In this document: piece after piece, positions 1 to 40,900 of the stretch | Layout of the letters: every line of letters begins with the position of its first letter | Numbering within the stretch: the stretch's first letter is position 1 | From: a virus | UHGV virus genome: UHGV-0205053 | DNA: 40,900 nt | Direction: 5' to 3' (one strand) | The notes under the pieces: generated by a model | The model's input: only the letters and a program-made list of their open reading frames with translations | Told to the model about the DNA's origin: nothing | Database searches by the model: none | Program-made: the position numbers and the translations under genes

Positions 1-12
1 ATCAAGGGATAT

Positions 13-492
13 ATGATGAAAAAATTCTTGCTAGCCGGTTTAGTCGTCATGCTTACTGGTTGTGCAGCAACAAAGAATGTTGATGTCGTTGCAACTGAAA
101 AGGCTCAGGGGGATCGAATTGTTGCCTTAAATTCTGCCAGGTCACCATGGGTTTACGAGATTGAAAAACGGTTAAAACAGAAAGGCTTTACCGTGCTTCG
201 AAGTGCAAGCCAACAAGTGACGGTAGAAAAACAATCCAATAGCACTACCGGTATTTATAACGAAGCTACTGCGCGTTATGTTCTGAACTTGAATGGTTTC
301 GCTCCAAATAACGCAATGACTCGTTGCTATGGTGGCGGGTATAATTTTGACTACATTGATGCTGAGCTAATTGACGTGAAAAAGAACCAGACAATGTTCC
401 ACTATTCTAACTCTGGTTACTCTGAAAATTGCCCGCCATTGTCAGGAACAATTTTCACTGATATCACCAATCTTGTTGCAGACTCCTGGTGA
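13..492 (+). CDS. Lipoprotein (signal peptide + lipobox LTGC); function unknown, possible superinfection-exclusion or receptor-masking moron
   Basis: N-terminus MMKKFLLAGLVVMLTGC reads as a classic lipoprotein signal with lipobox. It sits immediately after the last ejection-protein gene if the genome is circularised. I recognise no family. Confidence 0.55.
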   Translation: MMKKFLLAGLVVMLTGCAATKNVDVVATEKAQGDRIVALNSARSPWVYEIEKRLKQKGFTVLRSASQQVTVEKQSNSTTGIYNEATARYVLNLNGFAPNNAMTRCYGGGYNFDYIDAELIDVKKNQTMFHYSNSGYSENCPPLSGTIFTDITNLVADSW

Positions 493-531
493 TTTTCATG
501 TGACATGTCACAAAGGCCGCAGAGCGCCCAC

Positions 532-558
532 AAAAAAGCCCGCGACGCGGGCTTAAAT
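532..558. terminator. Bidirectional hairpin terminator (GCCCGCG-A-CGCGGGC) with an A-run on one side and a T-run on the other
   Basis: Sequence is aaaaaaGCCCGCGaCGCGGGCttaaat. On the minus strand the hairpin is followed by TTTTTT, so it terminates the 553..909 gene. It also lies downstream of the plus-strand lipoprotein gene. Confidence 0.55.
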
Positions 559-909
559 GTTGACTTTCTTTGGCGCTATTGCGGCTATTGATATCATGAA
601 TCCAGTCAGCATAGCCAGTATCAGAGGTATGATGAACGCATCCGATGTTCTAAGAGGGTTCTTCATGTCACATAGCATAACGAGGAAAAAACCACTCGTT
701 GCGAATGTAGTTGATGAATACACCTCGTTCAGTTTGTACTGAAGGTTAACAACGGAAAAGTTACCAGTCTCTTTTGAGAAAAAATCCCATATCAGGTGGA
801 TTACTATATACACAAGGCACAGGATACAATAAAAGATCGCCAGTTCCTGTGCCGTTTGTGGATTGTACCAATGTGATACTTGAGCGATCTCAGGCTGCAC
901 TGCCAGCAC
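553..909 (-). CDS. Small multi-pass membrane protein (3-4 TM helices); candidate immunity or partner protein for the upstream peptide
   Basis: Three to four strongly hydrophobic helices (FYCILCLVYIVIHLIW, FFLVMLCDM, IIPLILAMLTGFMISIAAIA). GTG start overlaps the 3' end of the 890..1090 ORF by 20 nt, suggesting translational coupling. Region is low-GC. Confidence 0.4.
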   Translation of the reverse strand: MLAVQPEIAQVSHWYNPQTAQELAIFYCILCLVYIVIHLIWDFFSKETGNFSVVNLQYKLNEVYSSTTFATSGFFLVMLCDMKNPLRTSDAFIIPLILAMLTGFMISIAAIAPKKVNI

Positions 910-1090
910 TCATTTTTTTAAAAATGTAGGTTCCTGCCATAGCAAGGCCACCGGTAATAGCGAAAAGATAGGCCACACCAGTAGTAACTGTGAACGCAGG
1001 AATGATCATAGACAGGCCGCCAGATAGAGCAAAACCGCTGCCTGCCCCACCAATAATGGCTTTCATTAAAGTTATGATGTTCAGTTCCAT
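890..1090 (-). CDS. 66-aa glycine-zipper hydrophobic peptide (GxxxG-rich, two predicted TM segments); bacteriocin-like or membrane-toxin-like
   Basis: Strong SD (GAGGAGAG) 5 nt upstream of the ATG. A sigma70-like promoter (TTGGCT-17-TAATAT) lies upstream. Sequence AIIGGAGSGFALSGG...ITGGLAMAG shows a Gly-zipper pattern. A possible short GG-ending leader (MELNIITLMKAIIGG) is speculative. Confidence 0.5.
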   Translation of the reverse strand: MELNIITLMKAIIGGAGSGFALSGGLSMIIPAFTVTTGVAYLFAITGGLAMAGTYIFKKMSAGSAA

Positions 1091-1115
1091 AATCTCTCCT
1101 CAGTAAACATCGCGT

Positions 1116-1130
1116 TTACCCATGGGGTAA
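1116..1130. promoter_or_regulatory. TTACC-CATGG-GGTAA palindromic operator overlapping the TSS of the Gly-zipper peptide promoter
   Basis: Perfect 5-5-5 inverted repeat. The same motif recurs at 10 or more sites in the window. It lies directly downstream of the TAATAT -10 element on the minus strand. Confidence 0.45.
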
Positions 1131-1285
1131 TATTACATCACTGATACGTGATAGCCAATTATTTTATAGCCGCATTGCCCTTTAAACAAAGGCACTTCCT
1201 TGTGCCAGCAGCCTCAGAACGCAGCTGTGTTTTTGGTGATGTACTGCGCGTGGGGCAGGTGTCGGCATAGAGCGTGATGCGCTTT

Positions 1286-1525
1286 TCACTTCCGCATTTT
1301 GAGGAGAATGAATACCACAATTAAAGAAAAAACTAGAAGTGGAATGCCATAACCACCTGATGGTGAAAATAACATATCTATATGCGAAGTATTGCTAACC
1401 ACAATTTCTGGAGGTGGGGTTTTACCTTTTGGTGGTGGGACATCAAACCCTGTTGGTTCTGGCAGGACGTTGCCAGAAGGAACATAACCGTTTTTGTATT
1501 CATCAGGTGTTGAGAAAACGGGCAT
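1286..1525 (-). CDS. 79-aa protein: N-terminal 32 aa homologous to the N-terminus of the 963-aa ejection protein (37982..40873), fused to a C-terminal TM anchor
   Basis: MPVFSTPDEYKNGYVPSGNVLPEPTGFDVPPP aligns with MPVYSSPEELSNGFTPAGNVLPEQTGFDVPLP. Good SD (AAGGAA) 8 nt upstream. C-terminus GYGIPLLVFSLIVVFILLKMRK is a TM helix with a positive tail. DNA identity is about 70 percent, so this is not a recent duplication. Confidence 0.5.
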   Translation of the reverse strand: MPVFSTPDEYKNGYVPSGNVLPEPTGFDVPPPKGKTPPPEIVVSNTSHIDMLFSPSGGYGIPLLVFSLIVVFILLKMRK

Positions 1526-1542
1526 GAATTATTCCTTGCAAA

Positions 1543-1896
1543 TCATATGGTTTTGTCGACCTTTTCATGTAATTTCACCAGCTCTGATCTTAAGAGCACC
1601 AATGGTGTCATTGCATCGACTATCGCGATAGTCAGTTTATCAAATTCTCTCTGCCACTCTTCACTTTTGCCATCTTCAGGGAGTGATTTCGCCAGCGCCC
1701 GATAACGCTCTACCAGTTCTTTGTGACTGCCAATGGCTACGGCTGGGGCACCAGAAAGCGCATCCTCAATCATTTGCACGATCTCTGAGTTCATGGAACG
1801 TCCGTTGCTTTTGGCTCGTTCAGCAACCGCATCACGCATCCCATCAGGGAATCTGAGGTTGAACTTATCCTGCATCTGGCTTGGGTATTTGCTCAT
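1543..1896 (-). CDS. mnt: Mnt/Arc-family ribbon-helix-helix repressor (Mnt-like, 117 aa)
   Basis: FNLRFPDGMRDAVAERAKSNGRSMNSEIVQMIEDAL matches the Arc/Mnt RHH signature (compare P22 Arc FNLRWPREVLDLVRKVAEENGRSVNSEIYQRV). Divergent from the arc-ant operon. SD AGGTGA. Confidence 0.7.
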   Translation of the reverse strand: MSKYPSQMQDKFNLRFPDGMRDAVAERAKSNGRSMNSEIVQMIEDALSGAPAVAIGSHKELVERYRALAKSLPEDGKSEEWQREFDKLTIAIVDAMTPLVLLRSELVKLHEKVDKTI

Positions 1897-1930
1897 AAGT
1901 CACCTGGAAAAATTATTCAAAATTATTATG

Positions 1931-1990
1931 GGGCCAAGTTGACATATTGCGCAATGGTGTTAAATTAATATCAGGTGTCAAGTTGGCCCC
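1931..1990. promoter_or_regulatory. Divergent Pmnt/Pant promoter-operator region flanked by a near-perfect 15-bp inverted repeat
   Basis: GGGGCCAAGTTGACA ... TGTCAAGTTGGCCCC (14/15 inverted). A TTGACA -35 hexamer faces each direction. Contains the 14-mer AAATTAATATCAGG that is repeated before cro. Confidence 0.5.
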
Positions 1991-2002
1991 AAGGAGGCTG
2001 AA

Positions 2003-2176
2003 ATGCAAAAATCACTTTGTACCGAACGTAAGAACATCAAATTAAACCTTAGGCTTCCAGAGAGGCTGGACCAAGAAATACGTCGCATGGCTGAAATGGA
2101 CTGCATTTCAATAAACTCTGCGATTGTGAGATTGCTAGCGAAGGGGGTGAGAGAGGAAAGGCTAAATGTGCAGTAA
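2003..2176 (+). CDS. arc: Arc-like ribbon-helix-helix repressor (57 aa); not in the ORF track because it is under 60 aa
   Basis: Strong SD AAGGAGG. KLNLRLPERLDQEIRRMAEMDCISINSAIVRLLAKG matches the Arc RHH signature. Sits between mnt and ant as in P22 immI. Confidence 0.7.
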   Translation: MQKSLCTERKNIKLNLRLPERLDQEIRRMAEMDCISINSAIVRLLAKGVREERLNVQ

Positions 2177-2246
2177 AAACAGTGAAGCCCAACGGTGTCC
2201 AGACCGTCAGGCTTCTAATTTGTCAGCAACTATCAGGTAAACCGAC

Positions 2247-3197
2247 ATGAATACTTTAGCACTGAAGCAAAATCATTGCACCATCAGCGTACCATTCCAC
2301 GGCACTGATCTGTTTGTGGTTAACCACAACGGCGAGCCATACACCCCTATGAAGCCGATTGTTGAAGGCATGGGTATGGACTGGGCTTCACAGTTTACGA
2401 AGATGAAGAAGCGTTTTAAATCAACCATTGTGGAAATCACAATGGTTGCCAGTGATGGTAAGTCTCGCTCGATGATCTGCCTTGCACTTCGCAAGTTGGC
2501 CGGCTGGCTCAATACCATCAGCCCAAACAAGGTTAAACCAGAAATCCGTGACCGCGTGATCCAGTATCAGGAAGAATGTGACGATGTGCTCTATGAATAC
2601 TGGACGAAAGGCCAAGTGGTTAACCCGCGCAAGGCTGCGAAGACTCAGCCTGGTAAAATCACCGCTGACCAGCAGTACGCCATTAAAGAAATGGTCATGT
2701 CTCGTGGACAGGCTCTTCCTAAGGATAAACAGGCTAAGGCCATTATCACAATGTGGTCTGCGTTAAAATCGCACTTTGGTGTTTCCTACAAAGATATCGA
2801 TGCCGGGCAGTTCAATGAAGCTGTGTCGCTCGTTGCCAGGATCCCCCTCGAAGGCGAATTAATCACCGCAAGAGAGATCTTCCTTGCTGAGGAAAAATTG
2901 AGTGCCGAAGTAGTGGAAGCTATCCGTGGGGTGGTAAAAAATAATACGAAGCGATATGAGGCATCTTTGAAGCCAGGCTACCGCGAGCACATCCATTCAC
3001 CTGAGGGCGTCCTTGGCTTGACGGAGCATTCACTGCTGATGAATCTCCTTCGTCAAATGGAAGATGATGGGCATGACGTCTCCGGGGCAGCAGCTGAGTT
3101 GACAACTATTTTCTGCTATGTGACAGGGGTTAGGCGCTGCATCAGCGACATTACTACCAACGCGCAGTATATTCTTAAGCAGGTGAAAGATTTTTAG
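2247..3197 (+). CDS. ant: Antirepressor Ant (AntA-like N-terminal domain plus C-terminal domain)
   Basis: N-terminus VPFHGTDLFVVNHNGEPYTPMKPIVEGMGMDW is typical of phage antirepressor N-terminal domains. Positioned after arc as in P22 immI. Confidence 0.7.
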   Translation: MNTLALKQNHCTISVPFHGTDLFVVNHNGEPYTPMKPIVEGMGMDWASQFTKMKKRFKSTIVEITMVASDGKSRSMICLALRKLAGWLNTISPNKVKPEIRDRVIQYQEECDDVLYEYWTKGQVVNPRKAAKTQPGKITADQQYAIKEMVMSRGQALPKDKQAKAIITMWSALKSHFGVSYKDIDAGQFNEAVSLVARIPLEGELITAREIFLAEEKLSAEVVEAIRGVVKNNTKRYEASLKPGYREHIHSPEGVLGLTEHSLLMNLLRQMEDDGHDVSGAAAELTTIFCYVTGVRRCISDITTNAQYILKQVKDF

Positions 3198-3199
3198 CA

Positions 3200-3640
3200 A
3201 TGGAAGGGCCGAGCATTCGGCCCATTCTTGAGGATCAGAACGTGAATAACCAGATTAAAGACCTTTGCTTCAAAGATAACGAATCAGCATTTGAATACGC
3301 GTGTAAGTATTGCACAACTGACATTGCAGAAAGACAAGGGCTTCTGGCGCTTGTTATTACGGATCAGGAACCAGATGGCGATGGTAACGCCTTATATGCA
3401 GTAAGGGTTTCATCCAATGACGGTGGATTTGTCGTTCCGGCTATTTTTATGGCAGCACAAGCTGATTTAGGCGCCTTAGTAAAAGGAGACCTTGTTATCT
3501 GGGTGCCATCACAGTATTCGGACGAAATGGCAAAAACGTTAGGCGATCCGAGAAAGGGATGGATGGGGTATTTATCAGCGAAAGTTGAACCAAAACTAAC
3601 TAAGTCAGATGGATGGGGAATTCAGGTCCGCTACATCTAG
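3200..3640 (+). CDS. Hypothetical protein co-transcribed with ant
   Basis: ATG lies 3 nt after the ant stop codon. No family recognised. Confidence 0.45.
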   Translation: MEGPSIRPILEDQNVNNQIKDLCFKDNESAFEYACKYCTTDIAERQGLLALVITDQEPDGDGNALYAVRVSSNDGGFVVPAIFMAAQADLGALVKGDLVIWVPSQYSDEMAKTLGDPRKGWMGYLSAKVEPKLTKSDGWGIQVRYI

Positions 3641-3647
3641 TATACTA

Positions 3648-3672
3648 GGCCGCTCATGCGGCCTTTTCTTTT
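3648..3672 (+). terminator. Rho-independent terminator (GGCCGCtcatGCGGCC plus TTTTCTTTT)
   Basis: GC hairpin followed by a T-run at the end of the arc-ant operon. Confidence 0.55.
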
Positions 3673-3931
3673 ATGTTGTTTCCTGCCTCAGCTTTTCCAC
3701 GCAGTAATCGAGATGCATCTGCAGATCCTTCATGGACATCTGCGAGCTGGTGACATAGTTCACCAGGGCAGTCAGCTCTGCCATCGGGCCATCAACATTA
3801 AAGCCATCCTCACCCAACTGGCGCAGCAACGTCATCAGGTGTGAATCTTCAACAAGGGAGCGGACGCCTCCCGGCGTGTGTATGCGTTCGGCAAAGCCTT
3901 TTTCCAGCGGGTGATGATACTGACGTTGCAT
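3671..3931 (-). CDS. Small stand-alone paralog of the Ant C-terminal domain, preceded by a LexA box; candidate SOS-induced antirepressor or modulator
   Basis: ERIHTPGGVRSLVEDSHLMTLLRQLGEDGFNVDGPMAELTAL aligns with the Ant C-terminus EHIHSPEGVLGLTEHSLLMNLLRQMEDDGHDVSGAAAELTTI. SD GGAGAAT precedes the ATG at 3931. The ORF track starts at 3949. Confidence 0.5.
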   Translation of the reverse strand: MQRQYHHPLEKGFAERIHTPGGVRSLVEDSHLMTLLRQLGEDGFNVDGPMAELTALVNYVTSSQMSMKDLQMHLDYCVEKLRQETT

Positions 3932-3950
3932 CTGATATTCTCCATGCATT

Positions 3951-3970
3951 CACTGTATGTATGTACAGTA
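3951..3970. promoter_or_regulatory. LexA (SOS) box cACTGTATGTATGTACAGTA
   Basis: CTGT-N8-ACAG with an AT-rich 8-nt spacer, a near-perfect fit to the E. coli LexA consensus TACTGTATATATATACAGTA. It lies about 20 nt upstream of the 3671..3931 gene. Confidence 0.6.
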
Positions 3971-4007
3971 GCAAAAGTCCTAATGACTATCCAGCACGAA
4001 TTGCTAT

Positions 4008-4022
4008 TTACCTAAAAGGTAA
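4008..4022. promoter_or_regulatory. TTACC-TAAAA-GGTAA palindromic operator between the LexA-regulated gene and the tailspike
   Basis: Perfect 5-5-5 inverted repeat of the recurring motif. Confidence 0.4.
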
Positions 4023-4126
4023 TAACTTCTGTGATTGTTATTCATTCAATTCATATAAGGTTTGCCAGGTAATAAACTGTCCAGATGATGCACGCGCGCC
4101 GGGCGCTGCTTTACAGGAGACAGGCC

Positions 4127-6553
4127 ATGACGGTATCAACCGTAGTTGACCATAACGATTACACCGGGAACGGCGTTACGACATCCTTCCCGTACACCTT
4201 TCGCATATTCAAGAAAACAGATCTGACCGTATCGGTTGTCGACCTGAGTGAAAACATCACGGTGCTGGTTCTGGACACTGACTACACGGTGACGAATGCC
4301 GGAGGCTATAACGGCGGCAGCGTGGTGCTCACCGCCCCGCTGACGAACGGCTGGCAGATCTCCATTGCACGTGAACTGGAGCCAACGCAGGAAACAGACC
4401 TGCGCAACCAGGGCAAGTTCTTCGCCGAGGTTCATGAAGACGCATTCGATAAACTGACGATGCTCATCCAGCAGGCATACAGCGTATTCCGTCTGGCGCT
4501 GCGGAAGCCATCGAGCATAGCGAACTGGTACGACGCACTGAACAACTACATCCGTAATCTGCGCGACCCTCGCGACCCCCAGGATGCAGCTACCAAGAAT
4601 TATGTTGATACGCTGGCGAGCGGGAACTTTAACCGCACTCTGCGAACCCCTGAAAACATCCCATCACTCCCAGGTGCTGCAACCAGGGCGAACAAAATCG
4701 TTGCCTTCGATAACTCCGGGAATCCAATTGTAACGTTACCTCCATCTGGCTCTGCATCAGACGTTCTTATTGAACTGGCAAAACCTACTGGCTCTACTTT
4801 GATCGGCGGCTCTGTTTATGTGGTCGATTCATTTTCAGCTGCCCTTGCTGCGAATGCAGGACAGTCAAAGTACATCATGACGCGTGGGCACCATGTTATC
4901 GGCATTGGGGCAGCGACTTATTTTAGTGATGGTACAACTGGCGCTCCATCAACTGGCAATGAGCTTAAATTTTTCGATGTGACCGGAAAGGGATGGTATC
5001 TTCGTCACGATGGCCGCATTGATTGTCGTCAATTCGGCGTTGTGGCGGATGGAAGCGATGAAACTACGAAGTTGCAATTATGGTTGGATTGCTGCGCTGC
5101 GGCGAAGGCAGAGGCATATATCCCTGCGGGGTTGCGACCAGCTGCAATCGGCATCGTTATAAACTCTACACACAACGGACTGCAATTTAAGTTCGATGGT
5201 TTCCTTAAGTTTTTTGGCAGCGGAAACACACCCATAAACAAACCGGCACATATCAACACTGGTGCCTGCTTCTGCCTTTATCTTGATGGTGTGTTTGATA
5301 TTTCTGGTGTTATTCGCATGGACGGCAACCGGGCGGACAAACTCAACCTGGAACAGGTTCATTGCATTGGTTTGTTTGGAGGCGGAAATCATAACGTAAG
5401 TTATGAGTTTAAAGAATGTCAGGGTGATGGTTTATATATTAGTCAGTTAAATGGAAATGCAAATTCTGCAATAGCTGAAAATATTATCATACCGTCTTTC
5501 AGATCATTTAACTCTGATTACTTTGGCAGAAATGCGCTGTCAGTTATCTCTGTTAATGGTTTAAAAATTGGCACTTTCGTATCCATCAAGCATGGCGGAC
5601 TTATCAATGCCGTTACTCAGCCCTGCGCTCTTGATATAGAACCTAATTACGGGTATCAAACGTGCAATAACATACAGATTGATAGCTACTACGCAAAATC
5701 CTGCGGTACAGGCTTCACTATTTTCGGCAAGGTGAACAATGGGAATTACAACGTTCGCAATGTATCCATCTCTAAGATGGAAATCGAAATGGAATATGTA
5801 GCCGCTAACAATAACAAAATCCGTGGGGCGATGCTGATGGGAGTTGATGGCTTGTATATCGGAAGCGCACAGGTTCGCTGCCTGTCAAACTATACCGAAA
5901 ACATCCCAGTCGGCGTCCAAATTGACTCATGCTATAACGCAGATATAAATTTCTCCACTGAGAGATTCTATCAAGGTGCTGCGGTTGGAGTTTACGGCTG
6001 GAGTGAAGTTGGTGGTGTTGCGAAAGTAGTCAATGCAAAAATATCTGTAACCCCAAGAATATTTCAACGCGGAGCCACTATCGGTGATGTTAACGGGTTA
6101 GATTTTACTCTTAGAGGGTTTACTCCAACGGCGATGTCATCTGGTAGCGATGTGGGACTTGTCCAAACAATTCAGGCAGGTGCTGTTGGTTCGTCAACAG
6201 CAGTAAAATCAGCTCGTCTATCGGTGTCAAGTGGTCCTGGTGCTGCTATTACATGGGGAATTTTCTGCTCAAATACCAATATTGAGAGGGATTCCTGTGT
6301 TATACAGGATTCAGACTTATCTGTTATCGCGCACAATGGTACGACAGCCAATAGACTGATCTCCACGGCAAACTTCCAAAAGAGGAACATAGCCGGTGTC
6401 ACGCCGAAGGGTGGGGCTGACACCATCACAGGCACTAATATCTGGGGTGTTGGGGATGTGGTCAACGACCCAACATCTCCAGCGGCAGGTGGTTACATAG
6501 GTAAAGTGTATACATCTGCCGGGTGGAAATCATATGGTGCTATAGCCAGCTAA
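4127..6553 (+). CDS. Tailspike or tail fiber: T7 gp17-like N-terminal particle-binding domain plus C-terminal parallel beta-helix (pectate-lyase-like depolymerase)
   Basis: The N-terminus (YTGNGVTTSFPYTFRIFKKTDLTVSVVD...EDAFDKLTMLIQQ) follows the T7 gp17 N-terminal pattern. The repetitive beta-helix sequence is typical of O-antigen or capsule depolymerases. SD AGGAGA precedes the ATG at 4127. The ORF track starts at 4085. Confidence 0.8.
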   Translation: MTVSTVVDHNDYTGNGVTTSFPYTFRIFKKTDLTVSVVDLSENITVLVLDTDYTVTNAGGYNGGSVVLTAPLTNGWQISIARELEPTQETDLRNQGKFFAEVHEDAFDKLTMLIQQAYSVFRLALRKPSSIANWYDALNNYIRNLRDPRDPQDAATKNYVDTLASGNFNRTLRTPENIPSLPGAATRANKIVAFDNSGNPIVTLPPSGSASDVLIELAKPTGSTLIGGSVYVVDSFSAALAANAGQSKYIMTRGHHVIGIGAATYFSDGTTGAPSTGNELKFFDVTGKGWYLRHDGRIDCRQFGVVADGSDETTKLQLWLDCCAAAKAEAYIPAGLRPAAIGIVINSTHNGLQFKFDGFLKFFGSGNTPINKPAHINTGACFCLYLDGVFDISGVIRMDGNRADKLNLEQVHCIGLFGGGNHNVSYEFKECQGDGLYISQLNGNANSAIAENIIIPSFRSFNSDYFGRNALSVISVNGLKIGTFVSIKHGGLINAVTQPCALDIEPNYGYQTCNNIQIDSYYAKSCGTGFTIFGKVNNGNYNVRNVSISKMEIEMEYVAANNNKIRGAMLMGVDGLYIGSAQVRCLSNYTENIPVGVQIDSCYNADINFSTERFYQGAAVGVYGWSEVGGVAKVVNAKISVTPRIFQRGATIGDVNGLDFTLRGFTPTAMSSGSDVGLVQTIQAGAVGSSTAVKSARLSVSSGPGAAITWGIFCSNTNIERDSCVIQDSDLSVIAHNGTTANRLISTANFQKRNIAGVTPKGGADTITGTNIWGVGDVVNDPTSPAAGGYIGKVYTSAGWKSYGAIAS

Positions 6554-6558
6554 ACATT

Positions 6559-6587
6559 GAGGGTGGAGATCCACCCTCACTTATATC
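6559..6587 (+). terminator. Hairpin GAGGGTGGagatCCACCCTC followed by a U-rich tract
   Basis: Perfect 8-bp GC-rich stem immediately after the tailspike stop codon. Confidence 0.5.
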
Positions 6588-6599
6588 ATGCTAGTTTTT

Positions 6600-7040
6600 T
6601 TAAAAAATTAGGATGAATGGAAACAGCAAATAGGCAATAACTTCCGTTGATAAAGACCACGCCGACTCAATAATTCCATTACCTGTTACAGATTGAGCAA
6701 AGATAATATTGCAAACGTAGGTGTAAAAAGAGCGAGCCTGATCAGTCTTGCTTGTGAAAAATATGAAAACTATGCTTACTGCAAAGAAGTAAAGAGGGTA
6801 AATCCTGGTGAATCTATTATATAAAAACTTCATATAGTTATTTTCACCCACCTTGCTGATGAATTTTTCTTTGTAGACGTAGCACATTATAAATCCACTT
6901 AGAACAAAGAATAGATCAACAGCTAAGTATCCATTTCTTATAAAATCTGAACTCCACCCCATTGGATTAATGTGGTAAAACATAACATATATGGCAAATA
7001 TGCCCCTAATTCCTGTTAAAGCTTTAATTTCTTTATTCAT
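6600..7040 (-). pseudogene. 3'-truncated acyltransferase-3 family (OafA/Oac-like O-antigen acetyltransferase) remnant in an AT-rich island
   Basis: N-terminal motifs LTGIRGIFAIYVMFYH and DLFFVLSGF are the acyltransferase-3 signature. Only 146 aa are present against a full length above 300 aa. The ORF ends at the tailspike terminator. Region is low-GC. Confidence 0.55.
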
Positions 7041-7391
7041 GTTTCAAACCCAAAGCCTAACGCTTGTGAAATAAAAATAGTATTGTAGCGTATTTTTTGA
7101 TTTGGCATGGATATGCCATGCAAAAAACAATCTCATGTTTGCATTTCTTTTTCAAAATATTTCCCTAAGGAACCAGTAGAAAGGATTTCTGGCACTCTCC
7201 ATGAGCGAAGCTGAGGTGAGAGAGGAAAAGATGAGCAAGAAGTATTGTTAAAGATCCTTTTAAAATGGATAGCGCACAAGCATACACCAAGTACACCCCA
7301 ATGAATGATCGTGTTTGTGACATCTATCGATGTGGACCTGAAGAATAACTTAAGCACTTTTTCATCCGTAAAATTCAAAGCCTCACTTTAT

Positions 7392-7406
7392 CACCTTTAA
7401 GGTAAT
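7392..7406. promoter_or_regulatory. Variant operator tCACCT-TTA-AGGTAA upstream of the lysis cassette
   Basis: Inverted repeat ACCT-TTA-AGGT with a 3-nt spacer, related to the extended form TTTACCT-CAC-AGGTAAA. Confidence 0.25.
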
Positions 7407-7501
7407 TTCGTTAAGAGTTATCTGATGAAGTTTAAACCACATATGGTTTATTGTGTATGATGAACTCACCAACTAAGGGGGTTCTTTATGCACATTAAAC
7501 G

Positions 7502-7915
7502 GTGGTCACTATGTCGCACACGTTAACCACGGAATCGCTGAATCAGGGGCTTAGCCTGAGCGCGCTAATGTCTGTGGTCGCGGGTGTGCCGCCGGAGGTG
7601 GCTTTAGGGGCACTCGCAGGTGCGGTAATTTTCGTTACCTCAGCGGTGGAGTATCCCATAAAGCGGCGGTTACTTCTGGCGTTCCTCAGCTTCTTCTGCG
7701 GCCTTCTCTTCTACAAAGCGACAGCATCCATTCTTATCGGTATTGCCAGCATGATCCCCACGATTGCGCAGGACTCCTTTGAAAAGGGGATTATGTTTTC
7801 AGCGGGCGCATTCGTGTCGGCTATCGTCGCTGTCCGCATTGGCATCTGGCTGTATCACCGTTCTGAAAATCCGCGCGACCTGATCCCGGGGAGAAAAGAC
7901 GATGACCAGTCCTGA
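7502..7915 (+). CDS. Holin-like membrane protein (3-4 TM, charged C-terminus)
   Basis: Multiple TM helices and a C-terminus [18 protein letters not shown]. It is the first gene of the lysis cassette. Start is ambiguous (GTG 7502 or ATG 7511). Confidence 0.5.
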   Translation: MVTMSHTLTTESLNQGLSLSALMSVVAGVPPEVALGALAGAVIFVTSAVEYPIKRRLLLAFLSFFCGLLFYKATASILIGIASMIPTIAQDSFEKGIMFSAGAFVSAIVAVRIGIWLYHRSENPRDLIPGRKDDDQS

Positions 7916-8195
7916 CATGCTTCTCATTCTGAACGCCGCTATCTGCGGCGGCATTGCAATCCGAGTACTTCTTTTCCGCCGTGACGGGTCACGCCATCGC
8001 TGGTGGGGCGGATGGCTCGCATATCTGCTGATCGTCGTCGCTGCCAGCGTGCCTATCCGGACATTCTACGGGTACTACGATTCCGCCGACTGGTCAGAAA
8101 TCATTATCAAGGCCGTGTTCCTGGCTGCGCTCATCAAGACAAAAGGGAATGTGGTGCAAATATTCAAGATAACGAGGTCCCAGCATGGACATTAA
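7902..8195 (+). CDS. Second holin or antiholin-like protein (2 TM)
   Basis: Two TM helices. Overlaps the previous gene and precedes the endolysin. Confidence 0.45.
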
Positions 8196-8814
8196 TCAGT
8201 TCCAGCGTGCAGCTGGTATCAGTGAGGTGCTGGCCGCGCGCTGGTACCTGCATATCACCGCCGCCATGAAAGAGTTTGGCATCGAGCTAACGCTGCACCA
8301 GGCGATGTTTATCGCGCAGGTTGGCCATGAGTCCGGCGGCTTCACTAGGCTGCAGGAGAACTTCAACTACAGCGTGAACGGGCTGGCAGGATTCGTCCGC
8401 GCCGGACGCCTCACCCAGGGCCAGGCTAACGCGCTGGGCCGCCGTGCCGGTGAACCATCGTTACCGCTGGAGCGGCAGCGTGCGATCGCCAATCTGGTGT
8501 ACAGCAAACGCATGGGAAATAACGGGCCGACTGACGGCTGGTTTTACCGCGGGCGCGGGCTTATCCAGATCACAGGTCTGAATAATTATCGTGACTGTGG
8601 CAACGGCCTGAAGGTGGATCTTGTGCAGAAACCGGAACTGCTGGCACAGGATGAGTATGCGGCCCGCAGCGCAGCGTGGTTCTTCGCCACCAAAGGCTGC
8701 ATGAAGTACACCGGCGGCCTGGTGCGCGTCACGCAGATCATCAATGGCGGCCAGAACGGTATCGACGACCGGCGAGCGCGGTATATCACAGCCAGTAAGG
8801 TGCTGGCGGTATGA
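8185..8814 (+). CDS. Endolysin, glycoside hydrolase family 19 (chitinase-like lysozyme)
   Basis: [21 protein letters not shown] and the NYSVNGL motifs are characteristic of GH19 phage endolysins. Confidence 0.8.
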
Positions 8815-9299
8815 TCTGGGCACTCGTCAAAGCGTACTGGAAACAGTTGCTTATCGTGGTGATGCTTGCTGCTCTGGTCATCGTCGGGGTGGTTGCCTGG
8901 AATGTACACGGCAGCCGCCAGTACGATGCCGGGTATGCAAAGGCACAGGAAGATCAGAAACAGGCTGATGATAAGGCCAGGTCACAACGTGATCAGGAGA
9001 AAACACAAATTGAACGTGAAGCACAATCCCGTATCGATGTGGCGCGTGTTGATGCTGAGCATGCTAATACCGCTGCTGACGGCCTGCGCGCCGAGCTTGA
9101 CAAAACCAAGCGACTCGCCGAACACTATACCGGATCTTTCCCCTCTGGCACGCCAGCCAGCAAGGTCATCGGTGTGCTCGCCGACATGCTTGAAGAAAGC
9201 AACCGAGCTTACATCGCAGCAGCAGAAGAGGCTGAGCGATATCGGTCTGCAGGACTCACATGTGAGCGACAGTACGACTCCCTGAAAACGGGGCACTGA
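8811..9299 (+). CDS. Rz-like i-spanin (N-terminal TM, coiled-coil periplasmic domain)
   Basis: N-terminal [20 protein letters not shown] followed by a charged coiled-coil. Position is after the endolysin. Confidence 0.7.
9037..9285 (+). CDS. Rz1-like o-spanin lipoprotein embedded entirely within Rz in the +1 frame
   Basis: [17 protein letters not shown] contains the lipobox LLTAC. The mature part is Pro-rich ([24 protein letters not shown]). Alternative starts at 9052 or 9061. Confidence 0.6.
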   Translation: MWRVLMLSMLIPLLTACAPSLTKPSDSPNTIPDLSPLARQPARSSVCSPTCLKKATELTSQQQKRLSDIGLQDSHVSDSTTP

Positions 9300-9449
9300 T
9301 TTCCGGTGACGGTATATAAAACGGTACGGTGAAAATCAGAGTTTAGAAATTTGTTACCAGTCAATTGGTTATGCATTCCGTAAATAATTGAGTGGGAATG
9401 ATGTATAGCTAGTTCATAGCACATCATATCTATTCAACTTCATCACTAA

Positions 9450-9480
9450 CCCTCTGTAATTGCAGAGGGTTTTTGTTTAT
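9450..9480 (+). terminator. Rho-independent terminator (CCCTCTG...CAGAGGG plus TTTTTGTTT)
   Basis: 7-bp stem followed by a T-run downstream of the lysis cassette. Confidence 0.55.
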
Positions 9481-9536
9481 ATCTACTCATATCTATTCAC
9501 TCTACACCACATTTTTCGACGGTACAGGTGACGGTA

Positions 9537-9551
9537 TTACCCGAAAGGTAT
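9537..9551. promoter_or_regulatory. TTACC-CGAAA-GGTAT (9/10) operator-like site upstream of int
   Basis: One mismatch to the recurring motif. About 40 nt upstream of the int start. Confidence 0.3.
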
Positions 9552-9592
9552 ACTCTCATACCGACAAAACATGGATGCATTACGGGTGAATT

Positions 9593-10846
9593 TTGCTTAC
9601 CGATACCAAACTTAAAAATCTGAAGCCGCAGGAGAAACTGTATAAGGTTTCCGACCGTGACGGGCTGTATGTCGCCGTGCTCACGTCAGGCTCTGTCTCG
9701 TTCCGCTACGACTACCGCATTAACGGCCGTCGGGAAACTCTGGTGATTGGCCAGTACGGTCGTGACGGTATCAGCCTGGCGGAAGCGCGCGAGGAACTCA
9801 TTGCCGCCAAAAAACTGCTGAAGGCAGGCCAGTCGCCAGCTGCGGCGAAACGTGACGGTATCAGGCAGATCGCCGGGGCCGAGACATTCGCGGTATATAC
9901 CGACGCCTACATGAAACACGTCACACTGGCAGACAGCACCCGGGCCATGAAGCAGGCGGTGATCGACAGGGACATCCTTCCGGCGCTCGGCAACAAGATG
10001 ATGACTGAGATAACCACCAGAGTGGTGCGCGACCTGTGCGATCGTATCGTCGAGCGTGGAGGCCGGGCTACGGCGATCCAGGTTCGGGAGATAATCAGTA
10101 GCGTTTATCGGTACGCCAATGACCGCGGGCACGGACTGTTTAATCCTGCTGCCGACATCAAGCCATCATCGATCGCCATGTTTAAGCCGCGCGAGCGCAC
10201 GCTGTCGCCTGAGGAAATTGGCATATTCTTCCGTGCGCTGGATGACGTCGGCGCGATGGGCACCATGAAGATGGCGCTGAAGCTGGTACTGCTGACGCTT
10301 GTGCGAAAAAGCGAATTTACCTACGCGACGTGGGCAGAGATCGATTTCAGGAACTGGACATGGACGATCCCCGCCGACCGAATGAAGGCAAGGCGCGCGC
10401 ATGTGATTTACCTGCCGAAGCAGGCGCAGGATCTGCTGGTCGGCCTGCAAATGTGCGCTGGTGGCAGTGAATACCTGGTGCCCGGGCGCTACAACTTCCG
10501 TAAGCCTTTATCTAACGCCGCCCTGAACTCACTTATCGACAGGACCGTGGAGACCATAAACAAAGACGGCGAGAAAATTCAGGACTTCACGGTGCATGAC
10601 CTTCGCCGGACGGCCAGCACGCTGCTGCACGAAGCTGACTATCCATCAGACTGGATCGAGAAGGCACAGGCCCACGAGCAGAAAGGCGTTCGCGCGGTGT
10701 ACAACAAAGCGGAGTATGCCAGGCAGCGCGCCTATATGTTGCAGCAGTGGGCGGATATGGTTGATTCCTGGATTAACGGGGAGCACACCGATCTGGTTCC
10801 GTTCTCCCCGTCGAAGTTTGAGAGGTGGATGGAAGGGAAGGATTAA
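9593..10846 (+). CDS. int: Tyrosine integrase, P4/CP4-57 type (N-terminal arm-binding domain plus catalytic domain)
   Basis: LTDTKLKNLKPQEKLYKVSDRDGLYVAVLTSGSVSFRYDYRINGRRETLVIGQYG is the typical IntA/P4 integrase N-terminus. Catalytic-domain motifs (HDLRRTASTLL) are present. TTG start. Confidence 0.85.
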   Translation: MLTDTKLKNLKPQEKLYKVSDRDGLYVAVLTSGSVSFRYDYRINGRRETLVIGQYGRDGISLAEAREELIAAKKLLKAGQSPAAAKRDGIRQIAGAETFAVYTDAYMKHVTLADSTRAMKQAVIDRDILPALGNKMMTEITTRVVRDLCDRIVERGGRATAIQVREIISSVYRYANDRGHGLFNPAADIKPSSIAMFKPRERTLSPEEIGIFFRALDDVGAMGTMKMALKLVLLTLVRKSEFTYATWAEIDFRNWTWTIPADRMKARRAHVIYLPKQAQDLLVGLQMCAGGSEYLVPGRYNFRKPLSNAALNSLIDRTVETINKDGEKIQDFTVHDLRRTASTLLHEADYPSDWIEKAQAHEQKGVRAVYNKAEYARQRAYMLQQWADMVDSWINGEHTDLVPFSPSKFERWMEGKD

Positions 10847-11436
10847 GCAGCCTCCACGTTTACGACGTTGATCGCGCAGCCAGGCAATAATTGCACCGCC
10901 GGGCCTTCACACTGATTCCCCCAAACGTCAAACCCATGCGACGACTGGCGGGCGAAAAGCTCAATGCGCGGCACATCGCCCAGCAACTGCACAAGTTTTT
11001 CCCGGATTACGTCAGGCTTGCGCGAATTCTCCAGGCGCGGCGCCGTGACGTGCTGGCAGATAGAGGCGTCCATGCGGGTCGGCAGTTTCCCGCGTACCGC
11101 AAACAGACAGTCTTCGCTGTTCGCCCGGGTCATGTGCCCCATGCCGATCGCGCTGTTACCTTTGTGCTTATTCGTCTTGTGCCAGGTGAATCCCTTCATG
11201 GTCATCAGCTTGAATCCCCAGGCTTCGACCACCTTCAGCGCTTCGACTGGTTGAGTCGGAACCCACCACATAGCCAGCAGGAAATCTTCAGCAGCAAGAT
11301 CCCACACCGGCAGGCGGCAGATATCCAGCACGTTCATGACCGGGTATTTAAACCCAGCGCCGCGGTTTCCGTCGGCAGCTTTGTCACGGTAGACCCAGGG
11401 CGGATCTGCATAAATCAGGGTGTATTTACCGGTCAT
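10843..11436 (-). CDS. N6-adenine DNA methyltransferase, MT-A70 family (DPPW motif)
   Basis: IYADPPWVY motif with an MT-A70-like fold. SD AAGGTGG. Confidence 0.75.
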   Translation of the reverse strand: MTGKYTLIYADPPWVYRDKAADGNRGAGFKYPVMNVLDICRLPVWDLAAEDFLLAMWWVPTQPVEALKVVEAWGFKLMTMKGFTWHKTNKHKGNSAIGMGHMTRANSEDCLFAVRGKLPTRMDASICQHVTAPRLENSRKPDVIREKLVQLLGDVPRIELFARQSSHGFDVWGNQCEGPAVQLLPGCAINVVNVEAA

Positions 11437-11879
11437 GCCGCCACCTTCTTGCTGTTCATGAGCTCAGCCAGACGCTGAGCCTTAAATGGGTTCTGAATAA
11501 CCGGGCCGCCGGGTACCAGCCACCCGCGGCGCAATGATGAATAAACCAGCGTGATACTGCCTACGCGGATATTGTCGTGCGAATTAGTCATACACCACCC
11601 ACGACTACAGATGCCGCTGTATTCCAGGTGTGGAGTACGGTTACCTTTGGTGATGCACTGCTGCCGGCGCACCGCGATACGGGCGCGCTCTACTTCACCT
11701 ACGGCAGCATCCAGACACTGGAGCCAGAGGCGGGCAGCGATGCGGTAATGCCCGCGGCGCTCGCGGTCAATGGCCCGGCTTTCTATCTCCATCGCTTCCG
11801 GCGTTACTGCCACAACTCTTTCGATACGGCGCTGAGACACATAGTCTTCGTGATAGCGCTCAAGTTTCGTCTTTTTCAT
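11433..11879 (-). CDS. Hypothetical regulator, possibly PerC/ANR-like (W..AA..W..A motif)
   Basis: HYRIAARLWLQCLDAA resembles the ANR/PerC core. The likely start is the internal ATG (MKKTKLERY) with SD AGAGGT. The ORF track starts at 11963. Confidence 0.3.
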   Translation of the reverse strand: MKKTKLERYHEDYVSQRRIERVVAVTPEAMEIESRAIDRERRGHYRIAARLWLQCLDAAVGEVERARIAVRRQQCITKGNRTPHLEYSGICSRGWCMTNSHDNIRVGSITLVYSSLRRGWLVPGGPVIQNPFKAQRLAELMNSKKVAA

Positions 11880-11988
11880 TTGATCCAGACCTCTTAACTG
11901 ATTACCGCCGCCAGCCACATCAGGTAGGCGACAACGGCCAGATACAGGTATACATCTGACCATCTGCTGACATGCTTTATCAGCGCCG

Positions 11989-12237
11989 TCATGCTGCTGC
12001 GCTCACCGGGCGATACACGCGGCGGTCAACTGGTGGCTTTTTTCCGGTGAACGTCGCCGGGCTTGCTGCCTTACGTTTATCGAGCCAGGCTTCAACTTCG
12101 CTCTGGTCCCAAGCACAGCGTCGGTCGGTGATCCAGAAACGGGACGGGAATTCGCCAGCCTGCTCCAGGCGGTCGATCGTGCTCCATGACAGTGGCACCA
12201 CCGCCAGGAGTTCCTTCTTACCAAATGCACCTTTCAT
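11989..12237 (-). CDS. AlpA-family phage transcriptional regulator or excisionase-like protein
   Basis: ELLAVVPLSWSTIDRLEQAGEFPSRFWITDRRCAWDQSEVEAWL matches the AlpA/Xis-like HTH pattern. Confidence 0.55.
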   Translation of the reverse strand: MKGAFGKKELLAVVPLSWSTIDRLEQAGEFPSRFWITDRRCAWDQSEVEAWLDKRKAASPATFTGKKPPVDRRVYRPVSAAA

Positions 12238-12286
12238 AAATACCTCTCTTGGTTGCAGGTGTGGCGCCGTGGCGCCACGGTGGTGA

Positions 12287-13174
12287 TTACATAGGGACTT
12301 CGTTCAGCTCATCGCGGCGGATGGTGTAAACGTCAGTGGCTTTAGCCAGGCGCTCATCATCGTTAGCGAGTTTTTTGGCAACATATTTGTATGCGTTGTC
12401 CAGGTCCTTCAGCGTGTTGTAGCCCATCGCTGCGTCAGTGAAAGCGCACAGAATTTCTTCTGGGTCGCGGTCATCGCTGCTCTTTGGCTTTTCTTCCTGG
12501 TGCTGCTCAGGTTTAGAGTTGATCAGTTTGTTCATACCGGATGCGGTGGCAGGCGTCGGCGTGATATCGCGTTCAACGCGCGGTGCCGTTTCCTGCAATT
12601 CGTCAGGGGTATACACGCCAAGCAAAACGTCTGAGGTGTGGAGTCTGGACCAGCGCTTGACGCACAGGTACGCCAGTTGTTGCTTTGGATCCTGTTCCCA
12701 CAGCGGAGAGTTGCGTACGCCAGCATCTTTCATGCTGATAGTGAGATAACGAGGTTCTTTTTCTCCACGCAAAGTAGCCCATACCGTTACTTTCAGATCT
12801 GGAGACTTGTCTGTTTTCCCGTTCACTTTTGACCAGTCACCATCCCATTTGTAATTCAGGCGCTCTTGTAAAAGATTGGACGAGTTGACAACTGCGCTTA
12901 CCAACTGCGCTTCGTAACCTAATTGGCCGTTGACCAGGTGTGTTTTCTGCGCAACTGCAAACGGGTTCATGCCCCACTGTGCAGCTTGCATAACTACCGC
13001 CATACAATCAGCTGGCTTTCCGGCAAGGTGAGCCGGTACGGTAACGCGGCTTTGAGACATTACCTCGGCAAACTTCATCAACTGGTTCAACCCTTCAGGG
13101 CTAAAAATTGTTGCGGCAGTGCCAGCGATTGCTGTGTTTACTGGTTCGTTGATGTTTGCGATGTCGTTGCTCAT
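12287..13174 (-). CDS. recT: RecT-family single-strand annealing recombinase
   Basis: Sequence similarity to RecT-type recombinases. Paired with the adjacent exonuclease gene. The likely start is the internal ATG (MSNDIANI) with SD GGAAGGA. The ORF track starts at 13201. Confidence 0.6.
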   Translation of the reverse strand: MSNDIANINEPVNTAIAGTAATIFSPEGLNQLMKFAEVMSQSRVTVPAHLAGKPADCMAVVMQAAQWGMNPFAVAQKTHLVNGQLGYEAQLVSAVVNSSNLLQERLNYKWDGDWSKVNGKTDKSPDLKVTVWATLRGEKEPRYLTISMKDAGVRNSPLWEQDPKQQLAYLCVKRWSRLHTSDVLLGVYTPDELQETAPRVERDITPTPATASGMNKLINSKPEQHQEEKPKSSDDRDPEEILCAFTDAAMGYNTLKDLDNAYKYVAKKLANDDERLAKATDVYTIRRDELNEVPM

Positions 13175-13992
13175 ACGTACATATCCTTCCGTTTTGCCCA
13201 TGCAGGGCGTGTTATTTTTTCGATCCCGCCCCAGTCACCGCTAACACGCGCTTCGTGGTACGCAACCAAATCTCTGCGATAAAGTTTGAATCCATCGTCT
13301 TTGTCGGCTTCTTCGAGCTCAAAAACCCTTACCGGGTAACGACCGCAGTCGATCGTTTCGCTGACGACGATGAACACAAACAGAGGTCGTTCACCAAACT
13401 GTTGATGGAAGCCATCGCTGTACATCACGTCTTGTACGTGGTACCGGAATTCTTCGACGTGAGTTCCGAACCGCGATATGTCAGCTGTCTTTTTCACATC
13501 AACAATCACTGAATGTTTTTTTAGAAACCGGTCCGGGCGGATCCTACAAAGCTCGCTTGTCTCTTTGTCATTCCAGTAAATAGATGCCTCGTTATGGCCT
13601 TCCGCCTCAAGCAACCACCTCGACGCTGGGTGAGCCATGGCACTGTCACGCATCAGCAGAAGTTTTCTTCCTTCCTCTGCATCCATCACCGTCATGCCCA
13701 TGTTCTCAACATCTTTCAGGAAGGCTTCCTGATCTGCTTTCCCCTGATTGGTTCTCAGGTTGAACTTCGGCGCCACGATGAAGCGCTTATCGAATTCTTC
13801 CGGCTCCAGCAGCAGGCAGTGCAGGGCAGTACCCATATCCAGCGCCTTCAGCTTTTCGGTGTCGACCGGCGCGGATTTCTGCCACTGCAACAGGGCCGGG
13901 CTCAACGCCACCATATCCAGCTGCGACTTACTCACGCCGTCGCCGGCGTGGTAATCCTCGTTGCTGATGTCGAAGTAAATTCCTGGCTTCAT
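13171..13992 (-). CDS. PD-(D/E)XK exonuclease (YqaJ/RecE-like recombination exonuclease)
   Basis: D..E.K nuclease motifs (VIVDVKKT). Partner of RecT. Stop and start codons overlap with neighbouring genes. Confidence 0.6.
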   Translation of the reverse strand: MKPGIYFDISNEDYHAGDGVSKSQLDMVALSPALLQWQKSAPVDTEKLKALDMGTALHCLLLEPEEFDKRFIVAPKFNLRTNQGKADQEAFLKDVENMGMTVMDAEEGRKLLLMRDSAMAHPASRWLLEAEGHNEASIYWNDKETSELCRIRPDRFLKKHSVIVDVKKTADISRFGTHVEEFRYHVQDVMYSDGFHQQFGERPLFVFIVVSETIDCGRYPVRVFELEEADKDDGFKLYRRDLVAYHEARVSGDWGGIEKITRPAWAKRKDMYV

Positions 13993-14288
13993 GCCGCGTT
14001 CCTCGCCGTGTCCAGCTGGTCAGCCAGATCCCACTTAGCGATGATGCTGGTCATCGCGGCCTGGTACGCTGCGAGAGCCTCTTCAAATTCAGCGCTCATC
14101 ATCAGCTCTTCAAGAATCTCGGTGCGCACGCCTTTGCGACCAAGCTCGTAAAACGGCGCCTGTAGCTGGTGGTGCTTAATTGCGTCGATCAGCTCTACCT
14201 GGCGCTCGTAGTGCAGCTGGCTCAGCTGATAGTCGCTGTCGATACTGGTCATGATTTTTTTCAGGTTGTTAATCTGCTGGATGTTCAC
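13989..14288 (-). CDS. Hypothetical protein
   Basis: ORF with a GTG start overlapping the stop codon of the upstream small ORF. Confidence 0.35.
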   Translation of the reverse strand: MNIQQINNLKKIMTSIDSDYQLSQLHYERQVELIDAIKHHQLQAPFYELGRKGVRTEILEELMMSAEFEEALAAYQAAMTSIIAKWDLADQLDTARNAA

Positions 14289-14434
14289 TTGCTCACCCCC
14301 ATATTCATTTCAGTTTTTACTGCCATCTTGGTGACAAACGCCCAGTTGATGGCCTCATGCAGAGTGCGGCACTTGGTGCTCATCAGCCCGCACGCCGTAA
14401 CGCAGTACCAACCGTTGATGATTTTCCACTGCAT
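14285..14434 (-). CDS. 49-aa Cys-rich small protein, first gene of the leftward early operon
   Basis: SD GAGGT 9 nt upstream of the ATG at 14434. Four Cys residues (CVTACGLMSTKC). Its stop overlaps the GTG start of the next gene (GTGA). Not in the ORF track because it is under 60 aa. Confidence 0.3.
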   Translation of the reverse strand: MQWKIINGWYCVTACGLMSTKCRTLHEAINWAFVTKMAVKTEMNMGVSK

Positions 14435-14440
14435 AATTCG

Positions 14441-14528
14441 TTACCTCAGTGTTACCGTTGAGGTAATAATTATCCTTATGTGGTTTGAAGTCAATAGGTA
14501 TGATTATAAAAAATTACCCGTAAGGTAA
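14441..14528. promoter_or_regulatory. OL-like region: TTACCTCA-N10-TGAGGTAA (14441-14466) and TTACC-CGTAA-GGTAA (14514-14528)
   Basis: Two copies of the recurring palindrome family between the repressor gene's 3' end and the start of the leftward early operon. Confidence 0.45.
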
Positions 14529-14540
14529 TTTTAAGGGCAA

Positions 14541-14565
14541 TAAAAAAGCCGCTCAATGGCGGCTT
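14541..14565 (-). terminator. Rho-independent terminator of the repressor gene (AAGCCGC...GCGGCTT plus TTTTTT on the minus strand)
   Basis: Hairpin followed by a T-run, reading the minus strand. Confidence 0.55.
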
Positions 14566-14585
14566 AGTGTCTGAAATGTATTGCT

Positions 14586-15176
14586 TTACTCTTGCGTTTT
14601 ACCGTTCTGAACAATCACGAAATCGACGTAGCTCTCGATCTTACTTTTCTCGCTCTCAGGTAACAATGCGTAGCGGGCCCGGTCGTAATGAATGGTCGCC
14701 GGGTCGCGGGGATGGATGAGCAGTTCATAGCCGCGGCGCCCGAACGCGCTGGCGATCGCCTCCAGGGTGGAGATAGAAACGCTAACCTCGTTGTTCAGCA
14801 TGCGGTTGATTGTCGCCTGGGCAACGCCGGACGCTTTCGACAGCTTGCCCTGGGAGGACAGGTCGCGGTTGTTTTGCATCCACAACTCGAGGTTATGCGC
14901 CGCCAGCTGGCCAATGTCGGAAGGGGTGATTTCTTCCTGGGGGATGGCAACGGCAGATAATGAGTGGTCGATGTCCAGCCAGTTGGTAGGCTTGTTCGCC
15001 GCTTTCTCAAGTTTTCGGGCAACAGTATCGCCGACAACCTTCTGACCGCGGGCCCAGCGGTTAACCAGGTTCGCCTGAGTGCCCAGTTTTTCCGCCAGAC
15101 GAGTCTGCACCCCGTTAAAGTCACGGTCGATGATATCGTTAATATTCTGCCTGCGGATATCCTGAATACTTTTCAT
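14586..15176 (-). CDS. CI-like lysogeny repressor with tandem HTH domains and no S24 peptidase domain
   Basis: Two XRE/CI-like HTH segments (GVQTRLAEKLGTQANLVNRWARGQ and LSKASGVAQATINRMLNN). Divergent from a Cro-like gene. No Ala-Gly/Ser/Lys autocleavage module. Confidence 0.55.
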   Translation of the reverse strand: MKSIQDIRRQNINDIIDRDFNGVQTRLAEKLGTQANLVNRWARGQKVVGDTVARKLEKAANKPTNWLDIDHSLSAVAIPQEEITPSDIGQLAAHNLELWMQNNRDLSSQGKLSKASGVAQATINRMLNNEVSVSISTLEAIASAFGRRGYELLIHPRDPATIHYDRARYALLPESEKSKIESYVDFVIVQNGKTQE

Positions 15177-15231
15177 GCTCTGGTGAATCGCCTCATATAT
15201 GAATTAGTTAGAGGTTCAATTAAAAGCGAAT

Positions 15232-15294
15232 TTACCTCACAGGTAAATGCACCCAACAGGTAACAAACCTTGATTTTTATTACCTTCTGGGTGA
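15232..15294. promoter_or_regulatory. OR-like tripartite operator: TTACC-TCACA-GGTAA (perfect; extends to TTTACCT-CAC-AGGTAAA), a half-site GGTAA at 15259, and TTACC-TTCTG-GGTGA (9/10)
   Basis: Read in the repressor/cro intergenic region. Geometry resembles 17-bp lambdoid operators. Confidence 0.55.
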
Positions 15295-15330
15295 ATATTT
15301 GTTATCTGAAATTAATATCAGGCAATAGCT

Positions 15331-15561
15331 ATGACCGAGAACGAAAAATTCGATTTCAAAAAACACTGGTTGCAACTCACTCCTGATGAGCGAAATGCCT
15401 TTGCAGACGAGGCCGGAACGACCAGCCACTACATCCAGACGCATCTCACAGGCCGCCGGAAAATGCCCGGTAAGACATTGATGAATGGGCTGTTTAAGGC
15501 ATGTAAACAACGCGGCTGGGTCAGAACAAAGCCGGAACTGGCTATCTTCTTCTACGAATAA
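15331..15561 (+). CDS. cro: Cro-like small HTH regulator
   Basis: 76 aa, divergent from the repressor gene. HTH-like segment NAFADEAGTTSHYIQTHLTG. Confidence 0.55.
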   Translation: MTENEKFDFKKHWLQLTPDERNAFADEAGTTSHYIQTHLTGRRKMPGKTLMNGLFKACKQRGWVRTKPELAIFFYE

Positions 15562-15582
15562 AACCTCTTTCAAACCCTCATC

Positions 15583-15608
15583 AGGCCGCCTTCTGGCGGT
15601 CTTTTCAT
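15583..15608 (+). terminator. tR1-like terminator after cro (GGCCGCC-ttct-GGCGGTC plus TTTTC)
   Basis: Hairpin plus T-run between cro and the downstream early genes. Confidence 0.5.
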
Positions 15609-15712
15609 ATCTATTCAGTCCTCTTGGGTAATAATGATCCGAATATGGTTGATCTTTTTTCGGCCATCGCACAAAATTACCGATAACAATAACCAAACGA
15701 GGGGCCGTTTTC

Positions 15713-15907
15713 GTGAAAATCGTCACCAGAATGGAGGCCGCCAGGGCTGGCCTTAACAGATTCTACACCGGCAAGGCCTGCCGGAATGGTCATAAGGCGG
15801 AGCGCTACGTACTGAATGGCACCTGTGTTGAGTGCGCACTTCAGAGCGCAAACCGTCATCGCAGCGAGTTCTCATCCGCTCTCAAATCTGCACGGGGTGA
15901 AGCATGA
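15713..15907 (+). CDS. Small zinc-ribbon-like protein (CxxGH...CxxC)
   Basis: CRNGHKAERYVLNGTCVEC. GTG start with SD GAGGGG. Confidence 0.3.
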   Translation: MKIVTRMEAARAGLNRFYTGKACRNGHKAERYVLNGTCVECALQSANRHRSEFSSALKSARGEA

Positions 15908-16749
15908 AGCCCGCAGCGTATTACAACGAAATCGACCCATTTGCAGCGCAGTGGCTGCGTAACCTGATCGCCGGCGGTCATATCGCACCTGGCGAAGTTG
16001 ATGAAAGGAGTATTGAAGATGTCACACCTGACGACCTGCGAGGATTTACCCAGTGCCACTTCTTCGCCGGAATTGGCGTCTGGTCTCATTCCCTGCGCCT
16101 CGCCGGATGGCCTGACAATAAACCAGTCTGGACCGGCTCCTGCCCGTGCCAGCCTTTCAGCGCGGCAGGCAAAGGAGATGGGTTTGCTGACGAGCGGCAC
16201 CTTTGGCCCCACTTCTTCCACCTCATCAGCGAGTGCACACCTCAGCATGTCTTTGGCGAACAGGTTGCAAGCGGTAACGCAAACGCATGGTTCGACCTTG
16301 TTCAATCAGACCTGGAAGGAATGGGTTACGCCTTCGGGCTTGTGCCGTTTGCGGCAGCGGGCGTCGGTGCGCCGCACATCAGAGAGCGGGCCTACTGGGT
16401 GGCCAACACCGAGGGCAAGGGATTTCCACACGGAAGGTCAGGGGCAGCACAGTCCTTCTTTACCGAGACTGACGGAAAGGCTTTCTCCACCAGGCCCCTT
16501 GAGGTTAACGGTTTTTGGCGAGATGCGGACTGGCTCTTATGTCGAGATGGCAAATGGCGTCCAGTTGAACCCGGCACATCCCCGCTGGTTGATGGGGCTG
16601 CCGCGCGCCTGGGACGAGTCGAGCCCGGGGTGGCAAGAGTGGCAAGCAGCAACCGCGTCGGCAGACTTAAGGGCTACGGTAACGCCATAAACGCACAGGC
16701 TGCGGCTGAATTTATCCGGGCTTATATGGGGGTTAGCTATGGCCGGTGA
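15904..16749 (+). CDS. DNA cytosine-5 methyltransferase (Dcm-like)
   Basis: Motif I FFAGIG, motif [10 protein letters not shown] (PCQ), and the ENV-like and GN motifs of C5 methyltransferases. Confidence 0.75.
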
Positions 16750-17569
16750 CTGGATCAAGATGCGTGCCGACCTGCACACACACCCAAAAGTTGTCCGCAT
16801 GGCGTCCGCATTGAAAGCGGACAGATTGCGGATAGTTGGCGGACTACATTCCGCATGGTGTCTTTTTGATGTCCACTCCGTTGACGGTTTTCTTGACGGA
16901 TACAGTGCGGAAACTCTCGACGACCTGATCGGCTTCCCTGGGTTTTCTCGGGCAATGATGGCTGTCGGATGGCTCGAAGAAAATGGCGAAAGCCTAGTAA
17001 TGCCGCGCTTTGAAGCCCATAACGGGCAGTCTGCCAAGCGTCGCGCACAGGACGCAGACAGGAAGAGAAACGTCCGCAAAGCGTCCGCATCAGAAGCGGA
17101 CAAAAAGCGGACCAGAGAAGAGAAGAGAAGAGAAGATATAAAAGATAAACCCCACATAGGGGGCGAGCAAAATTCGCCTGTGGATAACTCTGCTAGCGGA
17201 AGTGAACCAGATCCGGATGCGAACAATGCGATGCTGAATGGCTACGTTGCTCCTGGTGGAATGGGTGAGTTTGGAAAATTCCAGATGCGCGACAACTGGA
17301 AGCCGGATCCGCAGTTCATACAGCGCGCTGCGCTGTGGGGCATAACCCTGAAGACAGACATCACGCCGTTCGAGCTGGCAGACTTCATCACGTACTGGAA
17401 AGCGGAGGGAAAGGCATTCCACCACGACCAGTGGCAGCAGAAGCTGGCGAGAAGCGTGCAGCAGTCCAGGGCAAGGCCGGTGGCCCAGCAGCAGCGAAGG
17501 GACATCAACGACGTGCCGGAGCCGGACAAAGCCATACCGCAGGGTTTCAGGGGATACCAGGCCACATAG
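16739..17569 (+). CDS. Replication initiation or replisome-organizer protein (lambda O-like, with a DnaT-like C-terminus)
   Basis: N-terminus [12 protein letters not shown] resembles replisome-organizer N-terminal domains. Iteron clusters lie within the linker-coding region. Its position after cro matches lambdoid replication genes. Confidence 0.5.
17065..17150. repeat. Candidate origin: iterons GTCCGCA x2 direct plus GCGGAC x2 inverted, then (AGAAG)4 and an AT-rich tract, inside the replication gene
   Basis: cgtccgcaaagcgtccgcatcagaagcggacaaaaagcggacc agagaagagaagagaagagaag atataaaagataaac. A second similar cluster is at 16793-16858. Confidence 0.4.
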
Positions 17570-17609
17570 CAGCACCAGCGCGGCAGCGCATTTTTTTACG
17601 CCAGCACAA

Positions 17610-17686
17610 TTACCCTGCAGGTAACAAAATATGCGCATAGCTATTGATTTTAACTCTAATGTGGATTTAAATTACCTGAGAGGTAA
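17610..17686. promoter_or_regulatory. Two perfect operators, TTACC-CTGCA-GGTAA (17610-17624) and TTACC-TGAGA-GGTAA (17672-17686); the second overlaps the SD of the next gene
   Basis: Both are 5-5-5 perfect inverted repeats. The second is GAGGTAAGTCATG, the RBS of the 17690 gene. Confidence 0.45.
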
Positions 17687-17689
17687 GTC

Positions 17690-18034
17690 ATGAGAAAGCA
17701 GTTACAGGCTCTTGGTCGACTCAAAACAGGCCAGATGAACAAGACGGAATCTGCGTACTGCCAGCATCTGGAACTGCGCAAGCATGCCGGGGAAGTGGCC
17801 TGGTACCGGTTCGAAGGTATCAAGCTGAGACTGGCTGACAACACGTTCTACACGCCGGACTTCGCGGTGATGCTCGCCAACGGTGAGGTGGAATTACACG
17901 AGGTGAAGGGTTTCTGGACCGACGACGCCAGGGTGAAAACCAAAGTCGCAGCAGATCAGTATCCGTTCCGAATCATCGGCGTGACTGTGAAGCCGAAGAA
18001 AGCCGGTGGCGGATGGAATGTCGAAGTGTTCTGA
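17690..18034 (+). CDS. DUF1064-like PD-(D/E)XK nuclease
   Basis: YTPDFAV...ELHEVKG motif. About 115 aa, typical of this phage nuclease family. Confidence 0.45.
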   Translation: MRKQLQALGRLKTGQMNKTESAYCQHLELRKHAGEVAWYRFEGIKLRLADNTFYTPDFAVMLANGEVELHEVKGFWTDDARVKTKVAADQYPFRIIGVTVKPKKAGGGWNVEVF

Positions 18035-18095
18035 ATCGACGATCCTTTTTGATATCAACGTAATCAATGACTTATACGGGTAAGCGGGGGTAAAG

Positions 18096-18545
18096 ATGAA
18101 ACCGAGTTATGAAGAGTTAGAGCAGCGCCTCATCGAGTCAGAGCGCTACGGCCGGCAGACTGATATCACAATTGATAATCTGGAGATGCAGCTGGCGCAG
18201 ATGGCTGCGGAGAATGCGGGGCTGAAATCAGCGCACCCTCAACCATTCGGGCCTGAGATGATGAAGGCTTTGGATGCTTACATGAAGCATCAAGATGAAG
18301 TGCCTGAGGCAGGGATGCTAGATGCATTCTTTATCCTGCGTGACAGCATCCGCGTTGATACGACAGCGACCGATTCATTTTTGGCTGAAGTGCGGGCGCA
18401 GGGTGTGGATTTGATATGTGATTATCACAAGTCACGATGCGAGGCTTTGCATGATGTTGACCGTAATGGCTCTCATCGGCATGGTGCGGCGTTATGTGAT
18501 GCTATAGATATCGCCGCCCAAATTCGCAAAGGAGTGCAGTCATGA
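18096..18545 (+). CDS. Hypothetical protein
   Basis: SD GGGGGT. No family recognised. Confidence 0.4.
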   Translation: MKPSYEELEQRLIESERYGRQTDITIDNLEMQLAQMAAENAGLKSAHPQPFGPEMMKALDAYMKHQDEVPEAGMLDAFFILRDSIRVDTTATDSFLAEVRAQGVDLICDYHKSRCEALHDVDRNGSHRHGAALCDAIDIAAQIRKGVQS

Positions 18546-18814
18546 GCAAATCATACATCGTTATTCAGCAGTACTGGTGGTGCAACGAGAAAGGCCATGG
18601 AGTTGAATACACGACAGACGGCGTTGACTTCGATAAGCGCGATAAGGCAATCAAGCATGGTCTGAAAACACAAGGTAGTGATGATTTCAACATCGGCGTT
18701 ATCGAAGGCGGTAAGCTTGTTTCCTTCGACTGGATGAATGAGCCAGTGGGTGAAAGTGCAGAGACACTTGCTGAAATTGCAGAAGCCATCGGTTACGAAG
18801 GAGCCGCCCAATGA
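18542..18814 (+). CDS. Hypothetical protein
   Basis: ATGA start/stop overlap with the upstream gene. Confidence 0.4.
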   Translation: MSKSYIVIQQYWWCNEKGHGVEYTTDGVDFDKRDKAIKHGLKTQGSDDFNIGVIEGGKLVSFDWMNEPVGESAETLAEIAEAIGYEGAAQ

Positions 18815-19383
18815 GCAACATCGACAAACGCGCATTACGTGAATCGGCGGAGAAGGCTACTCCGGGTCGTATTGGCGATCGCGTAGACGGAAGCATCAAA
18901 TACACCTGTAGAGGTACTGATGGAACCTTGGTTCTTTCAACCGACAACCATGATGATTATGGGTTTGTTGGTGATAACAGCCTGGAGGATGAGCTGTTCT
19001 TCAGGCTATGTGACCCCGTCACCGTGCTGGCGCTGCTGGATGAGCTGGAAGCCAAAGACAAGCGTATTGCTGAGTTGGAGAGCGACAATGCTTACATCAA
19101 AAACCGCCACAAAGAACTGGACCTGTTAATTGGCAAAAACATTCTGGTAATGCAGGCCGCAATCATCGAATGGCAGGGAACTGGCGACGCCAGAAAAGGG
19201 CTGGCATGGATTTATAACACGCTGTTTGGGCCCGGCGAACTGCCGGACGAATCGGAGAAAGACGCGCAGGCCTATTTTGACCGTAAATATGCGCCTCTCG
19301 ACGAAGAACTCATGAACCTTCACCGTTGGTTCTGGGAACAAAGCGAAGCTGAACGCGCCGCCGCAGCCGGTAAAGGAGAGTGA
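18811..19383 (+). CDS. Ead/Ea22-like protein
   Basis: N-terminus MSNIDKRALRESAEKATPG and a coiled-coil region resemble the Ead/Ea22 family of lambdoid early-region proteins. Confidence 0.45.
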   Translation: MSNIDKRALRESAEKATPGRIGDRVDGSIKYTCRGTDGTLVLSTDNHDDYGFVGDNSLEDELFFRLCDPVTVLALLDELEAKDKRIAELESDNAYIKNRHKELDLLIGKNILVMQAAIIEWQGTGDARKGLAWIYNTLFGPGELPDESEKDAQAYFDRKYAPLDEELMNLHRWFWEQSEAERAAAAGKGE

Positions 19384-19673
19384 GCATGGCTACTTTGCAG
19401 GAATTAATCGACCTGACTCCGGAACAGGAAAAAGCGTGGAAACGTCTTGAGAAAGCAGTGAAGGATTTCAGAGCCGCAGGAGGTAAATTTTATAGCGTTC
19501 TGGACACGCTGAGCGCTTATAACGGCGAGCACGTTTCCTGCATTGATAACGACACGGGATATCACACTGCAAGCGTCTATATGCCTAGCATTGATGCGCC
19601 AGGGCTAACCAGCTGGGCAGATGATTGGCATGGCATAACGCTGAATGATGGCGTTGAAGTGGATGAGGACTAA
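19380..19673 (+). CDS. Hypothetical protein
   Basis: SD GGAGAG. Overlapping stop and start codons. Confidence 0.4.
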   Translation: MSMATLQELIDLTPEQEKAWKRLEKAVKDFRAAGGKFYSVLDTLSAYNGEHVSCIDNDTGYHTASVYMPSIDAPGLTSWADDWHGITLNDGVEVDED

Positions 19674-19676
19674 CCC

Positions 19677-20468
19677 ATGAGCACTATTACCAGAGAACGT
19701 CTGCAGAGATTAATCCGCGCAATTAATAGCGAAAATTACGACGAAGAGGAAATAGTTGAGTGTGTTAACTCTGATGAAATTTTGGAGCTGGCGCGTATCG
19801 CGCTGGCATCGCTCGAAGCTGAGCCTGTGGCGTGGGCGCACAGATTAATCAACAAGCGTAACGGAGTCGCTCACCCTTGGGTTTACGGTAGCGCAGAGGC
19901 ATGTCCAAGCGAGGGGGATATCTTCAATATTGAGGTAATGCCACTTTACACAGCCCCGCCAGCGCCGGTATCTGTGCCGGATGAAGTTACTGCTGAAGAT
20001 TGCCCGGCATTCGTCAAGTATGACGTTACTGATGCAGATGAGGCATGGGCTCGCGGATTTAACGCCTGCCGCAACGCCATGCTTCAGGGTGCCGATCGAC
20101 CACAAAACGAACCGCAAAATATTCCGGAAAATATTCCAGCCACACAGTTTAAGCCGGTAGCAGACCTGTACGGCTTAACCTCACCAACTGGCGGTGAAAC
20201 ATCGTTCACTTTCGACGCTGTTGAAGCTCGCGATTTTATTGATGGCGGGTGGTCATGTCAGGAGTACGTGGAGCTTGAACGCTTTCAGGAGGCTGTGAGC
20301 GGCAACTCTCCGGTGGTGCCGGATGGTTATGCTCTGGTGCCGGTTGAGCCGACAACCAATCAATGGGCTGCCGGAATGCAAGCCTTTGATTCTGGAATGG
20401 ACAAAGTTACACGAGTATACAAAGCCATGCTCGCAGCAGCGCCGCAGCAGGAGGATAAAAATGTCTAA
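19677..20468 (+). CDS. Hypothetical protein
   Basis: SD GAGGA. Confidence 0.4.
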   Translation: MSTITRERLQRLIRAINSENYDEEEIVECVNSDEILELARIALASLEAEPVAWAHRLINKRNGVAHPWVYGSAEACPSEGDIFNIEVMPLYTAPPAPVSVPDEVTAEDCPAFVKYDVTDADEAWARGFNACRNAMLQGADRPQNEPQNIPENIPATQFKPVADLYGLTSPTGGETSFTFDAVEARDFIDGGWSCQEYVELERFQEAVSGNSPVVPDGYALVPVEPTTNQWAAGMQAFDSGMDKVTRVYKAMLAAAPQQEDKNV

Positions 20469-20787
20469 TTTGAAGCCAGGGAATGTTTATGTCGAAATAT
20501 CTCACAATCAGGCTGGAGGCCTTTCCCTATGCGTAGGCAATGATGATGGTGGGTATCGCATCTCCGGAGCCAAGGTCGGCGGCTGTGAAACTCTGAAGTG
20601 CTTTGAGGTTAATGCCGAGGAGCTAATCGAGCAGATTCGCGAGCACGTGAAAAAGGCGGCCGTAGAGCCTGAGCATATCGACGAAATCGCTATTCAGGCA
20701 GGGATTGACCCAGCCGTTGCTGATGCTTACATGCAGGGATATCACGACGCTGAATCGCGGAGAGCTGAGCAGCAGGATGCAAACTGA
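20461..20787 (+). CDS. Hypothetical protein
   Basis: SD AGGAG precedes the ATG at 20461, with an ATGTCTAA overlap onto the upstream gene. The ORF track starts earlier, at 20323. Confidence 0.4.
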   Translation: MSNLKPGNVYVEISHNQAGGLSLCVGNDDGGYRISGAKVGGCETLKCFEVNAEELIEQIREHVKKAAVEPEHIDEIAIQAGIDPAVADAYMQGYHDAESRRAEQQDAN

Positions 20788-20824
20788 TGTGATATAAAAC
20801 CCCTTCATGGTGGAGGGGTTGACT

Positions 20825-21064
20825 ATGTCAGAATATGAGAAGCTGTCAGAAGACCTGTATCGGGAGGCGTGTCGAATTGTTGGTGAGTGCTGCTTGATGC
20901 TTTCCAGCAATGATGCGGAAACAAACAGAGACCAGCTGGTTCACGAATTAAAACGGCTTCACTGGGAAATCATGAAGCAGACAGACGAATCAAATCTGCC
21001 GATTTTGCTTGCCATCGAGAAGCTTGCTACCAGCGATGACTGGAAGAAGCCATATCTTGGATGA
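20825..21064 (+). CDS. Hypothetical protein
   Basis: SD GGAGGGG precedes the ATG at 20825. The ORF track starts at 20807, inside a hairpin. Confidence 0.35.
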   Translation: MSEYEKLSEDLYREACRIVGECCLMLSSNDAETNRDQLVHELKRLHWEIMKQTDESNLPILLAIEKLATSDDWKKPYLG

Positions 21065-21137
21065 CACCTAACCCATTCGACTTCGTGATGTTCGTGCTGC
21101 TGGCAATCGGCGCACTTCAGCAAATGGGGTGGCTGCC

Positions 21138-21344
21138 ATGGTGAGCAAACTTAAACAGCGGCGCCTGCGCCGCCTTAAAGCCGACGTGGCCTGGTGGCGC
21201 GAAGAAGCAGAATACGGAAACCGCCGCATTCTCGAACTGGCCGGGGAAATAGACAGGCTCAAGAAGCTGGTTATCCGCGTGCCTATGCCGGTGGTGGTGC
21301 CCGAGTCAGTGGCCGATGAACTGAAACTGAGAGAGGTGGGGTGA
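21138..21344 (+). CDS. Hypothetical basic coiled-coil protein
   Basis: ATG at 21138. A GTG alternative is at 21129. Confidence 0.3.
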   Translation: MVSKLKQRRLRRLKADVAWWREEAEYGNRRILELAGEIDRLKKLVIRVPMPVVVPESVADELKLREVG

Positions 21345-21712
21345 TGGACTATTCACAGTTATCAGATTTTGAAATTAACAGCGCAGTACATAATGCGAAA
21401 CTAAAAGAGCCTTATGCTCTGGTGTTCATGGGTGATGATCGAATTGCATGGACGAAAGAAAATGGTGATCAAATTATCACGGAGAAAGTTCCTTACACCA
21501 AAAATGGAGTGCATGACTACTGCAACAACCCGGCAGACGCATGGCCGATCATTGTTGGTAGCAAGATAAACATCAGGTTCGGTGCGGAAGGGATGGCTTG
21601 TGAGGCTCAGTTTATGCAGTACGGACATGAGAGTGTGGAGTGCTACCACGCCAACCCCCTCCGTGCTGCAATGATTGTCTTCCTCATGATACAGGAAAAT
21701 CAGAATGGCTAA
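21344..21712 (+). CDS. Hypothetical protein
   Basis: SD GAGGTGGGG. TGATG overlap. Confidence 0.4.
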   Translation: MDYSQLSDFEINSAVHNAKLKEPYALVFMGDDRIAWTKENGDQIITEKVPYTKNGVHDYCNNPADAWPIIVGSKINIRFGAEGMACEAQFMQYGHESVECYHANPLRAAMIVFLMIQENQNG

Positions 21713-22043
21713 GACAGCAGCAGAACGCAAAGCAGCGCAGCGGGCCCGCCAGGCGGAAGCAGGAGAGCGAAAGCTTGAACTGGTACTCGACGAGCAGGAA
21801 ATAGAGATGCTGGCGCGGAACTGCGCCGAGCGGCGACCGGGTCGTGAGCCATACGAACTGAGCGAGTACATTGCTCTGCTGATCCGCCAGGATGATGCGC
21901 GAGTTCGCGGTCGTATAAAAGTCATCAGCGCAAAGCGGTGCGGCAAGTGCGGCGACAGCCTGCCGGTGAAGTCCTGCCCGTGCACTGGCGATTCTGCATG
22001 CTGGGTGACTAACGGCTGGCATGAAACGAAACTTGCAGTGTGA
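21705..22043 (+). CDS. Small basic protein with a C-terminal Cys cluster (CGKCG...CPCTGDSAC); candidate late-gene regulator
   Basis: Last gene before the late-structural region. Has a zinc-finger-like cluster. Its stop overlaps the GTGAC-GT-GTCAC palindrome. Confidence 0.35.
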   Translation: MAKTAAERKAAQRARQAEAGERKLELVLDEQEIEMLARNCAERRPGREPYELSEYIALLIRQDDARVRGRIKVISAKRCGKCGDSLPVKSCPCTGDSACWVTNGWHETKLAV

Positions 22044-22080
22044 CGTGTCACGACGTGTTGACTAAATCCTCACATGATTA

Positions 22081-22100
22081 TACTGTTTAAATGTACAGTA
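22081..22100. promoter_or_regulatory. LexA (SOS) box TACTGTTTAAATGTACAGTA
   Basis: Perfect CTGT-N8-ACAG with TA flanks. Lies 20 nt upstream of the 22121 ATG (SD GAGGT). Confidence 0.65.
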
Positions 22101-22120
22101 TATTTATGTGAGGTTCCATT

Positions 22121-22450
22121 ATGGGCTTTCCATCTCCGGCAGCAGACTACGCAGAAGCATCTCTCACCATCACCAGCCTTTGCGGCTTCGACGGCAATTG
22201 TCGCGCCATCGAGACGTCAGCGGGCTATGCAATCATCAACGTTGCCAACAAACCAGATCCGGGTGACACCGTGCTGATTTCGTATTGTGGCCGCACGGAG
22301 TTCGCCATTGTCCAGGGAAAGGCGCTGATCACTCCGGAAGGTGAAGCACTCGAAGGCGAGGCGCTGGAAGACACGACAGTGCATGGCGTGGTTACTCACT
22401 TCCTGAACCGTGTTGGCCGCCAGGACGACGAACCAATACCAGTCATGTAA
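22121..22450 (+). CDS. UmuD'-like S24-fold protein lacking the catalytic Ser; begins at the UmuD cleavage-site equivalent; LexA-regulated
   Basis: The N-terminus MGFPSPAADY equals the UmuD' N-terminus (UmuD is cleaved at C24/G25 to give GFPSPAADY...). Conserved blocks PGDTVLIS, EFAIVQGKAL and TVHGVVTHF follow the S24 beta-fold. The GDSM Ser motif is replaced by SAGYA. Confidence 0.55.
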   Translation: MGFPSPAADYAEASLTITSLCGFDGNCRAIETSAGYAIINVANKPDPGDTVLISYCGRTEFAIVQGKALITPEGEALEGEALEDTTVHGVVTHFLNRVGRQDDEPIPVM

Positions 22451-22472
22451 CATCTGCGCGGGCGTGATAGTA

Positions 22473-22508
22473 TTACCTGCATGGTAATAAAATTACTCAG
22501 GTGGTAAT
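22473..22508. promoter_or_regulatory. Operators TTACC-TGCAT-GGTAA (perfect; extends to ATTACC...GGTAAT) and TTACT-CAGGT-GGTAA (9/10) overlapping the TerS start
   Basis: Read immediately upstream of and overlapping the terminase small subunit start codons. Confidence 0.45.
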
Positions 22509-23139
22509 GATGCCCGCGACGCCAAAAACCCACAAACGCAAATCAACGCAATATAAGCCTCTTACAGCGATGATGGAGGCTTACTGCCAGTCCTACATTA
22601 AGACACCTGAGAACCAGACTCAGGCGGCGATTAACGCAGGATTTTCGCCTAATACGGCAGCCGTCAAAGCAAGCAACATGATGCGCGACGAAAGAATCCA
22701 GAAACGAATCGCTGAACTGATGGAAGAGCGCAACAAGCGGAACCGCGTCAGCGCTGATTACGTCCTCATGCGCCTGGTGGAGATCGACCAGATGGATGTG
22801 CTGGACATACTGAACGACGATGGCGGGATGAAGCCTATTGCTGAATGGCCGAAGGTATGGCGCACCTCGCTCAGTGCGATGGATATAGCCACCATCAAGA
22901 CCACTCAGGCCTCACTGCAAAAAGAGAATGGCGAGGCGGAACTCTCTGTTGAGGATGTCGAGCATATCCTGAAGAAGGTGAAGTGGCCGGACAAGGTTAA
23001 GAATCTCGAGCTGATTGGTAAGCATGTCGACGTCAACGCGTTCAAAGAGCGCCTGGAAGTTTCCGGTACCGTAACCATCGCCGACCGCATGGCCGCCGCC
23101 CGGCGCCGCGTCAAAGAGCAGGCTGGTGGTGAAGAATGA
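22507..23139 (+). CDS. terS: Terminase small subunit
   Basis: AYCQSYIKTPENQTQAAINAGFSPNTAAVKASNMMRDERIQKRI matches the terminase-small N-terminal HTH family. ATGA overlap with TerL. Confidence 0.7.
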   Translation: MMPATPKTHKRKSTQYKPLTAMMEAYCQSYIKTPENQTQAAINAGFSPNTAAVKASNMMRDERIQKRIAELMEERNKRNRVSADYVLMRLVEIDQMDVLDILNDDGGMKPIAEWPKVWRTSLSAMDIATIKTTQASLQKENGEAELSVEDVEHILKKVKWPDKVKNLELIGKHVDVNAFKERLEVSGTVTIADRMAAARRRVKEQAGGEE

Positions 23140-24611
23140 CAGCCACAGCTATGTCGCCGGAAGAGCAGCTCGTCGAGGATATCGCTTCGTTCACGTATGA
23201 CCCGCTGGGCTATGCGATGTATGCGTTCCCGTGGAGCGAGGAAGGAACAGAGCTGGCGCACGCAACTGGTCCGCGTAAATGGCAGGCAGATGCATTCCGC
23301 GAGATACGCGATCACCTCCAGAACCCCGCGACACGTCACCAGCCTCTGATGCTGGCCCGCGCATCCGGCCACGGTATCGGCAAATCCGCTTTCATCTCGA
23401 TGCTCATCAACTGGGGTATGTCGACCTGCGAGGACTGCAAGGTGGTGGTGACCGCCAACACCGACAACCAGCTGCGCACCAAGACCTGGCCGGAAATCAT
23501 CAAATGGTCGAACCTGGCCATCACGAAAGAGTGGTTCACCTGCACCGCCACGGCGATGTACAGCAACGACCCGGGCCACGACAAACGCTGGCGCGCTGAC
23601 GCAATCCCGTGGTCAGAGCACAACACCGAGGCGTTCGCCGGTCTGCACAACGAGCGCAAACGCATCATCGTGGTATTCGACGAAGCGTCCAACATTGCCG
23701 ATCTGGTCTGGGAAGTAGCCGAGGGCGCGCTGACGGACGAAGACACGGAAATCATTTGGGTGGCGTTCGGGAACCCGACGCGTAACACCGGGCGTTTCCG
23801 CGAATGCTTCCGCAAGTACAAGCACCGCTGGAAGTGTGCGCAGATTGACAGCCGTACCGTAGAAGGCACGAACAAGCAGCAGTTGCAGAAGTGGGTTGAC
23901 GACTACGGCGAGGACAGCGACTTCGTGAAGGTCCGTGTGCGGGGGATCTTTCCTGACGCGTCAGAACTCCAGTTTATCCCGACCGGGCTAACTGACGAGG
24001 CAATGAAGCGCGTAGTGACCGCTGCGCAGGTGGCGCACGCACCGGTGATTATCGGCGTTGACCCGGCTTATTCCGGCGTGGATGACGCAGTGATATACCT
24101 GCGGCAGGGGCTGCACAGCAAGGTGCTGTGGACCGGCAACAAGACTACCGACGATCTGATTATGGCTAAGCGTATCGCCGACTTTGAGGACCAGTACCAG
24201 GCTGACGCAGTGTTTATCGACTTTGGTTACGGCACCGGGCTGAAGTCCATAGGTGACGGCTGGGGCCGGACGTGGCAGCTAATCCCGTTCGGCGGCGGCT
24301 CGACAGATCCGCAGATGCTCAACAAACGCGGTGAGATGTTCAACAGCTGTAAAACATGGCTTAAGCTCGGCGGCGCGCTGGATGACCAGGAGACTGCTGA
24401 TGACCTGTCAGCGGCAGAGTACAAAGTCAGGGTGGATGGTAAGATCGTCATTGAGCCGAAGGAGGATATCAAAGACCGGTTAGGCCGTTCGCCGGGAAAG
24501 GGTGACGCGCTGCTGCTGACGTTTGCTTTCCCGGTTACAAAACGCCTGCGCATTCCTGGTCAGGAGAGCCAGCAGGGTAAGGCGGTCACAGAATATGACC
24601 CATGGAAATAG
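23136..24611 (+). CDS. terL: Terminase large subunit (ATPase plus nuclease)
   Basis: Walker A motif in RASGHGIGKSA. Size and position fit. Confidence 0.85.
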   Translation: MTATAMSPEEQLVEDIASFTYDPLGYAMYAFPWSEEGTELAHATGPRKWQADAFREIRDHLQNPATRHQPLMLARASGHGIGKSAFISMLINWGMSTCEDCKVVVTANTDNQLRTKTWPEIIKWSNLAITKEWFTCTATAMYSNDPGHDKRWRADAIPWSEHNTEAFAGLHNERKRIIVVFDEASNIADLVWEVAEGALTDEDTEIIWVAFGNPTRNTGRFRECFRKYKHRWKCAQIDSRTVEGTNKQQLQKWVDDYGEDSDFVKVRVRGIFPDASELQFIPTGLTDEAMKRVVTAAQVAHAPVIIGVDPAYSGVDDAVIYLRQGLHSKVLWTGNKTTDDLIMAKRIADFEDQYQADAVFIDFGYGTGLKSIGDGWGRTWQLIPFGGGSTDPQMLNKRGEMFNSCKTWLKLGGALDDQETADDLSAAEYKVRVDGKIVIEPKEDIKDRLGRSPGKGDALLLTFAFPVTKRLRIPGQESQQGKAVTEYDPWK

Positions 24612-24693
24612 TTAATAAAATCAATGGGCGCGATTTTTCGCGGGTTAAAACAAAGCCCGCGCATTGGCGGGCTGATTGTGACATGTCACGGCG

Positions 24694-25065
24694 TTACTTA
24701 ATGGCATCAAATCCAGCGTTGATGGCTTCCGCAATATTGGCCGCATTGGTTTTATCAAATTGCCCATTTTGAATAAGCGCAGCATGCAGGCATTGCAACT
24801 TCATGTTGTATAAGTGCTCACTTCGGTAATCGGCATCTGATTTTGATAGTCCATTTTCGAATGTTTCATGTAGTCCGCCGCCCATGTTGTACCACTGCCA
24901 ACACTTACCGAACTCACGATTCAGATCGCCATCATTCAGTCCATCAATCACTGACAGGTCAGATACCGCGTATTCATGTTCAGGCTGATATCCTTCGCCG
25001 ATAGCTTGTTTCAGGTATTCTATCATCTCGCCGCGTGGCGGATTAAGTTCTTCAATCTCTCTCAT
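24694..25065 (-). CDS. Opposite-strand moron gene of unknown function
   Basis: SD AAGGTGAG precedes the ATG at 25065. It has its own minus-strand terminator downstream at 24647-24668 and another hairpin plus T-run just upstream. The ORF track starts at 25164. Confidence 0.4.
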   Translation of the reverse strand: MREIEELNPPRGEMIEYLKQAIGEGYQPEHEYAVSDLSVIDGLNDGDLNREFGKCWQWYNMGGGLHETFENGLSKSDADYRSEHLYNMKLQCLHAALIQNGQFDKTNAANIAEAINAGFDAIK

Positions 25066-25075
25066 GATTCTCACC

Positions 25076-25102
25076 TTAAAAAAATGCCCGGACGAACCGG
25101 GC
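25076..25102 (-). terminator. Minus-strand hairpin GCCCGG-acgaa-CCGGGC followed by a T-run, abutting the moron gene's RBS
   Basis: On the minus strand the hairpin is followed by TTTTTTTT. Confidence 0.4.
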
Positions 25103-25947
25103 GAATAATCAACGGAGTGCCTTCCTTGGCGGGTGATGCAGGGTTTACAGCGCAACGTCATCAAAATGGCGTTCTGCTGTAAAAAGGGCGGTGGTCAGTC
25201 CATCATGGGCGTAACTGCCACCGCCAAAACTACACGCATTGCCTGGTACTGCCGTATCACGGTCCTAAGGCGTGATTGGGTTATGGTGGCCGGTGCTGAT
25301 CTCCGGCTTGAAATATGCTCAGTGTTAGCTGCCACTCTCTCAAGAGGATATGCGTCATGATTTTCACTGAGTTTGCTGGGTAACCCTGACTTCCGGCTAT
25401 TCACGCAGCTTGTCTTCCAACTCAGGCTTATGCCTTACCCATTCCCCCACGTTCACGGGGTGCGCATCAGCCTGCGCATTCACCACAACGGAAAGAGCAC
25501 TGCATTCTTTTCAATCTTGGCGTTGAATGGTGCTATTAGACCAATCAGCCAACATACAATGCTCAATCCTGTTATGGCCTCGTCTCTTCCTAGGTGCCAC
25601 ACCGTATCGCCATGATGGTGAGTCGTCATGTCGTGCATACCGATAACACTGACTTGCACATTCCGGTTACCCGCTTGGCCAGTAAACAGCAAGGGAGCCA
25701 TCGGACCGCTGCGGCACATGTGCCATATACCGTACTGCTCACACCTGGAAGCGCACTCACCAGTTTTGATTTAGCGACAAGACCTCTCAGAACCGATATC
25801 GAAGTGCGCTTGCATGTTGTGTGCGGAGATGATGCTCCGCTTATCCACCGCCTTTACTTTTAAGCCCAATATGCTGCTGCGGTACTCCGGGCTACTACAT
25901 AAGCGGTTACATAACCACCTCCGCAATCAGATTGATTTCTCAACTTG

Positions 25948-25962
25948 TTACCTGAAGGGTAA
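25948..25962. promoter_or_regulatory. TTACC-TGAAG-GGTAA operator upstream of the head-gene operon
   Basis: Perfect 5-5-5 inverted repeat about 90 nt upstream of the gp6.7-like gene. Confidence 0.4.
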
Positions 25963-26052
25963 TAATAACATCTGAATATGTCAATGCACTACGTAAAATA
26001 ATCCGTATATGGTTAAATTGGTAATAATTTAATCGTGTGTGAGGTTATCGCT

Positions 26053-26259
26053 ATGTGTATCGGCAGTTCGCCTAAAGTGCCAGCGGCACCAGAAGTCCAG
26101 GCCGCACCTCAGGAGCAGGACGCCGCTGTGGTCAGTGCCCGCGATGACGAAGAGCGCCGCCGCCGTGCCGCAGCAGGTCGTAGCTCGACCATGCTCACCG
26201 GTGCCCAGGGCGACACCTCCAAAGCCAACACCACCGGTAAAACGCTGCTCGGTCAGTAA
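26053..26259 (+). CDS. T7 gp6.7-like small virion protein
   Basis: N-terminus MCIGSSPKVP resembles T7 gp6.7 (MCFSPKIK...). Basic C-terminus. SD GTGAGGT. Confidence 0.45.
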   Translation: MCIGSSPKVPAAPEVQAAPQEQDAAVVSARDDEERRRRAAAGRSSTMLTGAQGDTSKANTTGKTLLGQ

Positions 26260-26273
26260 CGGAGACCTGAGAG

Positions 26274-27944
26274 ATGGCGGAAACCGAGAAAGAGCGACTG
26301 CTGAAGCAGCTCGCACAGCTGAAGAGTGAGCGCACATCGTTCGAGCCGCACTGGCGCGACCTGAGCGACTTTATCAATCCGCGCGGTTCCCGCTTCCTGA
26401 CGTCTGACGTTAACCGTGATGATCGCCGCAATACCAAAATTGTTGATCCCACCGGCTCGATGGCTCAGCGCATTCTGTCCAGCGGCATGATGTCAGGCAT
26501 CACCAGCCCGGCCCGCCCATGGTTCAAGCTGGCAACGCCAGACCCTGACATGATGGATTACGGCCCGGTCAAAGTCTGGCTGGAAGTCGTGCAGCGCCGC
26601 ATGAATGAAGTGTTCAACAAGTCGAATCTGTATCAGTCACTGCCTGTCATGTACGCCAGCCTGGGTACTTTCGGCACCGCCGCGATGGCCGTGCTTGAAG
26701 ACAGCCAGGACGTGATCCGCACAATGCCTTTCCCGATTGGAAGCTACTACCTGGCGAACAGCCCACGCGGCAGCGTAGACACCTCTTTCCGCCAGTTTTC
26801 CATGACCGTGCGCCAACTGGTACAGGAATTCGGCCTGGAAAACGTCAGCTCATCCGTTAAAGGCCAGTGGGAAAACGGCACGTATGAAGCGTGGATAGAG
26901 GTTAACCACTGCATTACGCCAAACATCAACCGCGACAGCGGGAAGATGGACAGCAAGAACAAGCCGTTCCGCTCTGTCTATTTCGAGACTGGTGGCGATG
27001 CTGACAAGTTGCTGCGTGAATCAGGGTTCGATGAATTCCCTATCCTGGCGCCGCGCTGGGAAGTGAACGGCGAAGACGTTTATGCATCCTCCTGTCCTGG
27101 CATGCTGGCACTCGGTCAGGTTAAAGCTCTGCAGGTTGAGCAGAAACGCAAAGCTCAGCTGATCGACAAAGCCACTAACCCGCCGATGGTTGCGCCGACG
27201 TCACTGAAGAATCAGCGTGTTTCTCTGCTGCCTGGCGATGTGACGTATCTGGATGTGCTGAGCGGGCAGGACGGGTTTAAACCTGCCTACCTGGTTAATC
27301 CGAATACCGCCGACTTGCTGGCTGACATTCAGGACACCCGCCAGACCATCAACAGCGCCTACTTCGTCGACCTCTTCATGATGCTGCAGAACATCAACAC
27401 CCGCTCTATGCCGGTGGAAGCAGTGATCGAGATGAAGGAAGAGAAACTGCTGATGCTCGGCCCGGTGCTTGAACGCCTGAATGACGAAGCACTCAACCCT
27501 CTTATCGATCGCGTGTTCTCCATCATGGCGCGCAAGAACATGCTGCCACCACCGCCGGACGTTATGCAGGGTATGCCGCTGCGCATCGAGTACATCTCCG
27601 TAATGGCGCAGGCGCAGAAATCTATCGGCCTCACCAGTCTGTCTCAGACCGTCGGCTTTATCGGCCAACTCGCACAGTTCAAACCTGAAGCGCTCGACAA
27701 GCTCGACGTTGATCAGGCTATCGACGCGTTCTCCGAAATGTCCGGCGTATCGCCAACCGTCATCGTTCCGCAGGAGCAGGTACAGGGCATTCGCGAAGAG
27801 CGCGCCAAGCAGGCTCAGCAGGCGCAGGCCATGCAGATGGGTATGGCAGCAGCGCAGGGTGCCAAGACGCTCAGCGAAACGCAGACCACCGATCCGAGTG
27901 CGCTTACTGCTCTCACTAACGCGGCAGGAGCGCAGCAGCAATGA
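26274..27944 (+). CDS. Portal (head-tail connector) protein, T7 gp8-like
   Basis: C-terminus QAQQAQAMQMGMAAAQGA is close to the T7 gp8 C-terminus (QKMAQQSMQMGMDNGAAALAQGMAAQA). 556 aa. Confidence 0.8.
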   Translation: MAETEKERLLKQLAQLKSERTSFEPHWRDLSDFINPRGSRFLTSDVNRDDRRNTKIVDPTGSMAQRILSSGMMSGITSPARPWFKLATPDPDMMDYGPVKVWLEVVQRRMNEVFNKSNLYQSLPVMYASLGTFGTAAMAVLEDSQDVIRTMPFPIGSYYLANSPRGSVDTSFRQFSMTVRQLVQEFGLENVSSSVKGQWENGTYEAWIEVNHCITPNINRDSGKMDSKNKPFRSVYFETGGDADKLLRESGFDEFPILAPRWEVNGEDVYASSCPGMLALGQVKALQVEQKRKAQLIDKATNPPMVAPTSLKNQRVSLLPGDVTYLDVLSGQDGFKPAYLVNPNTADLLADIQDTRQTINSAYFVDLFMMLQNINTRSMPVEAVIEMKEEKLLMLGPVLERLNDEALNPLIDRVFSIMARKNMLPPPPDVMQGMPLRIEYISVMAQAQKSIGLTSLSQTVGFIGQLAQFKPEALDKLDVDQAIDAFSEMSGVSPTVIVPQEQVQGIREERAKQAQQAQAMQMGMAAAQGAKTLSETQTTDPSALTALTNAAGAQQQ

Positions 27945-28237
27945 CGGATTTAGACGAAGACGAACTGCGAGCCCAGAACGAGCGGAAGAAGCACGATCTG
28001 GAGCAGCGCGAAAAGGACGATATCAAGTTCGTCATGGATAGCGAGCAGGGCCGCCGCGTCATCTGGGGGCTACTGACAAAGGGGCAGGTGTTCGTTAACT
28101 GCTTCAACGTAGACCCGCACATCACAGCATTCAACGAAGGGCAGCGCAACCTGGCGCTGGTGTTACTGCAGCGCGTTATGACGCACTGCCCGGATCAGTA
28201 TCTGAAGATGGCCGCAGAGGCCAGTGAACAGGAGTAA
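27941..28237 (+). CDS. Hypothetical protein
   Basis: ATGA overlap with the portal gene. Acidic. Confidence 0.4.
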   Translation: MTDLDEDELRAQNERKKHDLEQREKDDIKFVMDSEQGRRVIWGLLTKGQVFVNCFNVDPHITAFNEGQRNLALVLLQRVMTHCPDQYLKMAAEASEQE

Positions 28238-28239
28238 CC

Positions 28240-28944
28240 ATGAATTTATTTGAACGTTTGCTGCATCGCCGCCTTTGCAACGAGCAACCAGCTGATGGTG
28301 GCGCTGCACCTGCACCGTCTGAACCTGCAGCACCTGCAGCCGATGCTCCGGCACCTGCTTCTGAGCCGACGAAATCAGAAGGTGATAAGCCGCAGCCAGG
28401 TGCTGAAGGCGACAAGCCTCAGGAAGAAAAACCTGTCGATGGCGATAAGTCGGATAAGAAGCCGGATGACAAAGAGCAGAAACAGGAAGGCGCGCCAGAG
28501 AAATATGAGTTCAAGCCAGTTGAAGGCCAGGAACTCGACACCGCAGCGCTGGAACAATTCGAGCCTATCGCCCGGGAGTTGAACCTGACCAATGAGCAGG
28601 CTCAGAAGATGGTCGACCTGTACGGCACCAAGATCATGCCAATGGTGCAACAGCAGCAGGCGGAAGCTTGGCAGAAAACTACCGAGCAGTGGGCTGCTGA
28701 CGTGAAGGCAGACAAGGAGATCGGCGGCGACAAGCTGACCACGAACCTCAGTGCAGCGCAACGTGCACTTGACCTGTTCGGTACGCCTGAGCTCAAAGAA
28801 TATCTCGAAGTAACTGGCCTGGGTAATCACCCTGATCTGGTTAAGACGTTCGTGAAAATCGGTAAAGCCATGTCAGAAGACGGCATGGTCGATGGCAGTA
28901 ATCAAGGCCAGCGTAGTGCGGCCGAAGTGCTCTATGGCAAATAA
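28240..28944 (+). CDS. Scaffolding protein (acidic, Pro/Ala/Glu-rich N-terminus)
   Basis: Position between portal and capsid. Composition is typical of scaffolding proteins. SD AGGAG. Confidence 0.5.
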   Translation: MNLFERLLHRRLCNEQPADGGAAPAPSEPAAPAADAPAPASEPTKSEGDKPQPGAEGDKPQEEKPVDGDKSDKKPDDKEQKQEGAPEKYEFKPVEGQELDTAALEQFEPIARELNLTNEQAQKMVDLYGTKIMPMVQQQQAEAWQKTTEQWAADVKADKEIGGDKLTTNLSAAQRALDLFGTPELKEYLEVTGLGNHPDLVKTFVKIGKAMSEDGMVDGSNQGQRSAAEVLYGK

Positions 28945-28958
28945 GAGAGGATATAACC

Positions 28959-29945
28959 ATGGCTGTTAAAGGCTTAACTGCGCTGACGCTGGCAGACTGG
29001 GGTAAGCGCATCGACCAAAACGGGAAAATCGATAAGATTATCGAGCTTCTCGGTCAAACCAACCCGATCCTTCAGGATATGCTGATCGTTGAAGGCAACC
29101 TGCCAACTGGTCACCGTACAACTATTCGTTCTGGCTTGCCTCAGGCTACCTGGCGTTTGCTGAACTATGGTGTGCAGCCAAGCAAATCCACCACCGTCCA
29201 GGTAACCGACTCAGTCGGTATGCTGGAAACCTATGCCGAAGTCGATAAGTCTCTGGCTGATCTGAACGGAAATACCGCTGAATTCCGTCTGTCTGAAGAC
29301 CGTGCGTTCATCGAAGGCATGAATCAACAGATGGCGCAAACGCTTTTCTATGGTGACTCCAGCGTAAACCCGCAGCAGTTCATGGGCCTGTCTTCACGTT
29401 ACTCCAGCAAGTCAGCCGGTAACGGTCAGAACATTATTGACGCTGGCGGTACCGGCACCGACAACACCTCTATCTGGCTGGTGGTATGGGGTGAAAACAC
29501 CGTACATGGCATCTTCCCTAAAGGTCAGAAGGCTGGTCTGCAGATGGAAGATAAAGGCCAGGAAACGCTGTTTGATGCCAATGGCGGGCGCTATGAAGGC
29601 TACCGCACCCACTACAAGTGGGACAACGGACTTTCCCTGCGCGACTGGCGTTACGTTGTCCGCATTGCCAACATCGATGTGAGCGATCTGTCCGTACCAG
29701 GCTCAGCCGCAAACATCGTAAGTCTGATGGTAAAAGCGCTGCACCGCATTCCAAACCTCGGCATGGGTAAGCCGGTGTTCTACATGAACCGTACCGTTGC
29801 CCAGGCTCTCGATCTTCAGTCTCTGGACAAAGCCTCACTGGCCCTGACCGTAAAAGAGACCGAAGGCGAATGGTGGACCGCGTTCCGTGGCATCCCAATC
29901 CGTGAAACCGATGCGATTCTGGAAACAGAAGCGCGCGTTGTTTAA
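28959..29945 (+). CDS. Major capsid protein
   Basis: 328 aa, after the scaffold. SD GAGAGG. A stem-loop follows at 29962-29981. Confidence 0.7.
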   Translation: MAVKGLTALTLADWGKRIDQNGKIDKIIELLGQTNPILQDMLIVEGNLPTGHRTTIRSGLPQATWRLLNYGVQPSKSTTVQVTDSVGMLETYAEVDKSLADLNGNTAEFRLSEDRAFIEGMNQQMAQTLFYGDSSVNPQQFMGLSSRYSSKSAGNGQNIIDAGGTGTDNTSIWLVVWGENTVHGIFPKGQKAGLQMEDKGQETLFDANGGRYEGYRTHYKWDNGLSLRDWRYVVRIANIDVSDLSVPGSAANIVSLMVKALHRIPNLGMGKPVFYMNRTVAQALDLQSLDKASLALTVKETEGEWWTAFRGIPIRETDAILETEARVV

Positions 29946-29996
29946 CGCCTGTCATTAACTGATGGGCCTTAATCGGCCCATGAATGGAGAAAGAAA

Positions 29997-30437
29997 ATGA
30001 TCACCGACAAACTGTTGATGTTCTCCGAAGCGCAGGCGGTTACGGCTTCTGCTGCTTCCACTGACGTTATCGACCTCGGGCCGATTGATGGTACGCGACG
30101 TGATATCGGGGTAGGCGAGCCTCTGGAGTTCTGGGCAACTGTGAACACCACTGCAACCGCAGCGGGTGCCGCTACCCTGAACGTCCAGCTGCAGACCAGC
30201 CCTGATAACTCCACCTGGACCACGTTATACGACAGCGGCACGCTGGCACTGGCAGCGCTGGCTGCTGGCAAGCGCCTGTTCTCAACTAAGGTGCCTGCAG
30301 GTGTTCAACGTTATCTGCGTGTTAACTACGTGGTCGGTACCGGTCCGCTGACTGCCGGCGCTTTCACCTCAGGTATTAACCTGGATGTTGACAACAACAC
30401 TCCATACTACCCAATCCGTTCCAAAGTGACTGGCTAA
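29997..30437 (+). CDS. Hypothetical virion protein (possible capsid decoration)
   Basis: SD GGAGA. Position after the capsid gene. Confidence 0.35.
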   Translation: MITDKLLMFSEAQAVTASAASTDVIDLGPIDGTRRDIGVGEPLEFWATVNTTATAAGAATLNVQLQTSPDNSTWTTLYDSGTLALAALAAGKRLFSTKVPAGVQRYLRVNYVVGTGPLTAGAFTSGINLDVDNNTPYYPIRSKVTG

Positions 30438-30438
30438 G

Positions 30439-30816
30439 GTGACTGCGATGGAAAAAGCAAAATACCGTGTCCTGCGCTTATCTCATATTCATAACAACCT
30501 CTGGCCTGAAGGCTCAGAGATTGAATATGACGGTGAGCCAGGTTCGGCGCTGGAGCCGATCAACGCTGCGGCGAAGGCGGCAAAGAAGAAGGCAGACCAG
30601 AAGCGTGGAATCGTGCCGGTTGACTCTCATCCTGAACCACAGGATGAAGATGATGGCCAGGAAGATGCCGGTGGTAAAGATGCCAATACCTTCAGTGAAG
30701 ATGAAGCCGCGCTACGCCAGCAGTACGAAGAACTTTTCAACAAGAAACCTGGCAACATGAACGTTGAAACGATCAAAGAGCGTATTGCGGAAGAACGGCA
30801 AAAACTGGGCGTCTAA
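30439..30816 (+). CDS. Acidic hypothetical protein
   Basis: ORF followed by a terminator. Confidence 0.35.
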   Translation: MTAMEKAKYRVLRLSHIHNNLWPEGSEIEYDGEPGSALEPINAAAKAAKKKADQKRGIVPVDSHPEPQDEDDGQEDAGGKDANTFSEDEAALRQQYEELFNKKPGNMNVETIKERIAEERQKLGV

Positions 30817-30832
30817 GCCTCGCTAATAAAAC

Positions 30833-30855
30833 AAGGGGCTTCGGCCCCTTTATTG
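30833..30855 (+). terminator. Rho-independent terminator AAGGGGC-ttcg-GCCCCTT plus TTATT
   Basis: Perfect 7-bp stem followed by a T-run. Confidence 0.55.
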
Positions 30856-30867
30856 CAGGAGTCCGCT

Positions 30868-31191
30868 ATGGAACTGGTAAACCTCAAAACTGGAACTGAC
30901 ACCTATCAGGATGAGGATGGTAAAACCCAGACTCGCGATGATTACCCATGGGGCCTTTGCATTGAGCTGAACAACGAGACGCTCGCCAAGCTCAAGGCAA
31001 CGCCACAATCCGCTGGTACTGAAGTGATGATCACCGCGAAAGCCATAATTCGTTCCACCTCTACCCGAGAAACGGAAGATGGCATGCAGCATAACGCCAG
31101 CTTGCAGATTACTGACATGGCACTCAGTCCGGTATCTGGTGAGCAGCCCAAAACTGCCGCCCAAACTCTCTACGGCGGGGAGGATGATTAA
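30868..31191 (+). CDS. Hypothetical protein
   Basis: SD AGGAG precedes the ATG at 30868. The ORF track starts at 30853. Confidence 0.35.
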   Translation: MELVNLKTGTDTYQDEDGKTQTRDDYPWGLCIELNNETLAKLKATPQSAGTEVMITAKAIIRSTSTRETEDGMQHNASLQITDMALSPVSGEQPKTAAQTLYGGEDD

Positions 31192-31796
31192 TGGCCTCCG
31201 TTATCGAGATCTGCAACCGCGCGCTGAGCAATATCGGGAACAGCCGCAGCATTAACAGCCTGACCGAGGCCAGCAAAGAAGCCGGGCAGTGCTCCCTGCA
31301 TTTCGATTCCTGCCGCGATGCTGCGCTGGCGGACTTCGACTGGAACTTTGCCACCAAACGCCTGGCACTGGCCGATACCAACAATCCGCCGCCGGACTGG
31401 GCTTATTCCTACCAGTATCCGACTGACTGCCTGCGCATCACCGAAATTATGGTGCCCGGTATCCGTAATCCGACGGCTGCCATGCGCATCAACTATGAGG
31501 TTGGGGCTGATGCCGACGGCACCGGAAAGCTGATCTACACCGATCAGCCTCAGGCATGGCTGAAGTACATCTCGCGCGTCACCGACGTGAACATGTTCGA
31601 TGCAATCTTCATGGAAGCGCTGTCCTGGCGTCTGGCCGCCGCCATCAATATGCCTCTGACCGGCAGCGCAGATCTCGGTAACAACGCACTAACTATGTAC
31701 CGCAGCGTCATCCTGAGCGCTGGCTCGCACAGCCAGAACGAATCCCAGGAGCCGCAGCCGCCAGTTGATGAGTTCACCGCAGCGAGGTTGTCATAA
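31191..31796 (+). CDS. Tail tubular protein A (T7 gp11-like)
   Basis: N-terminal pattern (I..R.L...G...I.SL...A...) resembles T7 gp11. Position before gp12-like. SD GGAGG. Confidence 0.55.
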   Translation: MASVIEICNRALSNIGNSRSINSLTEASKEAGQCSLHFDSCRDAALADFDWNFATKRLALADTNNPPPDWAYSYQYPTDCLRITEIMVPGIRNPTAAMRINYEVGADADGTGKLIYTDQPQAWLKYISRVTDVNMFDAIFMEALSWRLAAAINMPLTGSADLGNNALTMYRSVILSAGSHSQNESQEPQPPVDEFTAARLS

Positions 31797-34273
31797 TGGC
31801 TTTCAGTTGGATACAGCCGAGCTTTGCCGGTGGCGAGATTGGCCCATCCCTGTACGGGCGCATCGATATGTCGAAGTATCAGGTTGCGCTGCGTAAGTGC
31901 GACAACTTTATTGTCCGTCAGTATGGCGGGGTGGAGAATCGCCCGGGAACGCGCTTCGTCGGCGAAGCCAAATACCCGACGCGCAAATGCCGTCTTATTC
32001 CTTTCCAGTTCTCAACCGTCCAGACTTATGCGCTGGAGTTTGGGCACAACTACATGCGCGTTATCAAAGACGGTGCGTATGTTCTGAACAGCAGCAATGT
32101 GATCTACGAACTGGCTATGCCGTATGCAGAGGCCGACCTGTTCCGCATTAAATTCACGCAGAGCGCCGATGTGCTTACCCTGGTTCACCCGGCCTACCCG
32201 CCGAAGGAGCTGCGCCGTTACGCGCACGACAACTGGCAGATCGTCGATGTCACCACAAAAAACGGACCGTTCGAAGATATCAACGTTGACGAGTCAGTGA
32301 AGGTATACGCAAGCGCCAGTACCGGGACCATTACGCTGACGGCCAGTTCTGCCATCTTTGGCGCTGAGCAAGTCGGTAAGCTGTTTTATCTCGAACAGCC
32401 GGCGGTTGATTCCGTTCCCGTATGGGAGACCAGCAAGACCACCGCTATCAACGATGTGCGCCGCGCCGACAGCAACTACTACCGTGCCAATACTTCCGGC
32501 AAGACCGGGACCCTGCGGCCTTCTCACACGGAAGGCATGTCCTGGGATGGATGGGGCGGAACCGGGGATAGTGATACCGGAATCCAGTGGGAATACCTGC
32601 ACAGCGGTTTCGGGATCGTGCGAATCACCGCAGTTGCTGGTGGTGGGCTGACTGCCACTGCTACGGTGATCAGCTATATTCCGTCACAGGTGGTTGGTTC
32701 TGCAAACGGCAGCTATAAGTGGGCGCGATACGCATGGAACAGTGTTAACGGCTACCCGAGCACCGTTGTCTATTATCAGCAGCGCCTGTATTTCGCCGCC
32801 TCTACCGCGTACCCGCAAACCATCTGGGCGAGCCGGACCGGTGACTATAAAGACTTTGGCAAAAACAACCCGATTCAGGATGACGACCGCATTATTTACA
32901 CCTATGCAGGTCGGCAGGTAAATGAGATCCGCCATCTGATTGATGTTGGTACTTTGGTTGCGCTGACATCTGGTGGGGAATATGCGATTTCAGGAGACCA
33001 GAATAAGGTCCTGACGCCTTCAGCCTTCTCGTTCAGTTCTCAGGGCAACAACGGATCCAGCAACGTACCACCTATCGCAGTGGCAAACATCGCTCTGTTC
33101 ATTCAGGAGAAAGGTAGCGTGGTACGTGATCTGGCCTACTCGTTCGACGTCGACGGGTACCAGGGCACCGACCTTACCATACTGGCAAACCACCTTTTCC
33201 AGAAACGAAGCATCGTTGACTGGGCGTTCTGCATCGTTCCTTACAGCAGCGCGTTCTGCATTCGTGACGATGGGAAGTTGCTGGTGCTGACCTACCTGCG
33301 AGATCAGCAGGTATTCGCCTGGGCGCCGCAGTCCAGCACCGGTAAGTACGAAAGCACCTGTTCCATCAGCGAAGGCAGCGAGGACGCCGTTTACTTCGTG
33401 GTTAACCGTACCATCAACGGCCAGACGAAACGTTACATTGAACGGCTTTCCAGCAGACTATTTACCAGTGATGAAGATGCTTTCTTTGTCGATTGCGGAC
33501 TGAGCTATGACGGACGCAATACCTCAACACGTACTATGACCATCAGCGGCGGCAGTGGTGACTGGAGCTATCAGGTTGACTACCCGGTGACTATCAGCGG
33601 CGGGGCATATTTCGTGGGCACTGACGTTGGCGCTCAGATCCAGTTCCCGTACACAGAGACGGATCCTGATACCGGCGAAGTGGTGACGAAAGAATTGCGT
33701 GGCGACATTATCTCCGTAACGAGTAATACCGCCGTGGTTGTGCGCTTCAACCGTAACGTACCCGCGGTACTGCGCACTGTGGCCACAACTAACTGGCAGA
33801 TAGCCCGCCAGACCTTCAGCGGTCTGTCACATCTCGAAGGCCAGACAGTCAACATCCTCTCAGACGCCAGCGTTGAGCCGCAGAAAACCGTATCTGGCGG
33901 TGCTGTCACGCTGGAGTCTCCTGGCGCGGTAGTGCACATCGGGCTGCCGATCACCGCTGAATTCGAAACGCTGGACATCAATATCAACGGGCAGGAAACA
34001 CTGCTGGATAAAAAGCAGGTGATCCCCACAGTCACGATGGTGGTAAACGCCAGCCGAGGCATCTGGGCAACGACTCCTGGAGGAGAATGGTACGAGTATC
34101 CGCAGCGAGAATTCGAGTTCTACGACGATCCGGTTGATGACGCTACCGGGAAGGTGGAAGTGAAGCTCGACAGCAACTGGGATAAGAACGGACGCGTTAA
34201 GGTGCGCCAGCTCGACCCACTGCCGCTTTCTGTTCTGGCGGTCCTGCCGCGATTGACTGTCGGGGGATTCTGA
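31796..34273 (+). CDS. Tail tubular protein B (T7 gp12-like)
   Basis: 825 aa, immediately after gp11-like. Size and position fit. Confidence 0.55.
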   Translation: MAFSWIQPSFAGGEIGPSLYGRIDMSKYQVALRKCDNFIVRQYGGVENRPGTRFVGEAKYPTRKCRLIPFQFSTVQTYALEFGHNYMRVIKDGAYVLNSSNVIYELAMPYAEADLFRIKFTQSADVLTLVHPAYPPKELRRYAHDNWQIVDVTTKNGPFEDINVDESVKVYASASTGTITLTASSAIFGAEQVGKLFYLEQPAVDSVPVWETSKTTAINDVRRADSNYYRANTSGKTGTLRPSHTEGMSWDGWGGTGDSDTGIQWEYLHSGFGIVRITAVAGGGLTATATVISYIPSQVVGSANGSYKWARYAWNSVNGYPSTVVYYQQRLYFAASTAYPQTIWASRTGDYKDFGKNNPIQDDDRIIYTYAGRQVNEIRHLIDVGTLVALTSGGEYAISGDQNKVLTPSAFSFSSQGNNGSSNVPPIAVANIALFIQEKGSVVRDLAYSFDVDGYQGTDLTILANHLFQKRSIVDWAFCIVPYSSAFCIRDDGKLLVLTYLRDQQVFAWAPQSSTGKYESTCSISEGSEDAVYFVVNRTINGQTKRYIERLSSRLFTSDEDAFFVDCGLSYDGRNTSTRTMTISGGSGDWSYQVDYPVTISGGAYFVGTDVGAQIQFPYTETDPDTGEVVTKELRGDIISVTSNTAVVVRFNRNVPAVLRTVATTNWQIARQTFSGLSHLEGQTVNILSDASVEPQKTVSGGAVTLESPGAVVHIGLPITAEFETLDININGQETLLDKKQVIPTVTMVVNASRGIWATTPGGEWYEYPQREFEFYDDPVDDATGKVEVKLDSNWDKNGRVKVRQLDPLPLSVLAVLPRLTVGGF

Positions 34274-34737
34274 TGATTAAAGCTCAGATCGTACCGGCCA
34301 CCGCAGCGCATATCGAAGCCATGCTCCCGCATGTCCGCCAGGCTGACGTTGATGAATTTCTGGCGACAAACGGGTGGAGCCCGCGCCGCGTGCTTGAAAC
34401 CGGTCTGCGCACGTCAACATTTGCCTGTGCCGGTCTGATTAACGGTGAGGTGGTGACCATCTTTGGTGTGGCCCCGGCATCAATGATCGGCGGTAACGGT
34501 ATCCCCTGGCTGGTGGGCACCGACGCGCTGGAGAAATATCAGCGCACTTTCCTGCGCCGCTGCGGGAAAGTGGTCAATGCAATGCTGGCTGTTTACCCGT
34601 ATCTTGAAAACTATGTTGATGCCCGCAACCACACAGCGCGTATCTGGCTGCACTGGCTTGGATTCACCATTGAAGAACCACAGCCGTACGGCGCTCACGG
34701 TCTTCTGTTTCATCGCTTCCACATGGAGAGAAAATAA
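34273..34737 (+). CDS. Putative internal virion or assembly protein
   Basis: Position equivalent to T7 gp13. SD GGGGGA. Confidence 0.3.
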   Translation: MIKAQIVPATAAHIEAMLPHVRQADVDEFLATNGWSPRRVLETGLRTSTFACAGLINGEVVTIFGVAPASMIGGNGIPWLVGTDALEKYQRTFLRRCGKVVNAMLAVYPYLENYVDARNHTARIWLHWLGFTIEEPQPYGAHGLLFHRFHMERK

Positions 34738-35276
34738 TGTGCGAACCCACCACAATTTTAGCCGGTGCGACGCTCGCGGCAGGCGCATTGTCAGCCTACA
34801 ACCAGTATGAGACAGGCAAATATTCTGCCGCTGTTGCTGAGCAGAATGCGGATGTGGCAGAGGCTCAGGCGCAGGACTCGATTAACCGTGGCAATGCCCA
34901 GGCCGAGGAAGTGCGCCGCCGTAATCGTCAGGCTGCCGGGACACAGGCGGCGACAATGGGTGCCACCGGCGCTGACCTCTCAACCGGTAACGCTCTGGAT
35001 ATCTTCGGAGATACCGCTCAGTTCGGCACGCTGGATGCTCTGACGACCGTTAACAACGCCCAGCGCGAGGCTTACGGCTATCAGGTGCAGTCCGCCAACT
35101 ATGACGCCCAGGCGGTATCCGCGCGTAAGCAGGGGAATATGGGGGCGATGACAACGCTGCTCACAACGCCGATACAGGCTTACGGAGCCTATCAAATGGC
35201 TGGCGGTACGTGGTCGCCATTCTCACAGAAGGCAGCTCCTATCAGCGCAGCTGTCGGCACGCCAACCGGTCGATAA
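34737..35276 (+). CDS. Putative internal virion protein (gp14-like)
   Basis: Ala/Gln-rich. Position equivalent. Confidence 0.35.
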   Translation: MCEPTTILAGATLAAGALSAYNQYETGKYSAAVAEQNADVAEAQAQDSINRGNAQAEEVRRRNRQAAGTQAATMGATGADLSTGNALDIFGDTAQFGTLDALTTVNNAQREAYGYQVQSANYDAQAVSARKQGNMGAMTTLLTTPIQAYGAYQMAGGTWSPFSQKAAPISAAVGTPTGR

Positions 35277-35288
35277 GGAGATATCGAA

Positions 35289-37982
35289 ATGCCAACAGTA
35301 CCAACAGTCAGCGGGCGCCAGGTTGAAAGCCGCGGATTCCAGTCTCCCGGATTTCAGGCATTAGAACAGCCGAATGTCGGCGACGTCATTTCTCAGGTCG
35401 CGCCAAAGGCGATCGACATGTTCGCGCAGGCCAAGCAGCGGGCAAACGTGGCTCTTTCACAGGAGGCCAGCTTAAAGCTCAGTCAGGCCGAAGAGGATTT
35501 AAAGACCCAGCTTTACAGCCTGAAGGGCCAAAACGCCATCGGTAAGGGTCAGGAGTTTACGCAGCAATATGATGAGCAGATCCAATCCCTGGCCTCGTCG
35601 CTACCTGATGACGCATCGCGCCAGATGTTCATGCAGCAGGCGCAGCAGCAGCGCATCCAGTTTCAGGGAAACGTTGGCCGCTACGAGCAGGGGCAGGTCA
35701 GCGAGTTTGAAGGCAATCAATACGATGCCACCAGACAGTTGCAAATCCAGAAAGAGGCTGATGCGTGGAATAATCCCCAGGAAGCTATTCTCGCAAAGAA
35801 TATTCGCACAGTAGCAACAGCGAGATTCGGTGCCTCAAGGGGTTGGTCGCAGGAGCAGATTCTGGCTGCCATTGAAAAAGATAACCTTGCCGCCACTGAG
35901 ATGAGAGCTAAAAACTATGCAGTTGATAACCCGCTTGGGTGGATGAACGGTGAGTTTTCAGCAGATGATACTGGTGGTCTGGATATGCGATCTGTAGGTA
36001 TCGTCGAGTCAGGTGGTAAGCATCTTAATTCAGACGGGTCAATTGTCACTTCTTCAGCTGGTGCTCAGGGCCGTTTCCAGTTAATGCCTGAAACAGGCAA
36101 AGAACTGGCCGCACGGCGTGGGCTGAAGTACAACCCGGCAGACGAGCAGCAACACACCATGCTGGCCTCGGATTACGCGCAGGAACTGTCAAACAAGTAT
36201 GGCTCTGAATTACTGGCTGGAGCAGCATATAACTGGGGGCAGGGCAATGTTGACAAACTTATTGAGAAGATCGGTGATCCAAGAAAAGGAGAGATATCCC
36301 AAGCCGATTTCATAAAAAAACTACCATCTGAAACGCAGGGTTGGATTTCACGATACCGTAAAAATAAAACCGGTATGGATCCAGTTACCGTTAATCAAAT
36401 TGATAATCTTGCAAACGCTCAGATTGAGAAGCAGAGAAAACTGGTACTTAATGAGCTCGAACCGCTGCTCAACAATACAATGGCTCAACTCAATAATGGC
36501 GAAGTCCCTGATGCCGTTCCTTCTATCCCGGCGATTATGTTTGGCTACGGTGAGCAAGGGAAAAAAATGGTATCGAAGCTCGATATCGCTATGGACAATG
36601 CAAAAACTTTCCAGGCAATTCAGTACCTTTCTCCAGAACAGCAGCAGCAGGAATTACTCAAAAAGAAACCAGAGGTAAATGACCCTGAATATGCGCTCAA
36701 ACTCGATGCGTATGGCAAGCTAGGCGCGCTGGTGCAGAAAAGTAATGAAGCGATACAGGCGCAGCGTGATGCCCGTCGTTTTAACGAAGCGCTGTCTATG
36801 GGCGAGAAACTCGACCCTACCAATAAATCCATGCAAAAAGCCGCCGACGCCACGCCAACGGCGCAAAACTTCCGGATTAACGACGCCACCACCCATGACG
36901 GGATTGTGCAGCAGGTGGCCCAGACCGGGATCATTCCTTCGCAGGTAACCACCCAGTTATCGGCGATATCCCGCGCGCGCAGTCCTGAGGCGGTCCGTCA
37001 GGGGGCTGAGTTATTTAATCGCCTCTATGACGCAGACCCAGCATCTGTCGGCGAAATGCCCAAGGATATGCAGGGATTTTATCTCACCGTTAAGCAGCTA
37101 ACTGATTCTGGCATGGCACCTGAATCAGCTATAGAACAGGCTCATAACCTCTCATACAACCAGACCGATGCGCTCAAAGCGCAACTGGCATCAACCCAGA
37201 GCACAAAGGAATATAAAAAAGACCGGGCTAAGGCAATGGATTCAGCCGTAAGCAATATGTCTCCCTGGTATAGCTTTGGCGGACCATCGGCAGATGACTC
37301 AACTCCAGATGCTGCAAGATTCAGAAATGATTATCAGGCGCTGTACGACATCAATTACCGCACCACCGGCGGTAATGCGGATGCGGCCAAAAAAATGACT
37401 AACCAGCAGATCGCCCGCACATGGAGCATCAGCGAAGTTAATGGCAGCGCGAAGTTGATGAAATATGCACCAGAGGCGCTTTATAACTATGGGCCTTCTG
37501 GATGGCAGGCAGAGCAGTGGAAGGCAGATAAAGAGCAACTGATGTATGGCGACCGTAAGGTAGACATCACTACAAGCCCGACACAACTCGGGATCACCTC
37601 CGGCAACTCAGCACCTGTTACCAGTAAAACGCCGGAGTCGCGTATTGGCGGCGAACTGGAGATTACCCCTGATGTGCTGACGGCCCGCAATGGAGATTAC
37701 GCCATTATGGTGCGAACAAAAGATAAGGATGGTATTGAGGCGGTACAGCCGTTCTACGATTCTTACGGCAGGCCTATGCGGTGGAAACCCTCTTTGGATG
37801 AATGGGAGCCATATAAAAAATCTATACAGGAAAGAGAGCAAAAAGATCAGGAAGAAATCATCAAGGGTCAGGAAATTCGCGGCTTTAAAGATAAACACCG
37901 TGCAATTGATGAACAGTATCGCAGGTTCCACGATGATCGTGTTAATCGCTTCAAAAACTATTTCTCATGGAGTAATGAATAA
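35289..37982 (+). CDS. Internal virion or ejection protein with a lytic transglycosylase (SLT) domain
   Basis: SLT motifs ES (VESGG), GRFQLMPET and AYNWG are read. 897 aa. Confidence 0.7.
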   Translation: MPTVPTVSGRQVESRGFQSPGFQALEQPNVGDVISQVAPKAIDMFAQAKQRANVALSQEASLKLSQAEEDLKTQLYSLKGQNAIGKGQEFTQQYDEQIQSLASSLPDDASRQMFMQQAQQQRIQFQGNVGRYEQGQVSEFEGNQYDATRQLQIQKEADAWNNPQEAILAKNIRTVATARFGASRGWSQEQILAAIEKDNLAATEMRAKNYAVDNPLGWMNGEFSADDTGGLDMRSVGIVESGGKHLNSDGSIVTSSAGAQGRFQLMPETGKELAARRGLKYNPADEQQHTMLASDYAQELSNKYGSELLAGAAYNWGQGNVDKLIEKIGDPRKGEISQADFIKKLPSETQGWISRYRKNKTGMDPVTVNQIDNLANAQIEKQRKLVLNELEPLLNNTMAQLNNGEVPDAVPSIPAIMFGYGEQGKKMVSKLDIAMDNAKTFQAIQYLSPEQQQQELLKKKPEVNDPEYALKLDAYGKLGALVQKSNEAIQAQRDARRFNEALSMGEKLDPTNKSMQKAADATPTAQNFRINDATTHDGIVQQVAQTGIIPSQVTTQLSAISRARSPEAVRQGAELFNRLYDADPASVGEMPKDMQGFYLTVKQLTDSGMAPESAIEQAHNLSYNQTDALKAQLASTQSTKEYKKDRAKAMDSAVSNMSPWYSFGGPSADDSTPDAARFRNDYQALYDINYRTTGGNADAAKKMTNQQIARTWSISEVNGSAKLMKYAPEALYNYGPSGWQAEQWKADKEQLMYGDRKVDITTSPTQLGITSGNSAPVTSKTPESRIGGELEITPDVLTARNGDYAIMVRTKDKDGIEAVQPFYDSYGRPMRWKPSLDEWEPYKKSIQEREQKDQEEIIKGQEIRGFKDKHRAIDEQYRRFHDDRVNRFKNYFSWSNE

Positions 37983-40873
37983 TGCCTGTGTATTCCTCGC
38001 CAGAAGAACTGAGCAACGGATTTACTCCTGCTGGCAATGTTCTGCCAGAGCAGACAGGGTTTGATGTGCCTTTGCCTGAAGGAACCAACCCGGAGCCGCA
38101 GCAACCAGAACCATCGGTATGGGGCGCCGCCTTCCGCCAGAATAACCTTCTGGCCGAGATGTTCCGCCCGGCCAAGCAGTTTGAGTCGGTAGAATGGTAT
38201 AACCCTTATGCTGATAAAACCGAGCTGCACGGGTACGAACAATGGGGATCTGCTTTTGCTGATTCCCGTTCACCGGAAGAAACTGCCTGGCTTAAACAGC
38301 AGATTGACGACGAAAACGAGGACCGTCGGGTACTTTCAGAGGCGGGCGGGGAGGGTGTCCTGGCCAGTATTGCCGCCGGGGTTGTCGACCCGGTTACAGT
38401 CGCTTCGATGTTTATTCCCGGTGCTCAGGGCGGTACAGTGGCCCGTATCGCGTCACAGGCTGCTATCGGTGCAGCTGCAACAGCAGCGAGCGAGGTTGCG
38501 CTGAACAACCAACAGATCACCCGCACGTGGGGGGAGAGCGCTTCCCACGTCGCCGCCGGTGCGTTGATGAGCGGTGTATTTGCGGCTGCCGGTGCTGCGC
38601 TTTCGCCATCTGTCCGCACTGCGGCCACGCGTGAAGTGGCTGATGCGCTCGATAATATGAGTATCACGTCAGCGACGGACACGGCTGCTGCCTCGCTTCC
38701 CGAAGGTGGCAGCGTCGGCGCGGCGCGAATCAGTGAGGCCACGCTCGAGGATCTCACCCCGGCAGCTGGCGGACCGGTCGGTAAACTGGCACGTAAGGCA
38801 GGGAGCTATCTGACACCGTTTACCCGCCTGATGGAGTCACCGTCTAAAACCTCCCGCCGCACCGCGCTTGAGCTGGCAGAGAATAACTACACACTGCAGG
38901 GCAATGCCCGCGGCATTGAGACACCTATTGCGGCGGAAACCCGTGTTCGCGGGTGGCGTCGTGAAGAAGCTGCTGTCGTGGTGACCAACAAGCAGGCCTA
39001 CAGCCAGTATAAAGCCGCCGGGGGCGACCTGAGTTTTTCACAGTTCCGTGAGGAGGTAGGTAACGCCATGCGCAGCGGTGATGTGCATGCTAATCCGGTG
39101 GTGCAGGAAGCGGCGCAGGCAATGCGCACCGTTGTTAATCGGGTGAAAGTGGCACAGCAAAAGCTTGGCCTGTTGCCACCTGACGAGGAACTGAAAGCCA
39201 TCGGCCAGGAGAGTTATTTCCCTCGCGTGTACAAAGTCGGCAAGATTGTCAACGAGCGTGATAAATTCCGCGACATGCTGGTTGACTGGTGGTCGCGTGG
39301 TGAAAAAACCATGTCCCGCGAAGAGGCGGAAATTACGGCCGATGCCACGATTAATAAAATTGTCGGCGCAAAAATTCCCCAGGATTTCGCAAACGTCTTT
39401 ATGGTGAAATCGGCAGGAAGCACCCGGGCGCGTACGCTCAGTGTTCCAGATCGCCTGATGAAAGATTATCTGGAGAGTGACGCCAACTATGTGTTACAGC
39501 GACACATTCGCGAGGCATCGGCAGAGGTTGAGCTTACCCGTGCATTCGGTAACAAATCCCTGGAAAAGCAGCTCAAGGATATTCAGGACGAATACGATGC
39601 GCTGATGCGCCAGAATCCCAAAGACCAGGCAAAACTGGCGAAAGCCCGCGATAACGATATCCGGGATATCACAGCGCTACGAGACCGCCTGGCGGGCACC
39701 TATGGCATGCCTGACGATCCATCATCATTTTTCGTGCGCGCTGGTGCGTTTCTACGCAGCGCTAACTTTGTCACCAAGCTGGGCGGTATGACCGTTTCCG
39801 CTATTCCTGATCTTGCGCGCGGTGTGATGGTTAACGGGTTTGGCAATACCATGCGCGGCTACTCTTCGCTGATCACCCGATCACCTGCATTCAAGGCCAG
39901 CCGGGCCGAGCAGTTAAAAATGGCCGTCGGGCTGGAAACCATCCTCCACACCCGCGCACGCACGATGGGTGACCTTGTGGACAGTTCCGCCCGGACAACG
40001 GCAGTGGAAGCGGGTATGGAGCGTGTTACCGATGCGTTCGGCAAGCTCACGCTGATGGGTCACTTCGATGACATGAACAAATCGGTAAACGGTATGATCA
40101 CGTCCGACGGTATTCTTTCCGGCGCATTCACCGGCCGCCGCCTGGCTAAGCTCGGCATTAACGATAATATGGCCGCACGCATCCGCGGCGAATTTGAAAA
40201 ACACGGCGAAGTAATCGATGGCTGGCATATCGGCAATTTTGAAAAATGGGACGATCAGCACGTTGCAGGCGTTTTCCAGTCTGCGGTGCTCAAAGACGTT
40301 AACAATACCGTTATCACTCCGGGGATCGGCGATACACCACTGTGGGCCAGTACGCCGCTGGGTAAAACCATCTTCCAGTTTAAATCCTTCGCCACTGCAT
40401 CCTATAACCGAGCGACGTTGGGCGGCCTGCAGGAGGGAACCGGTCAGTTTTATTACGGCACCGCATTCCAGATTGCATTGGGAGCACTGACGTACGCGCT
40501 TAAACAGTCTGCAAACGGTAAAGAGGTAGACTGGTCGCCGCAGAAACTTGCTATTGAGGGGATTGACCGATCAGGTATCCTCGGTCCTCTGATGGAATAC
40601 AACAATATGGCTGAGAAGGCTACCGGGGGTATGGTTGGCCTTGGGGCGCTACTCGGAACCGGCACGCAGTCGAGATATGCCAGCCGTGGTTTTATTGGCT
40701 CTGCCCTTGGGCCAACGTTCGGTCTGCTGGACACTATTACTGATGTGACTGCCGGGGTGCTGAATGGCGACGCTGGTGACCGGGTTCTGCATAACGTGCG
40801 TACACTTCTTCCTGGCAACAACCTGTTCTGGATTGCGCCATTGATAAACCAAGTGGATCCAGGGTTAAGGTAA
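37982..40873 (+). CDS. Large internal virion or ejection protein
   Basis: 963 aa, last gene of the morphogenetic module. Its N-terminal 32 aa are copied in the 79-aa protein at 1286..1525. Confidence 0.55.
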   Translation: MPVYSSPEELSNGFTPAGNVLPEQTGFDVPLPEGTNPEPQQPEPSVWGAAFRQNNLLAEMFRPAKQFESVEWYNPYADKTELHGYEQWGSAFADSRSPEETAWLKQQIDDENEDRRVLSEAGGEGVLASIAAGVVDPVTVASMFIPGAQGGTVARIASQAAIGAAATAASEVALNNQQITRTWGESASHVAAGALMSGVFAAAGAALSPSVRTAATREVADALDNMSITSATDTAAASLPEGGSVGAARISEATLEDLTPAAGGPVGKLARKAGSYLTPFTRLMESPSKTSRRTALELAENNYTLQGNARGIETPIAAETRVRGWRREEAAVVVTNKQAYSQYKAAGGDLSFSQFREEVGNAMRSGDVHANPVVQEAAQAMRTVVNRVKVAQQKLGLLPPDEELKAIGQESYFPRVYKVGKIVNERDKFRDMLVDWWSRGEKTMSREEAEITADATINKIVGAKIPQDFANVFMVKSAGSTRARTLSVPDRLMKDYLESDANYVLQRHIREASAEVELTRAFGNKSLEKQLKDIQDEYDALMRQNPKDQAKLAKARDNDIRDITALRDRLAGTYGMPDDPSSFFVRAGAFLRSANFVTKLGGMTVSAIPDLARGVMVNGFGNTMRGYSSLITRSPAFKASRAEQLKMAVGLETILHTRARTMGDLVDSSARTTAVEAGMERVTDAFGKLTLMGHFDDMNKSVNGMITSDGILSGAFTGRRLAKLGINDNMAARIRGEFEKHGEVIDGWHIGNFEKWDDQHVAGVFQSAVLKDVNNTVITPGIGDTPLWASTPLGKTIFQFKSFATASYNRATLGGLQEGTGQFYYGTAFQIALGALTYALKQSANGKEVDWSPQKLAIEGIDRSGILGPLMEYNNMAEKATGGMVGLGALLGTGTQSRYASRGFIGSALGPTFGLLDTITDVTAGVLNGDAGDRVLHNVRTLLPGNNLFWIAPLINQVDPGLR

Positions 40874-40900
40874 TGGTCTAATTGTCAGCGTGAAAATAAA

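Follow-up and report, generated by a model that had tools for sequence, protein, structure and literature searches.

A two-gene cassette for predicted membrane proteins with a putative Rep operator on its promoter in an epsilon15-like phage

The cassette genes and their products

The minus strand of the window (the whole stretch of viral DNA analysed here, 40,900 nucleotides) carries a two-gene cassette that forms a small, self-contained operon in a temperate epsilon15-like phage. The first gene, ORF66 (890-1090, minus strand), encodes a hydrophobic 66-residue protein of glycine-zipper type, and both its position and its sequence are those given by an earlier, sequence-only reading of this DNA. 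The second, ORF115 (553-900, minus strand), encodes a protein with three predicted transmembrane helices. Both open reading frames are genuine genes: the ORF66 product matches phrog_13406 (E 1.6e-35), the ORF115 product matches phrog_36716 (E 4e-57), and the dN/dS values (0.014-0.20 for ORF66 and 0.02-0.16 for ORF115, or 0.01-0.20 for the pair) indicate strong purifying selection on each. PHROGs labels both families 'unknown function'. Scans of the window for Rfam families and tRNAs gave no hit.

Residues 1-15 of ORF66 are MELNIITLMKAIIGG. Alignments of the family define the motif T-x-x-K-A-x-I-[GA]-G-x-G-x-G-[FL]-A, and a glycine-zipper pattern can be read in the sequence (G15xxxG19xxxS23 / G17xxxA21xxxG25); glycine zippers occur in channel-forming helices. 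The AF2 model of ORF66 is all helix at low confidence (pLDDT 72), and the protein likely folds as a two-helix hairpin with a turn near P31. Its C-terminus, KKMSAGSAA, is short and weakly charged.

The partner had been described as a translationally coupled, multi-spanning protein of 118 residues with three to four transmembrane helices. The coupling and the multi-spanning character stand, but the length is corrected to 115 residues and the number of helices to three, on the basis of hydropathy and of an AF2 model of low confidence (helices 20-44, 56-80 and 85-111; pLDDT 65); the AF2 models of the two proteins (pLDDT 65 and 72) were used for helix counts only. The start codon is most likely GTG 900, which is conserved and gives an overlap of 11 nt with ORF66. 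We prefer it to GTG 909, from which 118 residues would be read, because GTG 909 is not kept (it is replaced by GTT in two of three E. coli relatives) and because gene callers from three sources concur on products of 66 and 115 residues. The phrog_36716 profile begins at residue 33 of the 118-residue reading and was therefore probably built from N-terminally truncated gene calls. Landmarks of the ORF115 family are W-D, TP-F and P-K. For both proteins, a membrane location is predicted from hydropathy, composition and the AF2 helices.

The view of the locus as a tightly coupled pair of membrane genes is upheld. The pair is present at 13 of 13 genome loci, with no orphans, and also at Klebsiella, E. 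coli and Serratia loci. Likewise, a small glycine-rich protein is encoded directly 5' of the partner at six distant metagenomic or chromosomal loci (L014, L016, L018, L034, L035 and L037), and at a seventh, L019, the upstream gene product has 154 residues and a hydrophobic C-terminal part that has diverged. In the enterobacterial copies the second gene either overlaps the first or starts up to 7 nt past its stop; in the distant copies the gap can reach about 76 nt. In the relatives examined, the second gene often starts with GTG or TTG and lacks a clear ribosome binding site of its own; since its start lies inside or just past the end of the first gene, it is probably translated by re-used ribosomes. 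The PHROGs record does not contain the obligate pairing of phrog_13406 and phrog_36716.

Transcription signals and the Rep operator

The ribosome binding site of ORF66, GAGGAG (1096-1101, minus strand), lies 5 nt 5' of the ATG, as had been noted, and has AGGAG or GGAGG counterparts in relatives. The proposed promoter, TTGGCT-17 nt-TAATAT, is likewise present as described, with a -35-like TTGGCT at 1153-1158 and a -10-like TAATAT at 1130-1135 (both minus strand), but it matches the consensus at only 8 of 12 positions and falls under the scan threshold. Despite this we regard the predicted promoter as credible, because six lineages keep it in the same position. As -35 counterparts, the prophage copies from E. 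coli, Klebsiella, L022 and L028 have TTGACG, TTGCAT, TTGGCT, TTGCGC and TTTGCG, and the spacer sequence behind this conserved position diverges among them.

Downstream of ORF115 lies an intrinsic terminator (528-554, minus strand; AAGCCCGCG-TCG-CGCGGGCTT followed by TTTTTTGTG), in which a hairpin at 536-554 (-16.1 kcal/mol, z -3.9) precedes U6; E. coli and Klebsiella conserve the stem and vary the loop. The hairpin had been taken for a bidirectional terminator. It is real, but the bidirectionality is not borne out, as the plus strand past the stem reads UUAAAUGUUG, so that a U-tract is present in one direction only, and the terminator scan returned the minus strand alone. At the other end, a weak hairpin (GGCAC-AAGGAA-GTGCC followed by TTTGTTT; 1191-1206, minus strand; -8.3 kcal/mol) closes the preceding unit and delimits the cassette on its 5' side; E. 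coli CH468 and Klebsiella keep it with a single compensatory change (GGCGC...GCGCC). A terminator-like site at 693-707 is a coding artefact within the conserved TFATSGFFL segment.

A putative Rep operator, ATTACCCCATGGGTAAA (1115-1131), is centred on the predicted transcription start. The last two bases of the -10-like hexamer are the first two of this 17-bp site, whose core TTACC-N5-GGTAA (1116-1130) reads better as a 6-3-6 palindrome, TTACCC-CAT-GGGTAA. That this is a genuine phage operator, as the sequence-only reading had claimed, is supported by its enrichment and by its annotation in epsilon15. With at most one mismatch, TTACC-N5-GGTAA occurs at 14 sites in the window, nine of them perfect, versus 0.47 expected. 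The cassette site agrees with the consensus ATTACC-N5-GGTAAT at 16 of 17 positions, flanks included, and in the GenBank record of epsilon15 (AY150271.2), on whose annotation the identity of the operator rests, seven features labelled 'protein_bind: repressor' have this consensus. In all prophage copies of the cassette the half-sites are conserved, the 5-nt spacer is variable and the operator is kept against the -10; no such operator was found at any chromosomal or plasmid copy examined. The register of -10 and operator recurs elsewhere in the window, where 8 of 26 site-orientations score at least 8/12, versus 3.2% of random positions. The second palindrome put forward as an operator, ATCAC-N6-GTGAT, fares differently: it has one perfect site and, with one mismatch, four sites versus 1.39 expected, which is chance, and it is missing from the E. 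coli and Klebsiella copies.

The repressor expected to bind this operator in trans, Rep, is encoded at 14586-15176 (minus strand); it matches PDB 5D50, the SPC32H repressor, with an E value of 2e-47 and shares 44% identity with the repressor of epsilon15. The gene at 17090-17638 was considered as the repressor gene and rejected, having no PDB match. Pairs of operators flank rep. One (14452-14528; sites 14452-14466 and 14514-14528) lies beside the gene at a spacing of 62 bp, and the other (15232-15294; sites 15232-15246 and 15280-15294) lies upstream of it. A further pair at 62-bp spacing is found in the early divergent region (17610-17686; sites 17610-17624 and 17672-17686), and pairs at this spacing also occur in epsilon15. 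For several other sites there is an epsilon15 equivalent: the operator upstream of the tailspike gene (4008-4022; epsilon15 19895-19911), the operator with one mismatch in the gap between the truncated acyltransferase gene and the lysis genes (7391-7405; 24704-24718), the pair directly 5' of the small terminase gene (22473-22507; 12-27) and the operator upstream of the portal operon (25948-25962; 2931-2947). The motif search also returned an operator with one mismatch upstream of the integrase gene (9537-9551).

Judged from these sequences, the phage's own repressor appears to control the cassette. The position of the operator over the predicted +1 would favour repression by Rep; however, the epsilon15 conversion operon is arranged alike. 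That operon, iap-wzy(beta), is active in lysogens, and because it has the same arrangement the operator alone is no proof that the cassette is silent in a lysogen.

Distribution and possible roles of the cassette

The cassette has the anatomy of a moron, as had been proposed: a predicted promoter at a conserved position, a downstream terminator and a conserved upstream hairpin of its own, a GC content of 43.5% versus 52.4% for the window (positions 1-4000 as a whole also have 42-50%), and a patchy presence, being absent from epsilon15 and Tyrion. In a collection of 50,697 phage records, neither megablast nor either of two tblastn searches gave a match, and blastn returned one 53-nt stretch only, in the promoter-proximal part of the query, which is no real match. 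Prophages of Enterobacter, E. coli and Klebsiella contain the cassette, with either of two different genes upstream, and its Klebsiella version is indexed in 2,675 blocks of an assembly collection. Relatives are present in Yersinia, Serratia and Sodalis chromosomes; a 4.9-kb Aeromonas plasmid carries a copy, and a qnrS2 resistance plasmid is among the carriers. In the phage, the cassette occupies the slot held by sieA in P22. The earlier observation as a whole is thus partly confirmed: in its interpretation the moron, the coupled pair and the phage operator survive, whereas the bacteriocin with its leader, the second palindrome and the bidirectional terminator do not.

What might such a cassette do? 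We tentatively propose that it is a mobile, Rep-responsive accessory operon whose two products form an inner-membrane complex that serves in exclusion or in toxin/immunity. A sigma-70-type promoter, TTGGCT-17-TAATAT, would drive the operon, and Rep bound to the site that spans the tail of the -10 and the predicted start would hold it down, so that expression would set in once Rep is missing or has been inactivated, that is, upon fresh infection or through the action of an antirepressor. The transcript would yield the 66-residue glycine-zipper hairpin protein and the 115-residue three-helix protein, the latter probably made by ribosomes that have just finished the first gene. Their coupling and co-occurrence suggest that both products join in one inner-membrane complex. 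The job of this complex would most likely be a membrane-level conflict function, given the sieA position and the mobility of the cassette, which occurs in prophages, on a small plasmid and in chromosomal islands that adjoin toxin-antitoxin genes. The complex may block the entry of other phages or abort them; alternatively, the glycine-zipper subunit may perturb the membrane and its coupled partner restrain it.

Several observations count against this proposal. No homologue of characterised function was found: Pfam, NCBIfam and PADLOC scans of both proteins and of diverse family members gave no meaningful match, a Foldseek search of the 118-residue partner model against viral structures had a best E value of about 2, and comparison with SieA gave a BLASTP E value of 0.73 or no alignment and an hhalign probability of 0.2%; the Iap profile was equally negative, and sequence comparison with P22 orf59a found no relationship. 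The promoter has only 8 of 12 consensus positions. Finally, the purifying selection and the fixed Yersinia position would suggest housekeeping rather than an arms race.

On a rival reading, the pair is an intracellular membrane toxin and its membrane antidote, an addiction or abortive-infection module: ORF66 alone would depolarise or permeabilise the inner membrane via its glycine zippers, and ORF115 would neutralise it. We consider this possible, if somewhat unlikely. The cassette has spread as a selfish module might, over a prophage slot, the 4.9-kb plasmid and islands at three loci where HipBA, HicB and BrnA genes adjoin it, and the glycine-zipper pattern and the strict pairing without orphans agree with such a role. 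Yet with translation by re-initiation the antidote would tend not to outnumber the toxin, the pace of evolution is very slow in both proteins (dN/dS 0.01-0.2), the Yersinia synteny is stable, and neither PADLOC nor a toxin-antitoxin family gave a match. Orphan antidotes are common among immunity genes, and no orphan antidote gene was seen here. For a toxin/immunity function in general, the spread over prophages, plasmid and islands that adjoin toxin-antitoxin genes fits; the purifying selection and the Yersinia synteny are not particularly favourable.

In eight Yersinia species the pair has a fixed chromosomal position, between zntB and mppA, and in these species and in Sodalis it is syntenic with zntB, mppA, mpaA, ycjG and tpx; one copy adjoins xseB-ispA. 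This vertical conservation amid housekeeping genes, together with the strong purifying selection and the breadth of the family (82 representative clusters of the partner at 50% identity), would suit a membrane complex of ordinary physiology (a small channel, a transporter or a stress module, for example) that phages and plasmids carry as cargo of benefit to the host, with no part in conflict between phages or between cells. We regard this reading as doubtful. In every prophage copy the promoter has gained and kept a Rep operator, so that expression would be tied to the phage life cycle and not to host physiology, and the cassette sits in a sieA-type slot.

An O-antigen conversion helper like epsilon15 Iap, with ORF66 as an inhibitor of a host envelope-polysaccharide enzyme, is very improbable. 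Iap also has 66 residues and two transmembrane segments, its gene likewise opens a leftward accessory operon and has a Rep operator about 40 nt before the ATG, and the acyltransferase gene of the present phage is truncated. Against this, ORF66 has no sequence or profile similarity to Iap (no BLASTP alignment; hhalign probability 0.2%), its partner is a protein of 115 residues and three helices and not a 10-TM polymerase, and the chromosomal copies lie outside O-antigen clusters.

The sequence-only reading had likened ORF66 to class II bacteriocins and had seen in its first 15 residues a possible double-glycine leader, which would make ORF66 a secreted class II bacteriocin or microcin and ORF115 its membrane immunity protein. 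A small peptide followed by a coupled multi-TM protein is indeed an order that resembles bacteriocin-immunity operons; residues 1-15 end in GG, the remainder is Gly/Ala-rich and hydrophobic, and the pair occurs on a small plasmid. However, ORF66 matches no Pfam or NCBIfam bacteriocin, microcin or leader model at E<=1, and nine members of its family gave nothing at E<=0.1 against such models. The leader itself is not conserved: 4 of 17 family members have Ala in place of G14, the first residue of the GG, whereas the invariant G15, G17, A21 and G24 and the near-invariant K10 of these 17 straddle the proposed cleavage site. The N-terminal part varies from 9 to about 40 residues in the family, being long and unlike a leader in distant members, and the 51-residue 'mature' part would, by hydropathy, be nearly all transmembrane. 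The window, with its epsilon15-like gene content, encodes no C39-peptidase exporter, as had been stated, and neither a C39 peptidase nor an ABC exporter is present among the called genes and Pfam matches of the loci with gene tables; one could lie elsewhere in the hosts. A secreted bacteriocin is therefore unlikely, and in the form with a 15-residue double-glycine leader we give it hardly any weight.

The slightest chance of all falls to an auxiliary holin/antiholin pair that tunes the timing of lysis, for although ORF66 has the size and the two hydrophobic segments of class II holins, a Gly/Ala/Ser-rich first segment that resembles the pinholin SAR domain and an operator through which Rep control would place it in the lytic programme, it matches no holin family in Pfam or PHROGs and ends in a short tail of little charge, a lysis region with two holin-family genes, an endolysin and a spanin is already present in the phage at 7502-9299, 6.4 kb away from the cassette, and the chromosomal and plasmid copies are without lysis genes.

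We thus return to a Rep-responsive operon for an inner-membrane complex with an exclusion or toxin/immunity role. In its broadest form, this proposal would make ORF66 and ORF115 the founders of a widespread and unannotated family whose modules are obligate pairs of inner-membrane subunits. These would act as a new exclusion, abortive or toxin-immunity system that is mobile and, in epsilon15-like phages, wired to Rep so as to fire once repression is lifted; so wide a claim is conceivable, and we advance it with considerable reserve. The cassette is common, yet neither protein has a Pfam family or a name. Should it serve in exclusion or toxin immunity, the known repertoire of phage conflict would gain a compact membrane system of two genes, and a recurrent occupant of the sieA-type slot in podoviral prophages of clinical Enterobacterales would be explained. 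The operator sequences further suggest that an accessory cassette can join the epsilon15/SPC32H Rep regulon via a single operator on its promoter, and the cassette offers a testable case of how morons become life-cycle regulated.

Comparison with known systems

How does the cassette compare with systems already described? As in class II bacteriocin and microcin operons, a small Gly-rich hydrophobic peptide with GG at residues 14-15 precedes a coupled small multi-TM protein. Unlike them, it matches no model, its GG is not conserved, no exporter was found for it and its conserved motif crosses the putative cleavage site. Other small phage proteins that modify the envelope, described in the Kapi1 and 'gnarl' papers (PMC8787464, PMC12373910), are unlinked to this family.

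The sieA locus of P22 provides a positional parallel. Like sieA, the cassette lies downstream of mnt, a small ORF and a terminator, has its own leftward promoter, abuts the ejection-protein genes and encodes inner-membrane protein (promoter and membrane location being predicted in the present case). In contrast to the single 164-residue SieA, it encodes a coupled pair of 66 and 115 residues.

The iap-wzy(beta) operon of epsilon15 belongs to the same phage lineage and is likewise a leftward accessory operon in which a 66-residue protein with two TM segments is encoded first. In both operons a perfect Rep operator lies about 40 nt 5' of the start codon, in register with a -10-like hexamer. They differ in that the partner here is a small 3-TM protein and not a 10-TM polymerase, and in that the cassette occupies another genome slot.

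Finally, the regulatory setting is that of the epsilon15/SPC32H Rep regulon: the same operator motif and a Rep homologue occur in the same phage, and, as in epsilon15, operators precede the terminase, portal, tailspike and immunity genes at equivalent positions. What distinguishes the present phage from the epsilon15 Rep regulon is that one of its operators lies on the promoter of an accessory cassette that epsilon15 and Tyrion lack.

Two coupled membrane-protein genes and their signals

What is encoded by the two-gene cassette? Read directly on the minus strand, a weak hairpin (GGCACAAGGAAGTGCC-TTTGTTT, 1206-1191) is followed by a TTGGCT −35 hexamer (1158-1153), a 17-nt spacer, a TAATAT −10 hexamer (1135-1130), the palindrome TTACCC-CAT-GGGTAA (1130-1116), GAGGAG (1101-1096) upstream of the start codon of the glycine-zipper protein ORF66 (ATG at 1090, TGA at 892-890), then a second frame that overlaps it and ends in TAA at 555-553, and a hairpin, AAGCCCGCGTCGCGGGCTT then TTTTTTGTG (554-528). 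These elements lie where the sequence-only reading had placed them, and its description of the locus as a moron is anatomically correct. Both ORF66 and its partner are genuine genes. Synonymous changes far outnumber non-synonymous changes in each when the window is compared with the E. coli, Klebsiella, and Serratia copies (dN/dS 0.014-0.20 in ORF66, 0.021-0.16 in its partner), and they match two families of unknown function, phrog_13406 (E 1.6e-35) and phrog_36716 (E 4e-57), respectively. The partner had been read as a 118-aa protein starting at GTG 909. However, this codon is GTT in two of three E. coli relatives, GTG 900 is invariant, and gene callers from three sources give 115 aa; the partner is therefore ORF115, which overlaps ORF66 by 11 nt. 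Three of the three to four transmembrane helices proposed for it are supported by hydropathy and by an AF2 model (pLDDT 65; helices 20-44, 56-80, and 85-111), while the fourth is not. An imperfect 23-nt inverted repeat towards the 5′ end of ORF115, within its coding sequence (802-824 and 845-867, 78% complementary, arms 20 nt apart), may form an mRNA structure close to the coupled start or may be a chance feature.

The predicted promoter scores 8/12 and is absent from the promoter scan output. Among the window, E. coli, and Klebsiella copies and those at loci L022 and L028, the hexamers hold their position while the spacer diverges, the −35 being TTGGCT, TTGACG, TTGCAT, TTGCGC, or TTTGCG and the −10 TAATAT, TAAAAT, TAAGAT, or CAAAAT; this is a reasonable phylogenetic footprint for the predicted promoter. 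Two further signals fared less well. The putative bidirectional terminator, the hairpin downstream of ORF115, is strong (−16.1 kcal/mol) but has a U-tract on the minus strand alone, and is not canonically bidirectional. ATCAC-N6-GTGAT, offered as a second palindrome over the transcription start, occurs at four sites (≤1 mismatch) versus 1.39 expected and is conserved in no relative; the palindrome is present yet due to chance.

The Rep operator and predicted control of the cassette

The proposal that TTACC-N5-GGTAA is a phage operator was a good one; it is the known operator of the repressor Rep. The window contains 14 sites with at most one mismatch, nine of them perfect, versus 0.47 expected. 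One match, at 33174, lies within a gene and is probably chance; the others are at 1116 (the cassette), 4008, 7391, 9537, 14452, 14514, 15232, 15280, 17610, 17672, 22473, 22493, and 25948, and those beyond the cassette precede genes for the tailspike, lysis, the integrase, the terminase, and the portal. Operators in the early and immunity regions are paired, frequently 62 bp apart. Operators 17672 and 22493 end 2-3 nt ahead of a start codon and so overlap the ribosome-binding region. The epsilon15 GenBank record annotates the identical 17-bp motif ATTACC-N5-GGTAAT seven times as 'protein_bind: repressor, lysogeny', at positions equivalent to those in the window, and four further perfect copies in AY150271.2 (24704-24718, 33341-33355, 33358-33372, and 35969-35983) are not annotated as repressor sites. 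The matching protein is encoded by the window itself: the ORF at 14586-15176 (minus strand) shares 44% identity with the repressor of epsilon15, and its match to the structure of the SPC32H repressor (5D50) has an E of 2e-47.

The −10 of the cassette overlaps the operator by two bases, its last two being the operator's first two, and the centre of the operator falls on the predicted transcription start. This register recurs elsewhere: 8 of 26 site-orientations reach 8/12 or more, versus 3.2% of random positions. All prophage copies of the cassette retain the half-sites, but the 5 nt between them vary (CCATG, TTAAA, TTACG, CCAGA, CCAAG, or TTATT). We predict that the cassette responds to Rep and is repressed by it. 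In epsilon15, one of the four unannotated perfect operators is placed 41 nt before the start codon of iap, the same arrangement as at the cassette, and iap is active in lysogens. For this reason we call the cassette Rep-responsive and do not claim that it is silent in the prophage. The operator is missing from all 12 chromosomal copies checked. In its place, the Yersinia copies (L023, L024, L027, and L029-L031) carry a conserved block, TTAAGGATACATAAGGATAAAG ... GGTACAATTTT ... TATATTCAAGG, some 60-130 nt ahead of the ORF66 homologue, which suggests a separate, host-specific control region.

Distribution and pairing of the two genes

When the partner alignment was used as a profile against 1.84 billion representatives, 82 clusters were recovered at E≤1e-3, of which 42 reached E≤1e-10. 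Almost every member is 76-156 aa long, and no Pfam families were found in 27 diverse ones. The single exception in length (P0039, 3,161 aa) contains 13 separate stretches that match the middle of the ORF115 profile (E 4e-20), and may be a repeat protein or else an artefact of assembly or translation. Among the loci for which DNA was analysed, a small glycine-rich hydrophobic gene lies immediately upstream of the partner at all 13 that came from a GTDB species scan (eight Yersinia species, Kosakonia, Sodalis, one Klebsiella sp., and two MAGs), and also in Serratia fonticola, Klebsiella pneumoniae prophages, the 4.2-Mb chromosome L018, and five metagenomic contigs. In one further metagenomic contig, L019, the upstream protein is instead 154 aa long, soluble in its N-terminal part and hydrophobic but diverged in its C-terminal part. 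Common to the small proteins is the motif T-x-x-K-A-x-I-[GA]-G-x-G-x-G-[FL]-A, with G15, G17, A21, and G24 invariant. In Enterobacterales the second gene starts between 11 nt before and 7 nt after the stop of the first, frequently at GTG or TTG, and lacks an evident Shine-Dalgarno sequence; such starts usually imply translation by re-initiation and a fixed stoichiometry. The gene pair is an obligate, ancient module. Because the arrangement is coupled and orphans are absent, we infer that ORF66 and ORF115 form a single membrane complex.

The closest copies come from assemblies of Enterobacter hormaechei. E. coli and Klebsiella prophages carry the cassette with the same bounding hairpins, preceded by a Bro-N antirepressor, and it is absent from Tyrion and epsilon15. 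In Yersinia it lies between zntB and mppA-mpaA-ycjG-tpx; in Sodalis it adjoins an mppA-like binding-protein gene; in Serratia and L018 it is near guaA, in L018 also adjoining hipBA; and on two contigs it adjoins HicB-like or BrnA-like genes. Aeromonas veronii carries the pair on a 4.9-kb qnrS2 plasmid (NZ_CP102109.1, 1859-2409, minus strand). This quinolone-resistance plasmid is non-mobilisable, and its record leaves the pair unannotated.

Possible function and comparison with known phages

What might the module do? Two conserved, coupled membrane-protein genes have a Rep operator on their promoter, and a heteromeric inner-membrane complex would be produced when Rep is absent or inactivated. 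Our guess, based on the slot, mobility, and neighbours of the cassette, is a membrane-level conflict function, in which other phages are excluded or aborted or a glycine-zipper effector is held back by its partner. The cassette may instead be physiological cargo, an ordinary membrane module; slow evolution and stable Yersinia synteny, which fit this, are the strongest counter-argument to a conflict function. ORF66 resembles Iap, an O-antigen inhibitor, in size, two-transmembrane layout, and operator arrangement, but the two have no sequence similarity and the partner is of the wrong kind for an Iap-like function. The case for a bacteriocin, in which the GG of ORF66 would end a leader, is weak: leader and bacteriocin models give no match, the GG is not conserved, the conserved motif spans the proposed cleavage site, the N-termini of distant partners are long and unrelated, nearly the whole 'mature' peptide would be transmembrane, and no C39/ABC exporter is among the genes called at loci for which gene tables were returned. 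The double-glycine leader joins the second palindrome, the bidirectional terminator, and the 118-aa start as the points on which an otherwise largely correct sequence-only reading fails. A holin is unlikely, with no family match and a complete lysis cassette elsewhere in the window.

The window is the complete 40.9-kb genome of a temperate, epsilon15-like (Uetakevirus-type) podovirus. Identity across the morphogenesis half is 78-85% to Salmonella phages 65FD/PAT1 and epsilon15, Enterobacter phage Tyrion, and E. coli phage phiV10. The genome also encodes an integrase, a GH19 endolysin, and two holin-family genes. An immI-like module comprises a Mnt-like Arc-family protein (1543-1896, minus strand), an Arc-like protein (2003-2176), and a P22-type antirepressor (2247-3197, plus strand). 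Between the divergent mnt-like and arc-like genes, a 16-nt inverted repeat (TGGGGCCAAGTTGACA at 1929-1944 and TGTCAAGTTGGCCCCA at 1976-1991, 94% complementary, TTGACA in each arm) is likely the divergent promoter/operator region of the module. A 92-aa ORF (3671-3949, minus strand; phrog_450) resembles the antirepressor C-terminal part (phrog_1760, E 3e-6), so the window has both a full P22-type Ant and a separate small protein like its C-terminus. Downstream of the mnt-like gene, ORF79 (1286-1525, minus strand) is proline-rich with one C-terminal hydrophobic anchor and has no family match. Between the cassette and the ejection genes, a 159-aa predicted lipoprotein with a signal peptide and Cys (13-492, plus strand) has no counterpart in L042 and L043, the closest Enterobacter relatives; its sole weak match is N-terminal, to a Cor exclusion lipoprotein PHROG (E 0.0018), and its gene may be a second, independent accessory insertion. 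A 146-aa ORF (6600-7040, minus strand; regional GC 32-36%) covers just positions 1-143 of 326 in Acyl_transf_3 (E 3e-17) and looks like a truncated O-antigen acyltransferase gene; its slot holds iap-wzy(beta) in epsilon15 and a full-length acyltransferase in Tyrion.

The cassette is a widespread, previously uncharacterised membrane module of two genes that has been drawn into a known repressor regulon, and a worthwhile, though not extraordinary, target. Finally, we compare its position with that of sieA in P22. The cassette proteins have no similarity to SieA, nor has ORF79 any to P22 orf59a despite its same position. The P22 record reads gene 16, sieA (leftward, own promoter), terminator, orf59a, mnt, divergent arc, ant, and tailspike; the window reads ejection genes, ORF115 and ORF66 (leftward, own promoter), hairpin, ORF79, mnt-like, divergent arc-like, ant, and tailspike (4085-6553). 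The gene order being the same, the cassette occupies the sieA slot.

Follow-up and report, generated by a model that had tools for sequence, protein, structure and literature searches.

Putative repressor-binding sites of phage epsilon15 are reportedly linked to the work of Kropinski et al. (2007, Virology 369:234), and the Rep-Ant-LexA lytic switch of phage SPC32H is said to be described in Kim and Ryu (2013) and Kim et al. (2016), with structures PDB 5D50 and 5D4Z. In the RefSeq record of epsilon15 (NC_004775), seven sites of the sequence ATTACC-N5-GGTAAT are annotated as 'protein_bind: repressor, lysogeny', these annotations being predictions themselves. Rep of SPC32H binds palindromic sites as a tetramer, which is taken apart by tetrameric Ant (PMC9638917), and it contains a looping-type tetramerisation domain (PMC9986798). 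In this study, we analyzed the 40,900 nucleotides of the virus genome UHGV-0205053 (the window). The window belongs to Uetakevirus, the epsilon15-like podophages; Enterobacter phage BUCT554 matches its DNA best, with phiV10 and SPN1S/SPC32H next, and the window's marker genes are collinear with those of epsilon15-like podophages. With a homologous Rep, palindromes flanking rep, syntenic copies elsewhere and Ant under a LexA box, it is a new example of the known epsilon15/SPC32H-type system of Salmonella and E. coli phages. The novelty of dispersed operators, implied by an earlier note on this DNA, does not hold, as such operators are already annotated in epsilon15.

The repeated palindrome is real and far above chance. 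Perfect matches to TTACCNNNNNGGTAA occur nine times in the whole window, at 1116, 4008, 14452, 14514, 15232, 17610, 17672, 22473 and 25948. Dinucleotide shuffles of the whole window, a comparison that the earlier note had proposed, gave an expectation of 0.02 perfect TTACC-N5-GGTAA sites and of 0.47 sites at no more than one mismatch (14 observed), and two perfect matches were reached in none of 100 shuffles. Shuffling intergenic DNA alone lowered the expectation to 0.004 perfect and 0.14 near-perfect sites. By our gene map, intergenic DNA makes up 8.5% of the window, and the motif centre falls there in 9/9 perfect sites and in 13/14 at no more than one mismatch (binomial P ~1e-13). All eight perfect positions of the earlier note were correct, as were its 9/10 copies at 9537 and 15280, while its 22494 copy actually begins at 22493. 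Its 3-nt-spacer variant at 7392 proved to be an ordinary 5-5-5 site with one mismatch at 7391 (TCACCTTTAAGGTAA), and its long-arm variant at 14441-14466 (TTACCTCA-N10-TGAGGTAA) exists and encloses an overlooked ninth perfect site at 14452. A further 9/10 match, at 33174, is located within a structural gene and looks like chance.

To place these sites among relatives, we compared seven genomes: the window, BUCT554, SPC32H, phiV10, epsilon15, BUCT711 and Tyrion. The palindrome ATTACC-N5-GGTAAT occupies matching syntenic slots in the window and in 6/6 relatives, namely TerS, the head operon, ant/tailspike, holin, int, the early-left start, rep/cro and DUF1064/RuvC. The arms are kept in 6-7 of the seven genomes, while flanks and spacers drift, and the 64 perfect sites of these genomes give the symmetrised 17-mer consensus A-TTACC-N5-GGTAA-T. 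A spacing of 62 bp recurs in 22/61 adjacent site pairs. Moreover, the motif stands beside Rep homologues in six prophages of Erwinia, Superficieibacter, Klebsiella, Citrobacter and Scandinavium.

The densest group of sites surrounds rep, with two sites downstream of the gene (14452, 14514) and three between rep and cro (15232, 15249, 15280). The features of this region are as follows (operators are putative and without strand):

14586..15176, minus strand: rep, peptidase-less repressor carrying two HTH domains, putative motif binder, by homology to PDB 5D50_A
15232..15246: rep-proximal operator, perfect motif match between rep and cro
15249..15263: degenerate middle operator, 8/10 (GCACCCAACAGGTAA), at the position of the SPC32H/epsilon15 middle operator
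15280..15294: cro-proximal operator, 9/10, between the -35 and -10 of the rightward cro-like promoter
15331..15561, plus strand: cro-like gene, 76 aa, a phrog_35 transcriptional repressor (E 1e-9) that may also bind these operators
14514..14528: early-left distal operator, just past the rep terminator (14565-14546)
14441..14466: early-left proximal operator, a motif match (perfect at 14452-14466) with an extra half-site at 14441-14445

Based on sequence comparison, residues 1-192 of Rep match PDB 5D50_A (SPC32H repressor) over the full length (E 2e-47), and Pfam places a YdaS-like HTH at residues 21-61 and HTH_3 at 108-148. Pfam gave no Peptidase_S24 match in Rep, whose C-terminal half is HTH_3; a lambda-type, RecA-cleavable CI was rejected as its identity for want of a C-terminal S24 peptidase domain. 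Rep aligns end to end with six Uetakevirus Reps. These seven proteins are 44-96% identical and share an invariant helix, NLVNRW, presumed to be the recognition helix; since its invariance parallels that of the TTACC arm, we counted it as support for binding by Rep. The 15232 operator probably overlaps a weak leftward rep promoter (TTGGGT-16-TAAATT on the minus strand), and 15249 lies 17 bp from it, the same spacing as that of the perfect pair in SPC32H, epsilon15 and BUCT711. The rightward cro-like promoter reads TTGATT(15270-15275)-N17/18-GAATAT/AATATT. On the early-left side, the proximal operator adjoins the -10 of the leftward promoter TTGACT-17-AATTAT and stands 62 bp from the distal operator (14514 to 14452); the extra half-site arm at 14441 is 11 bp from site 14452, and the arm TGAGGTAA also serves as the ribosome-binding site of a 49-aa gene (14285..14434).

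The remaining putative operators, again without strand, are dispersed over the other units:

17610..17624: DUF1064 promoter distal operator, directly past the replication-gene terminator
17672..17686: DUF1064 promoter proximal operator, adjoining the -10 (TTGATT-17/18-TTAAAT)
22473..22507: TerS operator pair, motif matches at 22473 (perfect) and 22493 (9/10)
25948..25962: operator upstream of the head operon (gp3/portal), within a weak promoter match (TTCTCA-18-AATAAT)
4008..4022: operator 14 bp upstream of the inferred ant -35, where the ant and tailspike units diverge
7391..7405: holin site, 9/10, 111 bp upstream of the first holin ORF
9537..9551: int site, 9/10, 56 bp upstream of int
1116..1130: operator for a Gly-rich membrane protein gene (890..1090), adjoining the leftward promoter -10

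Four of these loci are orthologous to epsilon15 'repressor' sites, with 17610 corresponding to 35906-35922, the TerS pair to 12-27, 25948 to 2931-2947 and 4008 to 19895-19911. The distance from 17672 to 17610 is 62 bp in 7/7 genomes. The holin slot is filled in 6/7 genomes and perfect in epsilon15. The leftward promoter at 1116 is TTGGCT(1158-1153)-17-TAATAT(1135-1130). The earlier note placed several sites over the SD or start codon, which applies to 17672, covering the DUF1064 ribosome-binding site GAGAGG, and to 22493, overlapping the TerS start codon.

As operators heading transcription units, the putative binding sites are supported at nearly all units, whereas a sigma-70-like promoter overlaps the operator at only 5-6 of them, and the claim that one regulator gates the whole genome is overstated. 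At PL, at PR and at the promoters of DUF1064 and 1116, the sites are placed in a repressive geometry. At a cut-off of at least 8/12, no promoter match overlaps the ant/tailspike and int sites, and the holin site has only weak matches nearby and no strong overlap. Additionally, tailspike, holin and head carry a separately conserved promoter-like element 27-47 bp downstream of the operator; these three late units share ATAWGGTT-N7-TAWKAW, which is distinct from the palindrome.

The genes and the box that could release such a repressor are these:

3671..3949, minus strand: ant, small SPC32H-type antirepressor, likely start 3931, by homology to PDB 5D50_E
3951..3970, no strand: LexA box CACTGTATGTATGTACAGTA, a perfect CTGT-N8-ACAG
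2247..3197, plus strand: second, large antirepressor with a P22_AR_N domain (Pfam PF10547, E 1.5e-46)

Ant matches PDB 5D50_E (antirepressor) over the full length (E 1.4e-44). The LexA box is kept in 7/7 genomes and appears to cover the ant promoter (-35 TGGATA at 3993-3988, -10 TACTGT at 3970-3965). Residues 235-314 of the large antirepressor also match 5D50_E (E 3e-13), and its C-terminal domain is thus homologous to the small Ant.

Compared with epsilon15, the window has an identical 17-bp palindrome, a homologous repressor and the slots at TerS, the head operon, tail fibre/ant, the early-left operon and the gene past the replication genes. However, its Rep belongs to another clade (44% identical), its spacers are pyrimidine-first and richer in G+C, it has only an extra half-site where epsilon15 has a third early-left site, and it adds a site at the moron promoter (1116). 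The epsilon15 record carries no labels on the rep/cro, holin, int and second DUF1064/RuvC sites, although sites exist there. With SPC32H, the window shares a peptidase-less Rep, a small Ant, a LexA box at ant and palindromes in matching slots; in contrast, its Rep is only 44% identical to that of SPC32H, and it adds the second, P22-type antirepressor with an Arc-like regulator.

More distant systems show the same logic in part. The C1 repressor of phage P1 acts at more than a dozen 17-bp operators across the genome, which are asymmetric and bound by a monomer, and P1, a plasmid prophage, inactivates C1 by an antirepressor (Coi/Ant), not by cleavage. The window would resemble P1 in having one lysogeny repressor, many operons, dispersed 17-bp operators and antirepressor inactivation, and it differs in the asymmetry of the P1 operators, the monomer binding, the unrelated proteins and the plasmid prophage. 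In mycobacteriophage L5, the gp71 'stoperators' are asymmetric and orientation-dependent and block elongation, and the conserved inverted repeats of Streptomyces phage phiC31 are 17-bp palindromes. Both are like the window in the many intergenic copies of one short repressor site, and the window would resemble them in global prophage silencing, whereas their proteins and hosts are unrelated and several window sites overlap core promoters. An L5-type stoperator, asymmetric, oriented with transcription and placed inside operons, was rejected, the window sites being perfect palindromes, at unit heads and in several cases over core promoters. The likeness to lambda CI/Cro lies in the tripartite operator between divergent rep and cro, the second cluster at the early-left promoter and the overlap of an operator with the -35/-10 region. 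In contrast, lambda has no operators at late, lysis and int units and its CI is cleaved with RecA, while the window has dispersed operators and predicted induction via antirepressor.

Taken together, the sites probably serve as operators for Rep (14586..15176), the lysogeny repressor of the phage itself, in line with the epsilon15/SPC32H group. The peptidase-less repressor, one of two regulators suggested by the earlier note, is the best candidate on the strength of its homology to SPC32H Rep and of the orthologous epsilon15 sites labelled 'repressor'. That the palindromes are read chiefly by the cro-like product of 15331..15561, or by some other small regulator of the phage, is improbable. 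The cro-like gene is next to where the sites cluster most densely, and its family, phrog_35, is one of repressors. Spacer bases adjoining the arms differ between two Rep clades: the first spacer base, position 6, is A in 4/68 versus 29/64 half-sites (P 1.5e-7), and spacer G+C is 0.38 versus 0.14, with P values inflated because orthologous sites are not independent. This pattern would fit an immunity-region protein, Rep or Cro, as the binder, and because the cro-like gene diverges in parallel along the same two clades, the covariation fits it equally and cannot separate it from Rep. Against it stand the epsilon15 annotation and the SPC32H literature, which give the palindromic operators to Rep, the Rep recognition helix, invariant like the arms, and a pairwise comparison in which no similarity of the cro-like protein to Rep, including its DNA-binding domain, was detected. 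In its weaker form, this explanation has the operators shared with Rep, as by lambda CI and Cro; such sharing is likely and is compatible with the Rep explanation. The other suggested regulator, a global late factor, fits poorly with sites that are densest around rep/cro and lie over the -10/+1 region of early promoters. An activator (the phrog_536 regulator, 21705..22043, or the PerC-like protein, 11433..11963) that switches on late, lysis and tail units through the motif could account for sites before TerS, the head operon, tailspike and holin, units that have no good -35 boxes, but it is very unlikely, given that early or immunity promoters carry 8/15 sites, several in a repressive position adjoining or covering -10/+1, and that ATAWGGTT-N7-TAWKAW is the better candidate for a late signal.

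It is somewhat less far-fetched, if still rather unlikely, that the single sites (4008, 7391, 9537, perhaps also 25948) serve not as promoter operators but as anchors for looping, are leftovers of module exchange or, in the case of 9537, belong to attP. No strong core promoter lies over 4008 or 9537, only weak matches lie near 7391, and the looping-type tetramerisation domain of Rep (PMC9986798) would suit anchors. In particular, the int site has the imperfect arm GGTAT in 7/7 genomes and overlaps an annotated, predicted integrase-binding site in epsilon15 (26873-26882), so that 9537 could be operator DNA or belong to the attP/Int arm region. Nevertheless, arms kept in 6-7/7 genomes point to a sequence-specific binder at every slot, and looping anchors would still count as Rep operators. 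RNA hairpins acting as terminators, processing sites or translational controls are highly improbable: a stem of 4-5 bp can form at each site, the stretch 14440-14467 was flagged as terminator-like and two sites cover ribosome-binding sites, but the pairing is weak (-2.6 to -5.2 kcal/mol), a T-rich tail exists only at 14440-14467, distal sites lie upstream of promoters and so would be left out of the unit's transcript, conservation is limited to the arms with no compensatory change, and an Rfam search gave no match. Chance, or a by-product of AT-rich promoter DNA, can be practically dismissed; the flanks are -10-like (GGTAAT-AAT) and intergenic DNA has only 44% G+C, yet both kinds of shuffle and the synteny in seven genomes refute it.

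With Rep as the binder, we infer the following course from homology and site geometry. The N-terminal HTH of Rep would read the half-site TTACC, and Rep would tetramerise via its C-terminal domain, so that one tetramer, comprising two DNA-binding dimers, could hold two palindromes together. Such a tetramer would explain the 62-bp operator pairs bracketing the early-left and DUF1064 promoters, in each of which one site lies upstream of the -35 and the other adjoins the -10 and covers +1. The promoters of cro, the early-left operon, DUF1064, TerS and the moron would be occluded by Rep in the lysogen, as probably would that of the head operon; where Rep holds a single site, near ant/tailspike, holin and int, repression may be indirect, through looping or obstruction of an upstream element. 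Induction would proceed without Rep cleavage: DNA damage would remove LexA from the 3951-3970 box, and the small Ant then made would dismantle the Rep tetramer and free all operators together.

The literature searched contained no description of the full operator extent (holin, int, the second TerS site and the moron), and ATAWGGTT-N7-TAWKAW has no description yet as a late-timing element. Tentatively, the operators might form one physical network, in which Rep tetramers bridge 62-bp pairs and distant units, the early, late, lysis, integration and accessory promoters are silenced directly and released by a single pulse of Ant, and late timing is set by ATAWGGTT-N7-TAWKAW. If this is true, the phage would use a flat, one-tier circuit, unlike the cascade of lambda.

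The palindrome TTACC-N5-GGTAA, a putative operator described in the earlier note, recurs in the window far above chance, and shuffle counts bear this out. Without mismatch, TTACCNNNNNGGTAA occurs nine times (starting at 1116, 4008, 14452, 14514, 15232, 17610, 17672, 22473, and 25948), whereas dinucleotide-preserving shuffles of the window give 0.02 expected copies. With at most one mismatch, 14 sites are found against 0.47 expected, the additional ones lying at 7391, 9537, 15280, 22493, and 33174. On a gene map drawn from ORFs and homology, in which 8.5% of the window is intergenic, the centers of all nine perfect sites and of 13 of the 14 overall are intergenic (binomial P ~1e-13), and shuffled intergenic DNA alone yields 0.004 perfect sites. 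A chance origin of the motif is thus excluded by both the whole-window and the intergenic shuffles. The site at 33174, inside a structural gene and absent from the relatives, is probably a chance occurrence and was rejected as an operator. An 8/10 site at 15249 takes the middle position of the rep/cro cluster. When 64 perfect sites are combined into a symmetrised consensus, the result is a 17-mer whose outer positions are A/T. The earlier coordinates were correct except for details: the proposed 3-nt-spacer variant turned out to be a regular 9/10 site starting at 7391, and the long-arm variant (14441–14466) is present and holds the ninth perfect site, 14452, which had gone unlisted. An RNA hairpin reading of the repeats was rejected, as the stems are weak and Rfam and tRNA scans gave no match.

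The immunity and replication region is best matched by Enterobacter phage BUCT554 (90% identity over 59% of the query), followed by phiV10, SPN1S/SPC32H, and other members of the genus Uetakevirus (epsilon15-like podophages). The window has the Rep-Ant-LexA switch of epsilon15/SPC32H, dispersed operators included, and all testable hallmarks of that switch are present. Its components are as follows:

14586..15176, minus strand: repressor Rep, aligned over its whole length with the crystallised SPC32H repressor Rep (PDB 5D50_A, E 2e-47)
15331..15561, plus strand: cro-like gene, a member of a repressor family
3671..3949, minus strand: SPC32H-type antirepressor Ant (5D50_E, E 1.4e-44)
3951–3970: perfect LexA box CACTGTATGTATGTACAGTA, adjoining ant and kept in seven of seven genomes

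Rep contains two HTH regions but lacks an S24 peptidase domain, so its earlier description as a peptidase-less repressor is correct.

We placed every site carrying one mismatch or none relative to marker genes in the window, BUCT554, SPC32H, phiV10, epsilon15, BUCT711, and Tyrion. The site slots are syntenic among these seven genomes:

TerS: a pair 18–20 bp apart, the second site covering the start codon
Head operon: a single site 87–106 bp before the gp3 reading frame
ant/tailspike: a single site between both genes
Holin: a single site, present in six of seven genomes and 111 bp upstream of the first holin ORF
int: a single site 56–57 bp before int, always with GGTAT
Early-left: a pair 62–63 bp apart
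rep/cro: two or three sites between rep and cro
DUF1064/RuvC: a pair 62 bp apart upstream of the gene, the second covering the ribosome-binding site

When conservation was compared among arms, spacers, and flanks, the arms scored high, partly as a consequence of selecting sites by their arms; what counts as evidence is therefore just that each slot is occupied by a site. The epsilon15 RefSeq record carries seven features labelled "protein_bind: repressor, lysogeny", and the sequences under them read ATTACC-N5-GGTAAT. Three of them stand where the early-left operon begins. Of the other four, one precedes TerS, one precedes the head operon, one separates the tail fibre gene from the ant homologue gp19, and one follows the replication genes. 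Furthermore, the same motif surrounds rep in six prophages with Rep homologues from Erwinia, Superficieibacter, Klebsiella, Citrobacter, and Scandinavium.

Several loci differ among the relatives or carry further elements. Past the cro terminator (15603–15650), BUCT554, phiV10, BUCT711, and Tyrion have a 9/10 site, and the window has the right half-site only, GGGTAATAAT, followed by AATATGGTT. The int-upstream site (within 9520–9575) has an imperfect arm that reads GGTAT in every one of the seven genomes. It is surrounded by repeated GGTA/GGTAT units, including GGTAT-N6-ATACC, and its epsilon15 counterpart overlaps a predicted arm site for the integrase; the site may be part of attP, instead of or besides the repressor regulon. 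An extra perfect site lies just 3' of the small ant gene in phiV10 (20497), BUCT711 (reverse complement, 20977), and Tyrion (21393). This site is followed in phiV10 and Tyrion by a large gene of the Bro-N or antirepressor type, whereas in the window the partner of the large antirepressor is an Arc-like regulator. The latter (1543..1896, minus strand) is divergent from the 316-aa P22-type antirepressor (2247..3197) in an immI-like module (1543–3640). In its C-terminal 80 residues, the large antirepressor shows homology with the small Ant of SPC32H (5D50_E, E 3e-13), which suggests a second, LexA-independent way to inactivate Rep. Positions 1–3700 had no megablast match in the phage collection. 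Another perfect LexA box, TACTGTTTAAATGTACAGTA (22081–22100), covers the promoter TTGACT-17-TACTGT (within 22058–22450). Just downstream, between a regulator gene and TerS, a 109-aa UmuD-like gene (phrog_3469), also found in BUCT554 and BUCT711, looks like an SOS-controlled accessory gene. The serotype-conversion genes (6600–7378, minus strand) look truncated: the match of a 146-aa protein to the acyltransferase-3 profile spans positions 1–143 of 326 only, and that of an 81-aa protein to a GtrA-like family positions 1–40 of 120 only.

Five lines of evidence make Rep the best candidate binder of the sites. The epsilon15 annotation calls them repressor-binding, and their density is highest on both flanks of rep. 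SPC32H Rep is described as a tetramer that binds palindromic sites, one tetramer being enough for repression, and tetrameric Ant splits it into dimers (PMC9638917); its tetramerisation domain is described as a DNA-looping "TetDloop" fold (PMC9986798). Moreover, an NLVNRW segment, judged from the HTH_3 pattern to be the putative recognition helix, is invariant in seven Reps that are otherwise 44–96% identical, paralleling the invariant TTACC arm. A scan of genome contigs for arm covariation in distant Reps said nothing on the arms: full Rep homologues all keep the same helix, and three N-terminal-only relatives with different helices (Paraburkholderia, Hydrogenovibrio) have neither a TTACC-N5-GGTAA site nor a recurrent palindrome. 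Spacer covariation between the two Rep clades was therefore used instead. Immediately after TTACC, 86% of the half-sites that go with window-like Reps have a pyrimidine and 4 of 68 have A, whereas with SPC32H-like Reps A is the commonest base (29 of 64). Spacer G+C is 0.38 versus 0.14, and the clades differ at P ~1e-7, a value inflated by the relatedness of orthologous sites. This argues for an immunity-region protein as the binder and fits Rep and the cro-like gene product alike. Pairwise comparison detected no similarity between the cro-like protein and Rep or its DNA-binding domain; by analogy with lambda, it is plausible that both share the sites. Literature text searches on the operator sequence, Uetakevirus, and phiV10 returned nothing relevant.

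Two operator-promoter layouts recur in the window. In the former, the operator abuts the -10 and covers +1, the last T of the -10 being the first T of TTACC; in the latter, it lies between -35 and -10, with its right arm reaching into the -10:

Early-left promoter, first layout: TTGACT-17-AATTAT, then operator 14466–14452
DUF1064 promoter, first layout: TTGATT-17/18-TTAAAT, then operator 17672
Moron promoter, first layout: TTGGCT-17-TAATAT, then operator 1130–1116
cro promoter, second layout: TTGATT ... GAATAT
Head operon and TerS promoters, second layout: weaker fit

At early-left and DUF1064, a second operator lies 62 bp upstream, directly past the terminator of the preceding unit. This spacing (~six helical turns) recurs in 22 of 61 adjacent site pairs from 13 genomes and prophages, and would allow one Rep tetramer to hold both sites. 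For ant, the inferred promoter (TGGATA-17-TACTGT) has a -10 within the LexA box and a -35 located 14 bp downstream of site 4008. Repression at ant/tailspike, int, and holin is putative, since the ant/tailspike and int sites have no overlapping promoter match of at least 8/12 and the holin site has only weak matches nearby. In the early-left transcript (14441–14466, minus strand), the predicted start is inside the operator, and leader CCUCA can pair with UGAGG, a pairing that would occlude the ribosome-binding site of a 49-aa gene (14285..14434); this arrangement is kept in BUCT554, phiV10, and Tyrion.

The earlier note had alternatively proposed a global late factor. That the motif is the target of a late activator is unlikely, because the sites occupy repressive positions at early promoters and the tailspike, holin, and head units share another element, ATAWGGTT-N7-TAWKAW. 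Defined after the alignment was seen, this element occurs in the window only at 4055–4075, 7441–7461, and 26007–26027 (3 versus 0.12 expected), upstream of those units and 27–47 bp downstream of the repressor-type sites. Its end resembles a -10 but it lacks a -35, which makes it a candidate late-promoter signal read by a separate factor.

The proposal of repressor operators was broadly right in mechanism, although dispersed sites were already annotated in epsilon15. P1, L5, and phiC31 have single repressors with multiple scattered operators, and the window's system is functionally like P1 C1, L5 gp71, and the phiC31 repressor in this respect. Current understanding is therefore unchanged. Unlike lambda, the window has sites at late, lysis, and int units, and its system is induced via an antirepressor. 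Particular to the window are the clade of its Rep, an operator that sits at the moron promoter (1116), and the second antirepressor module. Collectively, the results predict a near-complete set of operators for an undescribed epsilon15-like member, with 15 sites mapped to 10 slots. This map is conserved genus-wide and also in related prophages from five or more genera, with the TTACC arm common to both Rep clades and the spacer differing. The map helps the design of Rep/Ant-based switches and is useful for annotating such prophages and predicting which are mutually immune.

Follow-up and report, generated by a model that had tools for sequence, protein, structure and literature searches.

The window analysed here is the whole 40,900-nt stretch of the virus genome UHGV-0205053. 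The genome, from an epsilon15-like podophage or prophage, is circularly permuted; its structural genes are 78-85% identical to their counterparts in epsilon15, SPN1S, phiV10, PAT1 and Tyrion, and its immI region, which is of the P22 type, includes mnt, arc (2003..2176) and ant (2247..3197). mnt is the first gene of an operon on the minus strand, and the second gene, here called ORF79, encodes the protein MPVFSTPDEYKNGYVPSGNVLPEPTGFDVPPPKGKTPPPEIVVSNTSHIDMLFSPSGGYGIPLLVFSLIVVFILLKMRK. The features in and around ORF79 are as follows.

1191..1206, minus strand: weak terminator-like hairpin, 80 nt past the ORF79 stop codon, seen only in a consensus scan
1286..1525, minus strand: ORF79 (79 aa, from the ORF list), predicted membrane-anchored paralogue of an ejection-protein N-terminus, of the type that carries module A only
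1289..1357, minus strand: predicted transmembrane (TM) helix of ORF79 (about codons 57-75) and KMRK tail (codons 76-79), from hydropathy and AlphaFold2
1352..1408, minus strand: linker of ORF79 (codons 40-58)
1409..1525, minus strand: module A of ORF79 (codons 1-39), proline-rich and predicted to be extended
1526..1531, minus strand: 6-nt spacer between AAGGAA and the ORF79 ATG
1532..1537, minus strand: Shine-Dalgarno-like AAGGAA, read from the sequence, with its 3' end 6 nt 5' of the ATG
1543..1896, minus strand: mnt, encoding an Arc/Mnt-family repressor of 117 aa (Pfam Arc, E=1.9e-19; phrog_3178)

The ATG of ORF79 lies 17 nt beyond the stop codon of mnt, in agreement with an earlier note on this DNA, which had placed the frame in the mnt operon behind a good Shine-Dalgarno site. 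ORF79 is probably co-transcribed with the lysogeny repressor gene mnt, and it would then be expressed in lysogens. The two ends of the window are contiguous in a relative, L049, so that the genes actually run from the ejection gene through a lipoprotein gene (13..492) and a pair of minus-strand genes for membrane proteins of 118 aa and 66 aa to ORF79 and then mnt. Because L049 spans the junction of the window ends, ORF79 falls, as the note had claimed, in the interval from the last ejection gene to mnt. No RNA family was matched in a Rfam scan of positions 1-3500. With positions 1-2300 as the query, megablast found nothing near-identical among sequenced phages, and only the 66-aa/118-aa moron was matched in E. 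coli genomes.

The other genes of interest encode the ejection proteins, on the opposite strand.

34737..35276, plus strand: gp14-like ejection protein, identified by Pfam T7_gp14 matches on the syntenic orthologues in L002 and L008
35289..37982, plus strand: 897-aa ejection protein with an SLT domain (phrog_1044, Pfam SLT), the positional equivalent of gp15
37982..40873, plus strand: gp963, a 963-aa T7-gp16-like ejection (internal virion) protein (phrog_342, E=1.9e-203)
37982..38101, plus strand: module A of gp963 (residues 1-40), where the protein varies more than in any other 40-aa window
38174..38341, plus strand: module B of gp963 (about residues 65-120, YNPY..GYE..DSRSPEET..IKQQID), from alignments
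38357..38416, plus strand: first hydrophobic segment of gp963 (residues 126-145, hydropathy 1.77)

Module A of ORF79 is homologous to residues 1-40 of gp963. In a BLASTP comparison with composition-based statistics, residues 1-40 of the two proteins aligned with 25/40 identities (E=2e-18). The earlier note had described a copy of the first 32 residues; the homology stands, but the alignment reaches residue 40. Its figure of about 70 percent DNA identity is close to the 68.8% measured across the first 96 nt. The linker of ORF79 has no detectable counterpart in gp963 by alignment. When 1.84 billion representative proteins were searched with a profile, the only matches were members of the ORF79 family and ejection-protein N-termini, which indicates that the match is specific and not an effect of composition. 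gp963 itself was aligned over residues 24-960 to positions 203-1224 of the phrog_342 profile. That profile did not match ORF79; indeed, no model in PHROGs, Pfam, NCBIfam or PADLOC did (in PADLOC-DB, none at E<=1).

ORF79 has a single hydrophobic segment. The Kyte-Doolittle maximum for 19 residues is 2.41, starting from residue 57, and the segment is followed by KMRK. AlphaFold2 predicted a helix at residues 60-78 (pLDDT 84-87) behind an N-terminal domain nearly devoid of secondary structure (pLDDT 52-63). The single C-terminal TM helix with a positive tail that had been noticed from the sequence is borne out by these predictions. ORF79 is without a signal peptide; its N-terminal domain is net negative (6 D/E versus 3 K/R) and its tail is basic. 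By the positive-inside rule, and from homologues that bear signal peptides (see below), we infer that ORF79 is a single-pass protein of the inner membrane with its N-terminus in the periplasm.

Purifying selection acts on ORF79, which is a real gene. Among 5.8 billion proteins searched, seven clusters of homologues were identified, with intact lengths of 79-81 aa and 54-87% identity, from Salmonella, Citrobacter, Kluyvera and metagenomes; the exact sequence is present in Enterobacter (E. hormaechei assemblies), where it is annotated as 'hypothetical protein'. The sole exception is cluster P0008 (101 aa), a frameshifted version. Between loci, dN/dS (Nei-Gojobori) was 0.13-0.19 at dS 0.31-0.76. 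In the 39 codons of module A, those copied from the ejection protein, it was 0.06-0.17, and module A is the more constrained half of the gene. Certain residues are fixed in every locus in ORF79-type proteins (T6, Y10, Y14, V15, S17 and K33), whereas the ejection proteins have, at paralogous positions and again in every locus, L10, F14, T15, A17 and E33. These fixed differences point to an old duplication after which each copy has been constrained separately.

ORF79 is the shortest representative of a wider family. The earlier note had proposed looking in other prophages for N-terminal pieces of ejection proteins joined to TM anchors; profile searches, including that of 1.84 billion representatives, produced about 20 further clusters from Serratia, Pluralibacter, Klebsiella, Providencia, Morganella and Salmonella. 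Every further member consists of part of the N-terminal ~120 residues of an ejection protein followed by a C-terminal TM helix and a basic tail (for example YRRLRK, YRKITR or SRRSIKN), and the helix and the tail are conserved in all family members. We divided the ejection-protein part into module A (residues 1-40) and module B (residues ~65-120, YNPY..GYE..DSRSPQET..IK..ID); the latter is present in the long and the B-only members and absent from ORF79. The following types were recognized.

A + TM: the ORF79 family, 79-81 aa, the shortest members
A + B + TM: P0019 and P0021, 134 aa
Divergent N-terminus + B + TM: P0022-P0027, P0029 and P0031, 121-137 aa
Signal peptide, with or without a phrog_8772 domain, + A + B + TM: P0020, P0028, P0030 and P0032-P0039, 162-330 aa
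A + B + three TM helices: P0017 and P0018, 224-236 aa

The relationship of these proteins to the ejection protein was also detected directly: P0017 matched gp963 with E=3e-20, and P0019 and P0020 weakly matched positions 242-301 of phrog_342 (E=1e-3 and 1e-4, respectively). Compared with the ejection proteins, the long members have two deletions in common (11 aa and 3 aa), and their TM helices start at the alignment column of the first hydrophobic segment of the ejection protein, a region in which ORF79 is gapped. The common deletions and the shared starting column indicate a family of single origin, derived from the 5' part of an ejection gene. Between the ORF79 family and the long family, hhalign gave a probability of 97%. 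ORF79-type proteins have no direct sequence relation to the core of module B (E=0.23 against P0031), and their tie to the long members lies in module A, the common architecture and the identical genomic slot. The number of independent lineages sampled is small. All members with a source annotation are listed as hypothetical or uncharacterised, and many have no annotation.

P0020, P0028, P0030 and P0032-P0039 begin with Sec-type signal peptides, composed of a basic stretch, a hydrophobic core and an AxA-type motif. These were judged by reading the sequences; hydropathy was computed for P0020 only (residues 1-23). The signal peptides would place the homologous domain of the long members in the periplasm. 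They support the proposal that the copied domain of ORF79 is periplasmic too, the topology of ORF79 itself being predicted. In AlphaFold2 models of the family, module A is disordered, module B forms a small helical element (pLDDT 72-86) and the TM helix is confidently predicted. An extended module A modelled at low confidence is what may be expected of a segment that folds on binding.

The position of the family gene was compared in the window and in L001-L009, L015-L017, L052, L065, L098-L103 and L105-L107. In every locus with genomic context, the gene lies downstream of the stop codon of the ejection gene and on the opposite strand. Other nearby genes vary. They are mnt in the window group (L002-L009 and L105-L107), with the order of mnt followed by the family gene conserved, an integrase gene in L001, antirepressor-like genes in L015-L017 and L098-L103, and terminase genes in L052 and L065.

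In the Salmonella prophages L105-L107, the exact slot of ORF79 is occupied by the B-only type P0031, which overlaps the mnt stop codon by 4 nt. P0031 is the commonest cluster, indexed in 288 blocks of the collection. The flanks of L105 and L002 are homologous: identity is 89% across arc and mnt upstream, and a patch directly downstream of the gene is 83% identical; between these flanks lie the dissimilar A-only and B-only genes. Two dissimilar fragments from one region of the ejection protein, each anchored by a TM helix, thus replace one another at a single locus, which argues that the ejection-derived part carries the function. We regard this replacement as the strongest argument for a function of that part.

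The family gene is accessory. Such a gene is carried by only 6 of the 80 close relatives from IMG/VR, which have 74-99% identity for the ejection protein. A tblastn search of INPHARED with ORF79 and one long member returned only ejection-protein N-termini and no family gene, and scanning species-representative genomes with the ORF79 family alignment gave no match. In L021, the pair of membrane-protein genes is kept at 98% identity, and a different antirepressor replaces mnt and ORF79.

Module A is variable in the ejection proteins and mobile among the family genes. In an alignment of 65 unique ejection-protein sequences, its mean column identity was 0.728 versus 0.875 overall, which ranked it first in variability among 47 windows. 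Nucleotide identity between the genes of P0034 and P0035 is 97-100%, but it falls to 37-77% over the ~90 nt encoding module A. Module A has been swapped as a cassette between near-identical family genes.

One idea considered was that each member tracks the ejection protein of its own phage. This held in three deep lineages, where module A of the family gene was 56-64% identical to that of the cognate ejection protein, compared with 39-48% between members of different lineages. It failed in L098 and L101, where module A of the family gene matched the variant of other phages (the L016 type) rather than that of the resident; module A of P0034, in turn, matched the L098 type. The copied segment is therefore not always a match to the ejection protein of the resident phage, contrary to what the earlier note had implied. 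The mixed picture indicates that one pool of module A variants supplies both ejection proteins and family genes, which are not strictly genome-matched. The best patches of DNA similarity between family genes and ejection genes are 72-83% identical, which indicates that the exchanges are not recent and that no recent gene conversion has occurred.

A functional model for ORF79 may be found in SieA of P22, an inner-membrane superinfection-exclusion protein that blocks DNA injection and is encoded between gene 16 and immI; escape mutants map to the ejection proteins gp16 and gp20 (Leavitt et al. 2024, PMC10883804). The available text of that study reports no homology between SieA and its target ejection proteins (PMC10883804). 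The sieA gene and ORF79 are alike in their place in a podophage prophage, with the last ejection gene on one side and the immI/tailspike region on the other, and both products are inner-membrane proteins, by prediction in the case of ORF79. They differ in other respects. SieA has 164 aa, with several TM segments described, and its gene has its own promoter, whereas ORF79 has 79 aa with one TM helix and is second in the mnt operon. SieA targets ejection proteins of the P22 type, whereas the phage in the window has a T7/epsilon15-type gp14/15/16 set. ORF79 was considered as a member of the SieA family (types A-C, proteins of about 160 aa or more) and rejected (BLASTP E=25 against P22 SieA; FxRYPxEAxxFNK motif absent; a single TM helix in 79 aa).

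In P22, orf59a is directly downstream of mnt and sieA lies further on. By this layout, ORF79 is in an orf59a-type slot, and the sieA-type slot of the window is taken by the 66-aa and 118-aa pair. The description of the locus as equivalent to that of sieA thus holds for the region but not for the exact slot. Despite the equivalent position after mnt, ORF79 and P22 orf59a are unrelated.

The segment copied in ORF79 may correspond to a known structural element of T7 gp16. Residues 1-156 of T7 gp16 form a transglycosylase domain, and residues 157-228 form the 'molecular tape' of the periplasmic tunnel, which binds and stabilises the gp15 hexamer (PMC8954989). The tape resembles module A in being an extended segment of the last ejection protein, ahead of the membrane-associated part (PMC8954989). 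On phrog_342, residues 164-400 of T7 gp16 fall at positions 154-395 and residues 24-133 of gp963 at positions 203-322. By these coordinates, which give an approximate mapping, module A would lie near where the tape region ends, with module B immediately beyond. A PDB sequence search with the ejection-protein alignment gave chance-level matches only, hhalign of the same alignment against T7 gp16 gave only a C-terminal match of 6.9% probability, and Foldseek matched the model of P0019 to nothing in PDB; the proposed correspondence therefore comes from the PHROG coordinates alone. Unlike T7, the window phage has its SLT domain in the 897-aa protein rather than in the gp16 homologue.

Taken together, these observations lead us to favour, as somewhat more likely than not, the reading that ORF79 is a dominant-negative superinfection-exclusion protein. 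According to this model, ORF79 would be made in lysogens together with Mnt and would sit in the inner membrane with the copied segment exposed in the periplasm. As the core proteins of a related podophage are ejected, the site needed by the incoming N-terminal segment would already be taken by the tethered copy. The molecular tape of T7 gp16 suggests, by analogy, that this site would lie on the C-terminal arms of the gp15-like tunnel protein, and we propose the 897-aa protein as the binding partner and target of ORF79. The periplasmic/inner-membrane conduit for DNA would then fail to assemble, and DNA entry would be blocked. The binding partner and the exclusion phenotype are inferred here, as are expression in lysogens and the topology of ORF79. 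ORF79 is without module B, the most conserved part of the wider family, and an A-only protein might therefore act differently.

More tentatively, and with a probability that we put well below that of exclusion itself, the whole family may form a modular system in which epsilon15-like prophages tether, in the periplasm, pieces of the gp15-binding 'tape' of their own gp16-like ejection protein and so poison the ejectosome of incoming relatives as it assembles, with module A setting the specificity and being exchanged as a cassette between ejection genes and tethered copies in an arms race. Such an exchange, if true, would explain why the N-terminus is the most variable part of the ejection protein. 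The variability in ejection proteins could instead reflect weak constraint on a disordered tail and no arms race.

Four other explanations were weighed against exclusion at the gp15-like protein. The one that survives best, although we consider it unlikely, is that ORF79 excludes by masking a periplasmic or inner-membrane factor of the host needed by the N-terminus of the ejection protein, and not by binding the gp15-like protein of the incoming phage. The architecture, the position and the evidence for selection apply equally to this mechanism, and gp15 of HK97 is a precedent, its block of entry involving a host inner-membrane protein. The cassette swapping and the high variability of module A, however, fit an interface between phages better, and no host partner is suggested by the present data.

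ORF79 might also serve its own phage in a way that is not defensive, for example at the membrane, by handling, positioning or regulating ejection protein that has just been made, or by affecting the timing of lysis. Such a role would suit the tight linkage of the family gene to the ejection gene, the two being 0-3 nt apart or overlapping in L001, L016, L098 and L101. Yet the gene is on the strand opposite the late operon and, in the window group, inside the mnt operon; virion production does not need it, since 74 of the 80 close relatives, and every sequenced phage searched, are without it; and the copied domain is predicted to be periplasmic, away from assembly in the cytoplasm. We regard this role as improbable.

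About equally improbable is the view that ORF79 is a membrane protein of lysogenic conversion unrelated to ejection, in which a proline-rich periplasmic spacer, inherited by duplication, has been reused. The predicted disorder of module A and the lack of matches in PADLOC, Pfam, NCBIfam and PHROGs are compatible with it, but a mere spacer would hardly be the more constrained half of the gene (dN/dS 0.06-0.17), nor would it account for dissimilar fragments, module A in ORF79 and module B with a divergent N-terminal stretch in P0031, in the same slot. The last alternative, raised in the earlier note, that ORF79 is a recombination scar or pseudogene, a functionless remnant of the 5' end of the ejection gene, draws on the 69% DNA similarity and the frameshifted P0008 but is rejected as very improbable in view of the dN/dS of 0.13-0.19 at dS 0.3-0.76, a frame that is intact and of conserved length throughout the seven clusters and all loci compared, across genera, the conserved Shine-Dalgarno site, TM helix and basic tail, and the fixed residue differences between the two paralogues.

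Exclusion by a tethered copy of the ejection protein would have relatives in principle. Several envelope proteins of phages or prophages, namely gp15 of HK97, Imm and Sp of T4, Cor and the Llp lipoproteins, stop the entry of superinfecting DNA; to our knowledge, none of them is a paralogue of the component that it blocks. They were compared with ORF79 via PADLOC and PHROGs only, in which ORF79 had no match. In retroviral restriction of the Fv1/Fv4 type, a resident viral homologue or binder interferes with the incoming virus. Prophage FimU-like pilins are reported to provide a resident copy of a structural component as a defence (PMC12952977), and Tab to block virion assembly (PMC10884400). A search of full-text literature found no ejection-protein paralogue used for exclusion and only these pilins and Tab as analogues. 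The pilins, Tab and Fv1/Fv4 share with the proposed action of ORF79 the principle that a structural homologue or binder hinders an incoming virus, but they act at other steps (the receptor pilus, virion assembly, and the capsid or receptor), none of them on ejection proteins.

Prophage membrane proteins that block DNA entry are known; a design built from the target protein itself would be new. If the favoured reading is true, ORF79 would be, within the literature searched, the first superinfection-exclusion protein paralogous to the ejection protein that it blocks, and a natural dominant-negative probe of how the periplasmic/inner-membrane conduit of podophages is assembled. It would show which segment of gp16-like proteins contacts the gp15-like tunnel protein, and it would offer a model for the recognition of fast-evolving ejection proteins by Sie proteins, a question left open by the study of P22 SieA (PMC10883804). 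The small 'hypothetical proteins' of this kind in Salmonella, Enterobacter, Citrobacter, Klebsiella, Serratia, Providencia and Morganella would gain a function, and their presence would bear on predicting the resistance of lysogens to therapeutic or typing phages of the epsilon15-like type.

Directly downstream of the gene for gp963, the 963-aa T7-gp16-like ejection protein, lies a gene for a predicted lipoprotein:

13..492, plus strand: 159-aa predicted lipoprotein, N-terminus MMKKFLLAGLVVMLTGC...

This protein weakly matched the Cor superinfection-exclusion PHROG phrog_1119 (E=0.0018), and the match was confined to residues 2-34, the part comprising the signal and lipobox. In every lineage, different cargo separates the ejection gene from the family gene, that is, the gene for an ejection-protein N-terminal paralogue with a C-terminal transmembrane helix and basic tail. 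The cargo in this interval is DUF2335 in the Salmonella loci and a pair of ORFs (105 aa and 170 aa) in the relative L008. The most divergent locus of the ORF79 type, the shortest in the family, is that of P0007 (81 aa; L001 7736..7981). The P0007 gene is preceded by an integrase gene, not by mnt, and it runs convergently to the ejection gene (7978..10869), the two overlapping by 4 nt at their 3' ends.

The long signal-peptide members of the family (P0020, encoded at L016 3845..4825, P0030 and P0032-P0039) carry an additional N-terminal periplasmic domain, which matches phrog_8772 (E=5.8e-38), a PHROG without a function label. In P0020, P0033 and P0039, a partial second copy of the motif (FTLPKNRGWDIP) of module A, the segment corresponding to residues 1-40 of gp963, is found upstream of the main copy. 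Many short database "proteins" with the ejection N-terminus in common (P0040-P0053) were rejected as family members; they come from draft assemblies, in which the calls for full-length ejection genes are frameshifted or truncated. If counted naively, such entries could make the family seem larger than it is. Within gp963 itself, residues 521-560 (39542..39661) form a second variable window, with a mean column identity of 0.742 versus 0.875 overall; its variability is close to, but below, that of the N-terminus.

The intergenic region between mnt and arc contains an inverted repeat with 14 of 15 positions matching:

1930..1944: arm GGGGCCAAGTTGACA
1976..1990: arm TGTCAAGTTGGCCCC

Each arm includes an outward-pointing TTGACA hexamer, and judging from the sequence the arms resemble -35 boxes and operators of two divergent promoters, Pant and Pmnt. 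A promoter scan made a single call at the repeat, a plus-strand promoter at 1939..1966.

In P22, sieA occupies the position held here by two overlapping genes for small membrane proteins, each assigned to a PHROG without a function label and together equipped with a promoter-like site and a strong terminator:

1186..1158, minus strand: promoter-like site
890..1090, minus strand: 66-aa membrane protein, phrog_13406
553..909, minus strand: 118-aa membrane protein, phrog_36716
554..536, minus strand: strong terminator

No similarity was found between the 118-aa protein and SieA. Three E. coli chromosomes contain stretches 85-88% identical to the gene pair, and the relative L021, which lacks mnt and ORF79, keeps the pair at 98% identity. 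The two genes could constitute a separate exclusion or toxin/immunity moron.

Follow-up and report, generated by a model that had tools for sequence, protein, structure and literature searches.

The minus-strand gene at positions 3671..3931 of the window, by which we mean the whole 40,900-nucleotide stretch of viral DNA that was analysed, is very probably the ant gene of an epsilon15-like (Uetakevirus) temperate phage. It appears to be SOS-induced, through a LexA box that controls the production of an antirepressor (Ant), which would in turn disassemble the repressor (Rep). This LexA-Ant-Rep switch has been described before in epsilon15-like phages, and its orthologue in the window is clear. 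The switch was reportedly worked out genetically by Kim and Ryu in 2013 (J Virol 87:11775) and is said to have been solved structurally by Kim et al. in 2016 (PNAS 113:E2480). On every feature that can be judged from sequence, the locus is a member of the Ant/Rep/LexA system of phage SPC32H, and from the published work on SPC32H we infer LexA binding, Ant-Rep binding and the disassembly mechanism for the phage of the window. The features of the ant locus are:

3671..3931, minus strand: probable ant, an 86-aa SOS-inducible antirepressor and orthologue of SPC32H Ant, assigned by PDB 5D50 chain E, phrog_450 and synteny.
3951..3970: LexA (SOS) box, ant-strand reading TACTGTACATACATACAGTG, 17/20 to the consensus.
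3965..3993, minus strand: putative sigma-70 promoter of ant, with -35 TGGATA (3993..3988), a 17-nt spacer and extended -10 TGcTACTGT (3973..3965).
3939..3943, minus strand: ribosome-binding site GGAGA of ant.

When the 86-aa protein was searched against PDB sequences with phmmer, a single match was obtained, the 86-residue "Anti-repressor protein" of 5D50 chain E, which aligned from 1-86 to 1-86 with an E-value of 9e-45. We take PDB entries 5D50 and 5D4Z to be the SPC32H Ant-Rep antirepression switch. The protein shows 81.4% tblastn identity to the product of SPC32H ant (SPC32H_020) at 100% coverage and 98.8% identity to its BUCT554 homologue, and it matches phrog_450 with an E-value of 1e-42. 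In phage genomes, tblastn (E <= 1e-3) found 35 records, all of them epsilon15-like, from Salmonella, E. coli, Enterobacter and Klebsiella phages. The genes of epsilon15 (gp19), phiV10 (p24) and SPC32H, with which the initial annotation had suggested a comparison, are all in this set, and the records of SPC32H and SPC32N annotate the gene as "ant: anti-repressor protein". Invariant residues of Ant are Y5, L9, H18, G22, V23, L26, E28, S30, L32, M33, L35-R37, D42, G43, V46, G48, A51-L53, Y59 and V60. Pfam gave only a sub-threshold DUF724 match for the 86-aa protein, and NCBIfam gave nothing; it was the PDB sequence search and tblastn that identified it.

The mechanically called open reading frame reaches an upstream ATG at 3949, which would give 92 aa. 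This reading was rejected: the upstream ATG has no ribosome-binding site, begins 2 nt past the LexA box and is missing in the Klebsiella homologues. The 86-aa start agrees residue for residue with the crystallised protein and is conserved in related phages. A ribosome-binding site for the small gene was looked for, and GGAGA was found 7 nt before the ATG at 3931.

Taken as a whole, the window can be read as the complete genome, circularly permuted, of an epsilon15-like temperate podovirus. Its gene order runs from terminase, portal and injection genes at 22.5-40.9 kb to the tailspike, an acetyltransferase remnant, lysis, integrase and the immunity region. For the ant locus, the nearest phage record is Enterobacter phage BUCT554 (93% nucleotide identity). 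SPC32H ant has the last large virion/injection gene as one neighbour and, on the other side, the divergent tailspike gene followed by an O-antigen acetylase. The order of last injection gene, ant and divergent tailspike was also found in epsilon15, phiV10, Tyrion, BUCT554, Klebsiella phages and the prophage loci L010-L016. In the window, the likely tailspike start is at 4127, about 150 nt from the LexA box.

The LexA box was the starting point of the initial annotation, which placed a CTGT-N8-ACAG motif just upstream of the 86-aa gene. The motif is exact at 3953-3968, and the 20-mer around it (3951-3970, CACTGTATGTATGTACAGTA) has 3 mismatches to the enterobacterial LexA consensus TACTGTATATATATACAGTA and lies 19 nt upstream of the ATG of ant. 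Read on the ant strand, it is nearly identical to the strong sulA box of E. coli. Two 20-mers of LexA grade are present in the 40.9-kb window versus 0.00 expected, as none of 100 dinucleotide-preserving shuffles gave such a site. The other is at 22081-22100, so the box at ant was correctly called a second one. The intergenic region between ant and tailspike was aligned for nine phages (the window phage, BUCT554, SPC32H, TL-2011b, phiV10, epsilon15, Tyrion and two Klebsiella phages). In this alignment the LexA half-sites (TAC-TGTA ... ATACAGT) are invariant, the AT-rich spacer between them is variable and the flanks diverge; fixed half-sites around a variable spacer are the expected signature of a LexA site. 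The SPC32H box TACTGTATGTTTATACAGTG aligns with the window box and lies at the same 19-nt distance from the ATG. A LexA-like 20-mer (2-5 mismatches) precedes the stand-alone ant in 15/15 other fetched loci. Its spacing to the ATG is 16-19 nt in 14 loci, and the most divergent locus has 34 nt.

The same nine-phage alignment shows CTGGATAG, TG-TAC-TGT and GGAG as invariant. The ant promoter was not among the calls of a generic promoter scan, so its assignment comes from this conservation. With the promoter placed in this way, the LexA box would span both the -10 and the point where ant transcription is predicted to begin.

The inferred target of Ant and the operator-type site nearest to ant are:

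14586..15176, minus strand: rep, a 196-aa non-cleavable repressor and inferred Ant target, assigned by 5D50 chain A and HTH_3, with no S24 domain.
4007..4023: putative Rep-operator-type palindrome TTTACCTAAAAGGTAAT, between the ant promoter and the tailspike gene.

The rep product matches PDB 5D50 chain A, "Repressor", over residues 1-192 with an E-value of 2e-47. Consistent with the earlier description of a repressor with two HTH domains and no S24 autocleavage domain, Pfam found HTH_3 in two stretches and a weaker N-terminal HTH-type match, and no Peptidase_S24 match. Rep is 96% identical to the BUCT554 protein and 41.5% identical to SPC32H Rep by tblastn (about 41-45% across comparisons); because of this low value, conservation of the Ant-Rep interface between the two phages is an assumption. 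Ant and Rep co-occur in essentially one set of phage records, 35 with Ant and 36 with a near-full-length Rep. ATTACC-N5-GGTAAT palindromes occur in 13 copies in the window versus 0.88 expected. They flank rep, with two in the rep-cro gap, and precede several operons, and the GenBank record of epsilon15 labels the homologous site "repressor binding site". The ant-proximal palindrome and a TATTACC half-site (4068-4074) are kept in 9/9 aligned phages.

The end-to-end match to 5D50 chain E, the identity to SPC32H ant, the orthology of Rep, and the kept gene order and LexA box together argue that the 86-aa protein is the complete, canonical Ant of epsilon15-like phages and no fragment. The view that it is merely the C-terminal domain of a larger antirepressor was not sustained, as it aligns over its full length with SPC32H Ant. 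The proposed route of SOS induction, through a LexA-derepressed antirepressor as in epsilon15-like phages, fits a box on the promoter of the small gene and a Rep that appears to have no autocleavage domain.

By this route, host LexA on the box at 3951-3970 would cover the extended -10 and the predicted start and thus keep ant silent in the lysogen. After DNA damage, activated RecA would promote self-cleavage of LexA, which would free ant for transcription and for translation from the GGAGA-ATG start. As in SPC32H, tetrameric Ant and two Rep dimers would then come together and the DNA-bound tetramer of Rep, which has no predicted autocleavage domain, would be broken up. Rep would leave the ATTACC-N5-GGTAAT operators and the lytic genes would be expressed. 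[quoted passage not shown] For SPC32H, a passage in another paper states that Rep binds DNA as a tetramer and that tetrameric Ant binds two Rep dimers and splits the tetramer (PMC9638917, citing Kim et al. 2016).

Ant is much more conserved than its target Rep (81% versus about 42% to SPC32H). The identities of the window proteins to those of named phages are:

BUCT554: Ant 99%, Rep 96%.
Tyrion: Ant 86%, Rep 67%.
E. coli phages: Ant about 80%, Rep 75%.
SPC32H and epsilon15: Ant 78-81%, Rep 41-42%.
Klebsiella phages: Ant about 60%, Rep 45%.

As a corollary of this difference, Ant may act on heteroimmune relatives. An antirepressor with such action is described for Gifsy prophages (PMC3121763), and we speculate that Ant may likewise be a master key across heteroimmune Uetakevirus prophages, in cross-talk of the Gifsy type.

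The window carries a further copy of the Ant domain in a larger protein, behind a control region of its own:

2247..3197, plus strand: 316-aa mosaic antirepressor, made up of P22_AR_N and a helical middle (aa 1 to about 200), then a linker of low confidence and, at the C-terminus, a copy of the Ant domain (aa 235-314, nt 2949-3188).
1543..2176: P22 immI-like control region, with a Mnt-like Arc-fold gene (1543..1896, minus strand) and an Arc-like gene (2003..2176, plus strand).

The initial annotation had taken the 316-aa protein as the antirepressor of the phage and had given about 45% identity between its last 70 aa and the small protein. The similarity is real (BLASTP E 1e-18), but the figure is lower, at 31/80 (39%) over the whole alignment and 40% over the last 70 aligned residues. 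It is unevenly spread, with 52% in a 50-residue core and 9% in the last 22 residues. The choice of the large protein as the Ant of the phage inverted the relation, since by its domains this protein appears to be a P22-type mosaic with a borrowed small-Ant tail. It matches P22_AR_N (PF10547) at residues 14-124 with an E-value of 1.5e-46, and Pfam gave no match to P22_AR_C (PF10548). The PDB search gave a single match, 5D50 chain E at residues 235-314 of the protein (E 3.3e-13), and phrog_450, the small-Ant family, matches residues 233-315. The AlphaFold model is of moderate quality (mean pLDDT 67.8, pTM 0.39) and served for domain boundaries only; it divides the protein into an N-terminal domain, a helical middle, a low-confidence stretch at 205-252 (pLDDT <50 at residues 205-219 and 234-252) and a C-terminal helical unit at 253-315.

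Canonical Ants with both PF10547 and PF10548 (309 aa) are 77-78% identical to the 316-aa protein, in alignments confined to the first 63% of the query. The relatives that match over the full length have PF10547 without PF10548; the closest is from Enterobacter hormaechei (97%), and the others are from Salmonella, Klebsiella, Citrobacter and E. coli. Among phages, 425 records have a relative of the 316-aa protein, and at least 80% of it is covered in only 3, which are two copies of the TL-2011b genome record and one Klebsiella phage. TL-2011b has the same rep and small ant genes as the window. In the remaining records (Stx phages, CUS-3 and others) the match is confined to residues 1-210. These matches point to a derived form, in which P22_AR_C on the body of a P22-type Ant has been exchanged for a diverged Uetakevirus Ant domain.

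Positions 1-3640 form an extra 3.6-kb module with a P22 immI-like Mnt/Arc/Ant set, which is absent from SPC32H, epsilon15 and BUCT554. Megablast of positions 1-3670 matched no phage record, and E. coli genomes were matched in fragments only. Pfam assigned Arc to the two small genes with E-values of 1.9e-19 and 3e-4. Between them is a promoter TTGACA-16-TAAATT (1939-1966) flanked by a 16-nt inverted repeat (1929-1944 and 1976-1991), and the divergent pair, the promoter and the repeat have the layout of P22 immI. LexA control of the 316-aa protein was ruled out, as no 20-mer resembling a LexA site (up to 6 mismatches, core at least 5/6) occurs in positions 1-3670. The 316-aa protein thus appears to be a second antirepressor that is wired differently, with Mnt/Arc-like rather than SOS control predicted, and it probably also targets Rep.

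A profile of stand-alone and fused copies of the Ant domain was searched against 1.84 billion representative proteins. Only 55 clusters were found, most of 80-95 aa. In the longer clusters the Ant domain is C-terminal to Bro-N (P0123, P0149, P0165), AntA (P0122) or Phage_pRha (P0128, P0129). TL-2011b has three copies, which are the small ant, a P22_AR_N fusion (gp42) and a Bro-N fusion (gp46), and phiV10 has the small ant and a Bro-N fusion broken by a frameshift (p23/p22). All the P22_AR_N, AntA and pRha fusions whose context was looked up are in Uetakevirus-like prophages, where they occupy the stretch from the last injection gene to the small ant and tailspike genes. Each fusion whose surroundings were examined lies within a few kb of a stand-alone copy in a Uetakevirus-like genome, and the AntA, Bro-N and pRha fusions are often directly downstream of the small ant. 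The restriction of the fusions to one phage group and one locus supports, without proving, that the Ant domain is their Rep-binding part. Tentatively, the Ant fold of about 80 aa may be a portable "Rep-targeting warhead" on at least four unrelated bodies (P22_AR_N, Bro-N, AntA and pRha), so that one Rep could be hit both by the 86-aa Ant under LexA/SOS control and by the 316-aa mosaic under Mnt/Arc control, and the two might interact through mixed tetramers; we regard this extended reading as possible but somewhat doubtful. No description of such modular reuse was found in the literature searched, which is not proof of absence, and the reuse, including the exchange of P22_AR_C for the Ant domain, is the only mildly new point here.

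Other explanations of the locus were weighed against SOS-controlled production of a complete Ant. It is highly improbable that the 86-aa protein is no inducer itself and instead modulates the 316-aa protein as a dominant-negative subunit or an adaptor, roles that the initial annotation had considered. The two proteins do have a homologous domain of about 80 aa in common at 39% identity, and mixed oligomers are conceivable because the SPC32H homologue is described as a tetramer in a passage of PMC9638917. However, the small gene is present in all 35 related phage records found, and SPC32H, epsilon15 and BUCT554 each have one tblastn place for the domain and no second copy in the record, with no large fusion gene beside ant in their ant-tailspike stretches. 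In SPC32H it is the small protein alone that was crystallised as the partner of Rep, and the last 22 residues, part of a long C-terminal helix and 9% identical between the two forms, speak against easy co-assembly. With the 86-aa protein as the complete antirepressor of the phage group, and by orthology the likely SOS antirepressor of this phage, a dominant-negative or adaptor role is unnecessary.

That CTGT-N8-ACAG arose by chance, or serves the divergent tailspike gene instead of ant, is hardly credible. The bare 16-mer is the weaker evidence, with 2 copies seen and 0.54 expected per window, and 6/100 shuffles reach at least 2. This does not extend to the full 20-mer with its expectation of 0.00, and the box keeps its distance to the ant ATG in 14/15 other loci from Salmonella, E. 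coli, Enterobacter and Klebsiella phages although the tailspike genes differ. It also lies downstream of the conserved -35 of ant and about 150 nt away from the likely tailspike start. It is rather unlikely that ant is gated by Rep in addition to LexA, through the palindrome at 4007-4023 and the half-site at 4068-4074. Under such gating Ant would lift the block on its own gene, a positive feedback, and the cleavage of LexA would by itself allow only partial expression. The over-representation of the palindrome family, its positions around rep and before operons, the conservation of the ant-proximal pair in all 9 phages and the site annotated in epsilon15 are in favour of such gating. Against it, the centre of the operator lies about 57 nt upstream of where ant transcription is predicted to start, beyond the -35/-10 region, and the operator is at least equally well placed for a plus-strand tailspike promoter (TTGCCA-16-GATGAT, 4062-4089, from the promoter scan). 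We know of no published evidence for control of ant by Rep.

The assignment of the 86-aa protein as Ant bears on an annotation gap. In PHROGs, phrog_450 is still of "unknown function", no Pfam or NCBIfam model exists, and most GenBank records have "hypothetical protein"; the Ant annotation can be transferred to the family with confidence. The exchange of P22_AR_C for the Ant domain on a body that is 77-78% identical suggests that large phage antirepressors owe the choice of their target repressor to the C-terminal domain, and it offers a testable handle on this. Prophages in which one antirepressor domain occurs in two or three copies under different regulation would be a compact model for multi-signal induction and prophage cross-talk.

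Among the closest known systems is the SPC32H switch. Both Ants have 86 aa and align end to end at 81% identity, ant is in both phages between the last injection gene and the divergent tailspike, and the LexA box is 19 nt before the ATG in both. The Reps belong to the same family, with about 196-199 aa and no S24 domain. In contrast, they are only about 41-45% identical, and the window phage adds the 3.6-kb immI-like module.

P22 immI, which sits just upstream of the tailspike gene, resembles this module in the divergent Arc-fold gene pair and the promoter flanked by an inverted repeat upstream of the large antirepressor gene. The 316-aa protein shares P22_AR_N with P22-type Ants and is 77-78% identical to them over the first ~200 residues. 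It differs in having no P22_AR_C, with an Ant domain of the epsilon15 type as its last ~80 residues, and its presumed target is therefore a Uetakevirus Rep rather than a lambda-type C2 repressor.

Tum of phage 186, GfoA/GftA of Gifsy prophages and AntC of N15 are alike in combining a non-cleavable repressor with a small LexA-boxed antirepressor gene outside the immunity region, a logic of small LexA-controlled antirepressors that is described for other phages (PMC3121763). In the record of phage 186, a LexA site (p95) is annotated upstream of tum. When the 86-aa protein was compared with 186 Tum (146 aa) by BLASTP, no alignment appeared at E <= 100, and the 35 phage records matched at E <= 1e-3 include neither Gifsy nor 186. 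These proteins are functional analogues and not family members. The wording "homologous to Tum" in a passage of the review PMC7380047 has no counterpart in BLASTP sequence similarity and is better read as functional analogy.

A last comparison is with the shuffled antirepressors, in which N-terminal modules of the Bro-N, AntA and pRha/KilA types are combined with variable C-terminal domains. The Ant domain is likewise C-terminal in Bro-N, AntA, pRha and P22_AR_N proteins. The difference is that here the C-terminal piece is itself a free-standing, experimentally characterised antirepressor.

The palindrome ATTACC-N5-GGTAAT, with up to 2 mismatches allowed, was found at 13 sites in the window versus 0.88 expected. 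The 17-mers start at the following positions:
1115, 4007, 7390, 9536, 14451, 14513, 15231, 15279, 17609, 17671, 22472, 22492, 25947
Many of these sites precede gene starts. Two of the 13 are located in the gap between cro and rep, the gene of the 196-aa repressor Rep, and two are directly ahead of the terminase operon. In the GenBank record of epsilon15, a homologous palindrome site is annotated as a repressor binding site. The palindromes are probably Rep operators scattered across the genome. If so, several operons would be under the direct control of Rep, and the ant/tailspike intergenic region would be among the controlled parts.

Besides the box of ant, the 86-aa minus-strand gene encoding the small antirepressor Ant, another near-consensus LexA box was identified together with promoter elements:
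22059-22064, -35 element TTGACT
22081-22100, LexA box TACTGTTTAAATGTACAGTA
within 22081-22100, -10 element TACTGT
A 109-aa gene (22121..22450) starts 20 nt downstream of this box. Its product matches phrog_3469, 'UmuD-like protein', with an E-value of 5.5e-44, and has no match in Pfam. The gene is predicted to be a second phage gene under SOS control. It is placed directly ahead of the small terminase gene.

Between the end of the last injection gene (40873) and ant lies a 3.6-kb accessory module, and the genome appears to be circularly permuted. The module (1-3640) had no megablast match among 50,697 phage records, and contains the following features:
13..492, protein of 159 aa whose N-terminus resembles that of a lipoprotein
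three small hydrophobic ORFs
the Mnt/Arc/Ant set
3200..3640 (+), 146-aa protein of unknown function, phrog_9944
The mosaic ant, which is the longer antirepressor gene of this set, ends immediately ahead of the start of 3200..3640. This last gene and ant are convergent, and the region between them contains one further element:
3647-3664, GC-rich hairpin AGGCCGCTCATGCGGCCT, then a T-run
The hairpin is a clear candidate terminator of the plus-strand gene 3200..3640; read on the ant strand, it is without a T-tract.

Of the 326 positions of the Acyl_transf_3 profile, another 146-aa ORF (6600-7040, minus strand) covers just 2-143; this ORF is a remnant of an O-antigen acetyltransferase gene. It ends 47 nt past the tailspike stop and may be a scar left by tailspike module exchange.

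The family of the experimentally characterised Ant of phage SPC32H, phrog_450, is labelled 'unknown function' in PHROGs and has no model in Pfam or NCBIfam. Its members are named 'hypothetical protein' in most phage records (GenBank: epsilon15, phiV10, SPN1S, BUCT554 and others). In several database entries, 126-127 aa long, the start of this same gene seems to have been miscalled too far upstream.

The Ant domain also exists in fused forms in related phages. In phiV10, p23 and p22 (4565-5244 of the locus) represent a Bro-N and Ant-domain fusion split by a frameshift. TL-2011b has three copies of the domain (4301-5245 and 6421-7116 of its locus), one stand-alone, one fused to P22_AR_N and one fused to Bro-N. 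Compared with the SPC32H counterparts, Ant (3671-3931) shows 81% identity, whereas Rep (14586-15176) shows only about 41-45%, and across the phage group the target Rep is much less conserved than Ant. Because Ant is conserved far beyond Rep, the comparison hints that Ant might be cross-reactive between heteroimmune relatives.

What the first reader, a model, noticed from the sequence alone, without database searches (positions are those of the whole stretch)
22081..22450. LexA-controlled UmuD'-like protein that starts at the UmuD cleavage point and lacks the catalytic serine
A textbook LexA box (TACTGT-N8-ACAGTA) lies 20 nt upstream of a 109-aa ORF. Its first residues after Met are GFPSPAADY, the exact N-terminus of RecA-processed UmuD'. 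The S24 beta-fold blocks are conserved (PGDTVLIS, EFAIVQGKAL, TVHGVVTHF). The Ser-nucleophile region (GDSM in UmuD) is replaced by SAGYA. There is no UmuC-like partner gene; TerS follows directly. This is a genetically pre-cleaved, protease-dead UmuD' look-alike made only during SOS. It could hetero-dimerise with host UmuD or UmuD', dock on RecA filaments, or act as an antirepressor or co-factor for a repressor that cannot autocleave. I do not recognise a described function for such a protein.
Basis: partly seen in the sequence, partly recalled or inferred. Interest (0 to 1): 0.8.

Follow-up and report, generated by a model that had tools for sequence, protein, structure and literature searches.

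The report
SOS-controlled protease-dead UmuD' mimic in prophage
An epsilon15-like prophage carries a small DNA-damage-inducible gene for a stripped-down copy of the bacterial mutagenesis factor UmuD' that is already "cut" and has lost its protease site; it is a reduced relative of phage P1 HumD, is not the phage's induction switch, and has no tested function.

Summary
A perfect LexA box (22081-22100) lies 20 nt upstream of a 109-aa ORF (22121-22450). After Met removal the protein would start GFPSPAADY, the N-terminus of RecA-processed UmuD'.

The gene evolves under purifying selection (dN/dS about 0.17). It sits in at least four prophage contexts in Enterobacteriaceae, never beside umuC. All 72 usable viral loci carry a LexA box. 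In this phage it is an insertion between the late-regulator gene and terS.

The antirepressor idea is very unlikely, because the window already encodes the SPC32H-type Rep/Ant pair with its own LexA box. UmuD's RecA-groove contact residues are not conserved.

The closest known protein is P1 HumD, a pre-truncated, LexA-regulated, umuC-less phage UmuD' homolog. This family has lost the Ser/Lys pocket and fails the curated HumD, UmuD and S24 models.

My best guess, which is inferred, is that it acts as a UmuD' surrogate or modulator on host UmuC. It is a new variant of a known kind and is moderately interesting.

The parts
22058..22063 (+). -35 hexamer TTGACT of the cassette's own promoter
   Evidence: The sequence is. 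The TTG is invariant at a fixed distance from the LexA box across unrelated genomic contexts, while sequence further upstream is unrelated (alignment A3). The simple promoter scan missed it because the -10 matches only 3 of 6 positions. Promoter function is inferred.
22081..22100 (+). LexA box TACTGT-N8-ACAGTA. Its left arm TACTGT (22081-22086) sits 17 nt after the -35 hexamer and probably doubles as the -10.
   Evidence: 0.03 expected by chance. A box is present 20-24 nt before the ATG in 57 of 72 homologous viral loci. In the other 15 it lies 264-265 nt upstream, in front of a two-gene operon. P1 humD has an annotated LexA site at the same distance. LexA binding itself was not tested.
22110..22113 (+). 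Shine-Dalgarno GAGG, 7 nt before the ATG
   Evidence: Sequence. A G-rich stretch is conserved in A3.
22121..22450 (+). CDS of the 109-aa reduced HumD/UmuD'-like protein (11.5 kDa, pI 4.3)
   Evidence: - for the ORF.
- PHROG 3469, E 5.5e-44.
- 173 homologs of about 100-115 aa, and every host named in the listed rows is in Enterobacteriaceae.
- dN/dS about 0.17.
- Profile against UmuD, E 4.7e-8.
- hhalign against P1 HumD, 98.5% and E 1.5e-15.
22124..22150 (+). N-terminal arm GFPSPAADY, identical to UmuD' residues 1-9 (UmuD 25-33). Met1 is expected to be removed before Gly.
   Evidence: M1, G2, F3, P4, S5, P6 and D9 are invariant, and A7 and Y10 are at least 90% conserved, in 36 diverse members. 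Identity to UmuD/UmuD' is shown. Met removal is inferred from the known methionine aminopeptidase preference for a small second residue (my own knowledge).
22217..22225 (+). S33-A34-G35 turn, marking the site where the Ser60-bearing loop of UmuD (about residues 59-70) is deleted
   Evidence: HMM alignment to 8gmt_B and 1umu_A shows gaps of 6 and 5 residues. MAFFT with UmuD, HumD and N15 gp26 shows one 12-residue gap. In the AF2 model, strands 27-32 and 35-40 form a hairpin here.
22304..22306 (+). Ala62, the position that aligns with the UmuD general base Lys97
   Evidence: Searches give the same register: G57=G92, F61=V96, A62=K97. A62 is at least 90% conserved and no Lys is invariant in the family.
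22322..22366 (+). Family-specific acidic motif ALITxDGEAxEGEAL (residues 68-82). It holds the invariant I70, G74, E78 and G79 and has no counterpart in UmuD or HumD.
   Evidence: Alignment A1. Alignment A2 shows it replaces the UmuD 104-122 region. Its function is unknown.
22376..22414 (+). Long C-terminal beta-strand (residues 86-98, TVHGVVTHFLNRV) aligned with UmuD 125-137, which I recall as the strand pairing in the UmuD' dimer (not checked against a paper here)
   Evidence: AF2 strand E86-98. G and V (UmuD G129, V130) are invariant across UmuD, HumD, N15 gp26 and this family. Dimerisation is inferred, not tested.
22415..22447 (+). C-terminal tail ...DDEPIPVM, shared with P1 HumD (...FDDCPVI) and N15 gp26 (...FDDCPVL) but absent from UmuD
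   Evidence: The tail supports descent from the HumD-type phage lineage.
22044..22500 (+). The whole 457-bp inserted cassette (promoter, LexA box, CDS) between the putative late-regulator gene (21705..22043, PHROG 536) and terS (22501..23139)
   Evidence: In Salmonella Uetakevirus PAT1 the two flanking genes are 28 nt apart. DNA similarity to Salmonella epsilon15-like phages stops at query position 354, which is window 22053. No intrinsic terminator was found after the CDS.

Best explanation
**What it is (shown).** It is a self-contained SOS cassette carried by temperate phages of Enterobacteriaceae. Here it is inserted between the late-regulator gene and terS of an epsilon15-like (Uetakevirus) prophage of an Enterobacter-type host.

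The promoter appears to be TTGACT-17 nt-TACTGT, with the -10 inside a perfect LexA box. The gene should therefore be silent in a lysogen and switched on when LexA is cleaved. That timing does not depend on the phage's own Rep/Ant switch.

The product is a reduced relative of phage P1 HumD.
- It begins exactly at the UmuD cleavage point, so after Met removal it starts GFPSPAADY.
- It keeps the S24/SH3-like beta core, the C-terminal dimer strand and the HumD-type C-terminal tail.
- It has lost the 11-12-residue loop carrying the Ser nucleophile and has Ala in place of the Lys general base.
- It cannot be a protease and needs no RecA-mediated processing.

**How it most likely works (inferred).** It acts on the host Pol V pathway as a ready-made UmuD' surrogate. 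It would dimerise through the conserved C-terminal strand, either with itself or with host UmuD/UmuD'. Its invariant N-terminal arm would then insert into host UmuC.

The arm is the one part of UmuD' that mutagenesis requires beyond dimer formation. In the 2025 Pol V model it lies next to the UmuC active site.

The effect would be UmuC-dependent translesion synthesis as soon as SOS starts, instead of about 45 min later. Lesion-bearing prophage DNA could then be replicated after induction, a Weigle-reactivation-type benefit.

The direction of the effect is the least certain step. The protein could license UmuC or plug it.
For: **Identity**
- establish the box and the ORF.
- One search places it in PHROG 3469.
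- The family profile matches UmuD end to end.
- hhalign against HumD gives 98.5% over residues 1-129.
- The C-terminal tail is shared with HumD and N15 gp26.

**Loss of the catalytic dyad**
-.

**A real gene under selection**
- dN/dS is about 0.17.

**SOS control is a family trait**
- All 72 loci have a LexA box.
- The -35 hexamer and the box are conserved across unrelated contexts and also in P1 and N15.

**Mobile, host-directed cassette**
- It occurs in four contexts with no umuC.
- In Uetakevirus it is an insertion.
- In 15 loci plus mEp390 it is paired divergently with a DinI-like RecA-filament binder across one LexA box.
- In one locus it sits next to a phage recA that has its own LexA boxes.

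**Precedent**
- P1 HumD 'functionally complements E. coli UmuD'' (record annotation; title of McLenigan et al. 1999).

**Importance of the arm**
- In the Pol V model one UmuD' arm reaches the UmuC active site.
- Armless UmuD' dimerises but does not support mutagenesis, and changing a single N-terminal residue matters (PMC11791011).
- Here the arm is the only long invariant stretch.

**Peptidase activity is not needed for an accessory role**
- Non-catalytic SH3-like YolD proteins are proposed UmuD counterparts (PMC6511836).

**Timing**
- UmuD'2C forms about 45 min after SOS induction (abstract of PMC6375631).
Against: - No interaction or phenotype was tested.
- In the Pol V model the UmuC C-terminal carboxylate docks on UmuD' S36, T71, K73 and E69, which are UmuD S60, T95, K97 and E93. 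HumD keeps S, K and E. This family has lost all four: the Ser is deleted, and the others are E60, A62 and R58. A homodimer may therefore bind UmuC poorly, and the protein may have diverged from HumD in function.
- It fails the curated HumD model (26.5 bits against a cut-off of 120, matching residues 1-20 only) and the UmuD model (19.5 against 110).
- The family-specific acidic motif ALITxDGEAxEGEAL is unexplained by this model.
- Salmonella epsilon15-type phages do without the gene.
- I did not check whether host genomes carrying it also carry umuC.
Confidence: 0.4

Rival explanations
1. It is a dominant-negative decoy of the Pol V pathway. The protein heterodimerises with host UmuD through the conserved C-terminal strand. 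UmuD cleaves intermolecularly within the dimer, and the phage subunit has no active site, so the partner UmuD could not be processed. Alternatively the arm plugs UmuC without productive docking. Either way the phage would suppress SOS mutagenesis, or the UmuD2C replication checkpoint, during its own replication.
For: - UmuD cleavage is intermolecular in the RecA-UmuD structure (PMC9926225).
- The dimer strand is conserved.
- The catalytic pocket, which is also the predicted UmuC-tail dock, is lost.
- The gene is regularly paired with a DinI-like gene. From my own knowledge, DinI preferentially inhibits UmuD cleavage.
Against: - A simple heterodimer poison would not need an invariant N-terminal arm.
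- The homolog HumD activates rather than inhibits.
- UV-damaged phage DNA is known to profit from UmuDC-dependent Weigle reactivation (my own knowledge), so inhibition has no obvious benefit.
Confidence: 0.2
2. It modulates RecA* filaments or another SOS component in the way DinI, PsiB or the 434 Hex protein do. It would bind activated RecA, or an S24 protein such as LexA or a competitor prophage's CI, through its arm and its acidic surface. That would tune co-protease activity during induction.
For: - The protein is acidic, with pI 4.3 and 16 Asp/Glu against 6 Lys/Arg.
- It has a conserved acidic motif. RecA-groove binders use acidic patches against RecA K232, R243 and K245.
- UmuD arm residues F26 and P29 contact RecA and are invariant here.
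- Its neighbours include dinI-like genes and, in one locus, recA.
Against: - The UmuD residues forming the pocket for the RecA L2 loop (Y52, residue 54, F94) and the acidic pair D91/E93 are not conserved: here they are A29, E31, T59, C56 and R58.
- The recA neighbour is a separate transcription unit seen in one locus only.
Confidence: 0.12
3. It is an antirepressor or co-factor that inactivates the phage's non-cleavable repressor.
For: - The phage repressor has two HTH domains and no S24 domain, so it needs an antirepressor.
- The gene is LexA-controlled, as antirepressor genes are.
Against: - The role is already filled. Ant is at 3671..3949(-) with its own LexA box, and Rep matches the solved SPC32H Rep-Ant complex 5d50 at E 1.4e-44 and 9.8e-47.
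- Ant homologs are present in Salmonella and E. coli Uetakeviruses that lack this gene.
- The same protein family, at 54-75% identity, sits in lambdoid and other prophages with unrelated neighbouring genes. That is not what a repressor-specific ligand would show.
Confidence: 0.04

Closest known systems
Bacteriophage P1 HumD (NCBIfam NF051876, 'HumD family'), together with N15 gp26 and phiKO2 gp23
   Same: - It starts at MGFPSPAADY, so it is UmuD'-sized without processing.
- A LexA box lies about 20 nt before the ATG.
- It is monocistronic, with no umuC partner.
- It has the same C-terminal tail DDxPV(I/M).
- Homology runs end to end (hhalign 98.5%, E 1.5e-15).
- N15 gp26 and the short-family member mEp390 gp26 both follow the Cor and tail-fibre genes at the end of the late region.
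   Different: - HumD is 129 aa, keeps the Ser (AADSHH) and Lys (RIKRY) positions, and hits Pfam Peptidase_S24.
- This family is about 105-109 aa. It has an 11-12-residue deletion of the Ser loop, further shortening (5- and 4-residue gaps) in the region aligned with UmuD 101-126, Ala at the Lys position, and a new acidic motif.
- It scores 26.5 bits against the 120-bit HumD cut-off, and only residues 1-20 match.
- HumD function has been tested (the P1 record says it complements UmuD'; from my recollection of the 1999 abstract it also binds UmuC and RecA filaments). This family is untested.
E. coli UmuD' (the processed Pol V accessory subunit; PDB 1umu, 1ay9, 1i4v)
   Same: - The nine N-terminal residues are identical.
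- The C-terminal strand is conserved (G129 and V130 invariant).
- Both are LexA-controlled.
   Different: - UmuD' is made by RecA-stimulated self-cleavage of UmuD and is encoded in an operon with umuC.
- UmuD' retains S60 and K97, which in the Pol V model hold the UmuC C-terminus.
- The phage protein is made directly, has no partner gene, and lacks S60, K97, T95 and E93.
- Overall identity is only about 20-25%.
LexA-controlled small antirepressors (SPC32H Ant, Gifsy GfoA/GfhA, 186 Tum)
   Same: They are small phage proteins whose genes lie behind a LexA box. They are made only during SOS and are carried by phages whose repressor cannot cleave itself (PMC9879122).
   Different: There is no sequence or fold similarity. 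The window encodes a bona fide SPC32H-type Ant elsewhere (3671..3949, minus strand). This protein's distribution does not follow any one repressor type.
Non-catalytic S24/S26-fold or SH3-core accessory proteins (186 CI C-terminal domain, SipA, YolD/YqjX)
   Same: They have a beta core of the LexA/signal-peptidase type, or of its SH3 sub-core, used for protein binding without a Ser-Lys dyad (PMC6511836).
   Different: These are separate lineages. None carries the UmuD' arm, and none is a LexA-controlled phage moron.

Membership tests
Peptidase S24 autoproteases (LexA/UmuD/lambda CI; Pfam PF00717) | Ser nucleophile (UmuD S60, LexA S119) | tested here: not met
   The loop carrying it is deleted in the whole family.
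Peptidase S24 autoproteases (LexA/UmuD/lambda CI; Pfam PF00717) | Lys general base (UmuD K97, LexA K156) | tested here: not met
   It aligns to near-invariant Ala62, and there is no invariant Lys anywhere in 36 members.
Peptidase S24 autoproteases (LexA/UmuD/lambda CI; Pfam PF00717) | Internal Ala/Cys-Gly cleavage site preceded by an N-terminal segment | tested here: not met
   The protein begins at the Gly of the site, and the first in-frame start is ATG 22121.
Peptidase S24 autoproteases (LexA/UmuD/lambda CI; Pfam PF00717) | S24 beta fold | tested here: met
Peptidase S24 autoproteases (LexA/UmuD/lambda CI; Pfam PF00717) | Score above the Pfam gathering threshold for PF00717 | tested here: not met
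   There is no PF00717 hit even at E <= 1. P1 HumD does hit it.
UmuD, Pol V autoproteolytic subunit (NCBIfam NF007621) | Curated score cut-off (110 bits) | tested here: not met
   19.5 bits, residues 2-21 only.
UmuD, Pol V autoproteolytic subunit (NCBIfam NF007621) | Operon with umuC | tested here: not met
   TerS follows here.
HumD family (NCBIfam NF051876; P1 HumD, N15 gp26) | Curated equivalog cut-off (120 bits) over the full length | tested here: not met
   26.5 bits, residues 1-20 only. Homology is nevertheless clear by profile comparison.
HumD family (NCBIfam NF051876; P1 HumD, N15 gp26) | Translation starts at the UmuD cleavage point, a LexA box lies about 20 nt upstream, no umuC partner, and the C-terminal DDxPV tail is present | tested here: met
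HumD family (NCBIfam NF051876; P1 HumD, N15 gp26) | Retention of the S60/K97/E93 pocket | tested here: not met
   HumD has Ser, Lys and Glu at these positions. This family has a deletion, Ala and Arg.
HumD family (NCBIfam NF051876; P1 HumD, N15 gp26) | Binds UmuC and RecA filaments and complements UmuD' in mutagenesis | not testable with these tools
   It needs genetics and biochemistry or multimer modelling. The structure tool takes single chains only.
PHROG 3469 'UmuD-like protein' | Full-length match to the family HMM | tested here: met
   E 5.5e-44, residues 1-104 against profile positions 1-104 of 106.
LexA (SOS) regulon of Enterobacteriaceae | CTGT-N8-ACAG box overlapping the promoter, conserved in orthologous loci | tested here: met
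   The box has perfect 6+6 arms. It is conserved in 72 of 72 loci. Its position relative to the -35 hexamer is conserved.
LexA (SOS) regulon of Enterobacteriaceae | LexA binding and DNA-damage inducibility | not testable with these tools
   It needs EMSA, a reporter, or RNA-seq with and without mitomycin C.
SPC32H-type antirepressor (Ant) | Homology to Ant, or binding to Rep | tested here: not met
   Ant is a different gene in the same window (5d50_E, E 1.4e-44). The PDB sequence search with the 109-aa protein, run at E up to 10, returned only UmuD and UmuD' chains, not the Ant chain of 5d50. Binding to Rep was not tested.

The most novel reading that the evidence does not exclude
The protein is a natural separation-of-function UmuD'. 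It is only the arm plus the dimerising beta core, and it licenses host UmuC without any RecA-stimulated cleavage. One possible route is a heterodimer with uncleaved host UmuD. In that dimer the host subunit would supply the S60/K97 pocket that docks the UmuC C-terminus, and the phage subunit would supply the free arm that reaches the polymerase active site. If so, a prophage could short-circuit the cell's main temporal safeguard on Pol V. The family would also show that the UmuD' catalytic pocket is dispensable in one of the two subunits.
Probability: 0.2. Interest if true: 0.7.

Novelty: new variant of a known kind. Interest (0 to 1): 0.45.

Why it matters
Pol V is the main source of damage-induced mutations in enteric bacteria. 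It is held back by a slow step, RecA-dependent UmuD cleavage. A widespread prophage gene in Enterobacter and Klebsiella would bypass that step if it supplies a ready-made, protease-free UmuD' arm at the onset of SOS. That could change mutation supply, and therefore resistance evolution, in lysogens exposed to quinolones or other DNA-damaging drugs. It could also explain how induced prophages replicate damaged genomes.

The family is also a natural experiment. The N-terminal arm stays invariant while the catalytic pocket is discarded. This argues that the arm has a proteolysis-independent role, in line with the recent computational Pol V model.

If the protein instead turns out to inhibit Pol V, it would be a phage-encoded anti-mutator and a template for SOS-mutagenesis inhibitors.

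Tried and rejected
- **Single-sequence searches.** Pfam gave no hit. phmmer against the PDB matched only the first 21 residues. A family profile was needed.
- **Promoter and terminator scan.** It found no promoter for the gene and no terminator after it. The promoter call rests on cross-context conservation instead.
- **First LexA-box survey.** It seemed to show 15 loci without a box. These turned out to be two-gene operons with the box 264-265 nt upstream.
- **recA neighbour in L054.** It looked like an operon partner, but it has its own LexA boxes and the cassette has its own terminator hairpin. It occurs in that one locus only. The 64-aa ORF overlapping the 3' end of the cassette there has no family hit and I treat it as probably spurious.
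- **PADLOC.** No defence-system match.
- **Literature.** Searches on UmuD with antirepressor, HumD, 'UmuD-like' phage, and phage-encoded UmuD found no study of the short family. McLenigan et al. 1999 and Kim and Ryu 2013 are not held, so they are cited only through record annotations and reference lists.
- **Antirepressor reading.** Rejected.
- **RecA-groove binding in the UmuD manner.** Judged unlikely.
- **Longer representatives.** Some representatives of 138-187 aa look like miscalled starts, read-through fusions with the upstream 79-aa ORF, or one UmuD-N-terminus chimera. I did not treat them as a full-length ancestral form.
Full report
**1. The observation**

The sequence is as described.
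- TACTGTTTAAATGTACAGTA occupies 22081-22100.
- GAGG lies at 22110-22113.
- An ATG at 22121 opens a 109-codon ORF ending at 22450.

The 6+6 palindromic LexA pattern, allowing one mismatch, is expected 0.03 times in this window and occurs twice. The other copy (3951-3970) precedes a second SOS-type gene (section 4).

Residues 2-10 (GFPSPAADY) are identical to UmuD 25-33, the first residues of RecA-processed UmuD'. Met before Gly is normally removed, by the known methionine aminopeptidase rule (my own knowledge). The mature N-terminus should therefore equal that of UmuD'.

The next gene is a small terminase subunit (PF03592, E 3.7e-27). The window is an epsilon15-like phage (Uetakevirus). It is 87% identical over this region to Enterobacter phage BUCT554, whose annotation contains no polymerase gene.

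**2. What the protein is**

Single-sequence searches see only the arm.
- Pfam gives nothing.
- phmmer against the PDB matches residues 2-22 only.
- PHROGs places the whole protein in phrog_3469 'UmuD-like protein' (E 5.5e-44).

The large protein database holds 173 homologs of about 100-115 aa. Every host named in the listed rows belongs to Enterobacteriaceae: Enterobacter, Klebsiella, Citrobacter, Kosakonia, Raoultella, Atlantibacter and some E. coli. An exhaustive profile search finds 362 representatives at 50% identity, many of them fragments.

The evidence for homology and fold is as follows.

| Comparison | Result |
|---|---|
| Profile of 36 diverse members vs UmuD (8gmt_B), residues 25-137 | E 4.7e-8 |
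| Family profile vs P1 HumD, residues 1-129 (hhalign) | 98.5%, E 1.5e-15 |
| AF2 model | pLDDT 79 |
| Foldseek | same ranking |

The S24 fold is therefore supported.

**3. The catalytic residues**

Two independent alignments (HMM, MAFFT) agree.
- UmuD residues about 59-70, which include the Ser60 nucleophile, are absent. S33-A34-G35 forms a hairpin turn between the strands that correspond to UmuD beta1 and beta2.
- Lys97 aligns with Ala62, which is at least 90% conserved. No Lys is invariant in the family.

The protein cannot be an S24 protease.

By contrast, P1 HumD keeps Ser and Lys at these positions. N15 gp26 keeps Lys and has Thr in place of Ser.

The short family shares the C-terminal tail DDxPV(I/M) with HumD and gp26. 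It also shares the LexA box at the same distance from the ATG. mEp390 gp26, a short-family member, and N15 gp26 both follow the Cor and tail-fibre genes at the end of the late region. The simplest reading is that the short family descends from HumD-type phage genes by loss of the active-site loop.

It is a functional gene, not a remnant. The median pairwise dN/dS is 0.17.

**4. Context and regulation**

Among 80 related viral contigs the gene occurs in four settings.

| Context | Arrangement | Loci |
|---|---|---|
| A | Uetakevirus: late-regulator-like gene (PHROG 536), cassette, terS | about 32 |
| B | Lambdoid nin region, between the replication genes and rusA | about 25 |
| C | Prophage end beyond the tail-fibre genes: dinI-like gene, LexA box, then a 79-aa ORF translationally coupled to the gene | 15, plus phage mEp390 |
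| D | After a DNA methyltransferase, or of unknown neighbourhood | about 9 |

In 57 of 72 usable loci a CTGT-N8-ACAG box lies 20-24 nt before the ATG. In the other 15 it lies 264-265 nt upstream, in front of the two-gene operon.

Across contexts A, B and D the sequence upstream of the -35 is unrelated, but TTGAC(T/C)-17 nt-TACTGT is kept. The left arm of the box is therefore the likely -10. This is inferred. The simple scan missed it.

In Salmonella Uetakevirus PAT1 the two flanking genes are 28 nt apart. DNA similarity to the Salmonella phages ends at window 22053. In this phage the 457-bp cassette (22044-22500) is thus an insertion of the moron type.

The gene is rare in E. coli. Between 7 and 16 of 5,426 complete genomes match, depending on the variant used as query.

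**5. The antirepressor idea**

The phage repressor (14586..15176, minus strand) has two HTH domains and no S24 domain, so an antirepressor is indeed needed. That role is already filled.
- The 91-aa ORF at 3671..3949 (minus strand) lies directly behind the second LexA box.
- It matches the 'Anti-repressor protein' chain of PDB 5d50 at E 1.4e-44.
- The repressor matches the 'Repressor' chain of the same entry at E 9.8e-47.
- Its homologs in phages SPC32H and SPC32N are annotated ant. The study is Kim and Ryu 2013, listed in the references of PMC7380047. The paper itself is not held.

Epsilon15, phiV10 and SPC32H have Ant but lack the UmuD'-like gene. The UmuD'-like family also travels among phages with unrelated neighbouring genes. 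I put the antirepressor reading at about 4%.

**6. RecA docking**

- RecA F203 inserts into a pocket formed by UmuD Y52, residue 54 and F94. The paper writes L54, and the UmuD sequence I used has Val there.
- D91 and E93 face a basic patch on RecA.

In this family the aligned residues are A29, E31, T59, C56 and R58. Binding in the UmuD manner is therefore unlikely.

F26 and P29 of the cleavage-site region, which touch RecA, are conserved. The protein is acidic (pI 4.3) and has a conserved, family-specific acidic motif, ALITxDGEAxEGEAL. A different mode of RecA binding cannot be excluded.

**7. Most likely mechanism (inference)**

P1 HumD, the closest characterised relative, complements UmuD' (P1 record; title of McLenigan et al. 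1999).

A 2025 AlphaFold-based model of Pol V reports three relevant points (PMC11791011).
- One UmuD' arm inserts next to the UmuC active site.
- Armless UmuD' dimerises but is dead for mutagenesis.
- Changing even one N-terminal residue matters.

In the short family the arm is the only long invariant stretch, although these proteins are never cleaved. This is hard to explain unless the arm itself binds something, and UmuC is the obvious candidate.

The same model has the UmuC C-terminal carboxylate docked on UmuD' S36, T71, K73 and E69. These are UmuD S60, T95, K97 and E93. HumD keeps the Ser, Lys and Glu, and the short family has lost all four. The short family has therefore kept the arm and discarded the dock.

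Because the Pol V model is asymmetric, one subunit docks the tail and the other gives the arm. A heterodimer with host UmuD or UmuD' could still work, and the C-terminal dimer strand is conserved.

I therefore favour a UmuD' surrogate that gives early UmuC-dependent lesion bypass for the induced, damaged prophage genome (confidence 0.4). UmuD'2C normally appears about 45 min into SOS (abstract of PMC6375631).

The main rival is a dominant-negative decoy of UmuD processing or of Pol V (0.2). A RecA*/SOS modulator comes next (0.12).

**8. Comparison with known families and novelty**

| Curated model | Result |
|---|---|
| Pfam PF00717 (Peptidase S24) | no hit |
| NCBIfam UmuD (NF007621) | 19.5 bits against a cut-off of 110 |
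| NCBIfam HumD (NF051876) | 26.5 bits against a cut-off of 120 |
| PHROG 3469 'UmuD-like protein' | E 5.5e-44 |

It is a clear homolog of HumD. In some records it is already labelled 'UmuD-like' (mEp390 gp26, phiES15).

The kind is known: a pre-truncated, LexA-controlled phage UmuD' without umuC. The variant, with the active-site loop and Lys removed and a new acidic motif, has not been studied in any paper I could find. That library lacks most subscription journals.

I rate it a new variant of a known kind, with interest 0.45.

Noticed in passing
window 3671-3970 (minus-strand ORF 3671..3949; LexA box 3951-3970) and 14586-15176 (minus strand): The window holds a complete SPC32H-type induction switch. 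A 91-aa antirepressor (PDB 5d50_E, E 1.4e-44) lies behind a LexA box, CACTGTATGTATGTACAGTA. The repressor is a non-cleavable double-HTH protein (5d50_A, E 9.8e-47).
   Followed up: yes
window 4018, 4068, 14462, 15277(-), 15627, 22483, 25958, 26020: The octamer GGTAATAA occurs 8 times against 0.79 expected. All copies lie in intergenic or promoter-like spots: before the tailspike-like gene, around the immunity region, between the UmuD'-like gene and terS (inside the near-palindrome ATTACCTGCATGGTAAT), and before the portal operon. They are probably operators of Rep or sites of the late regulator encoded at 21705..22043.
   Followed up: partly
L083 (phage mEp390, NC_019721) 3409-4321; also L059-L081: This is a conserved SOS module: a dinI-like gene, a LexA box, then a 79-aa ORF (PHROG 3893, no Pfam hit) overlapping by TGATG with the UmuD'-like gene. 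The 79-aa ORF is not annotated in mEp390, where a 43-aa ORF on the other strand is annotated instead. Its function is unknown.
   Followed up: partly
L054 6330-7636: A prophage-borne full-length recA (PF00154, E 2.7e-135) with two LexA boxes of its own lies directly downstream of the UmuD'-like cassette. It was seen in this one locus only.
   Followed up: partly
protein P0129 (141 aa): This single database protein joins a UmuD-type N-terminus with a cleavage site (…FSDSMQC/GFTSPAADY) to a short-family body that lacks the Ser loop. It could be a recombinant between host umuD and the prophage gene, or an assembly artefact.
   Followed up: no
L085 (Salmonella phage BTP1, LT714109) 2501-2743; also ST-35 and vB_ST415_1NRH: P22-like Salmonella phages carry a stretch matching only UmuD' residues 2-83 (41% identity). 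In BTP1 it is unannotated on that strand. It may be a truncated or decaying UmuD'-like gene next to gtrA and int.
   Followed up: no
window 6600-7040 (minus strand) and 15904-16749 (plus strand): A 146-aa ORF matches only the first 143 of 326 positions of the Acyl_transf_3 profile, so it may be a truncated O-antigen acetyltransferase. A C-5 cytosine DNA methylase gene lies in the early region.
   Followed up: no
window 21705-22043: The gene upstream of the cassette (PHROG 536 'transcriptional regulator', no Pfam or NCBIfam hit) ends in a Cys-rich stretch, KRCGKCGDSLPVKSCPCTGDSACW. It sits just before the packaging genes in all Uetakeviruses examined, so it may be a zinc-finger late activator.
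   Followed up: no
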